Below are positions 1 to 64,000 of a stretch of 64,000 nt of DNA, piece after piece. Numbering within the stretch: the first letter of the stretch is position 1; every line of letters begins with the position of its first letter. The position numbers were made by a program, and so were the translations under genes. Source of the stretch: Phoronis australis (Eukaryota > Animalia > Phoronida); NCBI GenBank assembly GCA_002633005.1, contig NMRA01000470.1, positions 124,001 to 188,000 of the forward strand, written 5' to 3'. The notes beneath the pieces are model-generated. The model did not search any database and was not told where the DNA came from. It saw nothing but the letters and a program-made list of their open reading frames with translations.

Positions 1-3000
1 GGTTTTTAGTATTAGCGTTTGGGGGTTTTCAGAAAACTCATAGACTGCTGTTTTGAAAGATTTTGAACAAACTATTCCGGCTAACAGCGCCGATAGCACT
101 TAAAGTTAGTTTCTGAAAGTTTTGAGAATCCGATCAGCAATTTCTGATGGTTTTCCGGTGTTCATAACCCTAACTGGGTTAACACCTTTGAAAGCTATAA
201 CGTGAAAAAGTCGTTATTACGAGAAAAGGGAGGTTCAATGTTGATACTTTTATCGATCACGAAATTTGATACCTTTTTCCTGTTTGGCATTGAAATGCTG
301 TCGTAGGATTCTCACCTTGGAATTGGGAAATTTAATGTTCACAATTAAAACCATATTCACGGGTGATGATTGACAACCATTATTCGGTTGCTTAGCATTG
401 CAAATCATTATTATAGTCCGGTTATTTTAACTTTTTTTGTTTAATCGTGGCTCAGCCCGACACATACATGTAGAAGTGCAGTGTACTCGCTGAAGTAGGT
501 GAAAAAGTTTCACATTTCACTTTTAGAAAAAAAAAAGAAGTTTAGCCAGGGATTCAGCACGCGGCGGCGTTTTCAATGTAATTTAAGTATAAGGCGTCGT
601 GCGCAGGCGGCACATTTCATAGCGGGCCACTTGAAGTTCTACAGTGTCTGTTCTGAAGTGGGAAAATTAGGAGGACTTGTTGCTGAGTCACACTCGGATG
701 GCTATTTTTTACCGACTCCATGTTTTTATTTTACTGTGTGACATTTTCAAGTGTATTATTTCGTCTGGAACTGAACCCTGGAAATAACGCAAATAGTTAT
801 TGTTCCAAACGGGTAATTGCATTTCACATTGTTGCATTGATTTCTGCCATTAGTTTTGATCAGTTTCTCCGCATTGCCTTTGTGTTAAAATCTGACTGCA
901 GGGCGTATTATTCAAGTGTTCGTTGCATCGTTGTTGATGTGTCCGTCGGCCCATTAAGTTTAGCGTCAATGAAACTTGTTTATGCTCCAATAACGCAGGC
1001 GCGATCGCACAATTATCCCTTGATGGTGAAACTGAGACACAGTACGAAAAAAAATCGGCCATGGAGTCTAAATCAGAATGAGAAAATACTACCGGGGATG
1101 CACACAAAAACAATAGATCGACATCGGCATGCCTACTAGATTTATCGAATGAACGCAAACCTTATACAAATTTTATTAACTTTGGTTAACCAAGTAAACA
1201 TTTTGAGGAAGAAATGGCGGACTAATTTAAGATATTCTAGAAAATCGGGAATCAAGAACGAACGGGCCTTCAGTACATTTCTTGGTTTCACGTTTCAAGT
1301 TGTTACAGCCAGTGGAAAGGAATGCCGATTTTACGATTTCTCAGTGCTCGGGCATGCAAATCTCAGTGAAGCCCCACACCTTGGCCCAGGTTTCGCTGGT
1401 AGCCGCGAGGGACTGTCGTGAACAAGCAATGGTCGAATGGTCTAGCATCTCAACTTGTCGGAGATATGAAAACAATAATTGTACAACGACGTAGATAACA
1501 ATAAGACCGCCCATTACATTACATGTAAAATAACTACAGTGTAGCCTACTCGCTAGGTAAATAAATTTTATCGCTGTTCAAGACAACAGCGGATCGCTTT
1601 GTTAGATGATTGTTTTGATTCGATTTAACTCCCACAACACAAAAACAAAACAATTTACCCCTGAAGCTCTGGTCAAGTGCTATATTAAAATTCTGTTAAT
1701 TTTGTGCACTGTAGGCTTTGCATCACTATTTATTTTCAAGTATAGTTTTTGTTAGTCGCAGTTTTCCGCTATTTCGAGTTTTAAAAGATTTGCAAAGGAA
1801 GCTGTCATAATAGTTTTAGTATGGATACTCAACATATATAAGTTCAGATGTTTTCATTTGTTCGTATTTACAATAAGTGCGCTTGTGTGTAAAACCAGGT
1901 TCAAAGGACCATTCAAACGTAAAGCCACATTCAAGTCGACCTATAATGCTTTATGGCTGAAGCAAGGCAGCCAGGCCACGTGGGGTTCAACACCTGGGGG
2001 CACCATTGTGACCTTGTAATCCTCGCCTTGAATTTGCCTTGTTTACAAGGATCGCTTTTTCAACCAGTTCATTACTAATGTAAGTGATAAGAGGACTTCA
2101 AACCCGGTTTTGGGCTATTGGCAGATCCTAGAAACCATTATCCAGTTCTCTGAAACAAAGTAACGCTCTGTAACACTCGAGAACCTGATTGAAGTTTTGA
2201 GAGAAATTTGAAAACTCTGCTAAACGGGCAAGCGTGACCTACGCATTGGCTTTTATCAATTTACACGGCCTGTGTAGGAGACCACCCACAAAGGAACATA
2301 ATGTTCCATTTGTGAGATTGGGAGTACGAATTTTTAGTTGATCCCTTTCAAAATTGACTAATCACTCTTGGCGGATGCATTAGCAGGTGACCGTGGAACG
2401 AGGTTTAGTTGAAATCACCAAAACTAGGTTTAGTGTCCTTTTCAAGACAGTCGGCTGTAAGCCTCTCTAGTAGGGGCAAATTTTTCTTTCAATATTTTCG
2501 AGGTGGTAGAAAATGATACCAAGTTGACATTAAATTCAGGTTGATCAGCAGAGCCAAGTTTATGTTTTACTGCCCCTGCCACTATGATCATGATGGTCAT
2601 TCCACTGACCAAATTCGAACACACTGGGCATGGGTGACCACTGGTCATTGAAAACATGGGCATTGCTTTTTGCATTAAGATTACTTAGATGTGATGTTTA
2701 GCTGCTGCCATATGCAGTAGTGTCGTAAATTATAAGTTTGCACTTCAATGGATTTTCAATTTTCAAACAAAAATTTCAAACACAACTTGGAATGCATGTG
2801 TTTCTCGGGGACAAAAGCAGTAATGCAAATTCGAGAGCAGCAGTTCTCCTCCATGTTAATACCAAGTAGGCACCTGCCCTCGCCTGTTTGCCAATCCGCC
2901 CCTTTTACCATCGAGAGCCTCACTGGTGTTAAGTCCAAATCAAACATTATCGGTCCAGTCAATATGTTGTGGTTCGCATCGTGAACGGATCAATTATGAA

Positions 3001-4914
3001 GGGTAAGTAACAAAAATCATATTTTTGAGTCGTGCTAAGACTTCAGAGTTGATGCTTAACATTTAGGATAAATAACAAGTCTCGGTAAGCGATATTGGTT
3101 TATTGGCTTTGTGGCAGGTGTCCATGAAGACACCGTGTGTGTTGGTAACTAACGATGTTCCTTGGGACTCCCTAAATGTACCTGATTCTAACACGAGGTC
3201 AATGTGTATCTCAAATTGAAGCTGACGATTCGTGTTTTGGATCCAGTGATATGCTTTTGATCACTTTAGGTACTCCGAGTAAGCCCTTGTGCTGATTAGT
3301 TTTCCGTTGTCACGACATAATAGAATTGCTGTCAAGGCTCAGAAAAAAGTTGTCTCACGTTCGTTATAGGGACCATACGGTTTCCAGGTTTACCCACTTC
3401 TCATAAGATTCTTATTGGCGTCGTTGTACTTTGTTGTACAATGAACCATTTCCATTATAAGTACATCTTCAGTGCCCCGATTACTGACCGAACGTTTCAA
3501 GATGGTTTTTCGATCAGTACACACTTTAGTAATTAGCTAGGTAGAGGTTGAGGCGGGTAATGTTGAAGCGAGAGTCGTCTTCTAGCCCCAGTCTAACCGG
3601 TGGTAAGTAGCAATGTGTGCGGCATGCATACCTCTTGCAGGTAGTGACGTGTATGTGCCAGCCTTAATAAGTCATATCCGTGCGATCTGAAACTGAGCTC
3701 CTTGATCCATGGCGACCGGAGTACTCTAACATATCTAGCAACTCATGCTTCGTATGTCAATACTTCTGCCGCCGCCGGGCGTTTTAACTAATCCGCAATT
3801 GTTTAGTCCTGACTAGGGTTTATGGATTACTTCCGTACACACACCGCCACGCTGCTGTGTTCATTTCTAGTCTGTGAGGTAGAAACGATTTTCTTGTTGA
3901 AATTCGGCACGATATGTCACCACCCACTGGTCTGGCAATCAATATACGTATTCATTCACTGCCATGTCAATATCTTATGTGTCATCCTACGCATGTAATT
4001 ATAACCTTCACGGATGCATCTCATCAAAGTAAAAAGAATTACCCGCTGGTTTTCATTTCTCGATCTCTTATTGAGACTAATTATACCAAGTTTCACACCG
4101 TTGCCTAGAGAATGTTTGAACTGCTCACCCAGAGAAGACTAACTCACTCCAAAGTCCTAAAAGGTCTGATTAATCACAGTTATATCTAGCATCAACATGT
4201 GGCTTGATATATGCCCGTGCATCTGTACATGCCCGCTCGCTCGCTTGTGCACGAGCGTGCAGGTGTGTGTTGATGTGTAAAAACTTAACTTTCGTTAAAA
4301 CAAACAAATTTTCGAATGAGTTTCATCAGAATGTTAATGAACATGTTGATAGTCACTTTTCTGGAAATTAATTGCCTTTATCGGTGACAACTTTCGTAAA
4401 TTTTGATGTCATTTTTACTCTTGTTTTATGACTTCTTCGATGGGCGACGCAGCACTGAAATAAGTTGGATGGGGGGCTATAGCCCCTCCCCAACCTCCTA
4501 TGGTGCGCCGCTCATGTTCTTATGACCAATTCGTTATTACATGAAACAAACTTTGAATAGCCGATATCACAATTTTGAAATTTCCGCTGTTCCTGTTTAG
4601 TAAAAAGTAAATAGTTATCATGTTGGACAACAGAAATTATCATAGCCCTGCTGTGCCTTAAATCAAAAGTAACCAGTGCTGTTCAAGTTGTTTTTGTACA
4701 CTGCAAGTCCTTACCTCCAACGTCGAGTAGAGGAACCAAAATTGTCCGGAAATACTATGAAGCTACTGGTCCGCCGGAAGGTGCAGTTTAATGAAACTTG
4801 GAACTGTGGGCTGAGTTTCATCAAAGGGGTGAATCCGGTAACCACACACGGGCACCCCCAGTAAATGTTCGTTTTTGCCAAACTCTATTGATTAACTTTT
4901 CTACAGTGCGCCAT

Positions 4915-6332
4915 TTATTATTATTCGCCCATATATTTATCTGTGGGTGTTTATTCTCGTCGTCTCTGTCTGGGCGTCCCGCATCCGCGGCTGTATCTCA
5001 TAAACCCCTTGCAGGACCATAACTAGATTTGACAAATGTGATCCTTTTTTGCTGACGACAGACGACGACGAGATTTGGACCGATTCGACTACCGCTCTGT
5101 CCCCTAGTTGCAATTTTAGTTTTTTTGAGTTCCTTGGTGGATTTTCATGGAATTTAGCAAAAATGTTTCTGTAAAAGAGACGATGACGTTCTCCGTTTGC
5201 GGACGGATTTGACGTGTTTTGCGCCACCTGGTGGCAATTTAAAAAATTCGAATACGTTTTAGACGTCCGCCTTCCATTTCGCCAAACCATTGAAAGGATC
5301 ATTATGAAAATTTGCAGATTTGTTCCTGATGAGAAGACCGCGGCTGACACTGATTTTAGGTCTATATCTTTAGAGTTCATTGAAGGATTTTAGTGAAATT
5401 TGGCAAATAGGTTTCTATTAAAGAGACGATAACGCCTTATTGTTTTCGGACGGATTTGACGCATTGTGTGCCTTCTGGTGGCAATTTGAAAAAAAAATGT
5501 TGAGTATTTTTTACAACCGCCTCCCTATCCACCAAAGCGTTTAAAGGACCATTATGAAACTGACATATATTTTCCTGATGAGAAGACTGCAGCTGACACG
5601 CATTTTCCGACGGATTCGAATATTGTCGAGACCCCTAGTGACAATTTTTGTGTTTTTTTTTGCGTCCACGGATCTATCTGCATAACTCTTGGGAGGATCT
5701 TTGTGAAAGATGACGAGTTTCTGACTTATTCGACTACAGGTCTGCCCCCTAATGGCAGTTTTATTTTTTAGGTTTGCCTCTGTATCTGTGGAGTTTAATG
5801 ATGGATTTTTCTGAAATTTTGCAGATAGGTTTCTATAAAGGTGACAACTACGCCTTTGTATTTTTGGACAGATTCAGTGTATTTTGCACCACCTAGTGGC
5901 ACATTTTTATGATTTTGATTACGTTATTTAACGTCTCCCTCTCTTAATCTGCCAAACTTCTCAAAGGATCATTCCGCCTGGTGACATTATTTTCGCATCT
6001 GCGGCTGTATCTATCCCGTTGTAAGATCAGTGACACAGTTTGCCAAGTCTAGTCCTAGTCCTATTAACTTGACAACGGATGGGCGGATTGGAATACCGCT
6101 GTGCCTTCTAATGGCAATTTGTTTTTATGGCTCTGTATCTTCGGTTTTCCATGGTGGGTTTTCATGAAAGTTGACAAATAGTTAGTTTTGTATCACAGAG
6201 ACGGCGATGCTTTTCCAATTTTACACGGGTCTGACGTATTCAGCGCCATTTGATGGCCATTTTTATATAACTAAAACATCATTAGGAACGCAGTCGTGGG
6301 CGCATTTCAACGCTCCCCATTGCTCTTGTTTT
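4915..6332. mobile_element. Non-autonomous Helentron/DINE-like element with degenerate internal tandem subrepeats
   Basis: Starts TTATTATTCGCC and has a (CTGT/CCGT)-like tract near 4960. Recurring units (GGATTTT...GAAATTT..CAAA; CGGATTTGAC; GCCxCCTrGTGGC) repeat every ~120-250 bp. Ends in ...GCTCTTGTTT. The layout is typical of DINE-1-like elements; the family was assigned by inspection only. Confidence 0.55.
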
Positions 6333-6679
6333 TATACAGCGTGCCGATTGTTAGATTCATTTATTACAAGGAACCAGGACACCAGTCTTTATTACATCTT
6401 ATACACAAGTGCATGATTTAAACAAAAACACAGTTAAAGTACAATCTAAAAAACAGCAGTTTTGAAAAAAAATTAAACTCATTGGACGTCGATTAGTAGT
6501 TCTGCCTGATATATGTGCAAACATTTTTAATAATATTTTCATGTTTTCATCGTTTGATGGCTGATAGTTAACAATTCTGACAACTGTTCTCTTCAGTCGT
6601 AACTACAACAACTTGGAGATGCCTTTGTTTCAAGTCGGTGTTTATGTGAGCCTGAAATAGAGATGCATGCCGGGTATCA

Positions 6680-6693
6680 GTTGCTATGGCATA
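6680..6693 (+). promoter_or_regulatory. Possible RFX X-box upstream of the FAM184-like gene
   Basis: GTTGCTATGGCATA resembles the X-box consensus GTTNCCATGGNAAC, with an imperfect 3' half. It lies ~2.5 kb upstream of the first coding exon, which is preceded by an acceptor at 9188, so upstream UTR exon(s) are implied. Confidence 0.2.
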
Positions 6694-9227
6694 TCAGAAT
6701 GCCTACTTCTTCGCCCCACATAGATGAACCCGTGTGAAATTTTGATGAGACAGTATTTAATTTTGGCGTTGTATCAATATGCATGTTATTTGCCACCCTG
6801 CCGATCAAACGGTATTGATGTATCCTTCGCTTCTGCGGATTCGCCTATCAAATGGCTTATAAAGTTTATCTCAATATTTGAACAGAATAATGCAATTCAA
6901 TTGGTCTCGCGCGTACTGTATTCTGCAGGTAAACAAAGTTCCTAAACAGGTTAGTTCTTCAGCCAGTGGATAAACACAAAAGCAGAAACACAACAGCAAT
7001 GAAATATATAAAATATTAAAGAAGCCATTAAACTCGCGTTCCATCCATGACGAGGATTTTTTATTTAGGTCGATTGCCGCTATAAAATTGGTCTCAACTT
7101 GTTCCTAATTCAGAAGAGACGTGATTTCAGTGTTTCCAAAGAGCTGGCAGTTCCTTGTTTTTGAGACAATGTTCTGCTCATAAAATCACAAGAGACCAGT
7201 TACCGTAAGGAACTGGTCTAAATCAAATTGTTCTTTTTTGATGGGAGACGGTCTTTAGTGGAGTTAAAGTCCCGTTATTGAGGGCCTTGAATTCCTTGTC
7301 GAAATTTTTGTCGCCTCTCACCCCCGAGGAAAGAATGCAATGACAAACTTTGCACAAGAGCATCACATTCGCACCACGTATTAAATGACGTCGCATTGTG
7401 TCCATTTCACGTTTAATAAATAGCAAGAGCTTTTGTGAGTGCTCTACTCTTGAGCGAATACATATGGTTTCTGATACGTGACGGAAATTCAAAGGGACAT
7501 TTTCTTGACGAAATTGTGACCTGAGGCTTTCCAGGGTTCTTCATGAGCAAAATTTCAAACAAGCTTCAAATTACGCGTCATGTTTTCGAGTCCTATTCTT
7601 CTTTTCAGTTAAACAATTATACATTAGACATTAACTTCACTTGCCGAACTTGTCACAATTATTTCACGAGAAAATAATGAAAAATAGGTATCACAATACA
7701 ACACCATTTCAGTCATTTGTGTTGCAAAGTAGAACAATATGCTTTTTAGAAATGGTTCAACATTTTAACGTGGCTCAAAGCTTTTTAAACACGACTAAAG
7801 GTTTTCCAAATATGGTGCAAAATAGTTCAAACATGGTGTAACACCTTGTTCAATAGGTGCAGGGAAAACAATGCTTCCTACACCCATAGTATTAACAGGA
7901 AGCATCTAAATTACTTTTATGTGCTGAGAAGTATGTCTGAGGTTTACATCGTCACCTCTTCCAGACAATTATGAAAAATTTTAAAAAGATGTTAGAAAAC
8001 GAACAGAGTCTATGCACAACCGACTGAGCACCTACTCCAGAGCCCCTTTGCGCAGTTAGAGAGCGTAAAAGGACTTTAGTATAATCAGCCTTGGTAGACA
8101 TTTATGCTTAGGTAAACACAAGGCTAAAGACGGGTGATTTCTTTATCGGTTTGACATGATCCCAGGGATTTTTCTCGTAAAAGATGGCTGTGATTATTGT
8201 GCTATAGGCCTAAGACGCTGATTACTGAGGGTGCGAATGCAGATTGCTCGCAAACTTATCTCTACGTTCTGGCCACTACTACTTGTAATTATAGTATAAC
8301 AAAAGTTATTTCGTTCGAAACGGATAAAATATTAAGTTCGTCTTTGCCATTGAACATGTGACAGTATTGTTTATAAAAGGACTAAAGATTGCCCTTTCCT
8401 GAGTCCATACGGAGATAACGGTCGGAGAACACACGCAGGCAGTACAAGGACACTTTGAGTGAAATTTCGGAGTTGATACACTGATGTCGGCTACTTGTAG
8501 TTCACTTACACTTGGAATATTCAGCTGCCCCTTTATGAACCAAATTACGTACAAACTGCTGGGGAACTGTCCCTAGTATTTATGTATGTTCTTCACCGTA
8601 AGGTTGAAACCTCTCGTTTTTCGTAAGTGGTGCTTTCAGTAATGTGTTTTATCTCTGTTTACGAGTTTGACAAAGTTCCCTTTGTGATCGTTCGATGTTC
8701 AGATCATTAGACGTAGTGCATGATTGATGGGGTTATGCTTCTTGTGAAAACAACGTGTTTTGGGCAGCTGTCAGTTCCCAAGATTCTACGTGATAAGAAC
8801 AAAATAGATTGCCTCACATCCATTAAACGACCTGGTTACAAAATGTCGCATCAAATTTGACAGAGATTGGAATCTGTACGCGCCCAAACAGAAACGGGGG
8901 GAGTATGACTGACCAAGAATGACTCGGGATTACAAATTGTACCTTTGGGAACAACCTTGCTATGCTAAGGCTGCACTTTAATTATGACGAGAATATGGTT
9001 TTAATGAGGTTATCATTTACTGTGGCATTTGGTGTGACACTTATTCAGTTCCTGAATATGATTTTCGCTTGCGCCAAGGATGTACGATCTTCTCACTCTA
9101 GAATATATTCACAATTGTATATTAAAATTCATACTAGATGTGCTATTGCTGTTGCGTTTTTATTGTATTTTATTTTGAAATTTTCTAGGCATGCAAGATG
9201 GATAGCTAACGAGAACTGCAATTAAAC

Positions 9228-9995
9228 ATGGCCGCGCCTTCGTCTAAAGGCAAACCTTTTGACTTTCGGATGTCAAAGAAGGTCGCTGAATTGACGCAAG
9301 TTGTGCATATGCTTTTTACGAGAAACCACGAGAAAGAGGTTGAACTCGATGCCATAAAAGAAGCGTATGAGTTCGAAATTGATGTTGTAATAAAAGACGC
9401 CAGAAGTCGAATAGCCAAACTTGAAGCCCATATCAAAGACCTGGAACAGAACAGGAGCTCCGATGATGTCAAGTTCAAATCTCTTTTTGAGAAACAACGT
9501 AAAGATAATGAAGAGGAATGGAGGAGGCTAATAGAAGGTAAAGACAAAGAGATTCATGAAGGAAGACAAGAGATGCAAAATTTACGTGATCTGTTGATCA
9601 ACGCTCAAAGAGACGTCGAGAAGCTGCGGTCAGGGATGACAGGGGAACTTGGTAAAAGGGAAGACGATCTGCGGAAAAAAGACACTGAGATTGAGAAGTT
9701 ACGCAGAACAGTCGGCAACTTGGAACGGAAGCTGAAGGATGAAACTTTGAACTCAAGCCAGAAAATTACTGATCTGGAGCAGAAATGTGACAGATTGTGC
9801 GATGAGCTAAGCCAGCTGAAGGAAATGTTTGAGGACACGCATAATGTTAAAGAAAGTTTGTTGGCCAAAAATAAACAGTTGGAACACGAATACAAAACTT
9901 TACGGAAGGAGCTGGCAAAGAAAATTCATGACGTTGTCGGAAGCTCAAAGCCGACCACTCCTCCAAAGCTTTTAAGCAGGGAGCAAAATGTAATG
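9228..9995 (+). CDS. FAM184A: FAM184-family coiled-coil protein, coding exon 1 (256 aa)
   Basis: MSKKVAELTQVVHMLFTRNHEKEVELDAIKEAYEFEI matches the FAM184 N-terminal motif (MSKKIAQLTKVIY.LNTKNDEHE) and is followed by heptad coiled coil. Acceptor TTTTCTAG at 9181-9188 lies upstream of the ATG; phase-0 donor ATG|GTAAGA at 9995/9996. The symbol is family-level; orthology was not tested. Confidence 0.8.
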
Positions 9996-10290
9996 GTAAG
10001 AAGCCCCACAATCCTTAACAAAATGTAATGGTAAGAAGCCCCACAATCCTTTACAAAATGTAATGGTAAGAAGCCCCACAATCCTTAACAAAATGTAATG
10101 GTAAGAATCCCCACAATCCTTTACAAAATGTAATTGTAAGAAGTCCCACAATTCTTAACAAAATGTAATGGTAAGCAGCCCCACAATCCTTAACAAAATG
10201 TAATGATAAGAAGCCCCACAATCCTTTACAAAATGTAATGGTAAGAATCCCCACAGTCCTAACAAAAGGTAAGAAGCCCTACAATCCTAA
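9984..10290 (+). repeat. 35-bp minisatellite (8 copies plus 1 degenerate) overlapping the exon 1 donor
   Basis: Unit CAAAATGTAATGGTAAGAAGCCCCACAATCCTTAA starts at 9984, 10019, 10054, 10089, 10124, 10159, 10194 and 10229, with a shortened copy at 10263. Confidence 0.95.
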
Positions 10291-11282
10291 AAGCGGCTAT
10301 AAAACCTCATCCCGTCCAAGAAGCGAACTTGATTTGGACCACGTGGTGCTATGAAGTTGGTCTGATCTTGTTCCTTACTCAGATGCCAAGTGGTTTCTCG
10401 GTTTGCAAAGAACTGAAATTTCGTTATAATAATGATTCCTCAAAACCATACTCGGCGCATTAAATGACACGCCGTGACGAGCCAACTTGTAAAGTTGTAT
10501 CTCAGGCAACAACGAACTATCAATTATTTAAGCCCTAAGGTTACCTTGAAATTGGTTAAGGAACAAATTTAGCCCAATTTAATAATCGTAAGTAGTTTAA
10601 ATCAAGTTAGTTGTTGCGGTGGAAGACGCGTATATAGCCGATTCAGAATAGAGTCGTTTAAGCAATTTCATTGAAATTTTAACTTCAGCGAAAAAAATAT
10701 ATATATTAAGTTCGGTTTCCAGTTTGTTTAAACCTTGCCCTCAGTTAAATTTCCGTTTCTCCACAGTCGTTTATTAGATTTCTTAGCATTTCCATTTCCA
10801 TCCACATCACGGTTTTTGTTGTCCGTACGTATACGGTTTAGGTGCATGCAAAACAAGCATTTATAATGGCATTTTTGTAAATGTAATCTCTCCGGCACAG
10901 GATATTGATTCCTGTAAAGGTGTATTTCAAATACTTTTAAAAATAAACGGAAGCAACTTGTGAAAGGTGCACCTCAGGTACTAATTCCCAAGCTACTATA
11001 CTTGGCCTCATTCTATGCATTTGCGTTATGTCAATAGCAATTTCTTAAATAATTCATTTCAGTACTCCCAATGTTTAATTATCATTCTAGATATGATAAA
11101 TCACTTAGCGAGTAATTGTAAAATCTGCTCAACATGACATACAAACACTTTAACTCCTATGTAGTGCTTGTAGTTTGCATTTGCGCGATAGAGAGCTAAG
11201 AATGCTGGATCGTCTCTCATTAGAAAATGTCAGGGTGTCGCGTCGCAGACAAGTTTAGATACTTTTGGTTTGTACCTTCGTA

Positions 11283-11480
11283 GTTAAAGCGGCATCAAAC
11301 CCGTCCTTTCTGGCAAAAAACAAGTTTTGATTTATTCACTTACCGCTATGAAATTGACCATGTAACAGTAAATCCAGCTGAATACAAGGGCCACAATTTA
11401 AAAACCAGAATTTTGCCGTAAATACATAGATTAGCAGGTGAATCTGATACTCGAGGTTTATACCTTGTACATTGTCTGGA
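11283..11480 (+). mobile_element. Kolobok-like non-autonomous DNA transposon end (related copy at ~34964)
   Basis: TTAAAGCGGCATCAAACCCGTCCTTTCTGGCAAAAAACAAGTTTTGAT is similar to TTTAAGCGCCATTACACCGGTGCTTTCTGTCAAAAAACAAGTTTTGAT at ~34964. The TTAA+purine terminus is Kolobok-like. The right boundary is approximate. Confidence 0.4.
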
Positions 11481-11725
11481 CATTGGATTTGATTACCAGT
11501 CGCAGGATTCTTGGTGTCGCCAATGAGTTAAGTGATCTGCTGCAAGTATTCATGATTCCAGACACTATATTTTTTCTATCCCCTTATATTTCAATCTAAA
11601 TTTCTAACAGCCATAGCTTAATATGGAATGGTGCAATTTCAGTGGAGGTTTTGAGTCATGCAGTTTTACATGTTTGTTGATCTCTGGCACTAATTATACA
11701 ACAATTCGTTTTGAATTTGTCGCAG

Positions 11726-12007
11726 GATTACAACGATGAGTTGGAGAGATTGAGGAGGGAGATACACAGGTATAAAATGGAGCTCTCGAACAGAGAAGGC
11801 AACTTTAACAGAACGTTTGCGGACCACAGCAAAGTTGTGGTCGACAGCAGGGCAGGAAAGATTGGTATGCAGCAAATGCAAATCTTAAATCCCCATTCCA
11901 CGTTCCCTAACCCGCAATCTAAAGCAGCGCCGCTGGATTTACAACGAATGCGAGAAAGGACGTTTTCGTACGCAACAAGTCACGTATATGAAAGTGAAAG
12001 TGATCAG
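11726..12007 (+). CDS. FAM184A: FAM184-family protein, coding exon 2 (94 aa)
   Basis: Acceptor TTGTCGCAG| at 11725, phase 0. DYNDELERLRREIHRYKMELSNREGNFNRTF resembles the FAM184 C-terminal 'LEL.NRE.NFN..F' motif. Donor CAG|GTGGGT at 12007/12008. Confidence 0.8.
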
Positions 12008-12331
12008 GTGGGTTGCAGTCACAAGTTAGAAAAGTGTCATTTCGTGCAGACTCTGGTATGGTGCAAATAACACATGTTCTTTGCGTCGCATTTCTGGTTG
12101 ATTCAACGTGTATTTTAATATAACCGGTGCCCGGTTAAGAACGTTACTTACCAATGAAAAACTCAATGTCACGCACCCCTTTCCCATGGTTCTGGATTTG
12201 CAAAAGTTTATCAATGAGAAGTTAAAAAATGGAGATTGAGAATTAAAACATTAGTTTCTATTCTCATGTAAAATTTTGGCGCTCATCAAAATCGTTGGGT
12301 ACATTTTCAAGTAAACTGAACATATTTTCAG

Positions 12332-12457
12332 AGTACAAGAGCGTCATCGGCAGTTTCCGGAAGATTTCCACCAATGCTCGGAATGGATCAAAAGGCCAGA
12401 CTTAGCCGTTTCTTAAAACAACCAAGACTTTCAATGTCACGGGACGTGACGTCATGA
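12332..12457 (+). CDS. FAM184A: FAM184-family protein, terminal coding exon 3 (41 aa + stop)
   Basis: Acceptor ATATTTTCAG| at 12331, phase 0. Reads STRASSAVSGRFPPMLGMDQKARLSRFLKQPRLSMSRDVTS followed by TGA. Confidence 0.65.
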   Translation, partial: STRASSAVSGRFPPMLGMDQKARLSRFLKQPRLSMSRDVTS

Positions 12458-14382
12458 CGACTGGAGACAACTTCTAAGCCGAAACTTTAAATTGAAGTAA
12501 CTGTCAGGAACACCCTATATACCTATGAAATGAAATCTCCAATTGTAATGACAGACGTTGCTGGTATCACAAAGAGTTTAGTGCTGGTTCATGGTTTTCC
12601 AACACGGTTCAAGTTTGAAATATATAATTATTGACTGAGGAGTCTGAATTATGTATTATTACACACATAGGTTCCATCATGCCCTGAGGACGTCTGTTGC
12701 AGCTAATCGCAGTTTGACCAATCAGGCGGCTAATTCCATAAACCTGACAAATCCATCCATATCAATTCAGTGGCAAGTGACCCTTTTATTGGTAGAAACC
12801 CATTGCTATAGGGTCAAAAGAATTTTTGAGACAAGTGGCAGAGAATTTTATGGTTTCACGTTTGGCTGAAAACGGGGATGAAATTCACCTTTGACAGTTC
12901 AAACCAACGACACCCTTCTTAACTATAAAACTTGGTTACTTTATAAACCGTGTTAGGAGGATAGAACCTCTTAAAATACATAAAATTTTCAATACCTAAC
13001 AGCTGAACATATGTTTCTTGTCCATTTGTTCAGTATGTTGGATATTAGGGCTAAGAGAGGAAGTATACTTTCTGATTAACAGTTTATGTTGTTTATGAGC
13101 AGTGCAAGTGAGGGACGTTTCACACACGTAGCTTGTCATCACTTTTGGAAAATTCCTTAATTTGAATTTACGACAGCATGCGGAAGTTACTCACATCGTG
13201 CGTACATGTAAGTGCAGGGTTCAACACCGTGTTTCGTTATGCAGTTTCTTGAAAAGTGCTGGGAGTCAACACACTTTTGAAACCAAGTCGTACACAGCTT
13301 TTCAGAAAAGAAAACTACCAAATGAGCAAATTAAATTGAACGTGGGGATTTGCAGTTGGACATGAGTTCGAGCTTTGAATATCTTGTTTACGCACAGTAG
13401 CGGTTTTCCCTAGGAAAGGTGCCTTTTCTGACAAAATTCCATTCTAAAGTTTTCACTTTGGAGGTTCAAAACTCCGCAAAGGGGTCTTTCTTCAGTTACA
13501 CATCACAAGGTTTTCGACATTATCTACATGTATATTTCAAAAACTTCTGGTACAAGTCTGAGATAAAAATAAGAAAAATATTGGCAGCCGAACATAAATT
13601 TATCAACATTCTGAGAGGTTCAGTTTTGGAGATGCTTACAGGTACAAATTATTTCATTGAGTGGGGAATTAAAACGCCTTCCGACACAAAACTATTTTAA
13701 TTTAGAACATTTGTCACTATGAAATTGATCTCAAATTTTTCTTTACCGCTTTAAAATTGATATCCTCTTGTTTCTGGTTATTATTCCTTGAGACCGTCCA
13801 AGTGTATAGCCTGATCTCAAACAAGAACAAACTTTAACGATTATTTGTAAGATTGTAGATTACATCTTCTTTTCCTTGAAATCAGTGAAACAATTGTAAG
13901 CAAATGCCTGTTCTTCTGTGGAGTTTTAAAATTGGTAGTTAAAATGATCTCGCAAAGAGGATGAATAATACATCGATAGTGACCAATTGAGTGCAAATTA
14001 AAAAGGTCCGTTTTGTCACACGTGACTTTTCTATTTTGGATCTACGCTTGGCAAGTCTTTCGTTTGGCTAAATTACTGTTTCGCAATTGCATTTAAATAA
14101 CATGAAGACAAATACGACATTTCAAGAGTTACATAAAACATGTTGAAAAAAAACAAGACAGAAAACTCTCGTGTTTTATGTTGAACAAATTTCGCTGCGT
14201 TGACGATGAACCGCCATAAGTCGCAACATCGCATAACCCCCGTGCAATCAAGCATCACATTCCGACGTGCTGAGGTACAAATTGGGCTGTATAACAAATG
14301 TATTTTGGATTTGTGATATTACGTAATATTCAAAAATGTCTTATTACTCTTCACCAATGTCCGAGTTGCCGTTCATATGCTG

Positions 14383-15641
14383 TCATTTCTCGTCTGTCAT
14401 TGAAGCTGCTTCGTCTTCTTCTCCGCAACTAAATAAGTCTTCTTCTGTTTCACTGTCTCTCGAAGTTACTGACCACTCCATTGACTTTATTTCCGCCGGG
14501 TCCTCATAACGGTTAGAAGATCGTGTTGGCATAATTTGGTTTTTCGAAATACTGACAGCCATCCGCTTTCGGATAGGCAGAAGTTCTCTTTGCATCTTTA
14601 CGTCTGCTGGTTCGACAACTTCATTGGTGATTTCGAGTTTGTGTGTTGCCGTAGCATGACACCATTTATAAAACATGTTAGCAGTTTTGCTCACTTTTTT
14701 AACTTCTTCGCTGTTGTACTGTGTTAAAATTTCAAGTGCTCGTGCAGCGATAGATGGATTAAGGTCGTCAATTTTAAAGTTCCCTAGTGATTTGGACAGA
14801 CCCATGTTGCTTTGGCAGAACTGTTTACAGGCTGTCCACTTTTTAGTGTATTGCTCTCGCTCCCCGAGAAGTAGTAAAGTTGCTATCATCGTGTCGTGTA
14901 CCGCTTTCGGCGGATATTGATAAGCCTTGAATTCGGCAATTCGCTTTCGGCTCATCTTCACAAGAGATTCTGTGTAAAGCTGTAGTGTTTTCATCGACTC
15001 CAGTCGGCTGCGAGCTGAATCAAAAAAATCCAAAATCTGAAAAAGCCCCCGCGACTCTGCAAGCTGTAAAATCCCCTCCATTTCTTCTAAGTTCCGAGTG
15101 CGTTCTGCCGTTTCTAAAAGAGGTTTAATTGATAGAGCTAAGACAAGTTTTACAGACAGAGCGATTAAACGTTTATCACCATCGGTCACTCCTTTCTTTC
15201 CCATTCGAGCAGTGCTTTCAAATTCTTTAAGTGTGTTTTGAATTCGTACTCTGTCCATTGATTTGTGAGACTTTAAGAGAGCAACCCTGTTGAGCTCATG
15301 TTTCACAAGAACTAATGACGCCAAAGATGCTGTCTGTTTCTTCAATATTTCTCTTTCAAGAGTTGCGGAAAGTCTCTTGTCTCTCGTGGCTTCGCCAAGT
15401 GTTTCGTCCTCTTCCGTGTACATATGGCCTGGTTCTTCTTGGTCGACATTGCTTGTAGTCGTGCCAGTAAACTGCTTTAGCTTGGTTGAATTCACGAACT
15501 CTTGTATTTTTCTTTGATAGTCAAGTCGATGGTACCAAGCAAAGACTGTCACAAAAGTCAGGAAAAAAACGCTTACCACAATCACGACGACTTTTCGCAG
15601 TTCTTCCTTGTCCACTGGGTTTTGCCATAGATATGTGGATA
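14383..15641 (-). CDS. Terminal exon of a large Ig-superfamily protein: TM helix, helical linker and dynein MTBD-like domain
   Basis: The ORF-track start is a GTG, and the frame stays open up to the acceptor TTTATTACAG| at 15642, which is phase 1 like the upstream Ig exons. TM segment VVVIVVSVFFLTFVTVFAWY (~15591-15532) is followed by basic residues. 14964-14650 reads IAEFKAYQYPPKAVHDTMIATLLLLGE..W..LGNF..YNSEEVKKVSK..FYKW, the dynein stalk-head pattern. Confidence 0.8.
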
Positions 15642-16188
15642 CTGTAATAAATCATACGTGGTGTGATAATTTTACAAAACGATAAACGCAGGTGTGAACT
15701 GAGGTGAGCAAAGTTACTCGCGCTATTTTGTTCGCACGTTTACTTGCTTCCAAGTTTGTGAAATTCCACATTCATGCAATAGAGTTGGGGTGACTAGACT
15801 GGGCACTACGCTATAAGTATATTCCTGAGCAAGGCGGCGGGTCCCTTTTGTCGAAATGGCCGACAATGACTCTTTGGATTGACTGGCAAGCAGACGTCTT
15901 TGTCTATAATCGAAGGAAGAGGAATTGATCACTACTGGCGTAAAATTGAGTTGTTGATGACAGGGGAGGGGGGGGTCAATTTGGTGGCAATCTAGGACAC
16001 TTTGAATTGAGCAGGTGGGGCAAACGCGAGATTTAACTGAGTTTCAACCGGGGTAGGACATTTTTGCGATGAGCACGCTGACCATGATCCCGTTGCTCCT
16101 CCATTTTACAGCTCAAACTGATATGATTCGATTCTCTGTTAAATTAACAATTTCATAATTTCCTTCAAACTAAAATATGTCATGAATG

Positions 16189-17029
16189 CATAGGCGGATT
16201 TTAGGGGGGGGCAGAGGGCCACCCCCCCCCTCTTGGCTGCCGCAAAAAAATAAAACAGCAAGAGCGTAGGGAAATGTTGAGTTTATTAATTTGCCCAAGT
16301 AATTAAAATTGTACGGATGAAAAAAGATTTAAATTTGTGCAGTTTTAGTGTTTGGGGGAGCTCAGATCTAATTTCAAGTGTGTGTCAAATTCGGAACACG
16401 GCGCATTCGTAACGGAACTATGGCTAAGTGTAGGCTCTCCCGCGATATCCCAGGCGACCGGTAGTGGCGCTGCGCACTACGACTCCGTTTCCGTCGTCTG
16501 CTACACTGTGCAATGAAGAAAATTTACTTCATTTTTTAAAGAAAATGGAACCTGAGTGACGATGAAAAAAACAGAAGCTGCTGGTAAGATGTGAATTTTA
16601 ATCTAAGCCTTAGTGAATCACTCAGAAACTCATTAATTCTCTCTTTGTCAAACCTTAACTTAAGACGATATCCAAAGCAATCCCGTCATTATTGCCAACA
16701 CGAAAAACGGATTTGGTCTTTTGGGCATTTGATGACAACTTTAAATACAAAAAATTTGTTAAGAACCGATTGCACAAAATGTAAAACGTGTAATAAGCAT
16801 TACAAAAAGAAGTAAGTTTAGCGCGCAAACGCTGTGGACCATAAACAAGTAGGTCTCTTAATTTTAGGTTAGTTGTGATGTCGTGGTGGTGTAGTGGGAA
16901 AGCACGTGCGTCCTTCCCGACCTCCTCCCATTCGGTGCTAAGCGCATCTACAATCGTGGTTTGCGCAAATTCTTACGGCCGGACAAAATGTTGCCCCCCC
17001 CCCTTTGTGATATCCTAGATCCGCCACTG
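16189..17029. mobile_element. hAT-like MITE with 6-bp TSD (TGAATG)
   Basis: Terminal inverted repeats (TIRs) CATAGGCGGAT...ATCCGCCACTG, with TGAATG at 16183-16188 and 17030-17035. A near-identical inverted copy lies at 48922-49571. Confidence 0.8.
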
Positions 17030-19005
17030 TGAATGTTTTCCATAGTGCTCGATCTAAAGAAATGCCTTTGCATCAGGTTTGCCAACATTCATACAGCTTC
17101 GTTCGGTTTGTCTAGCAGTTCACAAATAGAATTTTCAATTTTTAATCTTTCTTTTCTTAATTTTGATTTGCGAAAGCGTGTTGATTTTACCAAATGCTTA
17201 GTTAGTAAAAGTTTTGAAGATATGGAGTCGTCTGTAACAAATTGGTGACGTTACAGATTGCAGGTTTATCTCGTACTCATTATCCCACATATCATATTAT
17301 GTGAAAATATAGGGAAATAGAGTCAATCCGTATACAACCAGTAGAGGCCGTATTTCACTGTTGGTGTGTGGTCTCCTGATGGAATGAATTCGAGCTAACA
17401 ACGCCAAATTTGATTGGTTCGGTCGTTTGGCTTACTTAATACATTAATCCAAGGGGTCGTTCTCGAAAGAGCAGTTTTAGCGCTCTAAAAATACAAACTT
17501 TCTCCAAAGACAATTCCGACGCACTGTGATCAGGCGGCTATTTTTAGACCTCTCAAGTTTCAGGCCCGTAGCCCGGGGGTTCGACTCGCTGGTTCCCTGC
17601 GTGCCGCTAGGTAGCCAGTAGCCAGCACGCAGGTGTCACTTGATTTTCCTCGGGAATTTTTTTACACCGGCGTTTCTGATTGGCTAGTCGAATTCTCAAC
17701 AGGCAGCGCTTTACGCAAACAAACTGGCATGACTGATGGACTGAAGTGTAAATGTGGTCTGTTGTACAGACAAATCGGTGCTTAAAATTTGTGTTCAGGA
17801 AATGTGAATCCTAGAAATTATGATTGCGCCTTTTCGGATTGCATCTTTCTACTGTCGATGACTTTGTTTACGACACTGTCCTGTATTCAGACAGTATGAA
17901 TAACACACCGGTTAAATCGGCCAGATGTGTGTTTATTGTACATGTATGTGCTTCAAGCACGCGGCTATTAAACACTCATGCAGAAACGAAAAATTTGCTG
18001 CGACGCCACTTGCGTGACAAGGCTAAAAATCGTTCACAGTCTGCCATTTGTTTACGGTGTTGTAAAGCTAACCAATGACTGCTGAGGTTACATCAATCAA
18101 TGCTAAAGCGCGTGCCACTGCGTGATACCTGTGTGCTGGTTAAGCACGCTAGGGAACGTGCACTTAAACATCCAAACATATACTTTGAAAAATCGAGAAA
18201 GTTTGTAAAAGGGAAGCTTTGTGGAGCGTATTACTTCACTGGAATTTTAAATTCAATAAAAAACTTTGCGAATGCCGAACTATATTTTTCCAGAGACCTT
18301 CTCTGGTAAGCGCTAACGGAGACAACTGTGGCTCTAGTTCTCTTTTTTGCGAAATTGTATATCACTTGAGAAAAAGTGATGACCTGACGGATAACATCAA
18401 TTGCTGGGCATTTCCTGATTTTTGAGAATATAGATCTTTTTATATTTAGAGGTCCCGCCCTTGAAGGAGGCCATTGGTGACATTTAAGTTGCCACCCTTT
18501 TCCTGTTTTATTGACAAATTCTTCAGGGCCACTCCTGTTTTTTTGTGAAATCGTGCAACCGCATTTCATGTTGAGGAAGGTCCCTTTTTGCAGGGTCACA
18601 CGACGATGGAATTAACTGTTACTCTTTCCAAGCTTAGCTATGTTTGTTTAGCTGTTCATCTTAAGGTTAATTACATCAGTATTTGACCATTACGATCAAA
18701 AAAGGGACAAATGCCGCACTAATAAAAAAGCTTGTTTATGTTGATTTGACGTTTTGTCTATTTATTAGACATCACCAGGTTAATAAGACATCAACGGCTG
18801 ATTTCACAAAGGTGGTTTAACAAAATCATGTTTAAGGCTTAACCTAGTCTAATTTTAGACCTAACTTGCATTTCACCAATTTGGTTTAACAGTCTGAAAG
18901 CCTGGTTCTGTTAGACCAGGCAGCAGGTTTAGTAAAACCCAGGTTTAAAGTATCCAAGCCACCCTACTGTGTCAATCCAGATTAACCCAACAAAGAAACT
19001 ATTGA

Positions 19006-21691
19006 CACCCCGGCCAACCCGCGATCGAGAACGCCCGGAAGGCGATCGAGAACGAGACCTTACACCAAAAATTGCAGACGAAAGTACCCGGTGAGTTTAA
19101 GTGTCATTTTCTTCTTAAATAGAGGCTACTTTGGTACCAATGCAACACACCGAAAAGCGTCAGAGCTTAGCCTTTGTTGTGAATCTGAAATAATACTTGG
19201 TTTTTGCTATTTTTTGAAACAGAGACCGCAAAATGCAATGACTTTCGGTAAAATGACTTGCGTCTCGTAAATTCGTCTATTTCTACTTGTTATTAGCAAT
19301 TCCTGGGTTCTTTAGTGGACACGTGTGACGTTTATAGTTAAATCGTCCCTGGTGACGCCTTTGTTAGTTATAATTTGTGAAGCAATTCGAGCTATCTACC
19401 GATACAAGCAGGTCCTTGTGTGAGACGGCGATCGGGAACGAAGCTGTTAATTCTCCATGGCGATCGTGAACGCAAAAATGCGATCGTGAAAGCACATTTT
19501 TTCTGTGTATTTTCCTGAATAATTGTTCAAGTTACGGTGTTATATCAAGAATTTTAGACTAATGTTATACTTTCACCGTTTTTTTATGATTTCTGTGTGA
19601 GATTTAGCCTCACAAATATGATTTAATGCGTTTGATTTTTCAGTTGAACTGTAGCCGCATGAGGAGTCCTTCAGAGTGTTAACATACACGCCTTCAAAAA
19701 AGAGTACCGGTAGCACAACTACTGCATGTGACAAAGGGCTGTGTATGCATATATGTTGTGGAGCTTCGTTCAGGAAGAAACCTTTTTTGTCCGAAATAGA
19801 TTGTCTATGATTCAGTGATGATTTAGTTTAATACACTCCAAAAATAATTCGCAGGAAATGTACACTGGATGTGTTATGTTGATTTCCCTAAAGCAATGTT
19901 TTATATCTTATTTCTGTATGACCAATTTTGAGGTATGTGTGATAAACGATTAATAGTATTATAGAATTGCTTTAATATTGTTGTTGATTTCCTGTGTAAT
20001 CACTACATTGTCTTGAAGTGATGTTAAAGACAACATTTTAACTACGTTTTTGAAAAATCACAATATAGTAGGTGTATTATATCTCGCCTCACTCTTTTTC
20101 AATGTCACGTTAAACTGGAGATCATGAACCGAAGATGCACTCAGGACCAATACTACAAAACAGAAGAGTCAAACATATGTTGTATATCCAAGCCACACAA
20201 GTGCCACAAGTCAATCTGTTCATCTCTGTATCGATAATATCAGTAAATATCCAACAAAATATTACCCGTTTTATCAGCAAAACAGTTAACGCCATTTATG
20301 GGATTTTTTTTAATCCCAGACGTTCATGAGCGGTAATCTTGGAATCACCTCACGAATGGTGTTGCCGCATTCTTCTCGCTCCGCACAGGCACGCTCATCA
20401 CCATTCGTTAATTTCACAGGCGTATTTGTTTTTTTTTCGTTTTGCTGTCACAATCTTGTAAGAAGATTCGGCACTCGCTTTCCAGGGGCGGATCCAGGAT
20501 TTCGAGTTGGGGGGCAGGGTACAGGAATAGTCAGAATTTTGCCACATGCGCGCCCAGCCTAAAATGTAGGGATGCAGGGGCCTCGAATTTTTGGGTTTGT
20601 GGACCTTATTACTAAGAAAAGTACACGGGGTTTGTTCAAGGCCTATGAATTGCGCATTAACCCCTCGAGCCCACTTCGGTGCGTGCAGATGCTAGTCGGC
20701 AATTCACACCCCGGACTGCCAAATGATATCTGGGAGAATTTTAGGGGGCATGGTCACCCCCCTCCTAAATTTGCCACTGCTTTCATCTGCATCAACAATT
20801 TGTTTACTCCTGGCTTACACGCTACAAGGAACAATTGCTGGATGAGTCTTAGTTTAGAACCCCTTGTTCCACTTGGTTTCGTCTAAAAGTATATGTCTGT
20901 ATTTCAAAACCCTGGTAGGGTGTACTTTCACGCCCTGATTAATCTGTTCGTTGAAGCTCGACTCACAATAATAACAATGAACGTGTTTCCTGAAATGAAA
21001 ATAAATTCATTTGTGAAAATATCTATAATTAAAATAGGGCTTGATGAACATGTAGTCGCTCATTTTAATTTAATGGTAATGCTATGATATTGTTTAGTTT
21101 GGAAACGAAAGTAACAGTAATGACTCAAAATGTGATTAATTCATTGCACCACACTTATTTTGTAACCTTTTCACGTTTTATATGTAAAAATTTCATAACT
21201 GTTCGGCACACCACGATGCGTTCTCGATCGCATAAACAAACAAAAATCTGCTTTTCCGATCGCTTATCTTTGCGTTCTCGATCGCATCTTTCAACAGAAA
21301 AGTGTCGAAAAATCAGAGATCCTGACAAATCTACGAAAAAAGCGTTGTGTTATATTTTCACAAGTCACTTCTTCATAACTTCATGGTCAATTTATTGATT
21401 TAGTGTCAAAAATAACCGCAATTTGCCAAAATGATATACGAATCACCTTTGACTCAAGCGATGCCTCGTTCAACGTAACTTATCTCCAATAACTGGAACA
21501 GACACCAGCCCAAACCTCTACCTGCCCTTCCTCAATGTGTTACGCCTTGAACTCATGTCTCTGTTTTCACATTGGAAGTAAAAGCAACGTAAATTTATCA
21601 AATTCAATCACCTTGCCTGGCTTCGCTGCTCGCAACAGGTTTCTTTCTCGATCGCTTTCCGGTCGTTCTCGATCGCGGGTTGGCCGCGGTG
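19006..21691. mobile_element. 2.7-kb non-autonomous TIR element with CAC...GTG ends and 6-bp TSD (TATTGA)
   Basis: CACCCCGGCCAACCCGCGATCGAGAACG at the left end pairs with CGTTCTCGATCGCGGGTTGGCCGCGGTG at the right. TATTGA at 19000-19005 and 21692-21697. Repeated subterminal CGATCG(A/T)GAA motifs occur on both arms. Confidence 0.85.
20483..20779. mobile_element. hAT-like MITE with 5-bp TSD (CTTTC), nested in the CAC element
   Basis: Ends CAGGGGCGGAT and ATTTGCCACTG, with CTTTC at 20478-20482 and 20780-20784. Confidence 0.7.
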
Positions 21692-23127
21692 TATTGAAGT
21701 GCTTCAATGAAACCTTGATCACGTGGGTACGTAATGGCACTCAGCTGTGCAGACATTTGCAGAAAAAGGTCTTAAAGCTTTTCTCAGGGGAAAAATGTTC
21801 CCTCTCTTGACTGATCAGAGAAAAAGCCAATGTTATAGAGAATAAGAAAACTGGTGCCAAATCAAGTCAACATAAGCAGCAGACTTGGAGAGATACTGGT
21901 TCTGACTGGCTGCACAGTTGCCACAATCGGAGAAATGCATGGACAAACAGTTAAAGGGTGTCACTAAAAAAATAAAGGCCAGAAAGAAAATTTCATCAGT
22001 GAAAAAATTGCAAAGATAAACGGTGAGGGACCCAGTGGCAGATCTAGGGGACATTTTTCATTTTGTTATGTCTGTGTCCAACACACACGAAAGTACTTGC
22101 TCACGATTAGCCGCAACATATCAAATTTTATTTCGTGTCATTTTACTGTTTATTGCAGTCAAAGGGGGGGGGTGAGCAGGACCCCTGCCCGACAACCTTA
22201 ATTCGGGGACCAGTTGAGGTGGAACTCGGTCAGAAGAATCAGAAGATGCCGTCTGCATTCAAACCCGTAGCGCTTACGGCGATGATGCTCTACTCGACCA
22301 GTCGTATTCTGAGGAATCCGGAGGATACCCTGCAACACGCACTGGTCTACGTAGAGGCGGACCCAGGGAGGGCAAGGAGTCTGGACCCCTTTTTTCCCTT
22401 GATTTTAGTGATATCAAATCCATAATTTTCAATTTGTTGACCCAGATTCCCCTCTTTTAAAAATCCTTGATCCGACCCCTCTTTAAGAAATCCTGGATCC
22501 GTCTCACGTTTGATCTTGTGTAATCGTAACACTGAATATTGAAAATAGTCCGCTCTCGTAAATGCACACCACGGCATGATTCAGTTGAACCTATATCTTG
22601 CAAGTCTGTCATACTTAACAGTATTGAACTTGAGCTTGACCAAGTCTACTGAAGTTAAACTTGGTTTAAGATGTTATACAGGTCTAAGGAATGTAGGCCT
22701 GTATTGGTGAAATGCAAACTGACTTAGACCAGGTCTAGGCTGGAGTTAAACCAGGTTTTACTAGACCACTTGTCTAAAAGTTAAACCAACTTTATGAAAT
22801 GCAGATTATCTTTAAACCTGGTCTAAGTCCAGTTTTAACCAGGTTTAACTTTAAACCACCTTTATTATTTTATGAAATTGGCTTCAAGTGTCAACATACC
22901 AGTCAGGTTACTTCCATGTAGTGAAATGAGTGTAGCAAGAAATACAGGGAATAGTAAATTGGTCATCAAACAGAAAATGGCTGTGTTTAACTGCGACCGT
23001 GAGTAACTTACGTAATTGAGCAGTTTCTTTTCCACCGATTCTTCAATCAACTGTTCTTCTGTTCCACGAGGAATGAAAACAAATTATCGGAACCGATTCC
23101 ATTTCGTTACAAGTTTTCAGTATTTCA

Positions 23128-24186
23128 GTACCAACAAACCGAATTTCAGAACAACTTTTGTTGCTGTGAAGATGTTGAGAGATGTTCCAAAATTTTAGGT
23201 AATGGTGCGCGTCACGAGAGCACTGTTTCGTAAACGACGAAACACTGTTTTTATATTATTTTAGAAATATCCATTAGTTTCCTATGTGTGTGGTGTAACC
23301 TATAGGTAGCAGATTTGTGTAGGTGTAAGGTCGAAACAAGCGATGAGTATATGCCTTCAATACACTGTACTTACGTTGCTGAAAGTAGTCGCAAGGTATC
23401 ATCTCACTACACGACTTAAAGTTTCTTTCTGGTCCTGGGCAGTACTTTCCTCCATTCGAGGACGGCCGCGGATTAGAGCAAGTACGATATCGTAGATGAG
23501 AGGCTAGTCCACACGAACTGCTACAGTGTCCCCATTCCTGCCATGGAGACCACCTGCCATGAACTGATAACGGGAGTGTTTGTTAGTGGAAACACAATAT
23601 CACATGTAAGTCACATCGCACTTCACACCCACAGCGTCACGTATGTGCAATATAAANGTACCAACAAACCGAATTTCAGAACAACTTTTGTTGCTGTGAA
23701 GATGTTGAGAGATGTTCCAAAATTTTAGGGAATGGTGCGCGTCACGAGCGCACTGTTTCGTAAACGACGAAACACTGTTTTTATATTATTTTAGAAATAT
23801 CCATTAGTTTCCTATGTGTGTGGTGTAACCTATAGGTAGCAGATTTGTGTAGGTGTAAGGTCGAAACAAGCGATGAGTATATGCCTTCAATACACTGTAC
23901 TTACGTTGCTGAAAGTAGTCGCAAGGTATCATCTCACTACACGACTTAAAGTTTCTTTCTGGTCCTGGGCAGTACTTTCCTCCATTCGAGGACGGCCGCG
24001 GATTAGAGCAAGTACGATATCGTAGATGAGAGGCTAGTCCACATGAACTGCTACAGTGTCCCCATTCCTGCCATGGAGACCACCTGCCATGAACTGATAA
24101 CGGGAGTGTTTGTTAGTGGAAACACAATATCACATGTAAGTCACATCGCACTTCACACCCACAGCGTCACGTATGTGCAATATAAA
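23128..24186. repeat. 529-bp tandem duplication separated by a single N (probable contig-overlap artefact)
   Basis: 23128-23656 and 23658-24186 are identical apart from the 3 substitutions I could see, and are joined by an N at 23657. Confidence 0.9.
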
Positions 24187-25273
24187 AGCATAGTAGACAT
24201 TTATAAACCCAGGAGTGATATTTTTACAACCACATCCTGATCTTCTCAAATAGTTTAGATTCTAATTGTACTTATGGTAAATAAATCTCCACGATTATCT
24301 TCGAAACCGAATTTCCAACATCGCCTAGCTTAGTTTTGTGACTTAGCAACAGGTAACAAAAGCGGGTGCTCATTTATGACGAAAGCCTACTTGAGTCAAG
24401 CTGTATTAAGAATTCTGTCTTGGACGAAATGGCGGGTTATTGACATTTTAGAAGCTGTCTATGACTTTCATTTCTCATTATGAGTATTTTGGGAACGATG
24501 ATATTTACAAGTGCGATCCCATTTTAAGATTCTTAAACTAAAATCTGCAAACCGGTCACGAAGTAGACTGCAAAGAGAAAAGGTTTTGTCTAAGAGTAGT
24601 CATACGTTGGGTCAAAACAATTACAAGTACAATTACCTTTACGCACATCGATGTCAACAATATATGTACGTCATTAAATGATAATTTTACGGATCTTGGA
24701 GTTCAATCATTAATTAACTCTCATTAAGGTATAATCATTAAATTTAAAATACTCGTGGTATTTGTCACGTTCGGAGTTCTTCATTTCCATGTTATAGTTG
24801 GCGGAATCTACTCATCAAAAGGTTTTCGCTCGCATTGTCTGATTCGTATTTTCTTCAGACAGTGCCTCATAATTCAGCTGTGTTAGCGACGTAACAGACA
24901 ACACCGGTGCAATTATTTAAAATTTCTAAACGGTTACTCAATGGGTTGTTTATGATACATTTTCACTTATAAGCTCATTTTTAATTATCTATATTAACCA
25001 CGCTCGCAAACAACTAATAGTGCACAAGTATCACTTTAAAAATCCACTCGGCTGTCGAACGTGCATCCATAATTTTTCTCATTATTTAATATCCAAAATA
25101 CAAAAAGGGACGATAATGGTAATTAAACAGTCAGCATTAGAACTTTCAAAAAACATTTAGATAGTTTCCCAAGGTTTCTGTGTCACTTCGTAGGATGCAG
25201 TACTCGGAACGTCAACTTCGTCATGTTCTCAATGTACATGTAAGAGGTGCGGCGTCCACATTTACTAGCGGCT

Positions 25274-25530
25274 CACACGCGCACCCAGGGGGCTCGGGGG
25301 GCTCGAACGAGCCCCCCCCCCTCCCATTTGGCGAAGTGGGCAAAAAGGTAAGCATCTGAGAAACAAAAAGTCCGAGAGAATGAGACAAAAGTCCACTAAA
25401 CAAGCACAAAAGCGCAATTCACAGTGGTGCCCCCTTTCTTTTTTTTTTAGTCCGCCCGCTTTATTGTTATCAAAAGGTCGACAACGTCAGGAATTCGAGC
25501 CCCCTATGTTAGAGGCTGGGTGCGCACGTG
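25274..25530. mobile_element. hAT-like MITE
   Basis: TIRs CACACGCGCACCCAG / CTGGGTGCGCACGTG, with an internal GGGGGCTCGAACGAGCCCCC palindrome. Flanks are CGGCT / CTGCT (5 bp, one mismatch). Confidence 0.6.
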
Positions 25531-26620
25531 CTGCTCCTGCCAAGTTAACCCATTGTGCTGTGAATTTTGCAATGGAGCAACCTGACTGTCTAACATTACA
25601 AGCGAAACAAAAATACACTGCACACTAAGTCGGTCTACAGAAGAGGCACGCGTGTTAACTGAGCGGGATGTTCATACATTTGATGGACACCGATATCCTT
25701 CAGTCTTATATATTTTAATAAAGTGATTAGAATTAATGGACCAGCACACTAGCCTAAAGTACGCCGAAAGTTGCACCCAGGGTCACAGCAAAAGTGTCGG
25801 CATACATTTGGTAAGTGCAATGCTTTTCATTGCGAAAATTGTTGTCAACATACATGCGTCACCAATTTCAAAAGGCACGTTTTGCATGTACGCGATATAG
25901 TAGGCAATTTCTCGGACAAAACATTCAATACGTGAGCGAAATTTTCTCCCAAATTAGTGCACAGAAATTATCCCATTATTCTTTTGGTGGAGAAGGCATG
26001 TGTGCGAATGTGGGGTGAAGTTTTCGCTAATAATTGACGTTTCGCCAAGTGTGTACCAACTTTTAGTCCTGCAGCTGAGCCTGCATTTCACCATGTTGAA
26101 CTGGCTAAAACACTGAAACTGGACTCGTAGTATTTCTTACCGGGAAAGCATTCTATTTTCGCTAGGGTCAAGAACATCGAAAATATGAGAAGGCGCTTCA
26201 CAATTTATTGGGTTTGCGAAATCTATAATTACGAATTAAAAAATGGCAAATGTACTTATTGCCTGTGAGAATCCAAGATCCGATGAACATGGTATTGTTT
26301 TGAAGACCAAATGCGCCAGAATACTCTTATGAAAGCTCAAGAGCAGCAAAATGCAACTTCAAACGTTACTTTTGCGATGTCTGGAAACCAAGAATAACTA
26401 ATGTTTTATTTAAAAATTTAACATCGTGCACTCAAATTGTTCTACAAAAAGGTGTTTTATTTGAAGCAAAAAAGCTATGGGATGAAAAGTAGACAATCTG
26501 GAGTGTGAAAGTATCAGTTTGTCTCGATTTTTGGCATGTTTTAATCACATTGATAGTGAAATTTGGTTTTGTCTTCAACTTCTCTCTTGTCACATTTCAA
26601 CCATATTAACTTAGTCTTAC

Positions 26621-26944
26621 CAACAACTTTGAGTTTGGCAGCTATCGCAGTCGACATGAAAGGGTGACGAGTGTTCCTTGCGGCGCAGACAAACACTTCA
26701 TCTTCGTGTTGGAGGACCCTAACGAATGACAAATGAAGTGCAATTGTCGTGACGCCATTAGCTTCGCTTGTGATCACATCAGAAGACGCATTGATCAGGT
26801 TGGACGAGAAGTTGGCAGTTGCCATGGGATTGACTGTTGCTACGCAGCGGATGACTGCGGTGGAGCCATTGTTAACGACCACTGTGTTACCTACGATTTC
26901 GGTTAGCGTGTCAGCTCCTTCCAGTTTCATGTCAAAGGGGCCAG
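26621..26944 (-). CDS. Ig-like domain exon 14 (membrane-proximal), phase 1-1
   Basis: Acceptor TTCGCAG|CT GGC CCC; donor GTT G|GTAAGA; 324 nt. Reads GPFDMKL..VIRCVATVNP..FVCAARN..KLKVV. Confidence 0.85.
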
Positions 26945-27104
26945 CTGCGAATAGTAACGTGCCTGAAAGTTCCTCTGTGTGCGATCTTTTACGCGGAATA
27001 AAATGTCTCGTGAGATATTACTTCATCTACGTCACTCTCGGTAGGTATACACAAAACGTACCGAGCACAGACATCACATAGAGTATTAAGATGTCTATGG
27101 TATC

Positions 27105-27210
27105 GAGCGTGGCGTACATGAAATAATATCCCACGAGACATTATTTCGCGCATCGACCTTGACCTTCGGAATAATGTCGAGTGGGATATTATTTCATGTA
27201 CGCCACTCAG
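27105..27210. mobile_element. Foldback (hairpin) core of a short non-autonomous element
   Basis: GTGGCGTACATGAAATAATATCCCACGAGACATTATT pairs with AATAATGTCGAGTGGGATATTATTTCATGTACGCCAC. A degenerate third arm lies at ~27010. Confidence 0.6.
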
Positions 27211-28699
27211 GTACGTTTTGTATTTATCCCATACGCATCGAATTTGTGAGTTTCTTTTGTTTTCTTTCGGCATTTTATAAATACTTCACCCTGTCTGTTT
27301 ACGTGGCTAATCACAACCTGTTGTATATGTACGTGCGCTTATGTTGCTAACTTGCTGTAGTAAAAGGAAGCAGTTTTAAATGTAACGGTTTATTAAATTG
27401 ATAAAAAGTGTGAAAACTACAGTTATTGTGCATTGAACTTGTATCATATTTCCAAAATAAATAAATAACAAGAAAATTTATAACACTGTAAAATCCTCAG
27501 CGGGTAGCTGCACTCATTCATGAAACTAGGTCATTGACCAGAGCGCGTAGCCTGAACGTCATCTGTTTTCACGAAGATATTAAAAGTGCTACCGTTGATG
27601 ACAGCTCCGGTGAGTATGCTTGTTGTAGAGTTGTTGCAGGTACGTTGTCGCATTTCTACGGATTCTGTAGCCTTGGTAAAAGGCTGTATACTAAATATAC
27701 GACAGTCTGTTGATACAGCTAGCTAGCTGGCTACTGATTCTGTAGCATGGATAGGTTCACGTGTTGCTGCTCGTGTAGTACTGTCGCCGATAGTATCGGG
27801 TGCTGTTATGGCCAGTGACAACAATGTTTGATATTGGCGAGGAATCGGACCTGAGTTGCAGACGATATATCATAGCAATTGAAAACTGAGACAGAACTGT
27901 CGTATAATTAACAGTACTGTTCCAGATGTTACAATTGAAACCTGGTTGCATGTTGATTGGTATACTTTTACACTGCTACAATTGTATTACTTTAAGTTAT
28001 TTTCCGAAAATTTGATGATCTAACCGGCTTACGACGTCGAGTCGACATTGACCTAGCTTTTGAACCTTCAATGTCAGAGGTCACTGTTGAAGTAGTGCGG
28101 GAGGTGAATACGGAAAACATTATTACATGGCCGCATTTCCCTCGACAGATTCAACGCGTATGGGATAAACTTGTTATTCCTTGACACACACCAAATCACG
28201 TTATGTCCAAAAATATTCTTGTACATTTGTAGTCACGTGTTTTTTTTTCTAAAAATTGTTTTTCAGATATTGTTGTAACTCCCACGATCGTGAGAGTTTG
28301 CTCAAAACTTCTTGTTTGTTCTTTCTATCAATAATTAATCGTTTCTGAGATGTTCTTTTTAGACCTGTTATCCCGGGATACTTAATACACAATGCCGAAT
28401 TAGGACAGTACAAACTTGAAAGTTACTTTGAAGTGTGCCAATCGTTCAATTTTCGAGTCGACTTTGAGTGGAAAATTGGACGCCGGGCACATGTTTCTGG
28501 CTCATTTCTGTTATTTGGATTCTTGTAAACATGTATGCTTATGAGTACTAACTTTGAAATTAGCGCTTATGTAAACAACGACATGTTGATCGACGTTTCC
28601 GTTTATTCACTATAAACCAATCTCAAGACAAAAGTTCAGGTGGCACAGGTTGAGAATAGATGATCCCTGGGGAAGGGCTTTTTGTCTAACAATCTAATA

Positions 28700-29939
28700 A
28701 CTAGAAAGATTATTGTCACGGCGTGACAATAACGGACTCTGCGCGTGCATATTACTGGAATTATGGGAAGTTACTGACAGCAACCCGTTTACCAATATGA
28801 AAAGGAATTCTTTAAAATTGTAGGAGAAATTACATATTAATTTTTTGATGACCTTCCCACTAATTGACCTCTTCCGGTGCATTATGAGCCCCAATGAGGA
28901 AGTAATTGTTAACTCCATTAAAAGTGTGGTTAATGCTAATAATCACAGATGTTTTACTTTAAGCACTTCAGAATACAAGATGAATGAAGTGGTCAAACTT
29001 TCAGAAGAAAAATGTACCTAATGACCCCATGGGTGCACCAAATGACCTGAAAATTTAGAATTCAAACTCAATCGCACTTAGTAAACAGATACGTAATTCT
29101 GAAGTCTCTAGCTCAAAATTTTAGTTTGTACTCAATGACCTTTGACCTATTTTTTCTGATTGGTTAGGCCTATTGCAAAGTAAAGTAGGGTATTCAATTG
29201 GCATGTTGACTTACACCAGTGTGCTGAAATTTAAAGAATTCCTTGAAAAACGTAAGAGATATAACATTTTGAAAGTTACATGACCTTTGCACTAATTGAC
29301 CTTATCCGGTGCATTTTAAGCATCTTGAGGAGAATTATTGCAAAGCCTATGGAAAATGTGTTTAACGCTGAGAATCACAGTTGTCTAACGGTTGACACAT
29401 CAGAATATTTGCTGATTGAAAAGGTCAAATTTTCAGAAGAAAAATGCACCTAATGACCCCATGTTTGCACTAAATGACCTGAAACTTTAGATTCCGATTT
29501 AATTTACCTGTGGCAATCAGACCTGTCAATTTGAAGTGTCTAGCTCAAAATTTTAGTTTGCACCTAATGACCTTTGACCTATTTCACCTGATTGGATGAC
29601 CCGATGACTTAGAAAAGTTATTTTTAAATTGTCATGTTGACTTATACCTGTGCACCGAATTTGAAAAAGATAGCTTTAGGAGGAGTAGCATTTTGAAAAT
29701 TATATGACCTTTGCACCAGATGACCTCTTCCGGTGCAATATGGAATATGATTATGTAACCAATCAAAATTTATATACCGTCAAATGTTATATTCTGAATT
29801 TAAAGACTGTACCTGCACCCAATTTGGAGTTATTAAGCCTCAAAGTTGGTCGGAAGAAGAATAAGAAGAATAAGAATAAGAATAAAATTGAAGAAAACCC
29901 AGGAACAACAGTACTCTGCGCTTACACGCGCAGAGTAAT
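28700..29939 (+). mobile_element. Helentron-associated (DINE-1/HINE-like) non-autonomous element
   Basis: 5' ACTAGA followed by the hairpin TTATTGTCACGGCGTGACAATAA. A ~430-bp TGACCT-rich internal tandem unit starts at ~28848, 29281 and 29706. An (AAGAAT)n microsatellite lies at ~29853-29884. The 3' hairpin TACTCTGCGC-TTACAC-GCGCAGAGTA matches the subterminal ACTCTGCGCG near the 5' end. Confidence 0.75.
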
Positions 29940-30782
29940 TAAACGTGTGACTATAGTCGATTCCGATGTGAATGGGGAGTGTGCACGGTATTAAAATGTA
30001 ACGGTTGTGTATTTACTGCAGGGGTAATATTTGTAACATGCATTGCATTATTTTTCTGTAAGCTATGGCTGTGAATATAATAAACGTATTAAAAAGAAAC
30101 TTAGTGTGTTCTGTGTTGATGGAGATTATAACCTTATGGAGAATAGCTACTACATTCTGTCGTGCTCATTGTTCAGTGTGTTCAGTGCCTCCTCCACGCC
30201 GGTTGACATTGAATGACTATGTGGAAAATTATTCTATTTTATAATGAAAGTGATGATAGTGAATTCGAAGAAGAAGTATTGGAAATGTTAATTTATCCAT
30301 ATTTTAATTTTGATATCAAATCGTTATCAAGTTCCAATGGTTAAGACTATTGTTCTTTTGGTTTGAGCTCAGTGTGTGTTTTTCGGCCAACGGGAGACGC
30401 TGCTGAAATATTATTTTCCTTTTTAACATTTTTTGTATTCTTTTGACACTTTTTCTAACTAGTTTCATAATATTCATCACTTTTCTCGTTTATTAACTTC
30501 AAATGAACAAATCCAAATCAAATTAAATTAGCATTCAGTATTTTTTCCGTGTTGTAAGTTATAAAACAATGATTTTCTGTGCCAAATTTTGCAAAATGTA
30601 ATAAAATAGGTATATTTTCTCGAAAAGTTGCAAGCTAAACCGCGGGAATTTATTAAAGTCTTGAAGTATATCACCTAATGACACTGAAACAAGCAAAATT
30701 ATATTGACTTCAAAAGTAGCTACTCTATGTCAGGGGTTCCCAGAATTGAATAGACAGTGATCTTAATTAGTGACACAACCAC

Positions 30783-31149
30783 CTGCGCACGTCCACAAAG
30801 TGCAACTTGTCAAGGACAAGCTGCGTGTCGATAAACACAGTGCTGTTGAAGGCTAAATTTTTGGATTGTTCTAAAACCGCCTCGAACCCCAAACCCCACG
30901 TCCCCCTCGAGCCACGATCCCTGGCCGACGATCCCTCGACCCAGTCTGCACAAGCTCGACTGGATTTGAACATAGAAAAAGTGCTGACTTGCAGGACCAA
31001 CGAGTCTGGTCGTGAGCTCGCCTGGCTTTTCTTTGTCTTTTTGCAATTCGGCAACTTTGAAAGCCAAAAACAGAAAACCGTAACCAAATCAAATCAAAGA
31101 TCTACCAACGTACCTTCTGACACAGCGCCACCTATACTGAAAAAGGGCC
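30783..31149 (-). pseudogene. Degenerate (pseudo) Ig exon within the Ig gene
   Basis: Acceptor TTTCCACAG|GG CCC TTT gives the same GP start as the other exons. In-frame TGA at 31096-31094. TVFC and RACA Cys motifs are present. A ~80-bp GC-rich repeat is inserted after the second Cys. The candidate donor at 30782 is phase 2, not phase 1. Confidence 0.5.
30862..30945 (-). repeat. Short GC-rich dispersed repeat (inverted relative copy at ~32010-32076)
   Basis: GGATTGTTCTAAAACCGCCTCGAACCCCAAACCCCACG is the reverse complement of CGTGGGGTGTGGGGGTCGAGGGTGTTCTAGAACAATCC at ~32040-32076. Confidence 0.7.
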
Positions 31150-32367
31150 CTGTGGAAATATGATGATCGACTCATGGAATTCCGTGTGTGGGCATCAGTG
31201 CGCATGCCTTGGTCGGAAGTGGACTTTTTACATCGCCACCACTTCCACACGCCTTTATGCTCTTACTTGTTTGGGCTTAAGGCACTGGATCGGGTTTCCT
31301 TGATTTTGTTTACTTCGATCACTGCCTGTTTTAATAAAATGCAACTATTCAAGTTATAGGTGGTCGCCATACTACGTAAGCCTACGTAACAGTAAACTGA
31401 AAGGGGTTTCCCAGGTTCCAACCAATGGGAATAAGTGAAGTTTATGACGTCGGTTTCATTACTTACAACCAATGAGAAGCCATGTTAAACAACATTGGCA
31501 GTGCTACCTGAAAGAGTGTACTACCAACTTTACAAATTTTCCCGTCCTCGGCAGAGTGTAATCGTCTCGTCTGAACTTCAGTGAATGGTACATTCGAGTT
31601 ATTTATAAGAGAGTGCGAAAAGGCTAAGAAAATGTAATTTTTTAAGTAAATACAGTTTGAAAAAACAAAATGTTAACTAAAAATCATCTCAAACTTACAT
31701 GTGGTATTGTAAACGAGTATACGACGGAAAGCAAATAATAAAAATGCGAAGTTATTTGTATTCGAGTTACATGTAACGTACCCTCTCCCTAAGTTTAGTA
31801 GAACCACGGTAAAACATGGCCATCGGTAGCCGCTCGTGGAAATAATTCCGTGACAACGATAACACGCTCAAAATTTGCTATTTCAGACCATGTTCTTAAG
31901 CTACTTTCTGTTTTAACAACTAGCCTTGAGCCAGAGCACACTCAAGTACAGGCAAGTCTTGTGTCACTCAGCGACGTAATGTATAAAAAGCGTAAATACA
32001 TCTATTGCTGTAGGTCGTGGGTCGACGGGGTTGTGGGTCGTGGGGTGTGGGGGTCGAGGGTGTTCTAGAACAATCCCTCATTTTAGCTGAGTTTAGAGTG
32101 GGAAAAACAATTTGCTTGAGCTACTAGGCTACTTAAAAGTATTCCATGCTGGAAAGTGACAGTCCATTGCAACTTTAGATGGTGTTTCAGTACTAGCCAG
32201 ACACGTGTTCTGGTAAGGTGGTAAGATTTTCGCATGGGCACACTTACAGTTTACTATTCACAAATGACCAAAACAACAAGCACCAAAATGGTTTATCGAC
32301 TTTCAAGAACCCATTTGTGAAAGTTGTGCCAAACACGATTAGAGTGAACATTATAAGGATTATATAC

Positions 32368-32724
32368 CTGTTACGTCCAGCGACATGGTTTCTGTTGCCA
32401 CCAACTCAGCATTTTTGTTATTTTTGGCCACGCAAACAAGATTGCCGCCGTGATAAAGAAATGTCACAAGCACGGACGCCGTAGCTTCGTTTTTATTTTC
32501 ATTTTTGATGGTGACCAGATCGAATGTCTTAAAGTCGGCAATATCTCCGCGACGCGACACGACATTTATGAATATATCTGAACCTTTGTTGGCCACTCCG
32601 GATGTACACGTGACGTTAAGTAGTGTGTCGTTGGTTATCACTATTGTTTCGCTGGCGTTTGGTTTGTACTCGTAACTTCCAGCGAGTGTCATGTCTACTG
32701 TCCACGGGCCGCGCGGAGCACCGT
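32368..32724 (-). CDS. Ig-like domain exon 13, phase 1-1
   Basis: Acceptor TTTACAG|AC; donor ACA G|GTATAT; 357 nt. Reads GAPRGPWTV..LNVTCTSG..LVCVAKN..SLDVT. Confidence 0.8.
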
Positions 32725-32907
32725 CTGTAAAGTATGAACTCAGTCAGAGTGACAACAGAAGTCGCAAAAATGAATGAGCTTTCGCATACAGTGCCTCAAG
32801 TCTGTCAAGTCATTTAGCCTACAAAAGAAATGTCCTTACTGTGCATGTCACCATCATGTTTTCAATTGTCAGTTTAATGGGTTTAGAAGATATTAAAATG
32901 TGTGCAC

Positions 32908-33240
32908 CTTTGACCTCGACACTTATTGACGTCCATGCTTTATTAGATTTGGCCAAGCTGTTTGTTGCGTTGCACCTTACGAAACTTAAGTCATAGTCTC
33001 GTTCCATTATTATGGTAAAAACACCTATTCGCGAGAGACCAATTTGGTCTTGACTCTTCTCATTGAATATTTCGACGTGTCCGTCTTTCTTGATCACTTC
33101 TAACGAGAACAAAACTGGCTGCAATACTTTATCTGTGATGCACCGGAAGGTAATCTTTTCGGCCAGAGTAGTTAAACATGCGTTCCCACGACCACGGCGT
33201 CCCCCAAGACAATAGAGAGCTGTTATTGCAGTCGGACCCA
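32908..33240 (-). CDS. Ig-like domain exon 12, phase 1-1
   Basis: Acceptor TTTCAG|TG GGT CCG; donor AAA G|GTGCAC (weak); 333 nt. Reads GPTAIT..ITFRCITD..VRCNATN..SVEVK. Confidence 0.8.
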
Positions 33241-33326
33241 CTGAAACGTGCAAGAAGAACTTACTGACTGCTAGTACGGCATGCATAGACGTAGCGTTGG
33301 GTTTCATGCAAGAGACTCCACATGAA

Positions 33327-34116
33327 GGTTTATAATGGGGCACTATTCTGAAAGCCCACTTCTCTGAGGGCCCACTACTCCGAAAAAACCACTACTCCGA
33401 ACGCCCACTGCTCCGAAGACCTACTACTCTTAAAAACCCATCACCACAAAATGTTTTTTTTAATTTGTTTAATTTTTTCACTCGACGTTCATAAATTTTC
33501 TCTCATTTCACGAATGGGTTAATAATTTGTTACTTAGTATCGAAATGCCCACACAAAAAAAATAAAATTTGGACTATGACGTCCAAGGACTTGTTTCTGT
33601 TCTCCGTGATGGCAAGTAGCCCCATATGTTGATAAATTTAAACCGGCTTGACATGTTTCGGTTATTAAAACACCATCTTCAGAACCAAAAACAATGGCCA
33701 CCTCGCTAGGCCCTACAAAAAGTAATGATACACAGACATAGTCAGTTACAGAGAGTGTAACAGTAGATTAGACTAACAATGACAACCTGTGGTCGGCCAG
33801 TTGTTTTTGCTTCTGCGGATGGTGTTTTAATAAACGCTGAAATATGTCAAGTGGGTTTAAAGCCATCGTTGTTTTCATCAACATGTCTCTGCTTTCTACT
33901 GTCTTTGTAATTAAAGACTATTGTATGGTGTCTTCTTCGAAGTTCGTTTGACTTAAAGAAAGTGCACCATACTAATCATGTAAAGTGGCACAAATGCGGT
34001 TCATATTTGGAGGAGGCGTGGGTTTCTTCGGGGTAATGCTTTTTTTCCTAGTGGTGGGCCTTCGGAGTAGCGGGTTTTCTCGGAGTAGTGGGCCTTCGGA
34101 ATAGTGAGCTGTAACC
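33327..34116. mobile_element. Foldback MITE with 15-bp subterminal tandem repeats
   Basis: Repeats of CCCACTACTCCGAA at ~33340-33430 are mirrored by TTCGGAGTAGTGGG at ~34050-34106. Ends are GGTT.../...TAACC. Confidence 0.7.
33645..33686 (-). ncRNA. Minimal hammerhead-ribozyme-like motif (Penelope type); degenerate inverted copy at 33809-33852 (+)
   Basis: Minus strand reads CTGAAGA-T-GGT..ACC-GAAAC-ATGT-C, i.e. the CUGANGA and GAAA core, palindromic stem III (ACATGT) and a GUC cleavage triplet. Confidence 0.45.
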
Positions 34117-34212
34117 ATTAATCTTACGTAGGACCTTACAAATATTTCTGAATATTTATTCAAATATCTGCGAAATTGTAAGACGGTTACGATTAGCTTC
34201 TGAAAAACCTAC

Positions 34213-34548
34213 CTATTACGTTCACTACAAAAGAAGCATTAACAGTTAAAAAATTGGTCTGTAAATTGGATGCCGAACAAGTGATCACAAGTCCATGCTC
34301 GGATTCACCAAGGAATACGTGACTACTTGTTCTGAATGTCCTGTTCTTCATTTCTTGTATCCTGCTTCTTGGCAACGGGTAAGACAGACCACGTGACGGT
34401 TTGTAAGCGTAGATGACCATACTGACACCGTTCTTTGCATAATCTGTCAAACACTCAATCTGCACCTCTCTATCATTATTAATGTGTATCACACTGTCGC
34501 GAATAGCGGGTCCGCCGTTCTGAGAAATAGTAACAGCTGTCGGTCCCA
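34213..34548 (-). CDS. Ig-like domain exon 11, phase 1-1
   Basis: Acceptor TTTTTCAG|TG GGA CCG; donor ATA G|GTAGGT; 336 nt. Reads GPTAVTI..IECLTD..ITCSASN..VVNVI. Confidence 0.85.
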
Positions 34549-35442
34549 CTGAAAAATGAAAGTCAATTCTTATGTTTTCGAATGCTTTTATGGTATGCAT
34601 ATTAACACCGTGGCATGTACATGTACACCATTAGGAATCCAAGATACAACAGCGTTCACAATGGAAACTTTAGGGAAACGGGGTATATTGGGACTGCGGA
34701 TAAATAAGATAAATAGGATCATTCCCAGTACACATAAACTAATGATGACTAGTCAGTTTCAACACTTTCAAAACCAAGCTAAGACGGCCGGTGATAAGAC
34801 ACGCGGCAAGAAATAAGACACATATCGAAGACTGTTTAATCTTAAGACACTTGCATCAACCATATAGCTTGCATTTTTGAAACGATAATGCAGTAGAAAT
34901 TTAATAGAAATGTATTCTTATCTTTCAGTCAGTTGAGGGAACGTTGGGCGGTACGAAAAAGCTTTTAAGCGCCATTACACCGGTGCTTTCTGTCAAAAAA
35001 CAAGTTTTGATCTAGAGCACTTAAGGTCATAATAATTACGATGGGACAGTGGTGCCAGAGTTTTGCAAAATAACGTATGCAAGACAGAAAGCCAACACGT
35101 TACTTAGGTCTTCAACAGGCCTATTGCAGCAGGCACTGTGCTTTATTTTCAGTGGCCATACTCAGGAAGTCTACTAGCCTGCTTGAGGAATTTTGCAAGT
35201 GTTTTTAAATACTTAAACTAAAAATGCTTTTGTTAGACAGTCTCTACTGAAACTGCTTTACTTCCAAAGCATTCTTATCTAATGATTTGATTAGTGAAGC
35301 ACATGGTGCTCTGGTCATCTCAATAGGTGCAATTGATCGCGCTTTCTCCTAACTTAAACATTTTGGTGCGCTACGTTTGGAAAAGAACACTGAATCGACT
35401 ACGAGATGTCCATAAGAAATATATGGATTTGAGATGTATTAC

Positions 35443-35769
35443 CTAAGACGTCTAAAGATATCGTTAGAGTAGTATTGACTCTCGGCTGCTGGGAATTTCG
35501 TGCTGAGCAAGTTACATTAGCACCTGCGTGTTTAGAGGTTATTTTGAACTGGTGGCTAGCTTTATAAGTAGCCTCGCCCAGCGGCCGCACGAGAGGCTGT
35601 GGTTGCAAAGTTCCTTCCGTCATCGATAACTCGTAACCAAATTCCACGGCTGGCGAGGTTGGGTCTGTTATACAGTGCACAGTAAAGTAACTTGTTTCGG
35701 GAACGGCGCATACCAAATGTGTACAGTTGTAATATCCCGAGTATTCGTATCTGATTGACTTTGGCCCAT
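35443..35769 (-). CDS. Ig-like domain exon 10, phase 1-1
   Basis: Acceptor AATACAG|AT GGG CCA; donor TTA G|GTAATA; 327 nt. Reads GPKSI..VHCITDPTSP..VTCSARN..SLDVL. Confidence 0.85.
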
Positions 35770-37700
35770 CTGTATTTGACAAAATAAATAATCGATATCC
35801 AATGAACGATGACCATACATGTATTCTTTCAACGTTAAACAGCCAAGGAAACATGAACCTCTTTGGGCCGTCAGGGACGAAACTATCAAGAATGTACTGA
35901 ATGGGTTCCCCTCTTGCAGCCGCAGAAGATCAAAGTCGTGCATTACATAGAGCTTTGACACCAGCATTGGTAGCGGCAGTAAGTGGCACTGACCGACTGG
36001 AGACACAACTGCTGTTCCAGGGTGCAAGTGGCTCCCATAGTGGATCAAACTTAGGCCCTCCAAAATTTTGTTTGTGACATCATTCCCAGACAACTAAATT
36101 ATTCTTACACTGGGGGCTGATCGGTGAGTCGCTTTTGATTGTAGATCGATGATGACAATTTCCAGAAAATTGTTTTAATTCGTGTCTACTTTGTGTACAA
36201 AATTCTGGGGCTTGACCTTACCTATTTCTCTATAAGCAGCTAATACGTGTAATTATAAACCGAAGTCGCGCTGTTCGACGTAGGCCTATCCCACGTTAAA
36301 TACAACAACCGAAAGTTCGGTTGTTCACAATTAATTAATAAAAACACCTCTAGTATGCAATTTGCATCTCGGTGACATACCTTGATCTCAACAAAATTCA
36401 TTTCAATTGCGGCGTGTAAGTCATTTGCAAGTTAAAAATACTTTTTCCTTTTCATTCTCCAGTTTACAACACGGGGAGTTTCGCCAATCGAAAAATATCA
36501 CTAAAATGTGAACATTTTGTATCTTTCAGCACTGCTTGTGTTTGCCTTATTATACAATGAATTGTTTCAATTTTGTAAAAAGTGGGCGGGACTTCGCAGA
36601 AACATAGTTATATGTGGCGCCCGTTGAGGGAGTAGTCATGAAGCATGAGTAAGCTGTCACGGCTGATGTATTATGTAATGGGGGTATAACAAAAATTAAA
36701 ATTATACTAAAAATTCAGTACAGTTAAAAATGTTTGGAGTTGTGTTGAATGAGCGTTAAGTGAGCTTAAGTTTCGACTGAACTAAATTTGCATTAAACGA
36801 AATTTTGACTAAAATGAAGAGGAAGGGTACTTTAAGAATCGCTGCATGAGAAACTCGAGCACAGTGAATATTCTGCAAACATGGTGTGTCGCAGCAAACG
36901 ATTTCTCTACTCTACAGTTTTTCATGAGTTAATCCATCTTCGAAAATGACATTATTTGTCATTTCATTTCGTTGTTTTTCAAAAAGTTGAATCAGACTTT
37001 TTAATCATTTTTCACTCAATCTAAGATCAGTTACTGCTGTAAGCTCGACCAACTTAAAGGCAGCGTAAAGTAAGCCAACCTTTTAGATATGTTAAATACG
37101 CGTACTTTTGTGCAGCATATCTTTATTTCGTTTTATTCCACATAACCACTAATTAAATCCTACACATTTTATGCCCCCCATATTACGTGCCCCAATCAGA
37201 AACCCCTCTCATTTTCTTGACCTATCACAATCGACTGGTTTATTGACATCATCTTTGTGACCAGCACATTACCGCACTAACCACAGCCTGAACAGCTGAT
37301 CGCCTGCCAAATATTAAGTACACTCTAGGAACGTCACCAATTAGAAACATCACCGACGTTCGGCATCAGTGTCGATTGATAACGCGATTACTAACCAAAA
37401 CAATCGTGTCAGGCAACGCACCTTTCTAACCCAACACAATGAACAACCATCGGCGGATTTAGGGGGGCCCAGCTTTCCGAAAAAACGAGAGTTCTTAACT
37501 GAAACCGTTGATGTTGTCCATCACTCTAAACATGCAATTGGTTATATGTCATGTTCATGTTTAAATAACTTTCTCTTGTCGTAATTATAAAAGCTTTCGG
37601 TTGGTGTAAAACAAGTCTTGATTTTAAGCCTAAACCTAGTTTTATATATAATTTACTAATGTCACTAAAGTTAATCCTGGACGTTTCCGGGAATACATAC

Positions 37701-38015
37701 ATGCAGCCCTGAGTTCAAACTCAGATTCCACAGGGACGATGGCAGGATCAGAATTTTTGGCTACGCACTTGACGAAGGTCTGGTCGTCATTTCTGTTGAC
37801 TACAAATTGAAGTGTAGAATTCACAGCAAACCCAGTCAGCTGTCCACTTTTCAATGCGTACACCGAAGAATCGAATGTCTTGTTAGTCAATGTCGGATGC
37901 GACCACGAAACGGAGGCATTTGGAAACATAATGTCTGACGCGCAAAGCAGCCTCACTTCGTCTCCCTCGGCAGGATAGTGTGCAGATGACGTCACAGTGA
38001 CCGTGTCAGGTCCGA
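37701..38015 (-). CDS. Ig-like domain exon 9 (C2/CD80-like), phase 1-1
   Basis: Acceptor ATTTCAG|TC GGA CCT; donor GCA T|GTATGT; 315 nt. Reads EGDEVRLLCASD.FPNASVSW..STLQF..DD..VKCVAKN. Confidence 0.9.
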
Positions 38016-38359
38016 CTGAAATTGCAAGGATTAAGCATGACTGGAACACAATATGAAACACTTGCCTTATTGATAAATGACCAATTGTTACAATGACAAT
38101 GGCTTTAAGGGCTAAATAGGACTGTTTAGTTGACTGTGTGCATGAATCATAAAGTACAACATCCCAAAAACTCATGTACAGTTGTATTTAAATGAATAAC
38201 AGAAACAGCAAAACTATGCCATATTTCAGTAGCCTTTTAAAGGGTGAGACGTGGATCCCAATCCTTGAATGAAAGCTGAAGTACCGTATTCAGATATTGG
38301 CAACCAAAATCATCAGCCTTCTAAAATTTTCAAGTCCACCAAAATCTTCAAGTATAACC

Positions 38360-38755
38360 CATGGTCTGTGCCCAACACACGTACACACATTAGCTCACGA
38401 TTAGTCGAATGTTGAAAATAGTATATTTGCGCTCTAAAACTGCGTCGTAAATGAACATCGCGGCATCATTCAGTTGCACCTATATCATGCAAGTCTGACA
38501 TATTTAACAGTATTAAACTGGGGTCTAACCAAGTTAAATCTGGTTTAAGACCTTAATACAGGTCTAAGGAATATACACCTCGTTGGTGAAATGAAAGCTG
38601 AATTAGACCAGGCCTAAACTGGAGTTAAACCAGGTTTTACTAGGCCAATGGTCTAAAAGTTAAACCACTTTTAGGAAATTCAGATTATCTTTAAACCTGG
38701 TTTAAGTCCAGTTTAATCTACGTTTAACTTTAAACCACCTTCATGAAATCGGCTG
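38360..38755 (+). mobile_element. Right end of a second copy of the Harbinger-like element
   Basis: Colinear with ~22070-22115 plus 22530-22883, ending TTAAACCACCTTCATGAAATCGGCT. Confidence 0.7.
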
Positions 38756-38764
38756 CTAGAGTTC

Positions 38765-40125
38765 TTCAGCTAAAGGAGATTGCGCTCCACGCCACGACAC
38801 TACCTCCATTACATGGTGTCACGCGTGTAATGCAACAGTTTGCAAATCTTTTGCCTCGCCGTCTTCACACGGTCTTGTGCCTATCCATGGACCGTGAACA
38901 AAAACGAGACTCGTCAGAGAGCACCATGGTCCTCAACTGTTGCTGGTTCCAGCGAACGTGTTGTCTACATCATCTCATTCGGGTGAATCGTCAATTCTGT
39001 GCTAACCGCCCGCGGTGTTAGCAGCACCTGCTGCGGCAGATATCCATGAGCACCAGCACAATCTCCGTGCACCAAAGTTGTGGGACGGAGTGGGCGCAAG
39101 TTTCTGAAAAGCCCTCTTGCATGTGGAGGTAATTTTTTCCAGCCCTTCAATGGTGACTGCATGGAGAGGTGATTCTTGGCTTGGATGACTTGTTACGATA
39201 ACCGCCTGCTCTAGGGCCTGGTGTTCCCGATGCATGGTACGCCTATCAGGGGACGGAATGCAGCTGCTGGTGTTGACTTGGGACAACCAGCAATGATACG
39301 GAGGCAAGTGTTCTGTAGCCGTTCAAGTCTACCAATTTGGTTTTGACTAACGCGGACCATGTGGAGGGCGTAATCTACCACAGTCAAGGCTCTTGAAAAG
39401 CTCCTTTGCCTTTCTGCCAGGTGTGGCACGAAGAGCAGGGATCCCTCGACTGGCTCGATTGATGACTGGTGTCTGAGTGTCTCAGATGGCAAGATTGGAA
39501 TTTCAACGTAAACAGGGAGATGGACATTTGAGGCGATTGCCCAAGATGCACAGCAAAGCCTCGCATTTCTCACCATTGCAACTTGTACCATTACAAGAGT
39601 AGTAGTTTTTGTTACCTGTCAGTATTGGCTGAGTCCTCTCAATGAGTTGTTGGGGTTAACTGTACACCGCGCATGTTATGCTGTCATCGGCGAAGGTCCA
39701 GAGCCTGCAGTCGGTTATTCAAGGGCAGAGTATAGATATTGAAAAACACAGGGGATAGAGGAGATTCCTGGAGAAGGTCGAGGTTGATGCTGATCCAGTC
39801 AAAGCGCCAGGACTTATGTTTTAGCATGCAGATAAGACCCAACGACCGAAGATAGCAAAGATGTCAAGGTGTAACATGCCATCAACAAGAACAGGGAGGC
39901 GGACAGAGTTGTAGTCACACTCAAGATCAAGTCCTACAAGCAGGACCTTCTTATGGTTTTCAAATCTTTCCAGATATTTGCAGAGACGCTGCATTAGCCC
40001 AAATATTACGTTGCGGGCGATATGCCTCCCTGCCATTAGGGAACCAGGCTTCCATTAGTCTTGAAATCCGGCGAGCGATGATTTTCTCTGGGATCTTACC
40101 CAGGTTTTGCATGACGATGACGCGA
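38765..40125 (-). mobile_element. Decayed non-LTR retrotransposon (RT fragments)
   Basis: Frameshifted RT motifs MQNLGKIPEKIIARR, GLDLECDYNSV, QESPLSPVFFNIY, TFADD and LERLQNTCLRII. Same general type as the element at ~60-62.4 kb. Confidence 0.85.
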
Positions 40126-41202
40126 TACTCAAGTTTACATAAAAAGAACCAAAATGGTAATCAAAAACAAACAAACAAAGAAACAACGCATTTACGCTCA
40201 TGGTGATGTCAATACGTTTTCAAGGACAACATGGTCGGCATTCAGGAATCGTTCATGAACTCACACAACAGGAACTCAGGTCACGGAAAGAGACGTGAAT
40301 AGTCGATGATTTTCTGATCTCGGCCGACGTACAAAATTGTGCTACAAACGCTTTTAGTCTGATAACAGAAAGGATGTGAACATTACGCTATGTTACATGT
40401 TACTTAATTTGGTACATATTTTTAATTTTTTAACAAGAATCCCCTTAGATAAGGACTTTTTAAAGTTTTAAAAAACAACAACGGCAACAATTCATTTACA
40501 AGGGCAATTACAACGCAAGTACCATGGTAATGGGAATACTATTTAGAATAACAATATTTATTGCATGTGAAGTTCTACCGTGAGAATAAAAGTTATGAAC
40601 AATGTCTTTAGTAACATTTTAGGCCTATATTAAATGATAATTTGGGATAGGTGTGTGAACTCCGAACTGCTACATCTCGAAACTTTGTTTTTATTTTAAA
40701 ATGGAGTTAAATTTGACTGTTTATTTTTGTGCGCTCGGGGGGGGCCTATTTTGGTTGATGTGATGAATGTCTCGTCCTAGATAGCATAGATAACTCAAAA
40801 TTTTGGTTAAAAAATCACTTACGTCAACCATAATATAGATGTAACCGAGCGCAGTGATAGACACTAAGCTATGGTGAATTCTATAATACCAAGGAAATGT
40901 CAAAAATAACTTGTAGTTGTTGTTAAATTAAACACAGGCCCTAGTGATTTCCTGTAAGTGTTCTTTTGCAGATTCCTCAAAATCTCTGCCACCCTATGAG
41001 CCGTGACTAATAGGTATGCACGAATATGTCAAAGTTATTGGACCAATGATTCGAGGTCCCATACTTGATATTCACAACGATAAACATGAGGTCGGACAGA
41101 GCAAAATTTGCGTTAACCAAAAAACCAATGCTTTTTGCAACATCGTGGAAACAGTGGGCCTAATTTTGTTTTTAGGACTTTGAAATAAATTGCTATACTT
41201 AC

Positions 41203-41547
41203 ATATAATCTCTATAGTAAACTCCTTGCTCTGTGTCAATGTCGGTTCTTTCTTGTTGACTGCCTTACATTGTATGACGTCCTTATGGAATCTTTTACTC
41301 GTCACGAAAGAGATGCGATTCTTGCAAGTGATTACGTTTTCCGCTTCCGAGCAGGAACTTCTAGATTTGTTGTACTTGCTGCTAAAATTCTGATTCGATA
41401 CGATTTTCCAAGTGACTTCTGCGCCAGGGTTAACTTTGGCAGTTGCGCACTCCATTGTCACGGGATGTCCCTCTAGAAATCGGAGTGTTTTCTCGCTTAT
41501 TGCTTGTTTCAGTGAAATATCTTGGACAGTTACAAAATCTGGTCCAT
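41203..41547 (-). CDS. Ig-like domain exon 8, phase 1-1
   Basis: Acceptor CATTTAG|AT GGA CCA; donor ATA T|GTAAGT; 345 nt. Reads EGHPVTMECATAKVNPGAEVTW..IQCKAVN. Confidence 0.9.
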
Positions 41548-43284
41548 CTAAATGAAGCAAAGAGGTCATGCCAATCATCTTAAGTAAGTTTGATTAACAT
41601 CGTGGCATTCCATCGTGTAATACGTTGCTGCTTTACATTCATAATTGAGGAGGTTGGCTTGACTGAAAATGTCTGCATTTTAATAACAATTATGGTCTTA
41701 TTATATTTATATTATACAGTACCTGGTAGCTATTGCATGCACACTGGGGAAGTTAAAGCTTTGAAATACTATTTTGTTTACTTATGTTTATCGTATGTCA
41801 AAAAACAGCTTGATCATGAAATTCAGGACAAGGGTCTTGGATAAAAACATTTTGATTTGGTGGAAGTCATGGGACCTGATATGAGGAAGCGTGTACCTGC
41901 AAAACGGTGTCATGGGGTCATCAATTTGGAAGCACTGAGGACCTCAACATACTCAAACGCTATTGATAACTGCTTGCACGTGTTACAATTTATCAAACGG
42001 AAATCTGTAGGCACGTCTTAACAAAGATGGGTAACCAGTGTATAACCTGAACATTGGCTTTGAGGGTTATTAGCCTTTACATTTTCGTCTGATAAAAGAA
42101 CTGTTGCTAGCTGTTGTCAAAATAGAACTCATTTGGAGTGGGCTGCAAATAATTGTCCCTGTCCAGAAAGAGCATCCAGCTATGGTGAATGGAACTGAAG
42201 CAAATTTAATGGTAAACTGAAGAATGGCTTATATTCCTTGTCATTTTGTTAACAAAGTCTTGTTAAATTCGCACCCACAGTTCGTCCTCAGGAAAACTGT
42301 CATGAACAGTCAACCATGAAAAAACACTCAACACCCATACGTTCATTTTGTAAAGGAGTGAATATGCAAGAAGCACAGGTATGTTTTTTTGAAATTAAAG
42401 TGCTATTAAGCACTACACTAATTTCTTCAGATTCTATCTTTCTAAGAATCCCATCATAGGTGTTCGATGTAGTTTTCGATTCTGACCTTCCCTTCGGATG
42501 CCAGGGGAGCAGGAAAGATGGAGCCCAAATGCGCCTGGTTTGCCATTCCCCTAAGAAAAAGTAAGCGTCTACCAGAAATGAACTTACAAGATAAATCTAA
42601 AACTGACCAGCAGACTTCCTCCATTCTGATATCTAAAATAAATTTTTGACCTAAAAGCTTATAGCAGTTATAAACCGCATTCCGTAGCACAACTATATTT
42701 TGTTTTTGACCATGTACCGCTCTAGAATTGGTATCGACGTGTTCCTTAATCACATCAGAAATAGGTTTTGGTCTTGCAAAGAACTGACAGTGCATTGTCG
42801 GTCGGGACCTTGCTGGCGCCTAAACTGGCGCGCCATGAGCAGTCAACTTGAAGTGCCTGGTACTAAGCAATAACTAACTGTTATTTCTTTCGGAGACCGG
42901 AAACCACACCTGTTTTGACTAGGGAACAATTCAAAACCAAATTTAGACATGTAACTGTAATCAAAAGTTTTGTTTCATGACGGAAGATACGCGTGTAGCC
43001 GCTTCAATAAAAACAGACTTTGACCTGCGCTTTCAATTAACACGTGTCCCATTTTTCACTAAGCCCGCCTTATGCCCATTTCGTCACCGGTGAACATTTC
43101 ACTGTGGACCAGTGCAGTGTTATGCAAATTCAGTTTGTAAACTGTTATTAGTCACTTTGGCTGAAGCCGAACGTTGCTCCTGGGCTATTTGTTTTAAATC
43201 ACTATATTCCTTAGTGAGAATGACAGTCAATAAACCTAGTAAACAATATAATTTTTGTGAGCGCAGAATGAGACAAATACTTAC

Positions 43285-43605
43285 ATGCTGTAGAGATGTG
43301 TATTCGGCTGTTAACGTATGCTTTCACGTTGCCACCATCGTCCAGAGCCTCACATCGTATCAGTTTACCGTCATGAAATTCGATGGGGCGGAATTGAAAA
43401 TTGATCGAGTAAATCCGCGTATTTCGTTTAACTTCCACGCTCTTCACTGCTGACCGTTGCCCAATTATGCTCGTTATCCATCTCAATCGGACAGAGGGAA
43501 ATACTTCATCTGTTGCACACGTCAATGTTTGGGGAATGTAGAGTGGTATTTGAAGCTTGTCGTCTTCAACTGCCGCGCCTTTAATGACCAGCGTCGTTGG
43601 ACCAT
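43285..43605 (-). CDS. Ig-like domain exon 7, phase 1-1
   Basis: Acceptor ACTACAG|AT GGT CCA; donor GCA T|GTAAGT; 321 nt. Reads LTCATDEVFPSVRLRW..HDGKLIRCEA. Confidence 0.9.
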
Positions 43606-44168
43606 CTGTAGTCACATCATTCAAAACAATTTACTTAAAACAAGAATATTCTCTATTGAGGTAGGAATCTGTAACGTTTCCCAAGAGGAAAGCACTGGGG
43701 GCTTTGTGTGCAGTGGTCTTGCACCGCCCCCACGTGTCATGTTCCCGGCAGTGGCGCATCAAAATCGAAGGGAAGGATTAGGCAGCATTGTGTCGCAATC
43801 AACTGTTGCAGAAATTGACCGGGGAAATATATTTTGAGTGAGCGGATTCAGGTTATGACAATACACTCAGAGTCAAGAAAAAAAAAACGTTTACATTAGC
43901 CGACGTAGAAAAGTCAATAAACCGGGAAATTAAAATTGTGGTACGTATCCTTTCATGTCCAATTTAACTAAACTATGAAAGCAGAGCTTTTCTGAAGAGG
44001 AGTCCAAACTTACCGCCATAACCTTAGCCTCACTTTCTTCCACACTCATATACATTAAAAACGTCTCGGGAAGTATTACGAATATCCTAATCAGGTTTCA
44101 GTTGAGTGTCTTTCATGCTCGCGTTTTCTTTTGTGAGGCGATTTCCATTCGCCATACGCATTACTATT

Positions 44169-45250
44169 CTTAAAGGAGAATGCCATCCAGAAAACAACCT
44201 ATTTAGTATCAATTTAGATCCAATAGTTCCACTCGATAACAGCAAGTACAGTTCTTTTACCTGACACCTGACGGCAGATGGAGGTGTTGAAATTAACCAA
44301 TGACGTCACAGGTTCGAGCGCAGTCGGTTCAGTAGTTCACAACACGCTTACTGGTGTCAGCTTATAGCTTGAATTCATCGTTTCACACCAATAAATGCTC
44401 AAAATTCGATACAAAACCCTTACAAATACATCGAGTTCTTGAACAGATGAGTTGTTTTATTTCGGTGCGGATCCTGGGGCTTGCTTAATGAAAGTGACTT
44501 AATACAAAAGGCAGAAATTTGCTTTTACGCTTCCCATAACTATTTTTGAACAATAATTAAAAACTCAATAAGGAAAGGACAAAGTGCCTGAGAATGTACC
44601 CAAAACATACACATAAAATCTTTACAAATTATTTCCACGCAGTAATGATGATGATTACATGATTAAACCTTTATTAGGCAAGTTAGGGGGCCATGTTCTT
44701 GCTAGGACTGTAATGCGTGAGCCGTGTTGTTCAGGTAGCCTGGCGAAGCACAATCTTTGAACAAGAAGTTCAATTCGAATTAGCCGAAGCATTTCCTCGT
44801 TTGGACAAATGTGAACCCCTTGAAAAAAGAAGTTTCTTGGATTTTCTGCATTAAGATTCACACAGAATTTTCAGTTTATCTTCATTGTTGATAATCTTAA
44901 TTACAAATTGTACGGTGAACTTGAATTCTCGAGCTTGAAATTGAGTTTTAATTCTTGACTCCGCCTTTTTGTTGCTCGATTTCGGAGGTCATAGGGCATG
45001 AATTTTAATCATTAAATAACCACCCGATACATACCACTGGAAAGCCATCCGAACAAAACGGCCCTCACACTCATCATCATAGCTCCGCACTCATGAGCGC
45101 GACTCATGGACCTCTAAACTCTGTTCACTAACTCACAAACAAGGCTAGCAACTTGTACTTTAGTCTTGTCAATTAGTCGGCTCATATTTGAATAACACCA
45201 TAAAGGCTGTTATGTTAAGAGCCTCGTTTTTGTGAGTGCAGAGCCGTGTT
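44169..45250 (+). mobile_element. Kolobok-like DNA transposon relic
   Basis: Starts TTAA-AGGAGAATGCCATCC, the same terminus as TTAA-AGGAGAATGCCACCC at 62629. The right boundary is approximate. Confidence 0.45.
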
Positions 45251-45518
45251 TGTGAGTCAGTAGTATGTATCGGTCTGAGTGAATAGACACATTAATCGTC
45301 TGCGTTTTCTTCGCTCCACACAGTCACAGATCCTGGATATAGGGAACTCTATGGCTGCATTTGATTCACTATGACAGGTCGACCGGGTCAAGGTTAAGAT
45401 CTCTGCTTGGTGCTTCCGACTGTTTTTTAAGCTTGACATTGTTTTCCAGAACCAATGAGACGCCTTAGCCGGTTGACTGGTGGAGTGAATCAAGTGTAGC
45501 CTTCATAACTAGCCTTAC

Positions 45519-45806
45519 GTGCAACTCTCAATGTCGTGTTGATGACGTATTCAGGACAGCAGCTTTGACAGCTTAAGACGGTCTCATGGTCTGCAGGTGT
45601 AGCCAAGAACGTCAATGAGTCCTTGAATTCGCCAGAAACAACCGATGCCTCCTTCAGAGAGTGGAGAAATTTCTTCTTGGTAACCTCTCCAAACCACTCA
45701 CAGAAAATGTTGTATTTTGTGGACGAATTCGTCAGGTAAACGTCGCCAATGATTCCCGATTGGTCTTTCATCAATACACGAGCTTTTAGATGAAAGATTA
45801 AATGCA
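45519..45806 (-). CDS. Divergent Ig-like domain exon 6, phase 1-1
   Basis: Acceptor TTAGTCCAG|TG; donor GCA C|GTAAGG; 288 nt. Reads YNIFCEW..SLTFLATPADHETVLSCQS..TLRVA. It lacks the GP start seen in the other exons. Confidence 0.7.
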
Positions 45807-46429
45807 CTGGACTAAGACAACTGGTTGAATGTTTTAAAACGTTGGAAGTATGAATGGTTTGGGGGAAATGAGGGAGAAATTGTTCCCAACACAGCTCCGA
45901 TGGTCTTACAATTACAAATAGAGGAATTCAAAGATGCATGTTTGACTGACACAGATACACCGTCGAGACATCTAGAATACCCCGGGTCATTTGATAGTCT
46001 CAAATTTCCTCCTGAATGGGTTTCTTATAATTATGAGCATTTGCGAAATTCAGTCATACGAAAATTATTCAGAATAAGAAATTTGCATAAATACTTCTTG
46101 GACACGAGGTCACGTGTGCGTTGATTCCTGCTGACTTACAACTGGTGCGGGTGGATCTGTCTAGTTCGACCCATACTAATCTTACCTATGTTTCGCATAG
46201 CCACCGGTCACGATTATGTATGATCTTATCGCCATGTCTGTGCATTTAGCAGAATACCTAGAAAACTTTTTTTGTAAAATTATTCAGTTGACACCAAAAC
46301 GCTTTTTTCTCTATCACAATCACAGTACGACAGGAATTCTGTAGTGTAGTGTACTTTAGTGTAGGCTACCAGTCTTCTGTGAACCTAGTGAGGTTTGTTC
46401 CTGAGTCTCTCGGTTATTGATTTCTGTGC

Positions 46430-46600
46430 AGGTGCAAGCGCTGGCAGCTGACCTTATGAATAGAGATGCTGCCTATTTGTCCAAGAACTGCAAGTTATGC
46501 TCTCATCACTTCGAGGAGTCCATGTTCGTGAATGAAGAACAAGCTGGTATTGACTGCAGTGCCCGAACAATATTTGATGTCCCGAATCCACCAAAAATGA
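46430..46600 (+). mobile_element. THAP-domain relic of a DNA transposon
   Basis: CKLCSHHFEESMF...RTIFDVPNPP matches the C-terminal half of THAP (C.xHF....F...AVPTIF). Confidence 0.55.
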
Positions 46601-48209
46601 AGATGTCTGGGTCAAAAAGTTCTCCGGAAATTATATTACAGCTCTGGGATAGGCTTTTTGCATTTCTGAGTATCGTCTCATAAAGCAAGTACAGTGGAGC
46701 ATCACGTGTAGAAAGGACAATTAGTCAAAATCTGGTTTTCGTATTTTACTAAGGTTGATCAGATTGAAACATTTTATGAATGGTTAGCCTGTGAATTGGA
46801 GAGAGCCAAAGTGAAACTGATGGATCATTCAGAGTCTGAGTGGTGGGCTGAAATTTTGTTAAACCCAAGCTATCCGTATCATTTTGCTTCTCGATGACAA
46901 ACACCTCTGTGAGTAATTTAGTTTTAGCTTTATTTATAACGCACTTCTTTGGCGAAAAGTGCTGTTGTTTACTAGTGAATTAATAGAGAGTGACAAAGTT
47001 GGTCAGATTTTGTTTTTGTTGTATTGGTTGGTGTATGTGTTTCCTATTTTGTACGTTTTTGGAAATTGTGATTAATTTAAGCCCCAGTTGTGGATAGGTA
47101 TCAGATATGATCTTGTGGTTTCGCTTTAACCTACCTGAAGTATTTACTGTTATTGATAATATGAACAGTGGGTACATAAAATAAAATTTTGGTTTTATCA
47201 TCCAAGTCTTTTTAATTCAATTTTGTATGAAGCTATGTGGGTAGGGAATATTTTGATTGCTGTTCAGTACCTCTTAATTTTTTGTCATGATATTTTGAAC
47301 TTTGACTAGTTATGAGTGATGATATACTCAATGTTACTTCATTTTGTAAGTTGTGAGCTATTCTACAGATTAGCAAGTGACTTGTAACTGTTGGTGAGTG
47401 GGAGAGTGGGATTGAGCCCTATACTGGCATGTCTAAGAAATAATGGAATGTTCTAAAATTGTATTACGATTTTGTGGTAGTGATGAATTGCCTTGCTTTC
47501 TTATTCTCACTTGAGTAACACCCACTACACAAAACAATTGTCTGCATTGCTAGTAGCCTGGTGCATTGAATAGGGAACACATGCGAAATTGTTGGGTGGA
47601 GATAAAACCAGCAGTGAGCCGGGAGCAACATGTTTGTCAATGGTCAGGGGAGCAACCAAAAGTTGTGACGATGGGAGGGGCTCAACACCCATGTGGCATA
47701 CATACCCATTGGTTTTTACCTGTTTAGCACTCCTCCCGTGTAACCCCCCTGGGAGGGGGTCAACACCCATTTGGCGCCCACCTGGTTTTTGCCTGGTACC
47801 CCCTTATCTGGCACCTGAAAGGAATTCCCCTCTTAACAATCATTAAAATTATGTAGTCCATGGAGGTATGAACTGTTATAAGGAACGATAATTGTTAAGA
47901 ACTCAAACATGAAACAAAACCATGATGGATTTTGAAGGGAGCTTCAAGAGAACAAAAACAAAAACACTTTAATATTGATTAAAATACACATTTTCTTTCT
48001 CATTCTATTGTAAGTGGATGTTAGTTTATGTATTTAACCATTTTCAATCACACAGTAGTTTTATTGCACGTTGAATGTCATTAAAGTATGAATTTATCAG
48101 TGTTTACATTGTTCGGACTGCGCTCCTAACTAAGTGTTGATTATTCACCGCTTGGGGCGCTAGTGTTTCGACCGGTAACCATTGCGGCGAATGGAAAAAT
48201 GGCGGAGTG

Positions 48210-48560
48210 AACTCTCCTGTACTAGTACACTCCTTGTTCACACTCTGCTTGTATGCCCTCTACCCGCTGTTACCGTTTACTTTACTACTTATTTCGCTTC
48301 CCCCCGTTCATTTCACCTATAACCTGATGACGAGACATACCGTCTCGAAATATAGCAGCTATATTAAATTATTTACTTGTTTGTACTTTATATCATATCT
48401 CTTGGTGTTCTGCTTCATAACTGCACGCCTGAAGACAGGAGATTGCATCGATCGAGCATATATTAAGCCGTCTAACAAAAATTACACTAGTGCCTTCCAC
48501 CAAGTTTGTATCAATGAAGAGCTGCTACCGCACTGTACTGATTTCACATGTTGTGAATAC
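48210..48560 (+). mobile_element. Penelope-like element fragment (pLTR with hammerhead-like core plus ORF start)
   Basis: A pyrimidine-rich tract is followed by CTGATGA-C-GAGAC-ATACC-GTCTC-GAAA (48324-48350), then FHQVCINEELLPHCT, which resembles the Penelope ORF N-terminal F..C....LLP motif. Confidence 0.5.
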
Positions 48561-48921
48561 CCCAGATGCGTTGTTTACGCACACATTTAAGTGATGGCCT
48601 ATTATGAAGGGACTTGCACCAAGAAAAGCGAATAAAAATGTATAATCATACAACATTGTCAACAATTTTACGGGCCTTGGACATTTTTCATGTTTAGAAA
48701 ATGAAGGGGTCATTTTAGTACTCGAAACGTTTACCAAGTTGTTTGTTTGGATTAATGGGTACGCGCCTGAAACGGCTGCTCTCACTGAATGTTCCCCGGG
48801 GAGTTTAGAACGATTATCATTAATNCAGGTAACAATTTCAAAGCACTCAGCAATCTAAAGCGCCGCAAAACTGACCTAATTATTATCATCATCATCTTCA
48901 TAATTATTTTCATTGTGCCAA

Positions 48922-49571
48922 CAGTGGCGGATCTCGGATATCACAAGGGGGGCCCAACATTTTGTCCGGCTGTAAGCCTTTGCGCAAACTGAACCACGAT
49001 TGTAGATGCGCATAGCACCGAATGGGGGGAGGTCGGGAGGGGGTTTGCCCTGGCGGATAGAGCGCGCGTACGTTACCACTACACCACCGCGATTTAACTA
49101 CTAATGTCCTCCTAAGAGACCTACTTGTTTATGGTCCACAGCGTTTGCGCGCGAAACCTACTTCTCTTTGTAATGCTTATTACACGTTTTATATTTTGTG
49201 CCATCAATTCTTAACAAATTTGTCATATTTAGAATAATCTTCAAATGCCCAAAAGACCAAATCCGTTTTTTCGTGTTGGCAATAATGACGGGATTGCTTT
49301 GGAAATCGTCTTTAGATAAGGTTTGACAAAGAGAGTATTGCGAGTTTCTGAGTGATTCACTAAGGCTTCGATTAAAATTTGCATCTTACCAGCAGCTTCT
49401 GTTTTTTCATCGTCACTCAGGTTCCATTCTCTTTAAAAAACGAAGTAAATTTTCTTCATTGCACAGTGGAGCAGTCGACGGAAACGGAGTCGTAGTGTGC
49501 AGAGCTACTGCCGGTCGCCTGGGATATCGCGGGAGAGCCTATACTTAGCCATAGTTCCGTTACGAATGCGC
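48922..49571 (-). mobile_element. Second copy of the 16189-17029 hAT-like MITE, inverted and truncated at an N
   Basis: CAGTGGCGGATCTCGGATATCACAAGGGGGG followed by ~600 bp of reverse-complement similarity to 16400-17029. Ends at the N near 49573. Confidence 0.85.
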
Positions 49572-49899
49572 NCAACTTTTCAAAAGGGAAAGCCACGTAA
49601 AATGAAAATAATAATGAGGGACCCGATTATTTTATGGATCGCTTAACAAATAATAGCGTTTCCAACCTTGCTTACGCGCCTTCGTGCAGCGTTTCAAAAA
49701 AGTACCATACATTGATACGAACGGGGCGTTTTTTGTTGGTTAGGGCAGGTTTCAAAATGAGTCGGGGTATTCCAGGACCAATTAAGCTTTTATGGCCTGG
49801 TTATTACTATTAATATTGTCATTTGAGCTTTATTCGACTGGGTCCAAAGCTTTTAAGGGATGCCACACTAAACATGATAATATACACAAGTCAACTTAC

Positions 49900-50229
49900 C
49901 TTCCACTACAATATTGACAGTTTGATGGGCATGCAAAGTGGCCGAGTCCTTATTAAGAGCACGACAAGTGACTTCAATGGGTGACTCTCTGGCGTCCGCG
50001 ACAATTGTGAGAGAAGATTTGAAAATATATTTCGGCTGATTCCTTGGAACTTCTTCGACAGTAGTCAGCCCTTCGGTCTTAATCTTGACATCACAATACC
50101 ACATGAAGAATGCATACTGATAGACGTGGTCCGTTTGGCACGTTATTGTCAATGACTGCCTATCTTTGACATGTACTTCGTTGTCTCCTTTCCGTGCTGG
50201 TGTAAACATCTTCACCTTTTTCGGGCCGG
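49900..50229 (-). CDS. Ig-like domain exon 5, phase 1-1
   Basis: Acceptor TTTCTCAG|CC GGC CCG; donor GAA G|GTAAGT; 330 nt. Reads LTITCQTD..FMW..SSLTI..VTCRALN..NIVVE. Confidence 0.9.
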
Positions 50230-50582
50230 CTGAGAAAAGCATTTAAAGGGAAAAAGACGGCTAAAAACATGAAGAATTTTGGAGTGTGTTGTGAAGGGTT
50301 GACTCCTTGAAGTTAATAATTTCGGGCATATGCATAAAAGTTACTCAGGCCAACAATTTGATGAGGGTGAATTTGCTGACTTTGACATAACTACCAGAAT
50401 AACAAATCTATTTTGAAGACACTGTTATCAATGTGTTTAAGTCAGATGAACACAATATGAAACGTTTATTTCACACCCATTCAGACTCGAAATAACATAT
50501 CTATGACCTGAAATTTTATGAGCTTGATCTGAAAACATAACGAAGTATCAGTTCTTTCCGCTCAGAGAAAGTCCATTCGTTC

Positions 50583-53500
50583 TAGTGCTCCAGAAATCCC
50601 AACTTAAAAAAAAATGCAACAGAAGTTTTTCTGCATAAATGGCATCTTTAAACATCCCTTGGTGCCAGAAAAAGTCTACCGAAATCGGAGTGGCGGAAGT
50701 CGGTTTTTCAAGATGGCGGAAAATGGCCGACAAAACCGGCGTTTTACTGTTTTTGGCATGTTTCTCCTATGTGACAGCTGCAAATAAAACAATAAAGCGA
50801 CTTTGTCCTTGATTATATTATTTTAATAATGGACATACTAATCAAAACATGCCAATTTTTTGTAAAATAAAGCCAATATGGTCGAAAAAATGGCTGCCGA
50901 AACGGCAATTTGGTACATGTTGCGAATTTTTTTTATATTTTGCCCTGAAAATTGCAGAATTCCTATTCTTTTGTAAATTAGACAATTAAAAATATCTGGA
51001 CCTTACAGTTGGTCACTGGTTGGAGTGAAAAATTTCAAGATGGCTGACAAAATGACCACCAACTAACAAAACCCCAAATTACCGCACGTGCATTCTGCAA
51101 ACTTTGTTTGTAATCTGAAAAGCGTTTATACAGAAACAATTTAGAATCTACAGTCAGGCTTAATGAGTTGATTGTTTATAAAATTTGTTTATAAAAGATT
51201 TTGATACTAAATTTGGAATTTTAATCAGATTTTAGATTATTTAACATATAAGTTTATGTGTTTTACGCAAACCCTGAATCACATTGGGCAGGGAGAGGTT
51301 TTGCTCTCTGCTATTGGAGATATTATAAGTTGTTCCCATGCAAAGATTCGTCTGCTCTACTGACATGAGTGGAGAATGTAGCTGCTGATTTCACCTGAAT
51401 TTGATGAAAAGTAAATAAATTTGTGTAACAAAAAGTTAATAATTAATGTTTAACATTTAGTACTCACAATTGGTTTAATATGCATGCTTTTTATGAACGC
51501 CGGTAACTGATTTTTAGACGAAATTAGTGATAGCAAACCAAACAACAGTTATCTGCCAGTCGTGGTGGATTGCATACCGAGATGAGCTTGCTGGGTTCTA
51601 TTGGATACGTATTGTCAAGCACCAGGCTTCAAGAAGTTCTTGTATCAATATGTTAAATGGAAAAAGTGTGGATACAGCAGTGAGGGGGCCTATGTTGGTA
51701 GACTCAGCACTAAATGCTATCATAACAGCCAGAGAATTCATCATCCCACTTCCAAATATTGACAGATCAAGTGACACCGATCCAGAGCCAATGACTTCAG
51801 AATTTGAAAAAGACAAGTTCCGGTTCTTCAGAAATTCCAGGAGTCTCGAATGTCACCAACACAGAACACAAAATTCCGTGCCAAGAGGTGGAACAATTCA
51901 CTGTTTGAACACAAACTTTGGCTCGTCAGAATATATAGACACAGATCTTTCAAACATCCCAACTAATCACATAACTAGGGATGTATACAATGTGACATGC
52001 CACGCACAGACAGTGTCTTCCGATTCTGAACCTTGGATTATAGTGGAATACTATCACAAGAGTTCATTCCTGCCTTCCAACAAAGTGCCATTGGTGTACT
52101 CAAACATGACTGAATCAGAGCATACTAGGTCTTCAGAATTCGCAGTGACAGAAAATGGTTCGTCAGAAGAATCAATGAATCATTGATCAACTTTCAAATC
52201 ATCATCAAATATATCAGATATATTTGATGATGATTTGAAAGCTGGTCTGAGGTTGTATGATCTTACTGCTGGCATGACGTCTATGTGTGGCGATGTATGC
52301 TTGTCGGAGTGTCTTGTAGGATTCAAAAAAAAACGAAGCACATAAATCAGATTTGTCCTTGCATTGTCGAACCAGATTCTGTGCAGGTTCGACATCTGGC
52401 CCTGTAATTGAACAAACGCTCATGAAAACCATTAAATCAACAAGAGGTTTAACTAGAGGTCTAAGAATGGGAGATACGCAGCGTACACAGTGGCTGATTT
52501 CCTTGCCGGCATGCTCAAGTATAAATGATGCCACGCAGAGTGTGACAAACTTGAGTTGTGAAACAAGTGAACAGCATAAAGAATGTACCCAGGCAAAACA
52601 GTCACGGGATGACAAAGACATCTTAAGCGTCGTTGAATTCTTACACAACAGAAATCCATTTTAAAGAGAAACATTACAGAACATAGCCACTTATGTTACT
52701 GCAGGCACACGCGTCAATGCCGAGGGGAGGGAAAGGCCATTCTCGTGTTTCTGGAGGGATCGAGTGTGAAAGAATTCACATTCAGAAAGAAAAGCAAGGT
52801 TGTGGCAACGACAAGTCCACCAGTTCATGTTACCAGTAATTATTTTACACAAGAGGATCCACAACTGCTATTTCAGCAATTACTGACAGCTGCAAAAGAC
52901 AACAGTGAAAGTTTATAGAGCCTTTTGAAGTTTGAGCTGTGTGTTGGTTCCACCGCTCTTTTCGATACATCTGGTCTTCCGAGAGTCGCTAATAAAACAG
53001 CAGTGGGTGATGTACTCTGGTCCAGTGGGGGACAACTACATGAGGATTACCAATTTCCTGAAAACACTATGATGCATGTATCCGACGGCGGCTTTCTCTT
53101 TCACCGTATTCTATGGCCTAGAGGTGCAACGTTATAGTCAGTTGGTAGAGCTTATGTGGATTACGTCAGCAAGTAAACCCAGCCTACTTTTGTTTTTGAG
53201 TCAAAGAAGGAAGTTCACATTTTTGGCAAAAAGCAAAAACAAACAAAGATTCATCCACTTCTTGTCGAATATGCCAAGACGCGATGGTTTAATGGTAGAA
53301 ACAGCTGTGGAAAATGCAGCACAAGGTCCTACTACACTCATTGAAGACGATACAGACTTGTTGGTTCTTTTGTGTTACCATGTTACTTCACAACAATGCC
53401 CATTATTCATCATATCTGACAAGAGGCGTCAAAGCAAGAGGAGAGTTTGGGACATCAAGGAACTACAATTGCCTCTGGCCATTTGCGCATGCAATACGTC

Positions 53501-54931
53501 GTTGCGGTACAACATCGTGGTTGTTCGGTATTGGCAAGGCTCTCCCATTTAAGAAACTTTGTGTTCGAGAAATCTTCGAAAACGTTAGACTATTCGTTAG
53601 ACCCATGCAGCTGAACCAAGACATATTCGAAGCTGGTAAAAGAGTTGTGCTTTATGGCGGCACTGGAAATTTGGATAACTTGCGCTGCAGGCGATTTATG
53701 GAAAGGTGCCAACAACTGCTTCAGCAACTAAATTATATGCTACCAGGACAAGAGCAAGAGTGGTCAAGTTTCTGTGGGTGTGACCTAGTCCCGCTGGATT
53801 GGAGATGGATGCTGACAGGTGGAAAACTCATTCCCACGACGACGAACCAGCCAGTAGCACCAGAGAACCTGCTGAAAGTAGTAAGATGTCCGTGCAAGAA
53901 CAATTGCAGTTTCAAGAGATGTACTCGCAAGGCGTTAGAATTCCCGTCTCGGTTGAATGTGGAGAATGCAGTGATATAAGCTGCAGCAAGTCATTCTCAG
54001 TTGAAAGACATTGGTTGTATAAATACTGGTTGATTGTGTACAGATTTTGATCACAGACTGAGAATTATTGCTTGGGGCAAACGTGACAAACGTGTAACAT
54101 CACTAAAGAGAAGTCTAGCGTGAGCTGTAAATTGTTTTAACTTGCTAAAAATTCCTTGCTAAACATTTCTCCTGTCTCAACTGTTGCTGTATTCACTAGA
54201 ATTTACAACTAACTGGAGGTGACACAGGCGGCCAATTGGTGTGAACAGTAGGTCACTAAATTAATCGCGGAGAATTATTTTCGATACAGCACATTTTTTC
54301 AGGAGAATGGCCCTTCAGTCCAGGCGAACATGACGTTTTTAGTATTTTCTGAACAATCTTGAAAATGGTTGTCGAAACCAGACAAAAATAATTTTAATGG
54401 ACATGTTGATCTATGAAACTCAGGATATGACATCTGTGAAGATGGTAGGTCTCTGGAATCTGAAGTTCTTAAATGAAGCAACTAATTGGAGGCCATTTTG
54501 TAAAATGGCGGAAGTAATCATAAGAGCAAAATGCAATGAGCCTCAATGGATTAATCGACCCTGAAAACTTATGATACAATGTTTAAATCAAGACAACACA
54601 CTAATCAGATCGTGCAAAGTTGTGCAACTCGAAGTAGTTTCGGCGGCCATCTTGGAAAATGACGGATGTTGTCACCACAGTCGTCCAAAACTATTTCTAT
54701 TGGATTTGTTGACCTTTTTGAATTTTTACAATATCACAGTCCAATCTCGAGATATAATGGTCGTATGCAAATCCGCCAGCCATTTTGTCCGTCATCTTGA
54801 AGAAACAACTTCCGCCACTCCGATTCCGGAATACTTTTTTCTCACACTAAGGGGTGTGAGAGGATACGATTCATGCAATAAAACCTTCTGTTTCAATTAT
54901 CGTTTTGAGCGAAAGTACAAAAATGCCACTT
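50583..54931 (+). mobile_element. Decayed Academ-like (AcademX-type) DNA transposon
   Basis: Long imperfect TIRs (GAAATCGGAGTGGCGGAAG..CAAGATGGCG at ~50680 vs CATCTTGAAG..CTTCCGCCACTCCGATT at ~54795-54825) and a left end starting TAG. The broken ORF shows IEQTLMK..GLTRG, DPQLLFQ, DGGFLFH..WP, the XPG/PIN-like DDTDLLVLL and HA..CGTTS.LFGIGK motifs, and a C-terminal Cys cluster RCPCKNNC..RC. Confidence 0.7.
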
Positions 54932-55124
54932 GAAAATTTTATTTTCAGAGGTGAAAAAACAAAGCCAAAAGTCTTTTCGTCCTAGAAAGTTGCTGAAAAC
55001 CAAGGAGTTCGCAGGCATGGCGCCACGTGAGAGTCTGGGTTATGTTGTTTGAGGCGCTTCATAGCAAAGCCTGCATTTATTTCAGTATGTCAAATGACAC
55101 GAACACAAGCGTATAAGTACGTAC

Positions 55125-55445
55125 TTAGCGTTTTCAGTGTGGTTAATTTGTGAGCATTGAGTGTTGGGGTACGAGTATTTACGGCAGAGCATGCGGCACT
55201 GTCACCATCTATGGTGTCTTGTCCGTGTGTTGTCTCCATCGTGCTAACGTAAAAGCGCTCTTTAGCGTTCGAAGTCAATTCTCTTGATTCATGTGATAAC
55301 AAAGACCACTTGATATTGGCCTTGGGCCACACTGCATCTGTGACACAGCTGATCGTGTAGTGAACGTTGTTGAGCAAAAGTAATTTGCCGTCGCGACTTG
55401 TTCTATTGCCGGGAAATGCTCGTATCTCCAATGCAGTCGGACCAT
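55125..55445 (-). CDS. Ig-like domain exon 4, phase 1-1
   Basis: Acceptor AAACAG|AT GGT CCG; donor CTA A|GTACGT; 321 nt. Reads ISCVTDAVWPKANIKW..DGDSAACSAVN. Confidence 0.9.
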
Positions 55446-56446
55446 CTGTTTGAAGTAAGTAACAGATCTTCATGCAACGTTGCAGTCGTTGTCTAGCAAT
55501 TTCAAGAAACATAAATTTTCTGAGAACTGAACATATATTACACCCACCAAAGTATAGTGTTTATCTCTTGAAAAGTTGCATATAGGCTCGTAAACAAGAG
55601 TAACAAGTTTTAAAATGCGATTTGCCGAGCGATGGTTTAGTTAAATGCCTGTAAAAGACGCGCTGGACAGTGCTCGAAAAGTTCACTCAGTTTGGTTAAG
55701 CCACTCAAATGGCGATGCACAGTTTAAAGATGAGTTGTTATAGGATCGGTTTTAAAAATAAGTTGGAATTAGAGATAACGTAATTGACGCGGACTGGTTT
55801 TAGAAGGACTAGCTAGACCTATAATTTTCTGGAGCGTACTTTATGACAAAGGAAATTAAATCTTATCGTGGTAAGAAAACTTTCGAGTTCAATTTTGGCG
55901 GAGTGAGTTGCCTAGTTTTGATCAAGTTGTTCTCTGACAGTTAAATGGAAGAAAGAGAACGATTAAAGTATAGGTCAACTAACACAAATGACCTGCTCTG
56001 CAGCTCCCCCAGGAACAACCGTTGATCATATTGAATACAGAAACTATTTATCTGTCAGGGGATTCTGCGATTTCTCATTCTTCCATTTTTGCTTAAATAT
56101 TCAGACAGTCTATTTCGAATTGCTGTACCTGCAAGGTTTTTTTTTCGGAAACAGATTTGCATTATATGCGATCCTTTAATATCACAGTGCTTTACGTTCT
56201 CGTCTTGGAACCTATAACAATTTCCCGCTGATGAGCACCACCATGTTCAATTTAACGCTCTGGGGTTTTCTGTATGCCCTGGGTAGCGTTCAGTAACTCT
56301 CTCGCGACTATAAAAATCTGATCAAAATCACGTGGACTCGTTTAAAATACACGGCAATATCTCACGTAATCTCGCGAAATCTTACTTTTTAGCGAGGTAC
56401 TAGCGTAACGTTACTGAATTCTACCCCGGTTCATATGTTGACTTAC

Positions 56447-56749
56447 ATGTTATGTCGAGTTTGAAAGACTTTCTGAGTACTGGCGACTGCAAATGTGGGA
56501 TCCGAGAGGCAGAACACGTAACATCCTCTTGGTTTATTGCCGGAGACGAGATAATTTGCGTTTCTTTCTGGTATTTCATCATCTGTTGAAGTGTATCGGA
56601 TTCTTCACCAAGTGACCAGTGCATTTCTGCACCAGGGTTTACGTCATCAGTGCTACATATAAATATTTCTATGGAATCTTTGTCGGAGACAAATGTTAGT
56701 CCAACCTCGTTGCCATTTATCGTTGTAATGCTTAAAACTGTCGGTCCAT
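56447..56749 (-). CDS. Ig-like domain exon 3, phase 1-1
   Basis: Acceptor CTTCAG|AT GGA CCG; donor ACA T|GTAAGT; 303 nt. Reads FICSTDDVNPGAEMHW..VTCSAS..KLDIT. Confidence 0.9.
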
Positions 56750-57179
56750 CTGAAGTAGGTAAGTCACAGCAAGCCACGTAAACGAGTATGAAAATTGCTA
56801 TTAACTCAAGACTTGACTGAGGAATTGCACATCACGTAAAATTCTGCGTTTTTGTCACCTTTTCTGAGCCTCGCTTCCTTTTTGGTAGAAAAAAAGGGCC
56901 AAAACATGAGACAGAATAATTGTCGTGACTTTTGAGGTGAAATGACTCACAACTGTTCAATTTGTACATACAATTTTCGACAGAGTGGAAGGTAGGTAGT
57001 AAGTCAAGCGACATGCGCACTGCTAGTTTGAACTCAATGGGAACTGCACAGTGCCTTTTAATCAGTGCATAGAGAAGCAACACATGATGATACCGAAGAA
57101 CATGTGATATGACGTCCACGGTGATTTACTGATTCAACGATAACCGACATTTTGGTGCTTTATACACAAAAGACAAAGA

Positions 57180-57286
57180 NNNNNNNNNNNNNNNNNNNNN
57201 NNNNNNNNNNNNNNNNNNNNNNNNNNNNNNNNNNNNNNNNNNNNNNNNNNNNNNNNNNNNNNNNNNNNNNNNNNNNNNNNNNNNNN
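57180..57286. other. Assembly gap (N run)
   Basis: Run of Ns. Confidence 0.99.
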
Positions 57287-57289
57287 CTC

Positions 57290-57337
<48 letters not shown>

Positions 57338-57465
57338 TCTTCCTCTACCCCTCTCTCCTTTCCTCCCTTCCTTCTCCCTCGCTTCCTCCCTCCCTCTTCT
57401 TTCTCCCTCCCTTCTTGGCCCCGACCCTACCTCACCCCTCTCTATTCATACCTCTCTCTTCCTCA
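57287..57465. repeat. (CT)n microsatellite and pyrimidine-rich low-complexity tract
   Basis: CTCTCT... directly after the gap. Reads next to gaps can be unreliable. Confidence 0.9.
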
Positions 57466-57510
57466 AACCGCGGCCAATGATAATGAAGACAATAAAGCAC
57501 ATTAACTTAC

Positions 57511-57843
57511 AGTGAACTCTAACTGTATAGATCTTGAATTCTACAGCCTGGATCTTTGTGTTAGAAGCATAACATTTCAACGAGATTTTGTCTAATTCTT
57601 TGTTGGCTCGTATTGTGATGTTCCCACGGTACGCTAACCCGCCATACAAACTATTTGAAAATGACACCTCGGACTTGGTTCCTTTAAGAGACTGCCATCT
57701 CATGCTGATCTCTGGGTACGAACTGTCCGTCGAGCATTCTAGTGTGTAAACGGACCCGAGCATCACGTGGAACCTTTTGCTGTTGTGATCTAAAAGCCCT
57801 GGGACTTCACTCAGGTCTAGCACTGTCAGCTCAGTAGGGCCAA
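57511..57843 (-). CDS. Ig-like domain exon 2, phase 1-1
   Basis: Acceptor CTTGTAG|TT GGC CCT; donor CAC T|GTAAGT; 333 nt. Reads YTLECSTDSSYPEISMRW..LKCYASN..TVRVH. Confidence 0.9.
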
Positions 57844-58180
57844 CTACAAGTTACATTGTCAAAGTCAAGCACGTGAGTCAGAAAGTTTATTCCCGAGTTA
57901 ATCGAATCTGGAAACCAATACCAAAAGAGAAATAAATAAAAAACTTACCGCGTTATTTAGTCAAAATTTCATTGCAAATCCAATTGAAAACACTCACAAT
58001 TCACTAAAAGCAGCACGCTGTTTTGGAATCATGGAGTGTCGATACGAACCCGTTGATTGGCGCTTCAAGTAAGAGTTTGCTTGTTCATTTCACGCGTGCC
58101 GTGGATTGTTGGTTTCGCGACAGCACTCCAACAGTACCGGAATATCTTATCGAAATTTGATATTATCAACTATTACTCAC

Positions 58181-58513
58181 ATGCTACTTCAATAGTGGCT
58201 CTGACACGTTTCTTGAACTTGTGTTGTTGTACATTATGTGCTTCACAAAGAACCTGCTTCTTGTTTAAATGACGTGTGTATGTGAATGTAAAATTCTGCC
58301 TGAATGTTGATGCATTCGAAGCACTATGTTGACTAGAGCGATAAAGTTTGCCTTTTATTCCCCAATCGGCCGTCCACGTCATTTTAACACTTGGCCAAAC
58401 CAAATCTGTCTCGCAGTATAACTTGCACGTTTTGTTTTCAACACCATTCAGAATACCGTTGTTGATCGATAGCTTTTTCCACTCTTCGCTAAGTGTCAGT
58501 TCATCTGGCCCGT
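58181..58513 (-). CDS. Ig-like domain exon 1 (most 5' exon found; no start or signal-peptide exon identified)
   Basis: Acceptor TTTGTAG|AC GGG CCA; donor GCA T|GTGAGT; 333 nt. Reads KLYCETDLVWPSVKMTW..FTF..VLCEAHN..IEVA. Confidence 0.9.
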
Positions 58514-58849
58514 CTACAAATCACGAAAGTGAGACCTATTTGCCAAAATCGCTGAATTTTTAAGATTTTGGAAGCTGGAATTTTTGACATTTTTCCTACA
58601 CTTTTTGAATGATACAAATAAATACATCAAAAGCGATGGACGACTATCAAAAAACTGGGTTAAACGTGCGATAAACCAGCGCCTACTGGTGAAAAAGTCG
58701 ATTTACTTACCCTTAAAAAGTCAGCCTCACCTTGTTCCCTAACCTGATTGCGCGTACGAAGAGATGACAGTTCAGTATTATTGTTCTTCAGATCAGTCTC
58801 CTTATCACGGCACATTGGTAGGCCATTGATCTTAAGCAATATTAAAACC

Positions 58850-59885
58850 ACTTCGAAGTCACTATTCGCACAGGCATCTTTAATCAGCCCCTTGACGATA
58901 TACGACAATGAGGATAATGGTATTCAACTGCTTTACAATAGGGCCGCCCGTCAGACGCTTCAATCTCTATCTCTAGCTCTGTTGAAGCACTCCACATTCA
59001 AAGTCGAAGATTCTGAAGTGGCGCACAACACAAAGCATATCAAATCTGGGATTAATTGAAAACACATATTTTATCGGCAACTGCAACACATTTACTAGTT
59101 ACATTTGCTGACATCGAAACCAATAAATATCATAAAAACTTCCAGACTTTCCTAAATTCAATCGGCAATGTTCACGGCAAAGCGCAGTTCCCGAGATGAT
59201 TTATTGGTGTCAACTAATGCTCGCAAGGCCGCTCGCAATATCAGCAGAACGCTTACATCAACTAAAAACAGCGACAGCAGAAACAGCGTAAACGGGGAGG
59301 CGCTTGACGGATCATGCCGAGTTGACCAGAGTTCGGCCTCGTGTGATGAGGTCAAAAACCATGGTTGGCATTGCCTCTGTAATTCGACCATTTAGTTAAC
59401 AAAATCATATACTTGTGTTTCTGTGTTTGTACCTAATTTAGGAGGAACGGGACGAATTTCGAAAGCCCTTAGAAATGTTGACTTATTTTTATTGTACCCA
59501 ATCAGTGTGCTCCTGGAGAGGTATAAAGGATACTGTTACTGTTTTTAATTGGTTTGAGCGTTCTGAAGATGTTTTTAGCAGTCTTAGTTGACACCAGTGA
59601 ATCGTCACGGACTCTAGGCTTTGCTGTAAATGTCGCCGATTGATATCGGAAAATCTGGCGGTATTGCATGTATGATTTTCATTGGTTTCGATGTCAACAA
59701 ATGTAACCAGTGAACGTGTTGCAGTAGCAGATGTAATGTGTGACTTAAATTATTCCAAAATTTGACATGCTTAGAGTTATTCCGGAAGTGTCTGACAGGC
59801 AGCCACATTGGAAAGCATACTTTTCTCTTTGTTATAGTATATCTTCGAGGGGCTGATTAAAGGTGTCTGTGCTATTCGTGACGAA
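58850..59885. repeat. Diverged inverted duplication (58850-59215 vs 59585-59885)
   Basis: The reverse complement of the left arm (TTAGTTGACACCAATAAATC.., ATTGGTTTCGATGTCAGCAAATGTAAC, AGGGGCTGATTAAAG) matches the right arm (TTAGTTGACACCAGTGAATC.., ATTGGTTTCGATGTCAACAAATGTAAC, AGGGGCTGATTAAAG). Confidence 0.8.
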
Positions 59886-59982
59886 ACGTGATCACTTCCC
59901 AGTGAATAGTTTCTGAAGCACATATCTCTGTATTGGTTACTTGGCATAATAATTGACCTACTAAAACGCATGCACAGTATAC

Positions 59983-62410
59983 CATTGTCATTGTCATTGT
60001 CTCAGGGACAGATATCACTGCACATTGGACAGGTCCACAAGTGCTAAGTCCTTCTCTGCAGTAGCCAAAAAAGAGTCACACTGCTGATGGTTCCCATGTT
60101 GAGCTGGTTAATCCGGTATCTACTTTATCCACGTAACGTGGTTCTGATGTCGCTTCCTCTGACAAAATGAAGCTCAGTTAGTCTGTCCAGTGTGGTGCTT
60201 TCTGAGAGAGCCTCCATCTCCTGGTCTTTCAGTGCCATCAAAACATCCTTTTCGCTCCAAGTGACATCTTCCAAAAGTTCTGCCTTTCCTGCCAGGTCAT
60301 CTGCTCTTTCATTCCCCGTCACTCCAGCATGTCCAGGGGTAAACAACCACACCAGGTGTTTCAGCCTGCTTCCTTCTATTGCTTCCTTCCATTCTGGTTT
60401 AATGAAACCACTCTTGATTTTGTTAAGCATGCTCTGCGAGTCCGTAGCAATGACTGCCCCTGTGTAGCGGGTGGTACGGAGCCATCCTAGAGCTGCTGTG
60501 GCTGCCTGCTCGTCCATCCGTATGCTGGTGGTCATCAAGTATGCACCTCTTTGCTCTGCAACACATCGAGCTCTCACGCGTGCTGTGAATCCCCAGCCAG
60601 ATTTGACACCCCTGACGCCTGACCCATCTGTGAAGATAATGGCATCCGATAGTTTGCTGTTCTCTTCAATAAGTACACAGACCTCAGTGTTCACAACTAC
60701 TCCACTGCGTTCTCGGCATTCCCGTCGCAGTGTGATGAAAACCTTTGTGCAATTAGCCAATGTGTCCCTAATAGGTTTCCACTCTTTGTCTCTCCTTATG
60801 CTCCCAGTCTTGCACACCGAAGCAACCGTATCCTCCGCTTGAGCCGTCCAAGATCGTCCGCGTTTGATTCGGCTACCCTTATCTATTCCTATTTCTTTGT
60901 ACAGAAGGTGGTCTTTGTCAGATGCCACTCAGAAGAGTGCCTTGACTTGAGCATGCTTGTGTCGGTGTGTGATGCTTGGTAATCCAAGAACATGGCGCAT
61001 TGCATCAGTTGATGTGTTTCTAGTGCAGACCGAGACTACCCTCATGCCTTCATTCTGAATTTTTTTAATTTTGGATAGCTGGGTCTGTGACATAGTTGTT
61101 ATCCCAAAGCCATAGTCTATGGCAGCCAACACAAGAGCCTTAAATAACAGCAACAGTAATCGTTTTTCCATTTTAGCTTTTGCCATCGTCTTCAGAGCCG
61201 AGAGTCCTTTTGCACACCTTTTGACAAAGCTATCTGCATGCTCCTTGAAGCTCAAAGTGCGATCCAAGGCTATGCCCAGGTATTTGAGCGTGTGAGTTCT
61301 TTTAATAGTGGAGCCTTCTATTTCGACGGCTGGCATTACTTTGCTAATCACTTGTTGAGAGAGCACCACATCGCAGCTGCTTTGGCATTAATCACTGATC
61401 CAGTGTCTTCACACCATGTTGACACATCTTTGAGGTGTGTGCTGATGCCTTCGGCCATTCTGATGTGGTCTGTCCCATGTGCATATACAGGCGCGTCATC
61501 TGGAAATGTGAGAATCCTCCCGTGTTCAATATTGATTGTATAGTACCGGGGACAAAGATGATCCTTGTGGAAGTCGAGGATTCAGTCTCATAGGGTCAGA
61601 GAGCCACGACCCCAACCTCAGTGCCGCTGTACGTTCCATCAATGCAGCGGCTATCCAGTTGATGATGTAATGGTTGACCTAACAATCTAAATGCAGATTC
61701 ACCAACTTCTCGTAAGATACACGATTATATGCGTCCTCGAGGTCAATCGCCACAGCCGGAGTATCTTCCTTCCTTTGGAATGCTTCATATACATCATACG
61801 AAAAAATGGCCACATTGGCCCATGTGACTTTCCCGGTCCTGTAGCTTCCAAGAGTTTGTGGAAGTAGCTTCCTATTCTTCAGGTCCCATGCGAGTTCTCG
61901 GGCCACAATGCGCTCCATAAGTTTGCCAATTGTATTTTGCATTATTATTCTATAGCCATTCAGCAGGCTTAGGAAGCACAGCCAAGAAGCTGTGTAGCCA
62001 ATCCTCGGGAATTATACCTTTCTCCAAGCTTTCTTGGTACAAAGCGGCCAGCTCTTCAAGTTCTGCATCATCAAGTTCTCGGATCGCGTCATAGTCCACT
62101 CTATCTGGTTCTGGGGATGTGTTTTTCATTGTCTTCAGGGTGCTGCGAAGATATTCTACCGTAATAGTGAACGGCACCTCGTCAGTCGAAGCAAGCTCAG
62201 TGAGTACCGCTTTTGTGCTCTTGCGCTGCTCCAAATTTCTCTGATCTGTTTGATCAATGTACCTTTCCAAAAAGTCATTCATTTGCTTTCATCAGTCACT
62301 AGAACTGTTCCATTCTCAGCTTCCACGTTTCCGAAGTTTGTGGAATCACTCTGCCTGTTCATGCTCTTATGTAACTTCCAGAATTTGATCAGTGCCCTCA
62401 GTGTGTTAAA
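59983..62410 (-). mobile_element. 5'-truncated non-LTR retrotransposon with RT and RNase H (I-group/Ingi-like), inactivated
   Basis: RT motifs MQNTIGKLMERIV, AIDLEDAYNRV, PQGSSLSP, FPDD and LKYLG. RNase H motifs IFTDGS, E, ATDSQS and PGHAGVTGNERADDLA. C-terminal H..TCP. 3' (GACAAT)n tail at ~59983-60001. Contains stops and frameshifts. Confidence 0.9.
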
Positions 62411-62628
62411 TAGGCAGACCACTAATATAAAGCAATGTAAAATTTAAGGAAAATGAAGGTTTGTCTAGTATTAGTGAGTGCGTGGTAGAATGATTCGTCG
62501 TTGGACGTTTAACGCAAATTATAGTGATCACAAGAGAATAAATCAACAAACCCAAGACCTTGGAGTGTATAGGGTCAATTATTTATTTTTCTTCATGTCA
62601 ATTGGGTGTCATGGGTCACGGAAACAAG

Positions 62629-63995
62629 TTAAAGGAGAATGCCACCCGATTTACTTAGTCTTTTTTACCGTCTTAATCGGTCTATATCCACATCGCCTCT
62701 TATAAGGTCGATCTCACCTTGCCGAGAGGTGTCGCGTTAACCTGTGAGGAAGGTGAGAAGCGACGCAGCGACGTCAGTGGTTCGTCTGCAGAGTGAATGC
62801 CGGTTCCCGCTTGTCCGAGCTATGAAGCTGCGAAGAAAGCGGATACATTGTTTTTTCAACTTCCTCGAGAGCCCGAAATGCTTAGGAAGTGGCTCGCGGT
62901 AATGAAGAATGAAAGGTACGCTGTTAATAGCAAGTATGAGGCCGTGAAACATCTCCGTGTCTGTGGCTGGCATTTCGTAGAGAGTGATTTCTCTGACGAA
63001 TTCCGGCTTTCCAAAGAACTATCCATACGTTCCGTTGCCTATGCATGTTCACGGCGCCTCTCTAGTATTTCTTGATTAGTGTACACCGGTTCGAACTGAT
63101 AGCGAGTGAAACCTAACGATCCAACCCGTGAAGTCTTCGTCGGATGAGCTCTTGACTAAGTCGGGATTGGCGCCGGGCGAGTTGCCATGTAGACGTTTAT
63201 TATTCTGTGTTCTGTTTCAAAATGAATTTTTGTCATCCTAAAGTGATCCTAACCAATGCTTATATGAAACTAAAACAAAGTCTGTCTCATTAGATAAAAT
63301 TTGTAATGCCTTGGAGTGCTCGTGAGTGCAAATGTTTTGAGAATGCAGCAATGAATAAACCACTGCGAAGCCGTGTGAGCGCATGCTAATTCAGTGTTTG
63401 CTGACAGATAGCTGTTATGAAACAATTACTCGATTTTATATGCTACTGTCACATGTTAGGGGAATCTTTATTTAGAAATACAACTACATTATTCAAATCC
63501 TTGATACTGTACAACCTTTGCCCTGACGGTCTGTGGAAGGGGAACCCGACTTCGCGGCCCCCGACAAGTACAGATTTTCAATTTCGTGGCTAATTCACAT
63601 AAATAATTACGTGCACATTATTTTTTTGGCTCCCTATTATAGTCTTTTCGTGACTGGAGGTTTAGTTTCCAACTCAAGCTGGTTTATGTTCGTGCCAGTC
63701 CCGGCGGCCGCGATGGGCCTGATCGGGTTCCGAGCCACTGGCCGGGATAACAAGCGTTTTATGTGTTTAGAACTCAAAAAATCACAAGTATAAACAACAC
63801 AGATCTAGGTTCTCTTGTCTGCATTTCATTGAAGAATACTTTGAATTTATCTCCGAACAGACCCCAAACTCCTGCTACGGACCTTGGTAAATTGGCCTGC
63901 CGAACTTTGCCAGGCTACGGTGTGTCCAAATACCAGTAAATCCGTAACAGCGAAATAAAACAACGCGTTTTTATAAGAACTCGGTGTATTTTTAA
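62629..63995 (+). mobile_element. Kolobok-like DNA transposon carrying a THAP-domain ORF relic (62797-63075)
   Basis: TTAA-AGGAGAATGCC terminus. MPVPAC..FFQLPREPEMLRKW..LRVCGWHFVESDF is a THAP-like C2CH finger missing its first Cys. The right end is uncertain. Confidence 0.55.
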
Positions 63996-64000
63996 GGGTT

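What the first reader, a model, noticed from the sequence alone, without database searches (positions are those of the whole stretch)
14383..58513. Giant Ig-superfamily surface protein with a cytoplasmic dynein microtubule-binding-domain-like module
Seen in sequence: 14 minus-strand exons of 288-357 nt, each one Ig-like domain, all phase 1-1 with GT-AG sites. They splice in frame, with no stop at any junction, to the phase-1 acceptor at 15642 of the 410-aa ORF, which has no in-frame ATG before its TM helix. The predicted protein is >=~1,940 aa: >=14 Ig domains, TM, helical linker, MTBD-like domain, acidic tail. Established knowledge: Ig adhesion receptors (nephrin, sidestep, L1, Dscam) usually reach the cytoskeleton through adaptors or carry kinase/phosphatase domains, and the MTBD normally sits at the tip of the dynein stalk. 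Inference: this may be a receptor that tethers an extracellular adhesion/recognition rod directly to microtubules, for example a ciliary membrane-axoneme or cilium-cilium linker. I do not know this architecture from any characterised protein. The automatic ORF track hides it because the exons appear as unrelated short ORFs.
Basis: partly seen in the sequence, partly recalled or inferred. Interest (0 to 1): 0.9.

Follow-up and report, generated by a model that had tools for sequence, protein, structure and literature searches.

The report
Adhesion receptor ending in dynein's foot
A transcribed animal locus carries exons for 14 immunoglobulin-like domains, a thrombospondin repeat and a membrane-spanning tail that ends in a motor-less copy of dynein's microtubule-gripping domain; they likely form one surface protein that is predicted to tie cell adhesion directly to microtubules, a design I found in no characterised receptor.

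Summary
The 14 phase-1 GT-AG exons exist; 13 are clear nephrin/SYG-2-like Ig domains and one is marginal. The terminal exon encodes a TM helix, a helical spacer and a true dynein MTBD homologue (AF2 pLDDT 96; Z 17.2 to the dynein stalk tip) with no motor. It keeps the H1 glutamate and an H6 basic residue used for tubulin contact. All five exon sets examined are transcribed on the minus strand at similar depth in 2 of 3 raw-read RNA runs; junction reads were not seen. The tail is not unique. It belongs to an apparently undescribed module (282 relatives) that sits at the C-terminus of KY-like transglutaminase, CLCA, CD20-like, mucin, EF-hand and VWA proteins from ctenophore to tunicate, often with a membrane anchor. 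None of the 150 relatives scanned has Ig ectodomains. Best reading: one receptor of at least 2,000 aa that tethers an adhesion rod to microtubules without ATP (about 0.55). Microtubule binding is untested.

The parts
58181..58513 (-). Ig exon 1 in the window (C2-set-like); signal peptide and 5' end not found, probably beyond the window
   Evidence: 53.6 bits leave-one-out; no signal-peptide exon candidate at 58560-64000 under my criteria
57511..57843 (-). Ig exon 2
56447..56749 (-). Ig exon 3
55125..55445 (-). Ig exon 4 (donor less certain: several in-phase GT options)
49900..50229 (-). Ig exon 5
45519..45806 (-). Ig exon 6, degenerate or atypical (both Cys kept, no GP start)
   Evidence: leave-one-out 7.5 bits vs 5.4 for shuffles
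43285..43605 (-). Ig exon 7
   Evidence: Pfam C2-set_2 E=5e-05, above cut-off
41203..41547 (-). Ig exon 8
37701..38015 (-). Ig exon 9
   Evidence: Pfam C2-set_2 E=8.2e-05, above cut-off
35443..35769 (-). Ig exon 10
34213..34548 (-). Ig exon 11
32908..33240 (-). Ig exon 12, transcribed
32368..32724 (-). Ig exon 13, transcribed
26621..26944 (-). Ig exon 14, transcribed
23905..24093 (-).
   Evidence: Pfam TSP_1 E=2.8e-11 on the copy with identical translation; splice sites; stranded RNA depth
23375..23563 (-). second TSP1 copy in a 529-bp tandem duplicate joined at a single N; probably an assembly artefact
   Evidence: 3 mismatches in 529; RNA depth fits one copy better (11.1 and 7.2x) than two (5.9 and 3.8x)
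14383..15641 (-). terminal coding exon (phase-1 acceptor to TGA): TM, acidic linker, helical spacer, stalk tip with MTBD, acidic tail
15535..15591 (-). predicted transmembrane helix, followed by basic residues
   Evidence: hydropathy peak 2.73 over 19 residues
15052..15330 (-). predicted helical hairpin/bundle spacer, shared with the module family
   Evidence: AF2 helices 3-93; matches only generic bundles, Z about 8
14623..15027 (-). short CC1, MTBD helices H1-H6, short CC2: dynein stalk-tip homologue, net basic (pI 9.4)

Best explanation
These co-transcribed exons likely splice into one single-pass surface protein of at least 2,000 aa whose Ig/TSP1 rod would bind a partner outside the cell while its dynein-derived MTBD is predicted to grip a microtubule under the membrane, as a motor-less tether. 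Shown: exon anatomy, Ig and TSP1 identity, a TM-type hydrophobic helix, homology of the tail to the dynein stalk tip by sequence and predicted fold, absence of an AAA motor, and stranded transcription of the last five exon sets in the same samples. Inferred: the splice junctions; adhesion as the job of the rod (from likeness to SYG-2/nephrin C2-set domains); tubulin binding through H1/H3/H6 as in dynein; ATP independence with the short CC1/CC2 held in one register by the helical spacer; useful grip coming from clustering of receptors at a contact site.
For: Joined frame open, 2,004 aa with one TSP1. Stranded depth per exon 7-16x in X1 and X2 and 0-0.7x in X3 for terminal, TSP1 and three Ig exons; two unique intron bins at most 0.35x; the bin holding the acceptor has only the depth that the 214 exon bases explain, leaving no room for a contiguous own 5' UTR. 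No ATG before the TM. Ig profile matches SYG-2 best, E=4.2e-22. Tail: phmmer hits 10 dynein chains at E<=0.02; family profile E=4.9e-15 to yeast MTBD, 60 of 60 listed hits dynein chains; model pLDDT 95.8; Z 17.2, rmsd 2.5 A over 137 residues to 5ayh. Contact residues named in PMC12706001 (passages), mapped through: E3306 kept (E; 99% of 67 family rows), K3301 as R, R3384 as K. TM upstream of the same module in 8 of 76 relatives of at least 400 aa, including ctenophore and amphioxus proteins; a further 25 of 74 long relatives start with an MGxxxS-like, possibly myristoylated N-terminus. A Toxoplasma chain on the intraconoidal microtubule has a similar fold, Z 10.2, most likely ICMAP2, which links two microtubules.
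Against: No junction-spanning read was seen: the joints table was filled by repeat-derived reads, and exons upstream of 34000 were not examined for RNA. No relative among 150 scanned carries Ig or TSP1 ectodomains. The H6 basic position is K/R in only 13% of family rows and D/E in 36%, so the family as a whole does not keep that contact; K3336 of dynein-1 H3 is T here (dynein-2 also lacks it). Pfam MT scores only E=0.0085, below cut-off. An MTBD-like fold also occurs in a Chlamydomonas radial-spoke chain, Z 11.8, where I have no evidence of tubulin binding. A single-sequence fold was poor, pLDDT 48. Z values of 10-12 for helical domains may reflect common arrangements.
Confidence: 0.55

Rival explanations
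1. One receptor as described, but the MTBD-fold domain no longer binds tubulin and serves as a docking surface for another cytoplasmic protein.
For: H6 basic residue poorly kept across the family (13% K/R); MTBD-like fold in a radial-spoke chain; the query has a long branch, 1.29, and at most 36% identity to any relative; ICMAP2 binds with partner helices of unknown identity.
Against: This protein keeps E in H1, basic H1 and H6 residues and a net basic MTBD; the H1 glutamate, a tubulin contact in dynein, is 99% conserved in the family.
Confidence: 0.27
2. Two neighbouring genes: a secreted or differently anchored Ig/TSP1 protein, and a separate intronless-looking MTBD gene that starts at the ATG at 15423 or uses an unseen short first exon.
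For: No junction read seen; 7.7 kb of repeat-rich DNA lies between the TSP1 exon and 15641; no Ig+MTBD relative found; its MTBD is nearest, weakly, to KY-like soluble members.
Against: Same strand, same depth, same on/off pattern over three runs; matching phase-1 donor and acceptor; 72 open codons with a TM helix ahead of the first ATG; no other terminal exon found among the 89 other frames scanned.
Confidence: 0.1
3. An immune-type recognition receptor with a fast-evolving Ig array, in which the tail links captured particles or vesicles to microtubules rather than holding a cell junction.
For: The Ig exons are only 14-26% identical to the reference exon and have no detected relatives in one search; expression is restricted to 2 of 3 runs; relatives include CLCA, CD20-like and mucin membrane proteins.
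Against: The Ig domains match junctional adhesion proteins (SYG-2, Roughest, Neph1) best; no tandem paralogue in the window.
Confidence: 0.08

Closest known systems
Dynein heavy chain stalk tip / MTBD (Pfam PF12777; 5ayh, 6kjo, 8i3j, 6rzb)
   Same: Sequence motifs of H1-H6, predicted fold (Z 13-17), flanking CC1/CC2, H1 glutamate and H6 basic residue.
   Different: No AAA ring and no long stalk; it ends a membrane protein, behind a helical bundle spacer.
Nephrin/SYG-2/Kirrel Ig adhesion receptors
   Same: C2-set-like Ig array in phase-1 exons, single TM; SYG-2 is the best structural-sequence match.
   Different: At least 14 Ig plus TSP1, no FN3 found; folded MTBD tail in place of a disordered adaptor-binding tail (nephrin layout recalled).
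Uncharacterised invertebrate proteins ending in the same spacer+MTBD module (e.g. Branchiostoma CLCA-like XP_019614282.1 and XP_035689228.1, mucin-like XP_066263927.1, Pleurobrachia P0070, KY-like KAK3098481.1)
   Same: C-terminal helical spacer plus MTBD; several have ectodomain, TM and linker in the same order.
   Different: Other N-terminal parts; none of 150 scanned has Ig or TSP1 ectodomains; database names ignore the MTBD.
Non-dynein chains with an MTBD-like fold: 9ya2_L (likely Toxoplasma ICMAP2), 7jtk_C (Chlamydomonas radial spoke 1; RSP2 by my recall, unverified), 9fqr_Xl, 9e5c_2e
   Same: Stand-alone MTBD-like fold without a motor, in microtubule-based structures (Z 8.7-11.8).
   Different: Parts of intracellular microtubule complexes, 8-13% identity, not surface receptors; homology not shown by sequence.

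Membership tests
Dynein MTBD domain family | sequence homology to the MTBD | tested here: met
   phmmer E=7e-05 best; family profile E=4.9e-15; Pfam MT alone below cut-off
Dynein MTBD domain family | six-helix fold between CC1 and CC2 | tested here: met
   pLDDT 95.8; Z 17.2, rmsd 2.5 A, 137 aligned
Dynein MTBD domain family | H1 glutamate and H6 basic tubulin-contact residues | tested here: met
   E133 = E3306, K212 = R3384; H6 site kept in only 13% of family rows
Dynein MTBD domain family | H3 lysine K3336 of dynein-1 | tested here: not met
   T at that place; also absent from dynein-2
Dynein MTBD domain family | binds microtubules | not testable with these tools
Dynein heavy chain | AAA+ ring and long coiled-coil stalk | tested here: not met
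   ORF closes 77 residues after the MTBD and opens with a TM; no dynein family hit in the frames scanned
Nephrin/SYG-2 family | C2-set Ig ectodomain and one TM | tested here: met
   TM in the same chain is inferred
Nephrin/SYG-2 family | 8-9 Ig then one membrane-proximal FN3 (recalled) | tested here: not met
   14 Ig exons then TSP1; no FN3 among 89 further frames, 81 of them minus-strand frames of at least 58 aa upstream of the terminal exon
Nephrin/SYG-2 family | signal peptide and N-terminal V-set domain | tested here: inconclusive
   5' end not found in the window; no genome held
Hemicentin (recalled layout: VWA, Ig array, TSP1 x6, G2F, EGF; secreted) | G2F and EGF domains after the TSP1 repeats, no TM | tested here: not met
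   one or two TSP1, then a TM exon; no G2F or EGF hit
KY/hillarin-like transglutaminase proteins with the module | Transglut_core and Ig-like_KY domains | tested here: not met
   absent from the locus; Ig-like_KY present in 40 of 150 relatives
Ctenophore cilium-cilium linker CTENO189 | metalloprotease and two death domains | tested here: not met
   passage of 10.1101/2022.03.27.486007

The most novel reading that the evidence does not exclude
Early animals freed dynein's microtubule foot from its motor and grafted it onto many membrane anchors (Ig receptor, CLCA, CD20-like, mucin, lipid-anchored transglutaminase-like proteins), making an unrecognised class of direct membrane-to-microtubule tethers; this gene is its adhesion-receptor member, and pulling on the Ig rod could shift the CC1/CC2 register and so tune the grip on the microtubule without ATP.
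Probability: 0.35. Interest if true: 0.9.

Novelty: new variant of a known kind. Interest (0 to 1): 0.72.

Why it matters
Adhesion receptors are thought to reach microtubules through adaptors, and the dynein MTBD is treated as a part of the motor. A receptor with its own MTBD would be a direct transmembrane link between a contact site and the microtubule, a candidate for the unnamed membrane-microtubule links of cilia and cortical arrays. The wider module, found in at least 282 sequence clusters and missed by current names, gives natural motor-less MTBDs with which to test how stalk register sets affinity. One co-pelleting assay on the 240-aa tail tests the idea.

Tried and rejected
No whole genome was held, so the 5' end and paralogues could not be sought. 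No indexed RNA holder was listed; three raw-read runs came by species label. Splice joints were not visible and remain untested. Word-based searches for longer relatives found nothing for the terminal ORF, its alignment or the Ig alignment (weak evidence). No related locus in metagenome contigs. The Atlas gave unnamed, mostly mollusc clusters, one with MT in 14% of members, and no named hit once KY and dynein families were skipped. Single-sequence folding failed. Complex prediction with tubulin was not available; no verdict. Independent origin of TM-bearing members: quick trees scatter them (5 changes for 9 rows; 2 of 78 chosen rows dropped for lack of a full domain), but on 33 rows one clade of query plus 9 TM rows is not rejected, p-AU 0.095: inconclusive. 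My recall that CTENO189 has a transglutaminase domain was wrong. TTLL11's 'MTBD-like' motif is unrelated to dynein. A 47-nt candidate exon at 23058-23012 breaks phase with 15641, and an Ig-like start at 33712 runs into a stop and does not score with the Ig profile: both left out of the model. Three look-ups of earlier findings were empty. The radial-spoke structure papers were not held.
Full report
Observation. The window is eukaryotic-type DNA of 40% GC with repeats and transposon remains. On the minus strand, 14 exons of 288-357 nt between 58513 and 26621 are flanked by AG and GT, are multiples of three long and are phase 1 at both ends; joined to the acceptor before 15641 they give 1,941 aa with no internal stop. 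All 14 keep the two Ig cysteines and 13 begin with GP. Left out of the profile in turn, 13 of 14 score 15.5-61 bits against at most 10.5 for 200 shuffles each; the exon at 45806-45519 is marginal. Their profile matches SYG-2 best among solved structures, E=4.2e-22, then Roughest and other Ig adhesion proteins. No further Ig exon was found in six frames.

Correction to the model. Between the last Ig exon and the terminal exon lies a 189-nt phase 1-1 TSP1 exon (Pfam E=2.8e-11; sites). It appears twice, in a 529-bp tandem copy with 3 mismatches and one N at the join, which suggests an assembly duplicate. With one copy the model is 2,004 aa, with two 2,067 aa. Of 89 other frames scanned, only transposon domains were hit. 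The signal peptide was not found and no genome was held, so the length is a minimum.

Transcription. Four runs were laid on 14100-34000. In X1 and X2 the exon-bearing bins without repeats carry reads of one orientation only, as expected for minus-strand RNA in the usual stranded library; X3, from the same study, has next to none. Depth per exon base is 10.5-13.6x on the terminal exon, 7-11x on TSP1 (counted as one copy), and 10-16x on the three Ig exons, against 0-0.7x in X3. Two unique intron bins have at most 0.35x. The bin holding the acceptor has only the depth that its 214 exon bases explain. This fits one tissue- or state-restricted transcript. It does not show the joins: the joints table was filled by repeat-derived reads, with 105 rows not shown, and the 11 Ig exons above 34000 were not examined. 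X4 (contigs, RNA status a guess) showed nothing on the terminal exon.

The tail. The terminal exon encodes a hydrophobic helix (15591-15535), an acidic linker, a basic helical region, a basic MTBD-like region and an acidic tail; its first ATG is residue 73, after the helix. Pfam MT is weak, E=0.0085, but the ten best hits among solved structures are dyneins, axonemal ones first. A profile of the query and 67 short relatives hits yeast cytoplasmic and axonemal MTBDs at about 5e-15; all 60 listed of 65 hits are dynein chains (one row, 4,583 aa, carries a radial-spoke label that does not fit its length). Folded with that alignment the 237-aa piece has pLDDT 95.8 (48 without alignment). Foldseek lists dyneins in all but the last of its shown rows. 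VIA-align over 48,161 chains gives Z 17.2, rmsd 2.5 A, 137 aligned to the dynein stalk 5ayh, with the spacer matching only generic bundles near Z 8. PMC12706001 (passages) names E3306 in H1 and R3384 in H6 as salt-bridge residues, and K3301 and K3336 as dynein-1 features. Mapped through, this protein has E, K, R and T at those places. In the 67 family rows the glutamate is 99% kept, the H6 site only 13% K/R.

The module is a family. A full HMMER scan found 282 cluster representatives at E<=0.001. Of the 150 listed, 40 carry KY-like Ig domains, mostly with a transglutaminase core; others carry CLCA, CD20-like, VWA, LRR or TPR domains or repeated MT units; none has dynein AAA, classical Ig or TSP1 hits (thresholds 1e-3 and 1e-5). 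EF-hand-like N-termini in four are my reading by eye, without a Pfam hit. The module lies within 40 residues of the C-terminus in 55 of 72 long members. Eight of 76 members of at least 400 aa have a strong hydrophobic helix upstream, a ninth by eye, and 25 of 74 long ones begin MGxxxS-like. Of 20 looked up, named sources are ctenophore, sponge, molluscs, annelid, brachiopod, amphioxus, tunicate and, for repeated-MT forms, protists. So ectodomain-TM-spacer-MTBD exists within single records elsewhere, which supports the joined model, while the Ig/TSP1 version was seen only here. Trees place the query weakly among KY-like members and do not decide whether TM fusions arose once or often.

Mechanism. 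Best reading: a long C2-set rod binds a partner outside; the TM passes the load to a short stalk tip whose MTBD grips tubulin through H1, H3 and H6 as in dynein; with no motor the link is static and ATP-free, and clustering supplies strength. The joins, the adhesion role and the tubulin binding are inferred. I put one gene at about 0.85 and binding at about 0.65. A ciliary role is possible but unsupported here.

Known relatives and novelty. It works like a nephrin-type receptor outside and like a dynein foot inside, and is a member of neither family. MTBD-like folds outside dynein exist: 7jtk_C in radial spoke 1 (Z 11.8), 9ya2_L (Z 10.2), 9fqr_Xl (Z 10.4) and 9e5c_2e (Z 8.7). By residue range and size 9ya2_L is most likely ICMAP2, which PMC12819142 (passages) shows bound between protofilaments and needed to hold two microtubules together; the main text does not mention a dynein likeness, but its Extended Data Fig. 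3 of domain assignments is a figure I could not see. I recall that RSP2 was said to have an MTBD-like domain in the 2021 radial-spoke papers; I saw nothing of them. Ten full-text searches showed no paper describing this module on membrane or KY-like proteins; most results I saw as listings only, and subscription journals are largely missing. Other papers seen: PMC12366701 and 10.1101/2022.03.27.486007 (passages); PMC11779644 (passages and a supplement search, one file unreadable, chain Xl not identified); PMC12423330, PMC13443885 and PMC10266980 (term look-ups only).

Verdict. A real, transcribed locus with a genuine motor-less dynein MTBD behind a TM helix, likely the tail of a giant Ig/TSP1 receptor, and one member of a wider undescribed invertebrate module. 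New variant of a known kind; interest 0.72.

Noticed in passing
P0001-P0150: A stand-alone helical spacer + dynein-MTBD module ends many invertebrate KY-like transglutaminase proteins (40 of 150), many with MGxxxS-like N-termini, and CLCA, CD20-like, mucin, VWA and EF-hand-like proteins; database names do not mention it. Possibly the larger finding.
   Followed up: partly
PDB 9ya2_L, 7jtk_C, 9fqr_Xl, 9e5c_2e: Non-dynein chains of microtubule structures with an MTBD-like fold; 9ya2_L is likely Toxoplasma ICMAP2, whose paper's main text does not note the likeness.
   Followed up: partly
P0065, P0075, P0100, P0126, P0129, P0148: Proteins with 2-4 tandem MT units and no motor; the two with a named source are from protists.
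   Followed up: no
window 23128-24186: 529-bp tandem duplicate with a single N at 23657, doubling the TSP1 exon; probably an assembly artefact.
   Followed up: yes
window 33712-33537 (-): Good acceptor followed by a GP-start like the Ig exons, running into a stop; the bin shows strand-biased reads in X1 and X2 but holds repeats. Remnant, alternative end or chance.
   Followed up: partly
window 23058-23012 (-): 47-nt candidate exon with a GTAAGT donor; out of phase with the 15641 acceptor.
   Followed up: partly
window 9210-12067 (+): Convergent neighbour encoding a long coiled-coil protein, best Pfam hit FAM184 (E=0.002, below cut-off).
   Followed up: no
window 60128-62288 (-) and 62797-63072 (+): Broken LINE-type element (reverse transcriptase, RNase H) and a THAP domain fragment upstream of the first Ig exon.
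   Followed up: no
window 28700-29950: Intronic repeat with very high, strand-biased RNA depth (up to 374x in X3), probably from an element expressed elsewhere.
   Followed up: no
window 57180-57286: 107-N assembly gap inside the intron between Ig exons 2 and 3; hidden sequence there cannot be excluded.
   Followed up: no

Follow-up and report, generated by a model that had tools for sequence, protein, structure and literature searches.

The 64-kb window of the Phoronis australis contig NMRA01000470.1, the whole stretch of DNA analysed here, is gene-sparse and its genes are spliced; one of its minus-strand frames (14383-15651) raises the question of what a dynein-type microtubule-binding fold (MTBD) does in a protein without a motor. 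The residues from which a sequence-only reading had proposed a stand-alone dynein-MTBD-like fold lie in this frame, within a last coding exon (14383..15641, minus strand) that encodes a membrane helix, a linker, a helical bundle, the MTBD, an acidic tail and the stop. In the encoded protein, P0001, residue 1 corresponds to window position 15615. Hydropathy predicts a sole transmembrane helix at aa 9-27 (15535..15591, Kyte-Doolittle 2.73 over 19 residues), while a four-helix hairpin bundle at aa 101-188 (15052..15315) occupies the place of the long stalk. Model helices then delimit a CC1-equivalent helix at aa 197-219 (14959..15027), the MTBD core, H1-H6, at aa 223-308 (14692..14949; structural and profile matches) and a CC2-equivalent helix at aa 310-331 (14623..14688; structural match), all on the minus strand, as is a short motif behind the MTBD at aa 335-347 (14575..14613) with a PA..Q-E-hydrophobic pattern common to the KY-like sub-clade discussed below.

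The likeness to dynein is real, since a significant match was found both ways: the predicted model, in which H1-H6 are flanked by the CC1 and CC2 helices, matches dynein MTBD structures, and the profile matches dynein MTBDs with an E of 1.4e-17. All core residues among the invariant E, PP, LLG, W, S and W of the module are kept. At the single-sequence level the Pfam score for the MT family is below the cut-off (15.6 vs 24 bits), and at E<=1 the last exon returned only MT and a DUF. The homology proposed by the earlier reading stands. In a single-sequence search the best dynein has an E of 1e-4 and the nearest dyneins are axonemal, not of the cytoplasmic type with which that reading had compared the domain. 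That reading had also claimed that there is no motor and no long stalk, and this is borne out: the AAA+ ring and long stalk are absent from the last exon, which runs from membrane helix to stop, and from the upstream exons, which encode TSP1 and Ig domains. It erred in calling the domain stand-alone, which sits behind a membrane helix in a predicted receptor about 2,000 residues long or longer. On model and profile, the predicted receptor tail carries a dynein-type MTBD fold that is homologous to dynein MTBDs and is not a dynein.

Of four RNA runs mapped (X1-X4), X1 and X2 cover the last exon on one strand only, with depths of 14.3 and 13.4, and X3 and X4 give zero cover. Three joints, all canonical, were recovered from X1 and X2 at 98% likeness, namely 15641-23375 (4+1 reads), 15641-23905 (5+1) and 23563-26621 (8+7), so that the acceptor at 15641 is found in 11 junction reads. 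The last three exons are transcribed and spliced together. The TSP1 exon (23375..23563, minus strand, Pfam TSP_1 E 6.8e-12) lies in a 530-base tandem duplication (23128-24186), whose second exon copy (23905..24093, minus strand) differs by 1 base and is also joined to 15641. Because no joint between the two copies is among those listed from X1 and X2, there is one TSP1 per transcript, and the second copy was created either by the assembly or by a recent tandem duplication. This duplication would suit an artefact, in which an unrelated Ig gene had part of a dynein pseudogene as its neighbour or had been wrongly joined in the assembly; we regard this as highly improbable, as the junction reads that join the exons already largely refute it, and the nearest relatives of the domain are KY-like modules (E 1.8e-42) rather than dyneins (1e-4, in a much smaller library). 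RNA reads also fall on other repeats of the locus. The first copy (16401-16919) of a dispersed repeat of about 520 bases, which recurs in another intron at 49054-49571 in opposite orientation and 84-95% alike, has many matching RNA reads on both strands; RNA depth is high as well over three intronic copies of a repeat of about 430 bases (28821-29742), most of all in X3, a run in which the receptor is silent.

Upstream of the last exon, 14 phase-1 Ig-like exons of about 290-360 bases each were found on the minus strand. The membrane-proximal exon 14 (26621..26944) has a Pfam Ig_3 match (E 0.006) and junction reads, exon 13 (32368..32724) has its end at 32368 matched by seven loose read ends that run on into it from behind 26947, and exon 12 (32908..33240) has stranded RNA cover. 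Those above 33500 lie outside the region mapped with RNA and are predicted only: exons 9-11 (38015-37701, with a C2-set_2 match at E 2e-5, 35769-35443 and 34548-34213), exons 5-8 (50229-49900, about 45806-45519, 43605-43285 and 41547-41203) and exons 1-4 in the window (58513-58181, 57843-57511, 56749-56447 and 55445-55125). Both Ig cysteines are aligned in all 14 and a Gly-Pro start is seen in 13; a Pfam Ig-type match at E<=0.05 was obtained for eight, three of them above the curated cut-off. Joined together, 16 exons can be read without interruption over 2,003 residues, and the membrane helix lies at 1,602. No start of the gene was identified in the window, in which 58514-64000 was searched for Ig-like exons only. 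Upstream of the first Ig exon found, broken retrotransposon-like frames occupy 60125-62288 on the minus strand (RNase H E 1e-10, RT-like pieces). At the other end, plus-strand exons that encode coiled coils and weakly match FAM184 (E 0.002) converge on the receptor gene (9228-10028 and 11711-12070); the end of the first is overlapped by a 35-base tandem repeat at about 9914-10295.

In order to place the domain, 1.84 billion protein representatives were searched, giving 265 matches at E<=1e-3, the best 150 of which were examined. The best relative reaches an E of 1.8e-42; among the matches listed, residues 140-325 are mostly aligned, the longest protein has 2,303 residues and the module is usually C-terminal. 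Judged by this length and by the position of the module, the listed relatives are not dyneins. A Pfam scan of 85 distinct listed matches, chiefly the longer ones (thresholds 1e-6 and 5e-4), returned Ig-like_KY in 41, often with a transglutaminase-like core, two CLCA-like proteins, one more VWA protein and one LRR protein, and no AAA, TSP1 or classical Ig match. For P0076, an LRR protein with the module, a precomputed annotation gives PF27087, which is absent from the local Pfam scan. Species names were obtained for 23 of 30 relatives looked up, 22 of them invertebrates (ctenophore, flatworm, annelids, molluscs, brachiopod, amphioxus, tunicates) and one Cyanophora, and vertebrates, arthropods and nematodes were absent from this small set. 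The three best clusters in the Atlas have no Pfam family in common and, as far as their origin is known, come mainly from molluscs, and the combination of bundle and MTBD is unnamed in Pfam. By sequence comparison, the domain is a member of a widespread invertebrate module rather than an isolated piece of a dynein.

In nine of the best 150 relatives the module is preceded by a strong predicted membrane helix (Kyte-Doolittle >=2.5); these include a Pleurobrachia protein and Branchiostoma CLCA-like and CD20-like proteins. Four single-pass proteins, P0038, P0057, P0099 (from Pleurobrachia) and P0136, combine Cys-rich ectodomains or N-termini with 2-5 hairpin repeats and an MTBD at the end, and on these predicted features they are a second receptor-like class with the module. 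A separate type, nine of the matches listed (P0095, P0104, P0105, P0107, P0119, P0122, P0137, P0147 and P0149), has 2-4 tandem MTBDs and no motor; in P0107, from Cyanophora, they are combined with NPHP3-like TPRs.

In a quick-search, unrooted tree of 153 domains and 129 columns without dynein rows, our domain sits on a long branch within a 31-row clade (SH-aLRT 97), in which 11 rows are KY-like and the nine membrane rows are not represented, and the PA..Q-like pattern behind the MTBD is visible in 10 of the 11 clade members inspected for it. Because of this placement and of the motif common to the clade, the sequences suggest that the receptor arose by a fusion event separate from the other membrane proteins, with a KY-type donor; the source of the module was probably a KY/hillarin-like gene rather than a dynein gene directly. 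No orthologous receptor was found among the matches listed from the 1.84 billion representatives or in a word-index search with 719-2050 aa; the latter tool, weak by its own account, returned nothing at 719-2050 or 1051-3000 aa and one known match at 68-1050 aa. This lack of an ortholog and the long branch are what one would expect of a relic, a module that one lineage acquired through exon shuffling or retroposition and that now serves only as a folded cytoplasmic cap, as are the confinement of the entire module to one exon together with the membrane helix and the failure of the hairpin unit profile of the family to score P0001 at a threshold of 8 bits. We nevertheless consider a relic improbable, as the frame is intact with every invariant core residue retained, all four read variants in the folded part are synonymous and the last exon is expressed in two of three raw-read RNA runs.

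If the tail is not a relic, is tubulin its partner? According to PMC7042235, the tubulin contacts of yeast dynein are K3117, E3122 and R3124 (H1), R3152 and R3159 (H3) and R3201 (H6); affinity falls more than twofold when the basic residues among them are mutated, and Dictyostelium dynein uses basic residues of mid-H3 instead. Profile mapping places R223, E228, K230, T261, Q268 and K307 of P0001 at the yeast positions, so that four of six contacts are kept (three of three in H1, none of two in H3, one of one in H6). The same four are retained by two axonemal dyneins in the same alignments, and K264 lies at the mid-H3 position corresponding to the Dictyostelium basic residues. Across 130 full domains of the family, counted without those gapped at contact positions, the mean is 2.67 of 6 contacts, with 21 domains at four or more, and the H6 position is more often acidic than basic. 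The tandem-type domains (n=23; mean 3.74) retain more contacts than the animal module. The net charge of the MTBD is +8 in P0001 vs a family mean of +2.4.

The main rival to a microtubule tether is that the fold has been re-purposed for protein interaction, the tail recruiting a non-tubulin partner such as an adaptor, a light chain or another family member. The family-wide loss of the H3 and H6 contacts and the gain of a conserved basic patch near H4 (64-81% K/R at profile positions 111, 116 and 117) speak for it, as do the presence of the fold in radial-spoke structures and a dynein MTBD solved bound to the light chain LC1 (6l4p). However, P0001 itself lacks most of the H4 patch and has dynein-like H1 and H6 charges, and for this receptor we hold the rival to be rather unlikely.

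We consider it somewhat probable that the MTBD, with which a spliced Ig/TSP1 gene ends, belongs to the tail of a single-pass receptor and that this receptor passively tethers the cell surface to microtubules. The topology would be type I with a cytoplasmic MTBD, the long Ig ectodomain would bind a neighbouring cell or matrix, and H1 and H6 would contact tubulin in the intradimer groove, the site at which they dock in dynein. According to PMC6629372, H2-H6 of the dynein MTBD are rigid and affinity is switched by CC1/H1 movement. The CC1 proline of aligned dyneins is missing here and the helical bundle precedes the CC1-equivalent helix in place of a stalk, which makes a fixed register, hence a fixed microtubule affinity, plausible on the model and sequence. 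The bundle would keep the short CC1/CC2 helices in one register, with no ATP-driven release, and the weak affinity of a single domain may be offset by clustering of the receptor in the membrane. The model fits the microtubule-bound structure 6rzb at 2.2 A, and lies 2.4 and 4.0 A from the yeast low- and high-affinity structures with one aligner and 2.1 and 2.6 A with the other, so that the state is not readable from the model.

Adhesion receptors usually depend on adaptors or motors for their connection to microtubules. One that has a folded domain of the dynein type itself would, if the tether reading is true, provide a direct adhesion-microtubule link. More tentatively, at a little below even chances, we propose a new class of invertebrate membrane proteins that grip microtubules via a co-opted dynein foot, the module having moved several times, onto the Ig/TSP1 receptor, the ctenophore single-pass proteins and the amphioxus CLCA-like and CD20-like proteins, and coupling adhesion to microtubules without adaptor or motor, with affinity set by the hairpin bundle. 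A natural stalk-less MTBD, in which a bundle replaces the sliding coiled coil, makes the effect of register on affinity testable, and the family would offer a first lead on the function of the unannotated C-terminal module that occurs in many KY/hillarin-like, CLCA-like and tunicate repeat proteins of invertebrates.

Several known systems resemble parts of this protein. With the dynein stalk tip (the middle of PF12777; 5ayh, 3err, 6rzb, 6kjn/6kjo, 8i3j) the model shares a six-helix fold (rmsd 2.2-2.5 A) set between two short antiparallel helices; in contrast to dynein, it has no AAA ring, long coiled coil or CC1 proline, comes after a membrane helix and a helical bundle, and is 15-19% identical. 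The KY/hillarin-like proteins (Transglut_core PF01841 and Ig-like_KY PF23265) have the same C-terminal bundle and MTBD (best E 1.8e-42) and the motif behind it; unlike our protein, they lack a predicted membrane helix (one marginal score each in 2 of 41), and a scan of our last exon and of 15 exons upstream of it gave no match to either of their Pfam domains. Motor-less MTBD-fold chains also occur in solved structures: 9ya2_L of the Toxoplasma ICMT-1 structure, likely ICMAP2 by size and range, a protein for which a position between protofilaments has been described, 7jtk_C and 7jrj_I of the Chlamydomonas radial spoke, putatively RSP2, 9fqr_Xl of the bovine sperm axoneme, possibly EFCAB5, and 9e5c_2e, a T. 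brucei axoneme chain. These are parts of microtubule-based machines, not receptor tails, and are 8-16% identical to our domain; the available passages of two source papers make no mention of their MTBD likeness. In the TTLL11 literature, as far as the available text goes, 'MTBD-like' refers to a motif of TTLL6/7, not of dynein. Titles and abstract openings yielded no literature on the bundle-MTBD module or the receptor; the motor-less fold has precedent, and its setting in an Ig/TSP1 receptor tail is without precedent in what was searched. On the extracellular side, the Ig ectodomain is spliced to a single predicted membrane helix, as in type I Ig-superfamily receptors. UNC5 receptors have the architecture Ig-Ig-TSP1-TSP1-TM with cytoplasmic ZU5, UPA and death domains, and nephrin/Sns-type receptors carry C2-set arrays. 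Our protein resembles the former in its Ig repeats followed by a membrane-proximal TSP1 (UNC5B match, E 5.4e-14) and the latter in the CD80-like C2-set matches of its Ig exons; no ZU5, UPA or death domain matches its last exon (Pfam, E<=1) and no fibronectin-III domain the last exon or the upstream exons scanned. Compared with both, it has at least 14 Ig-like domains, one TSP1 and a predicted tail made of bundle and MTBD.
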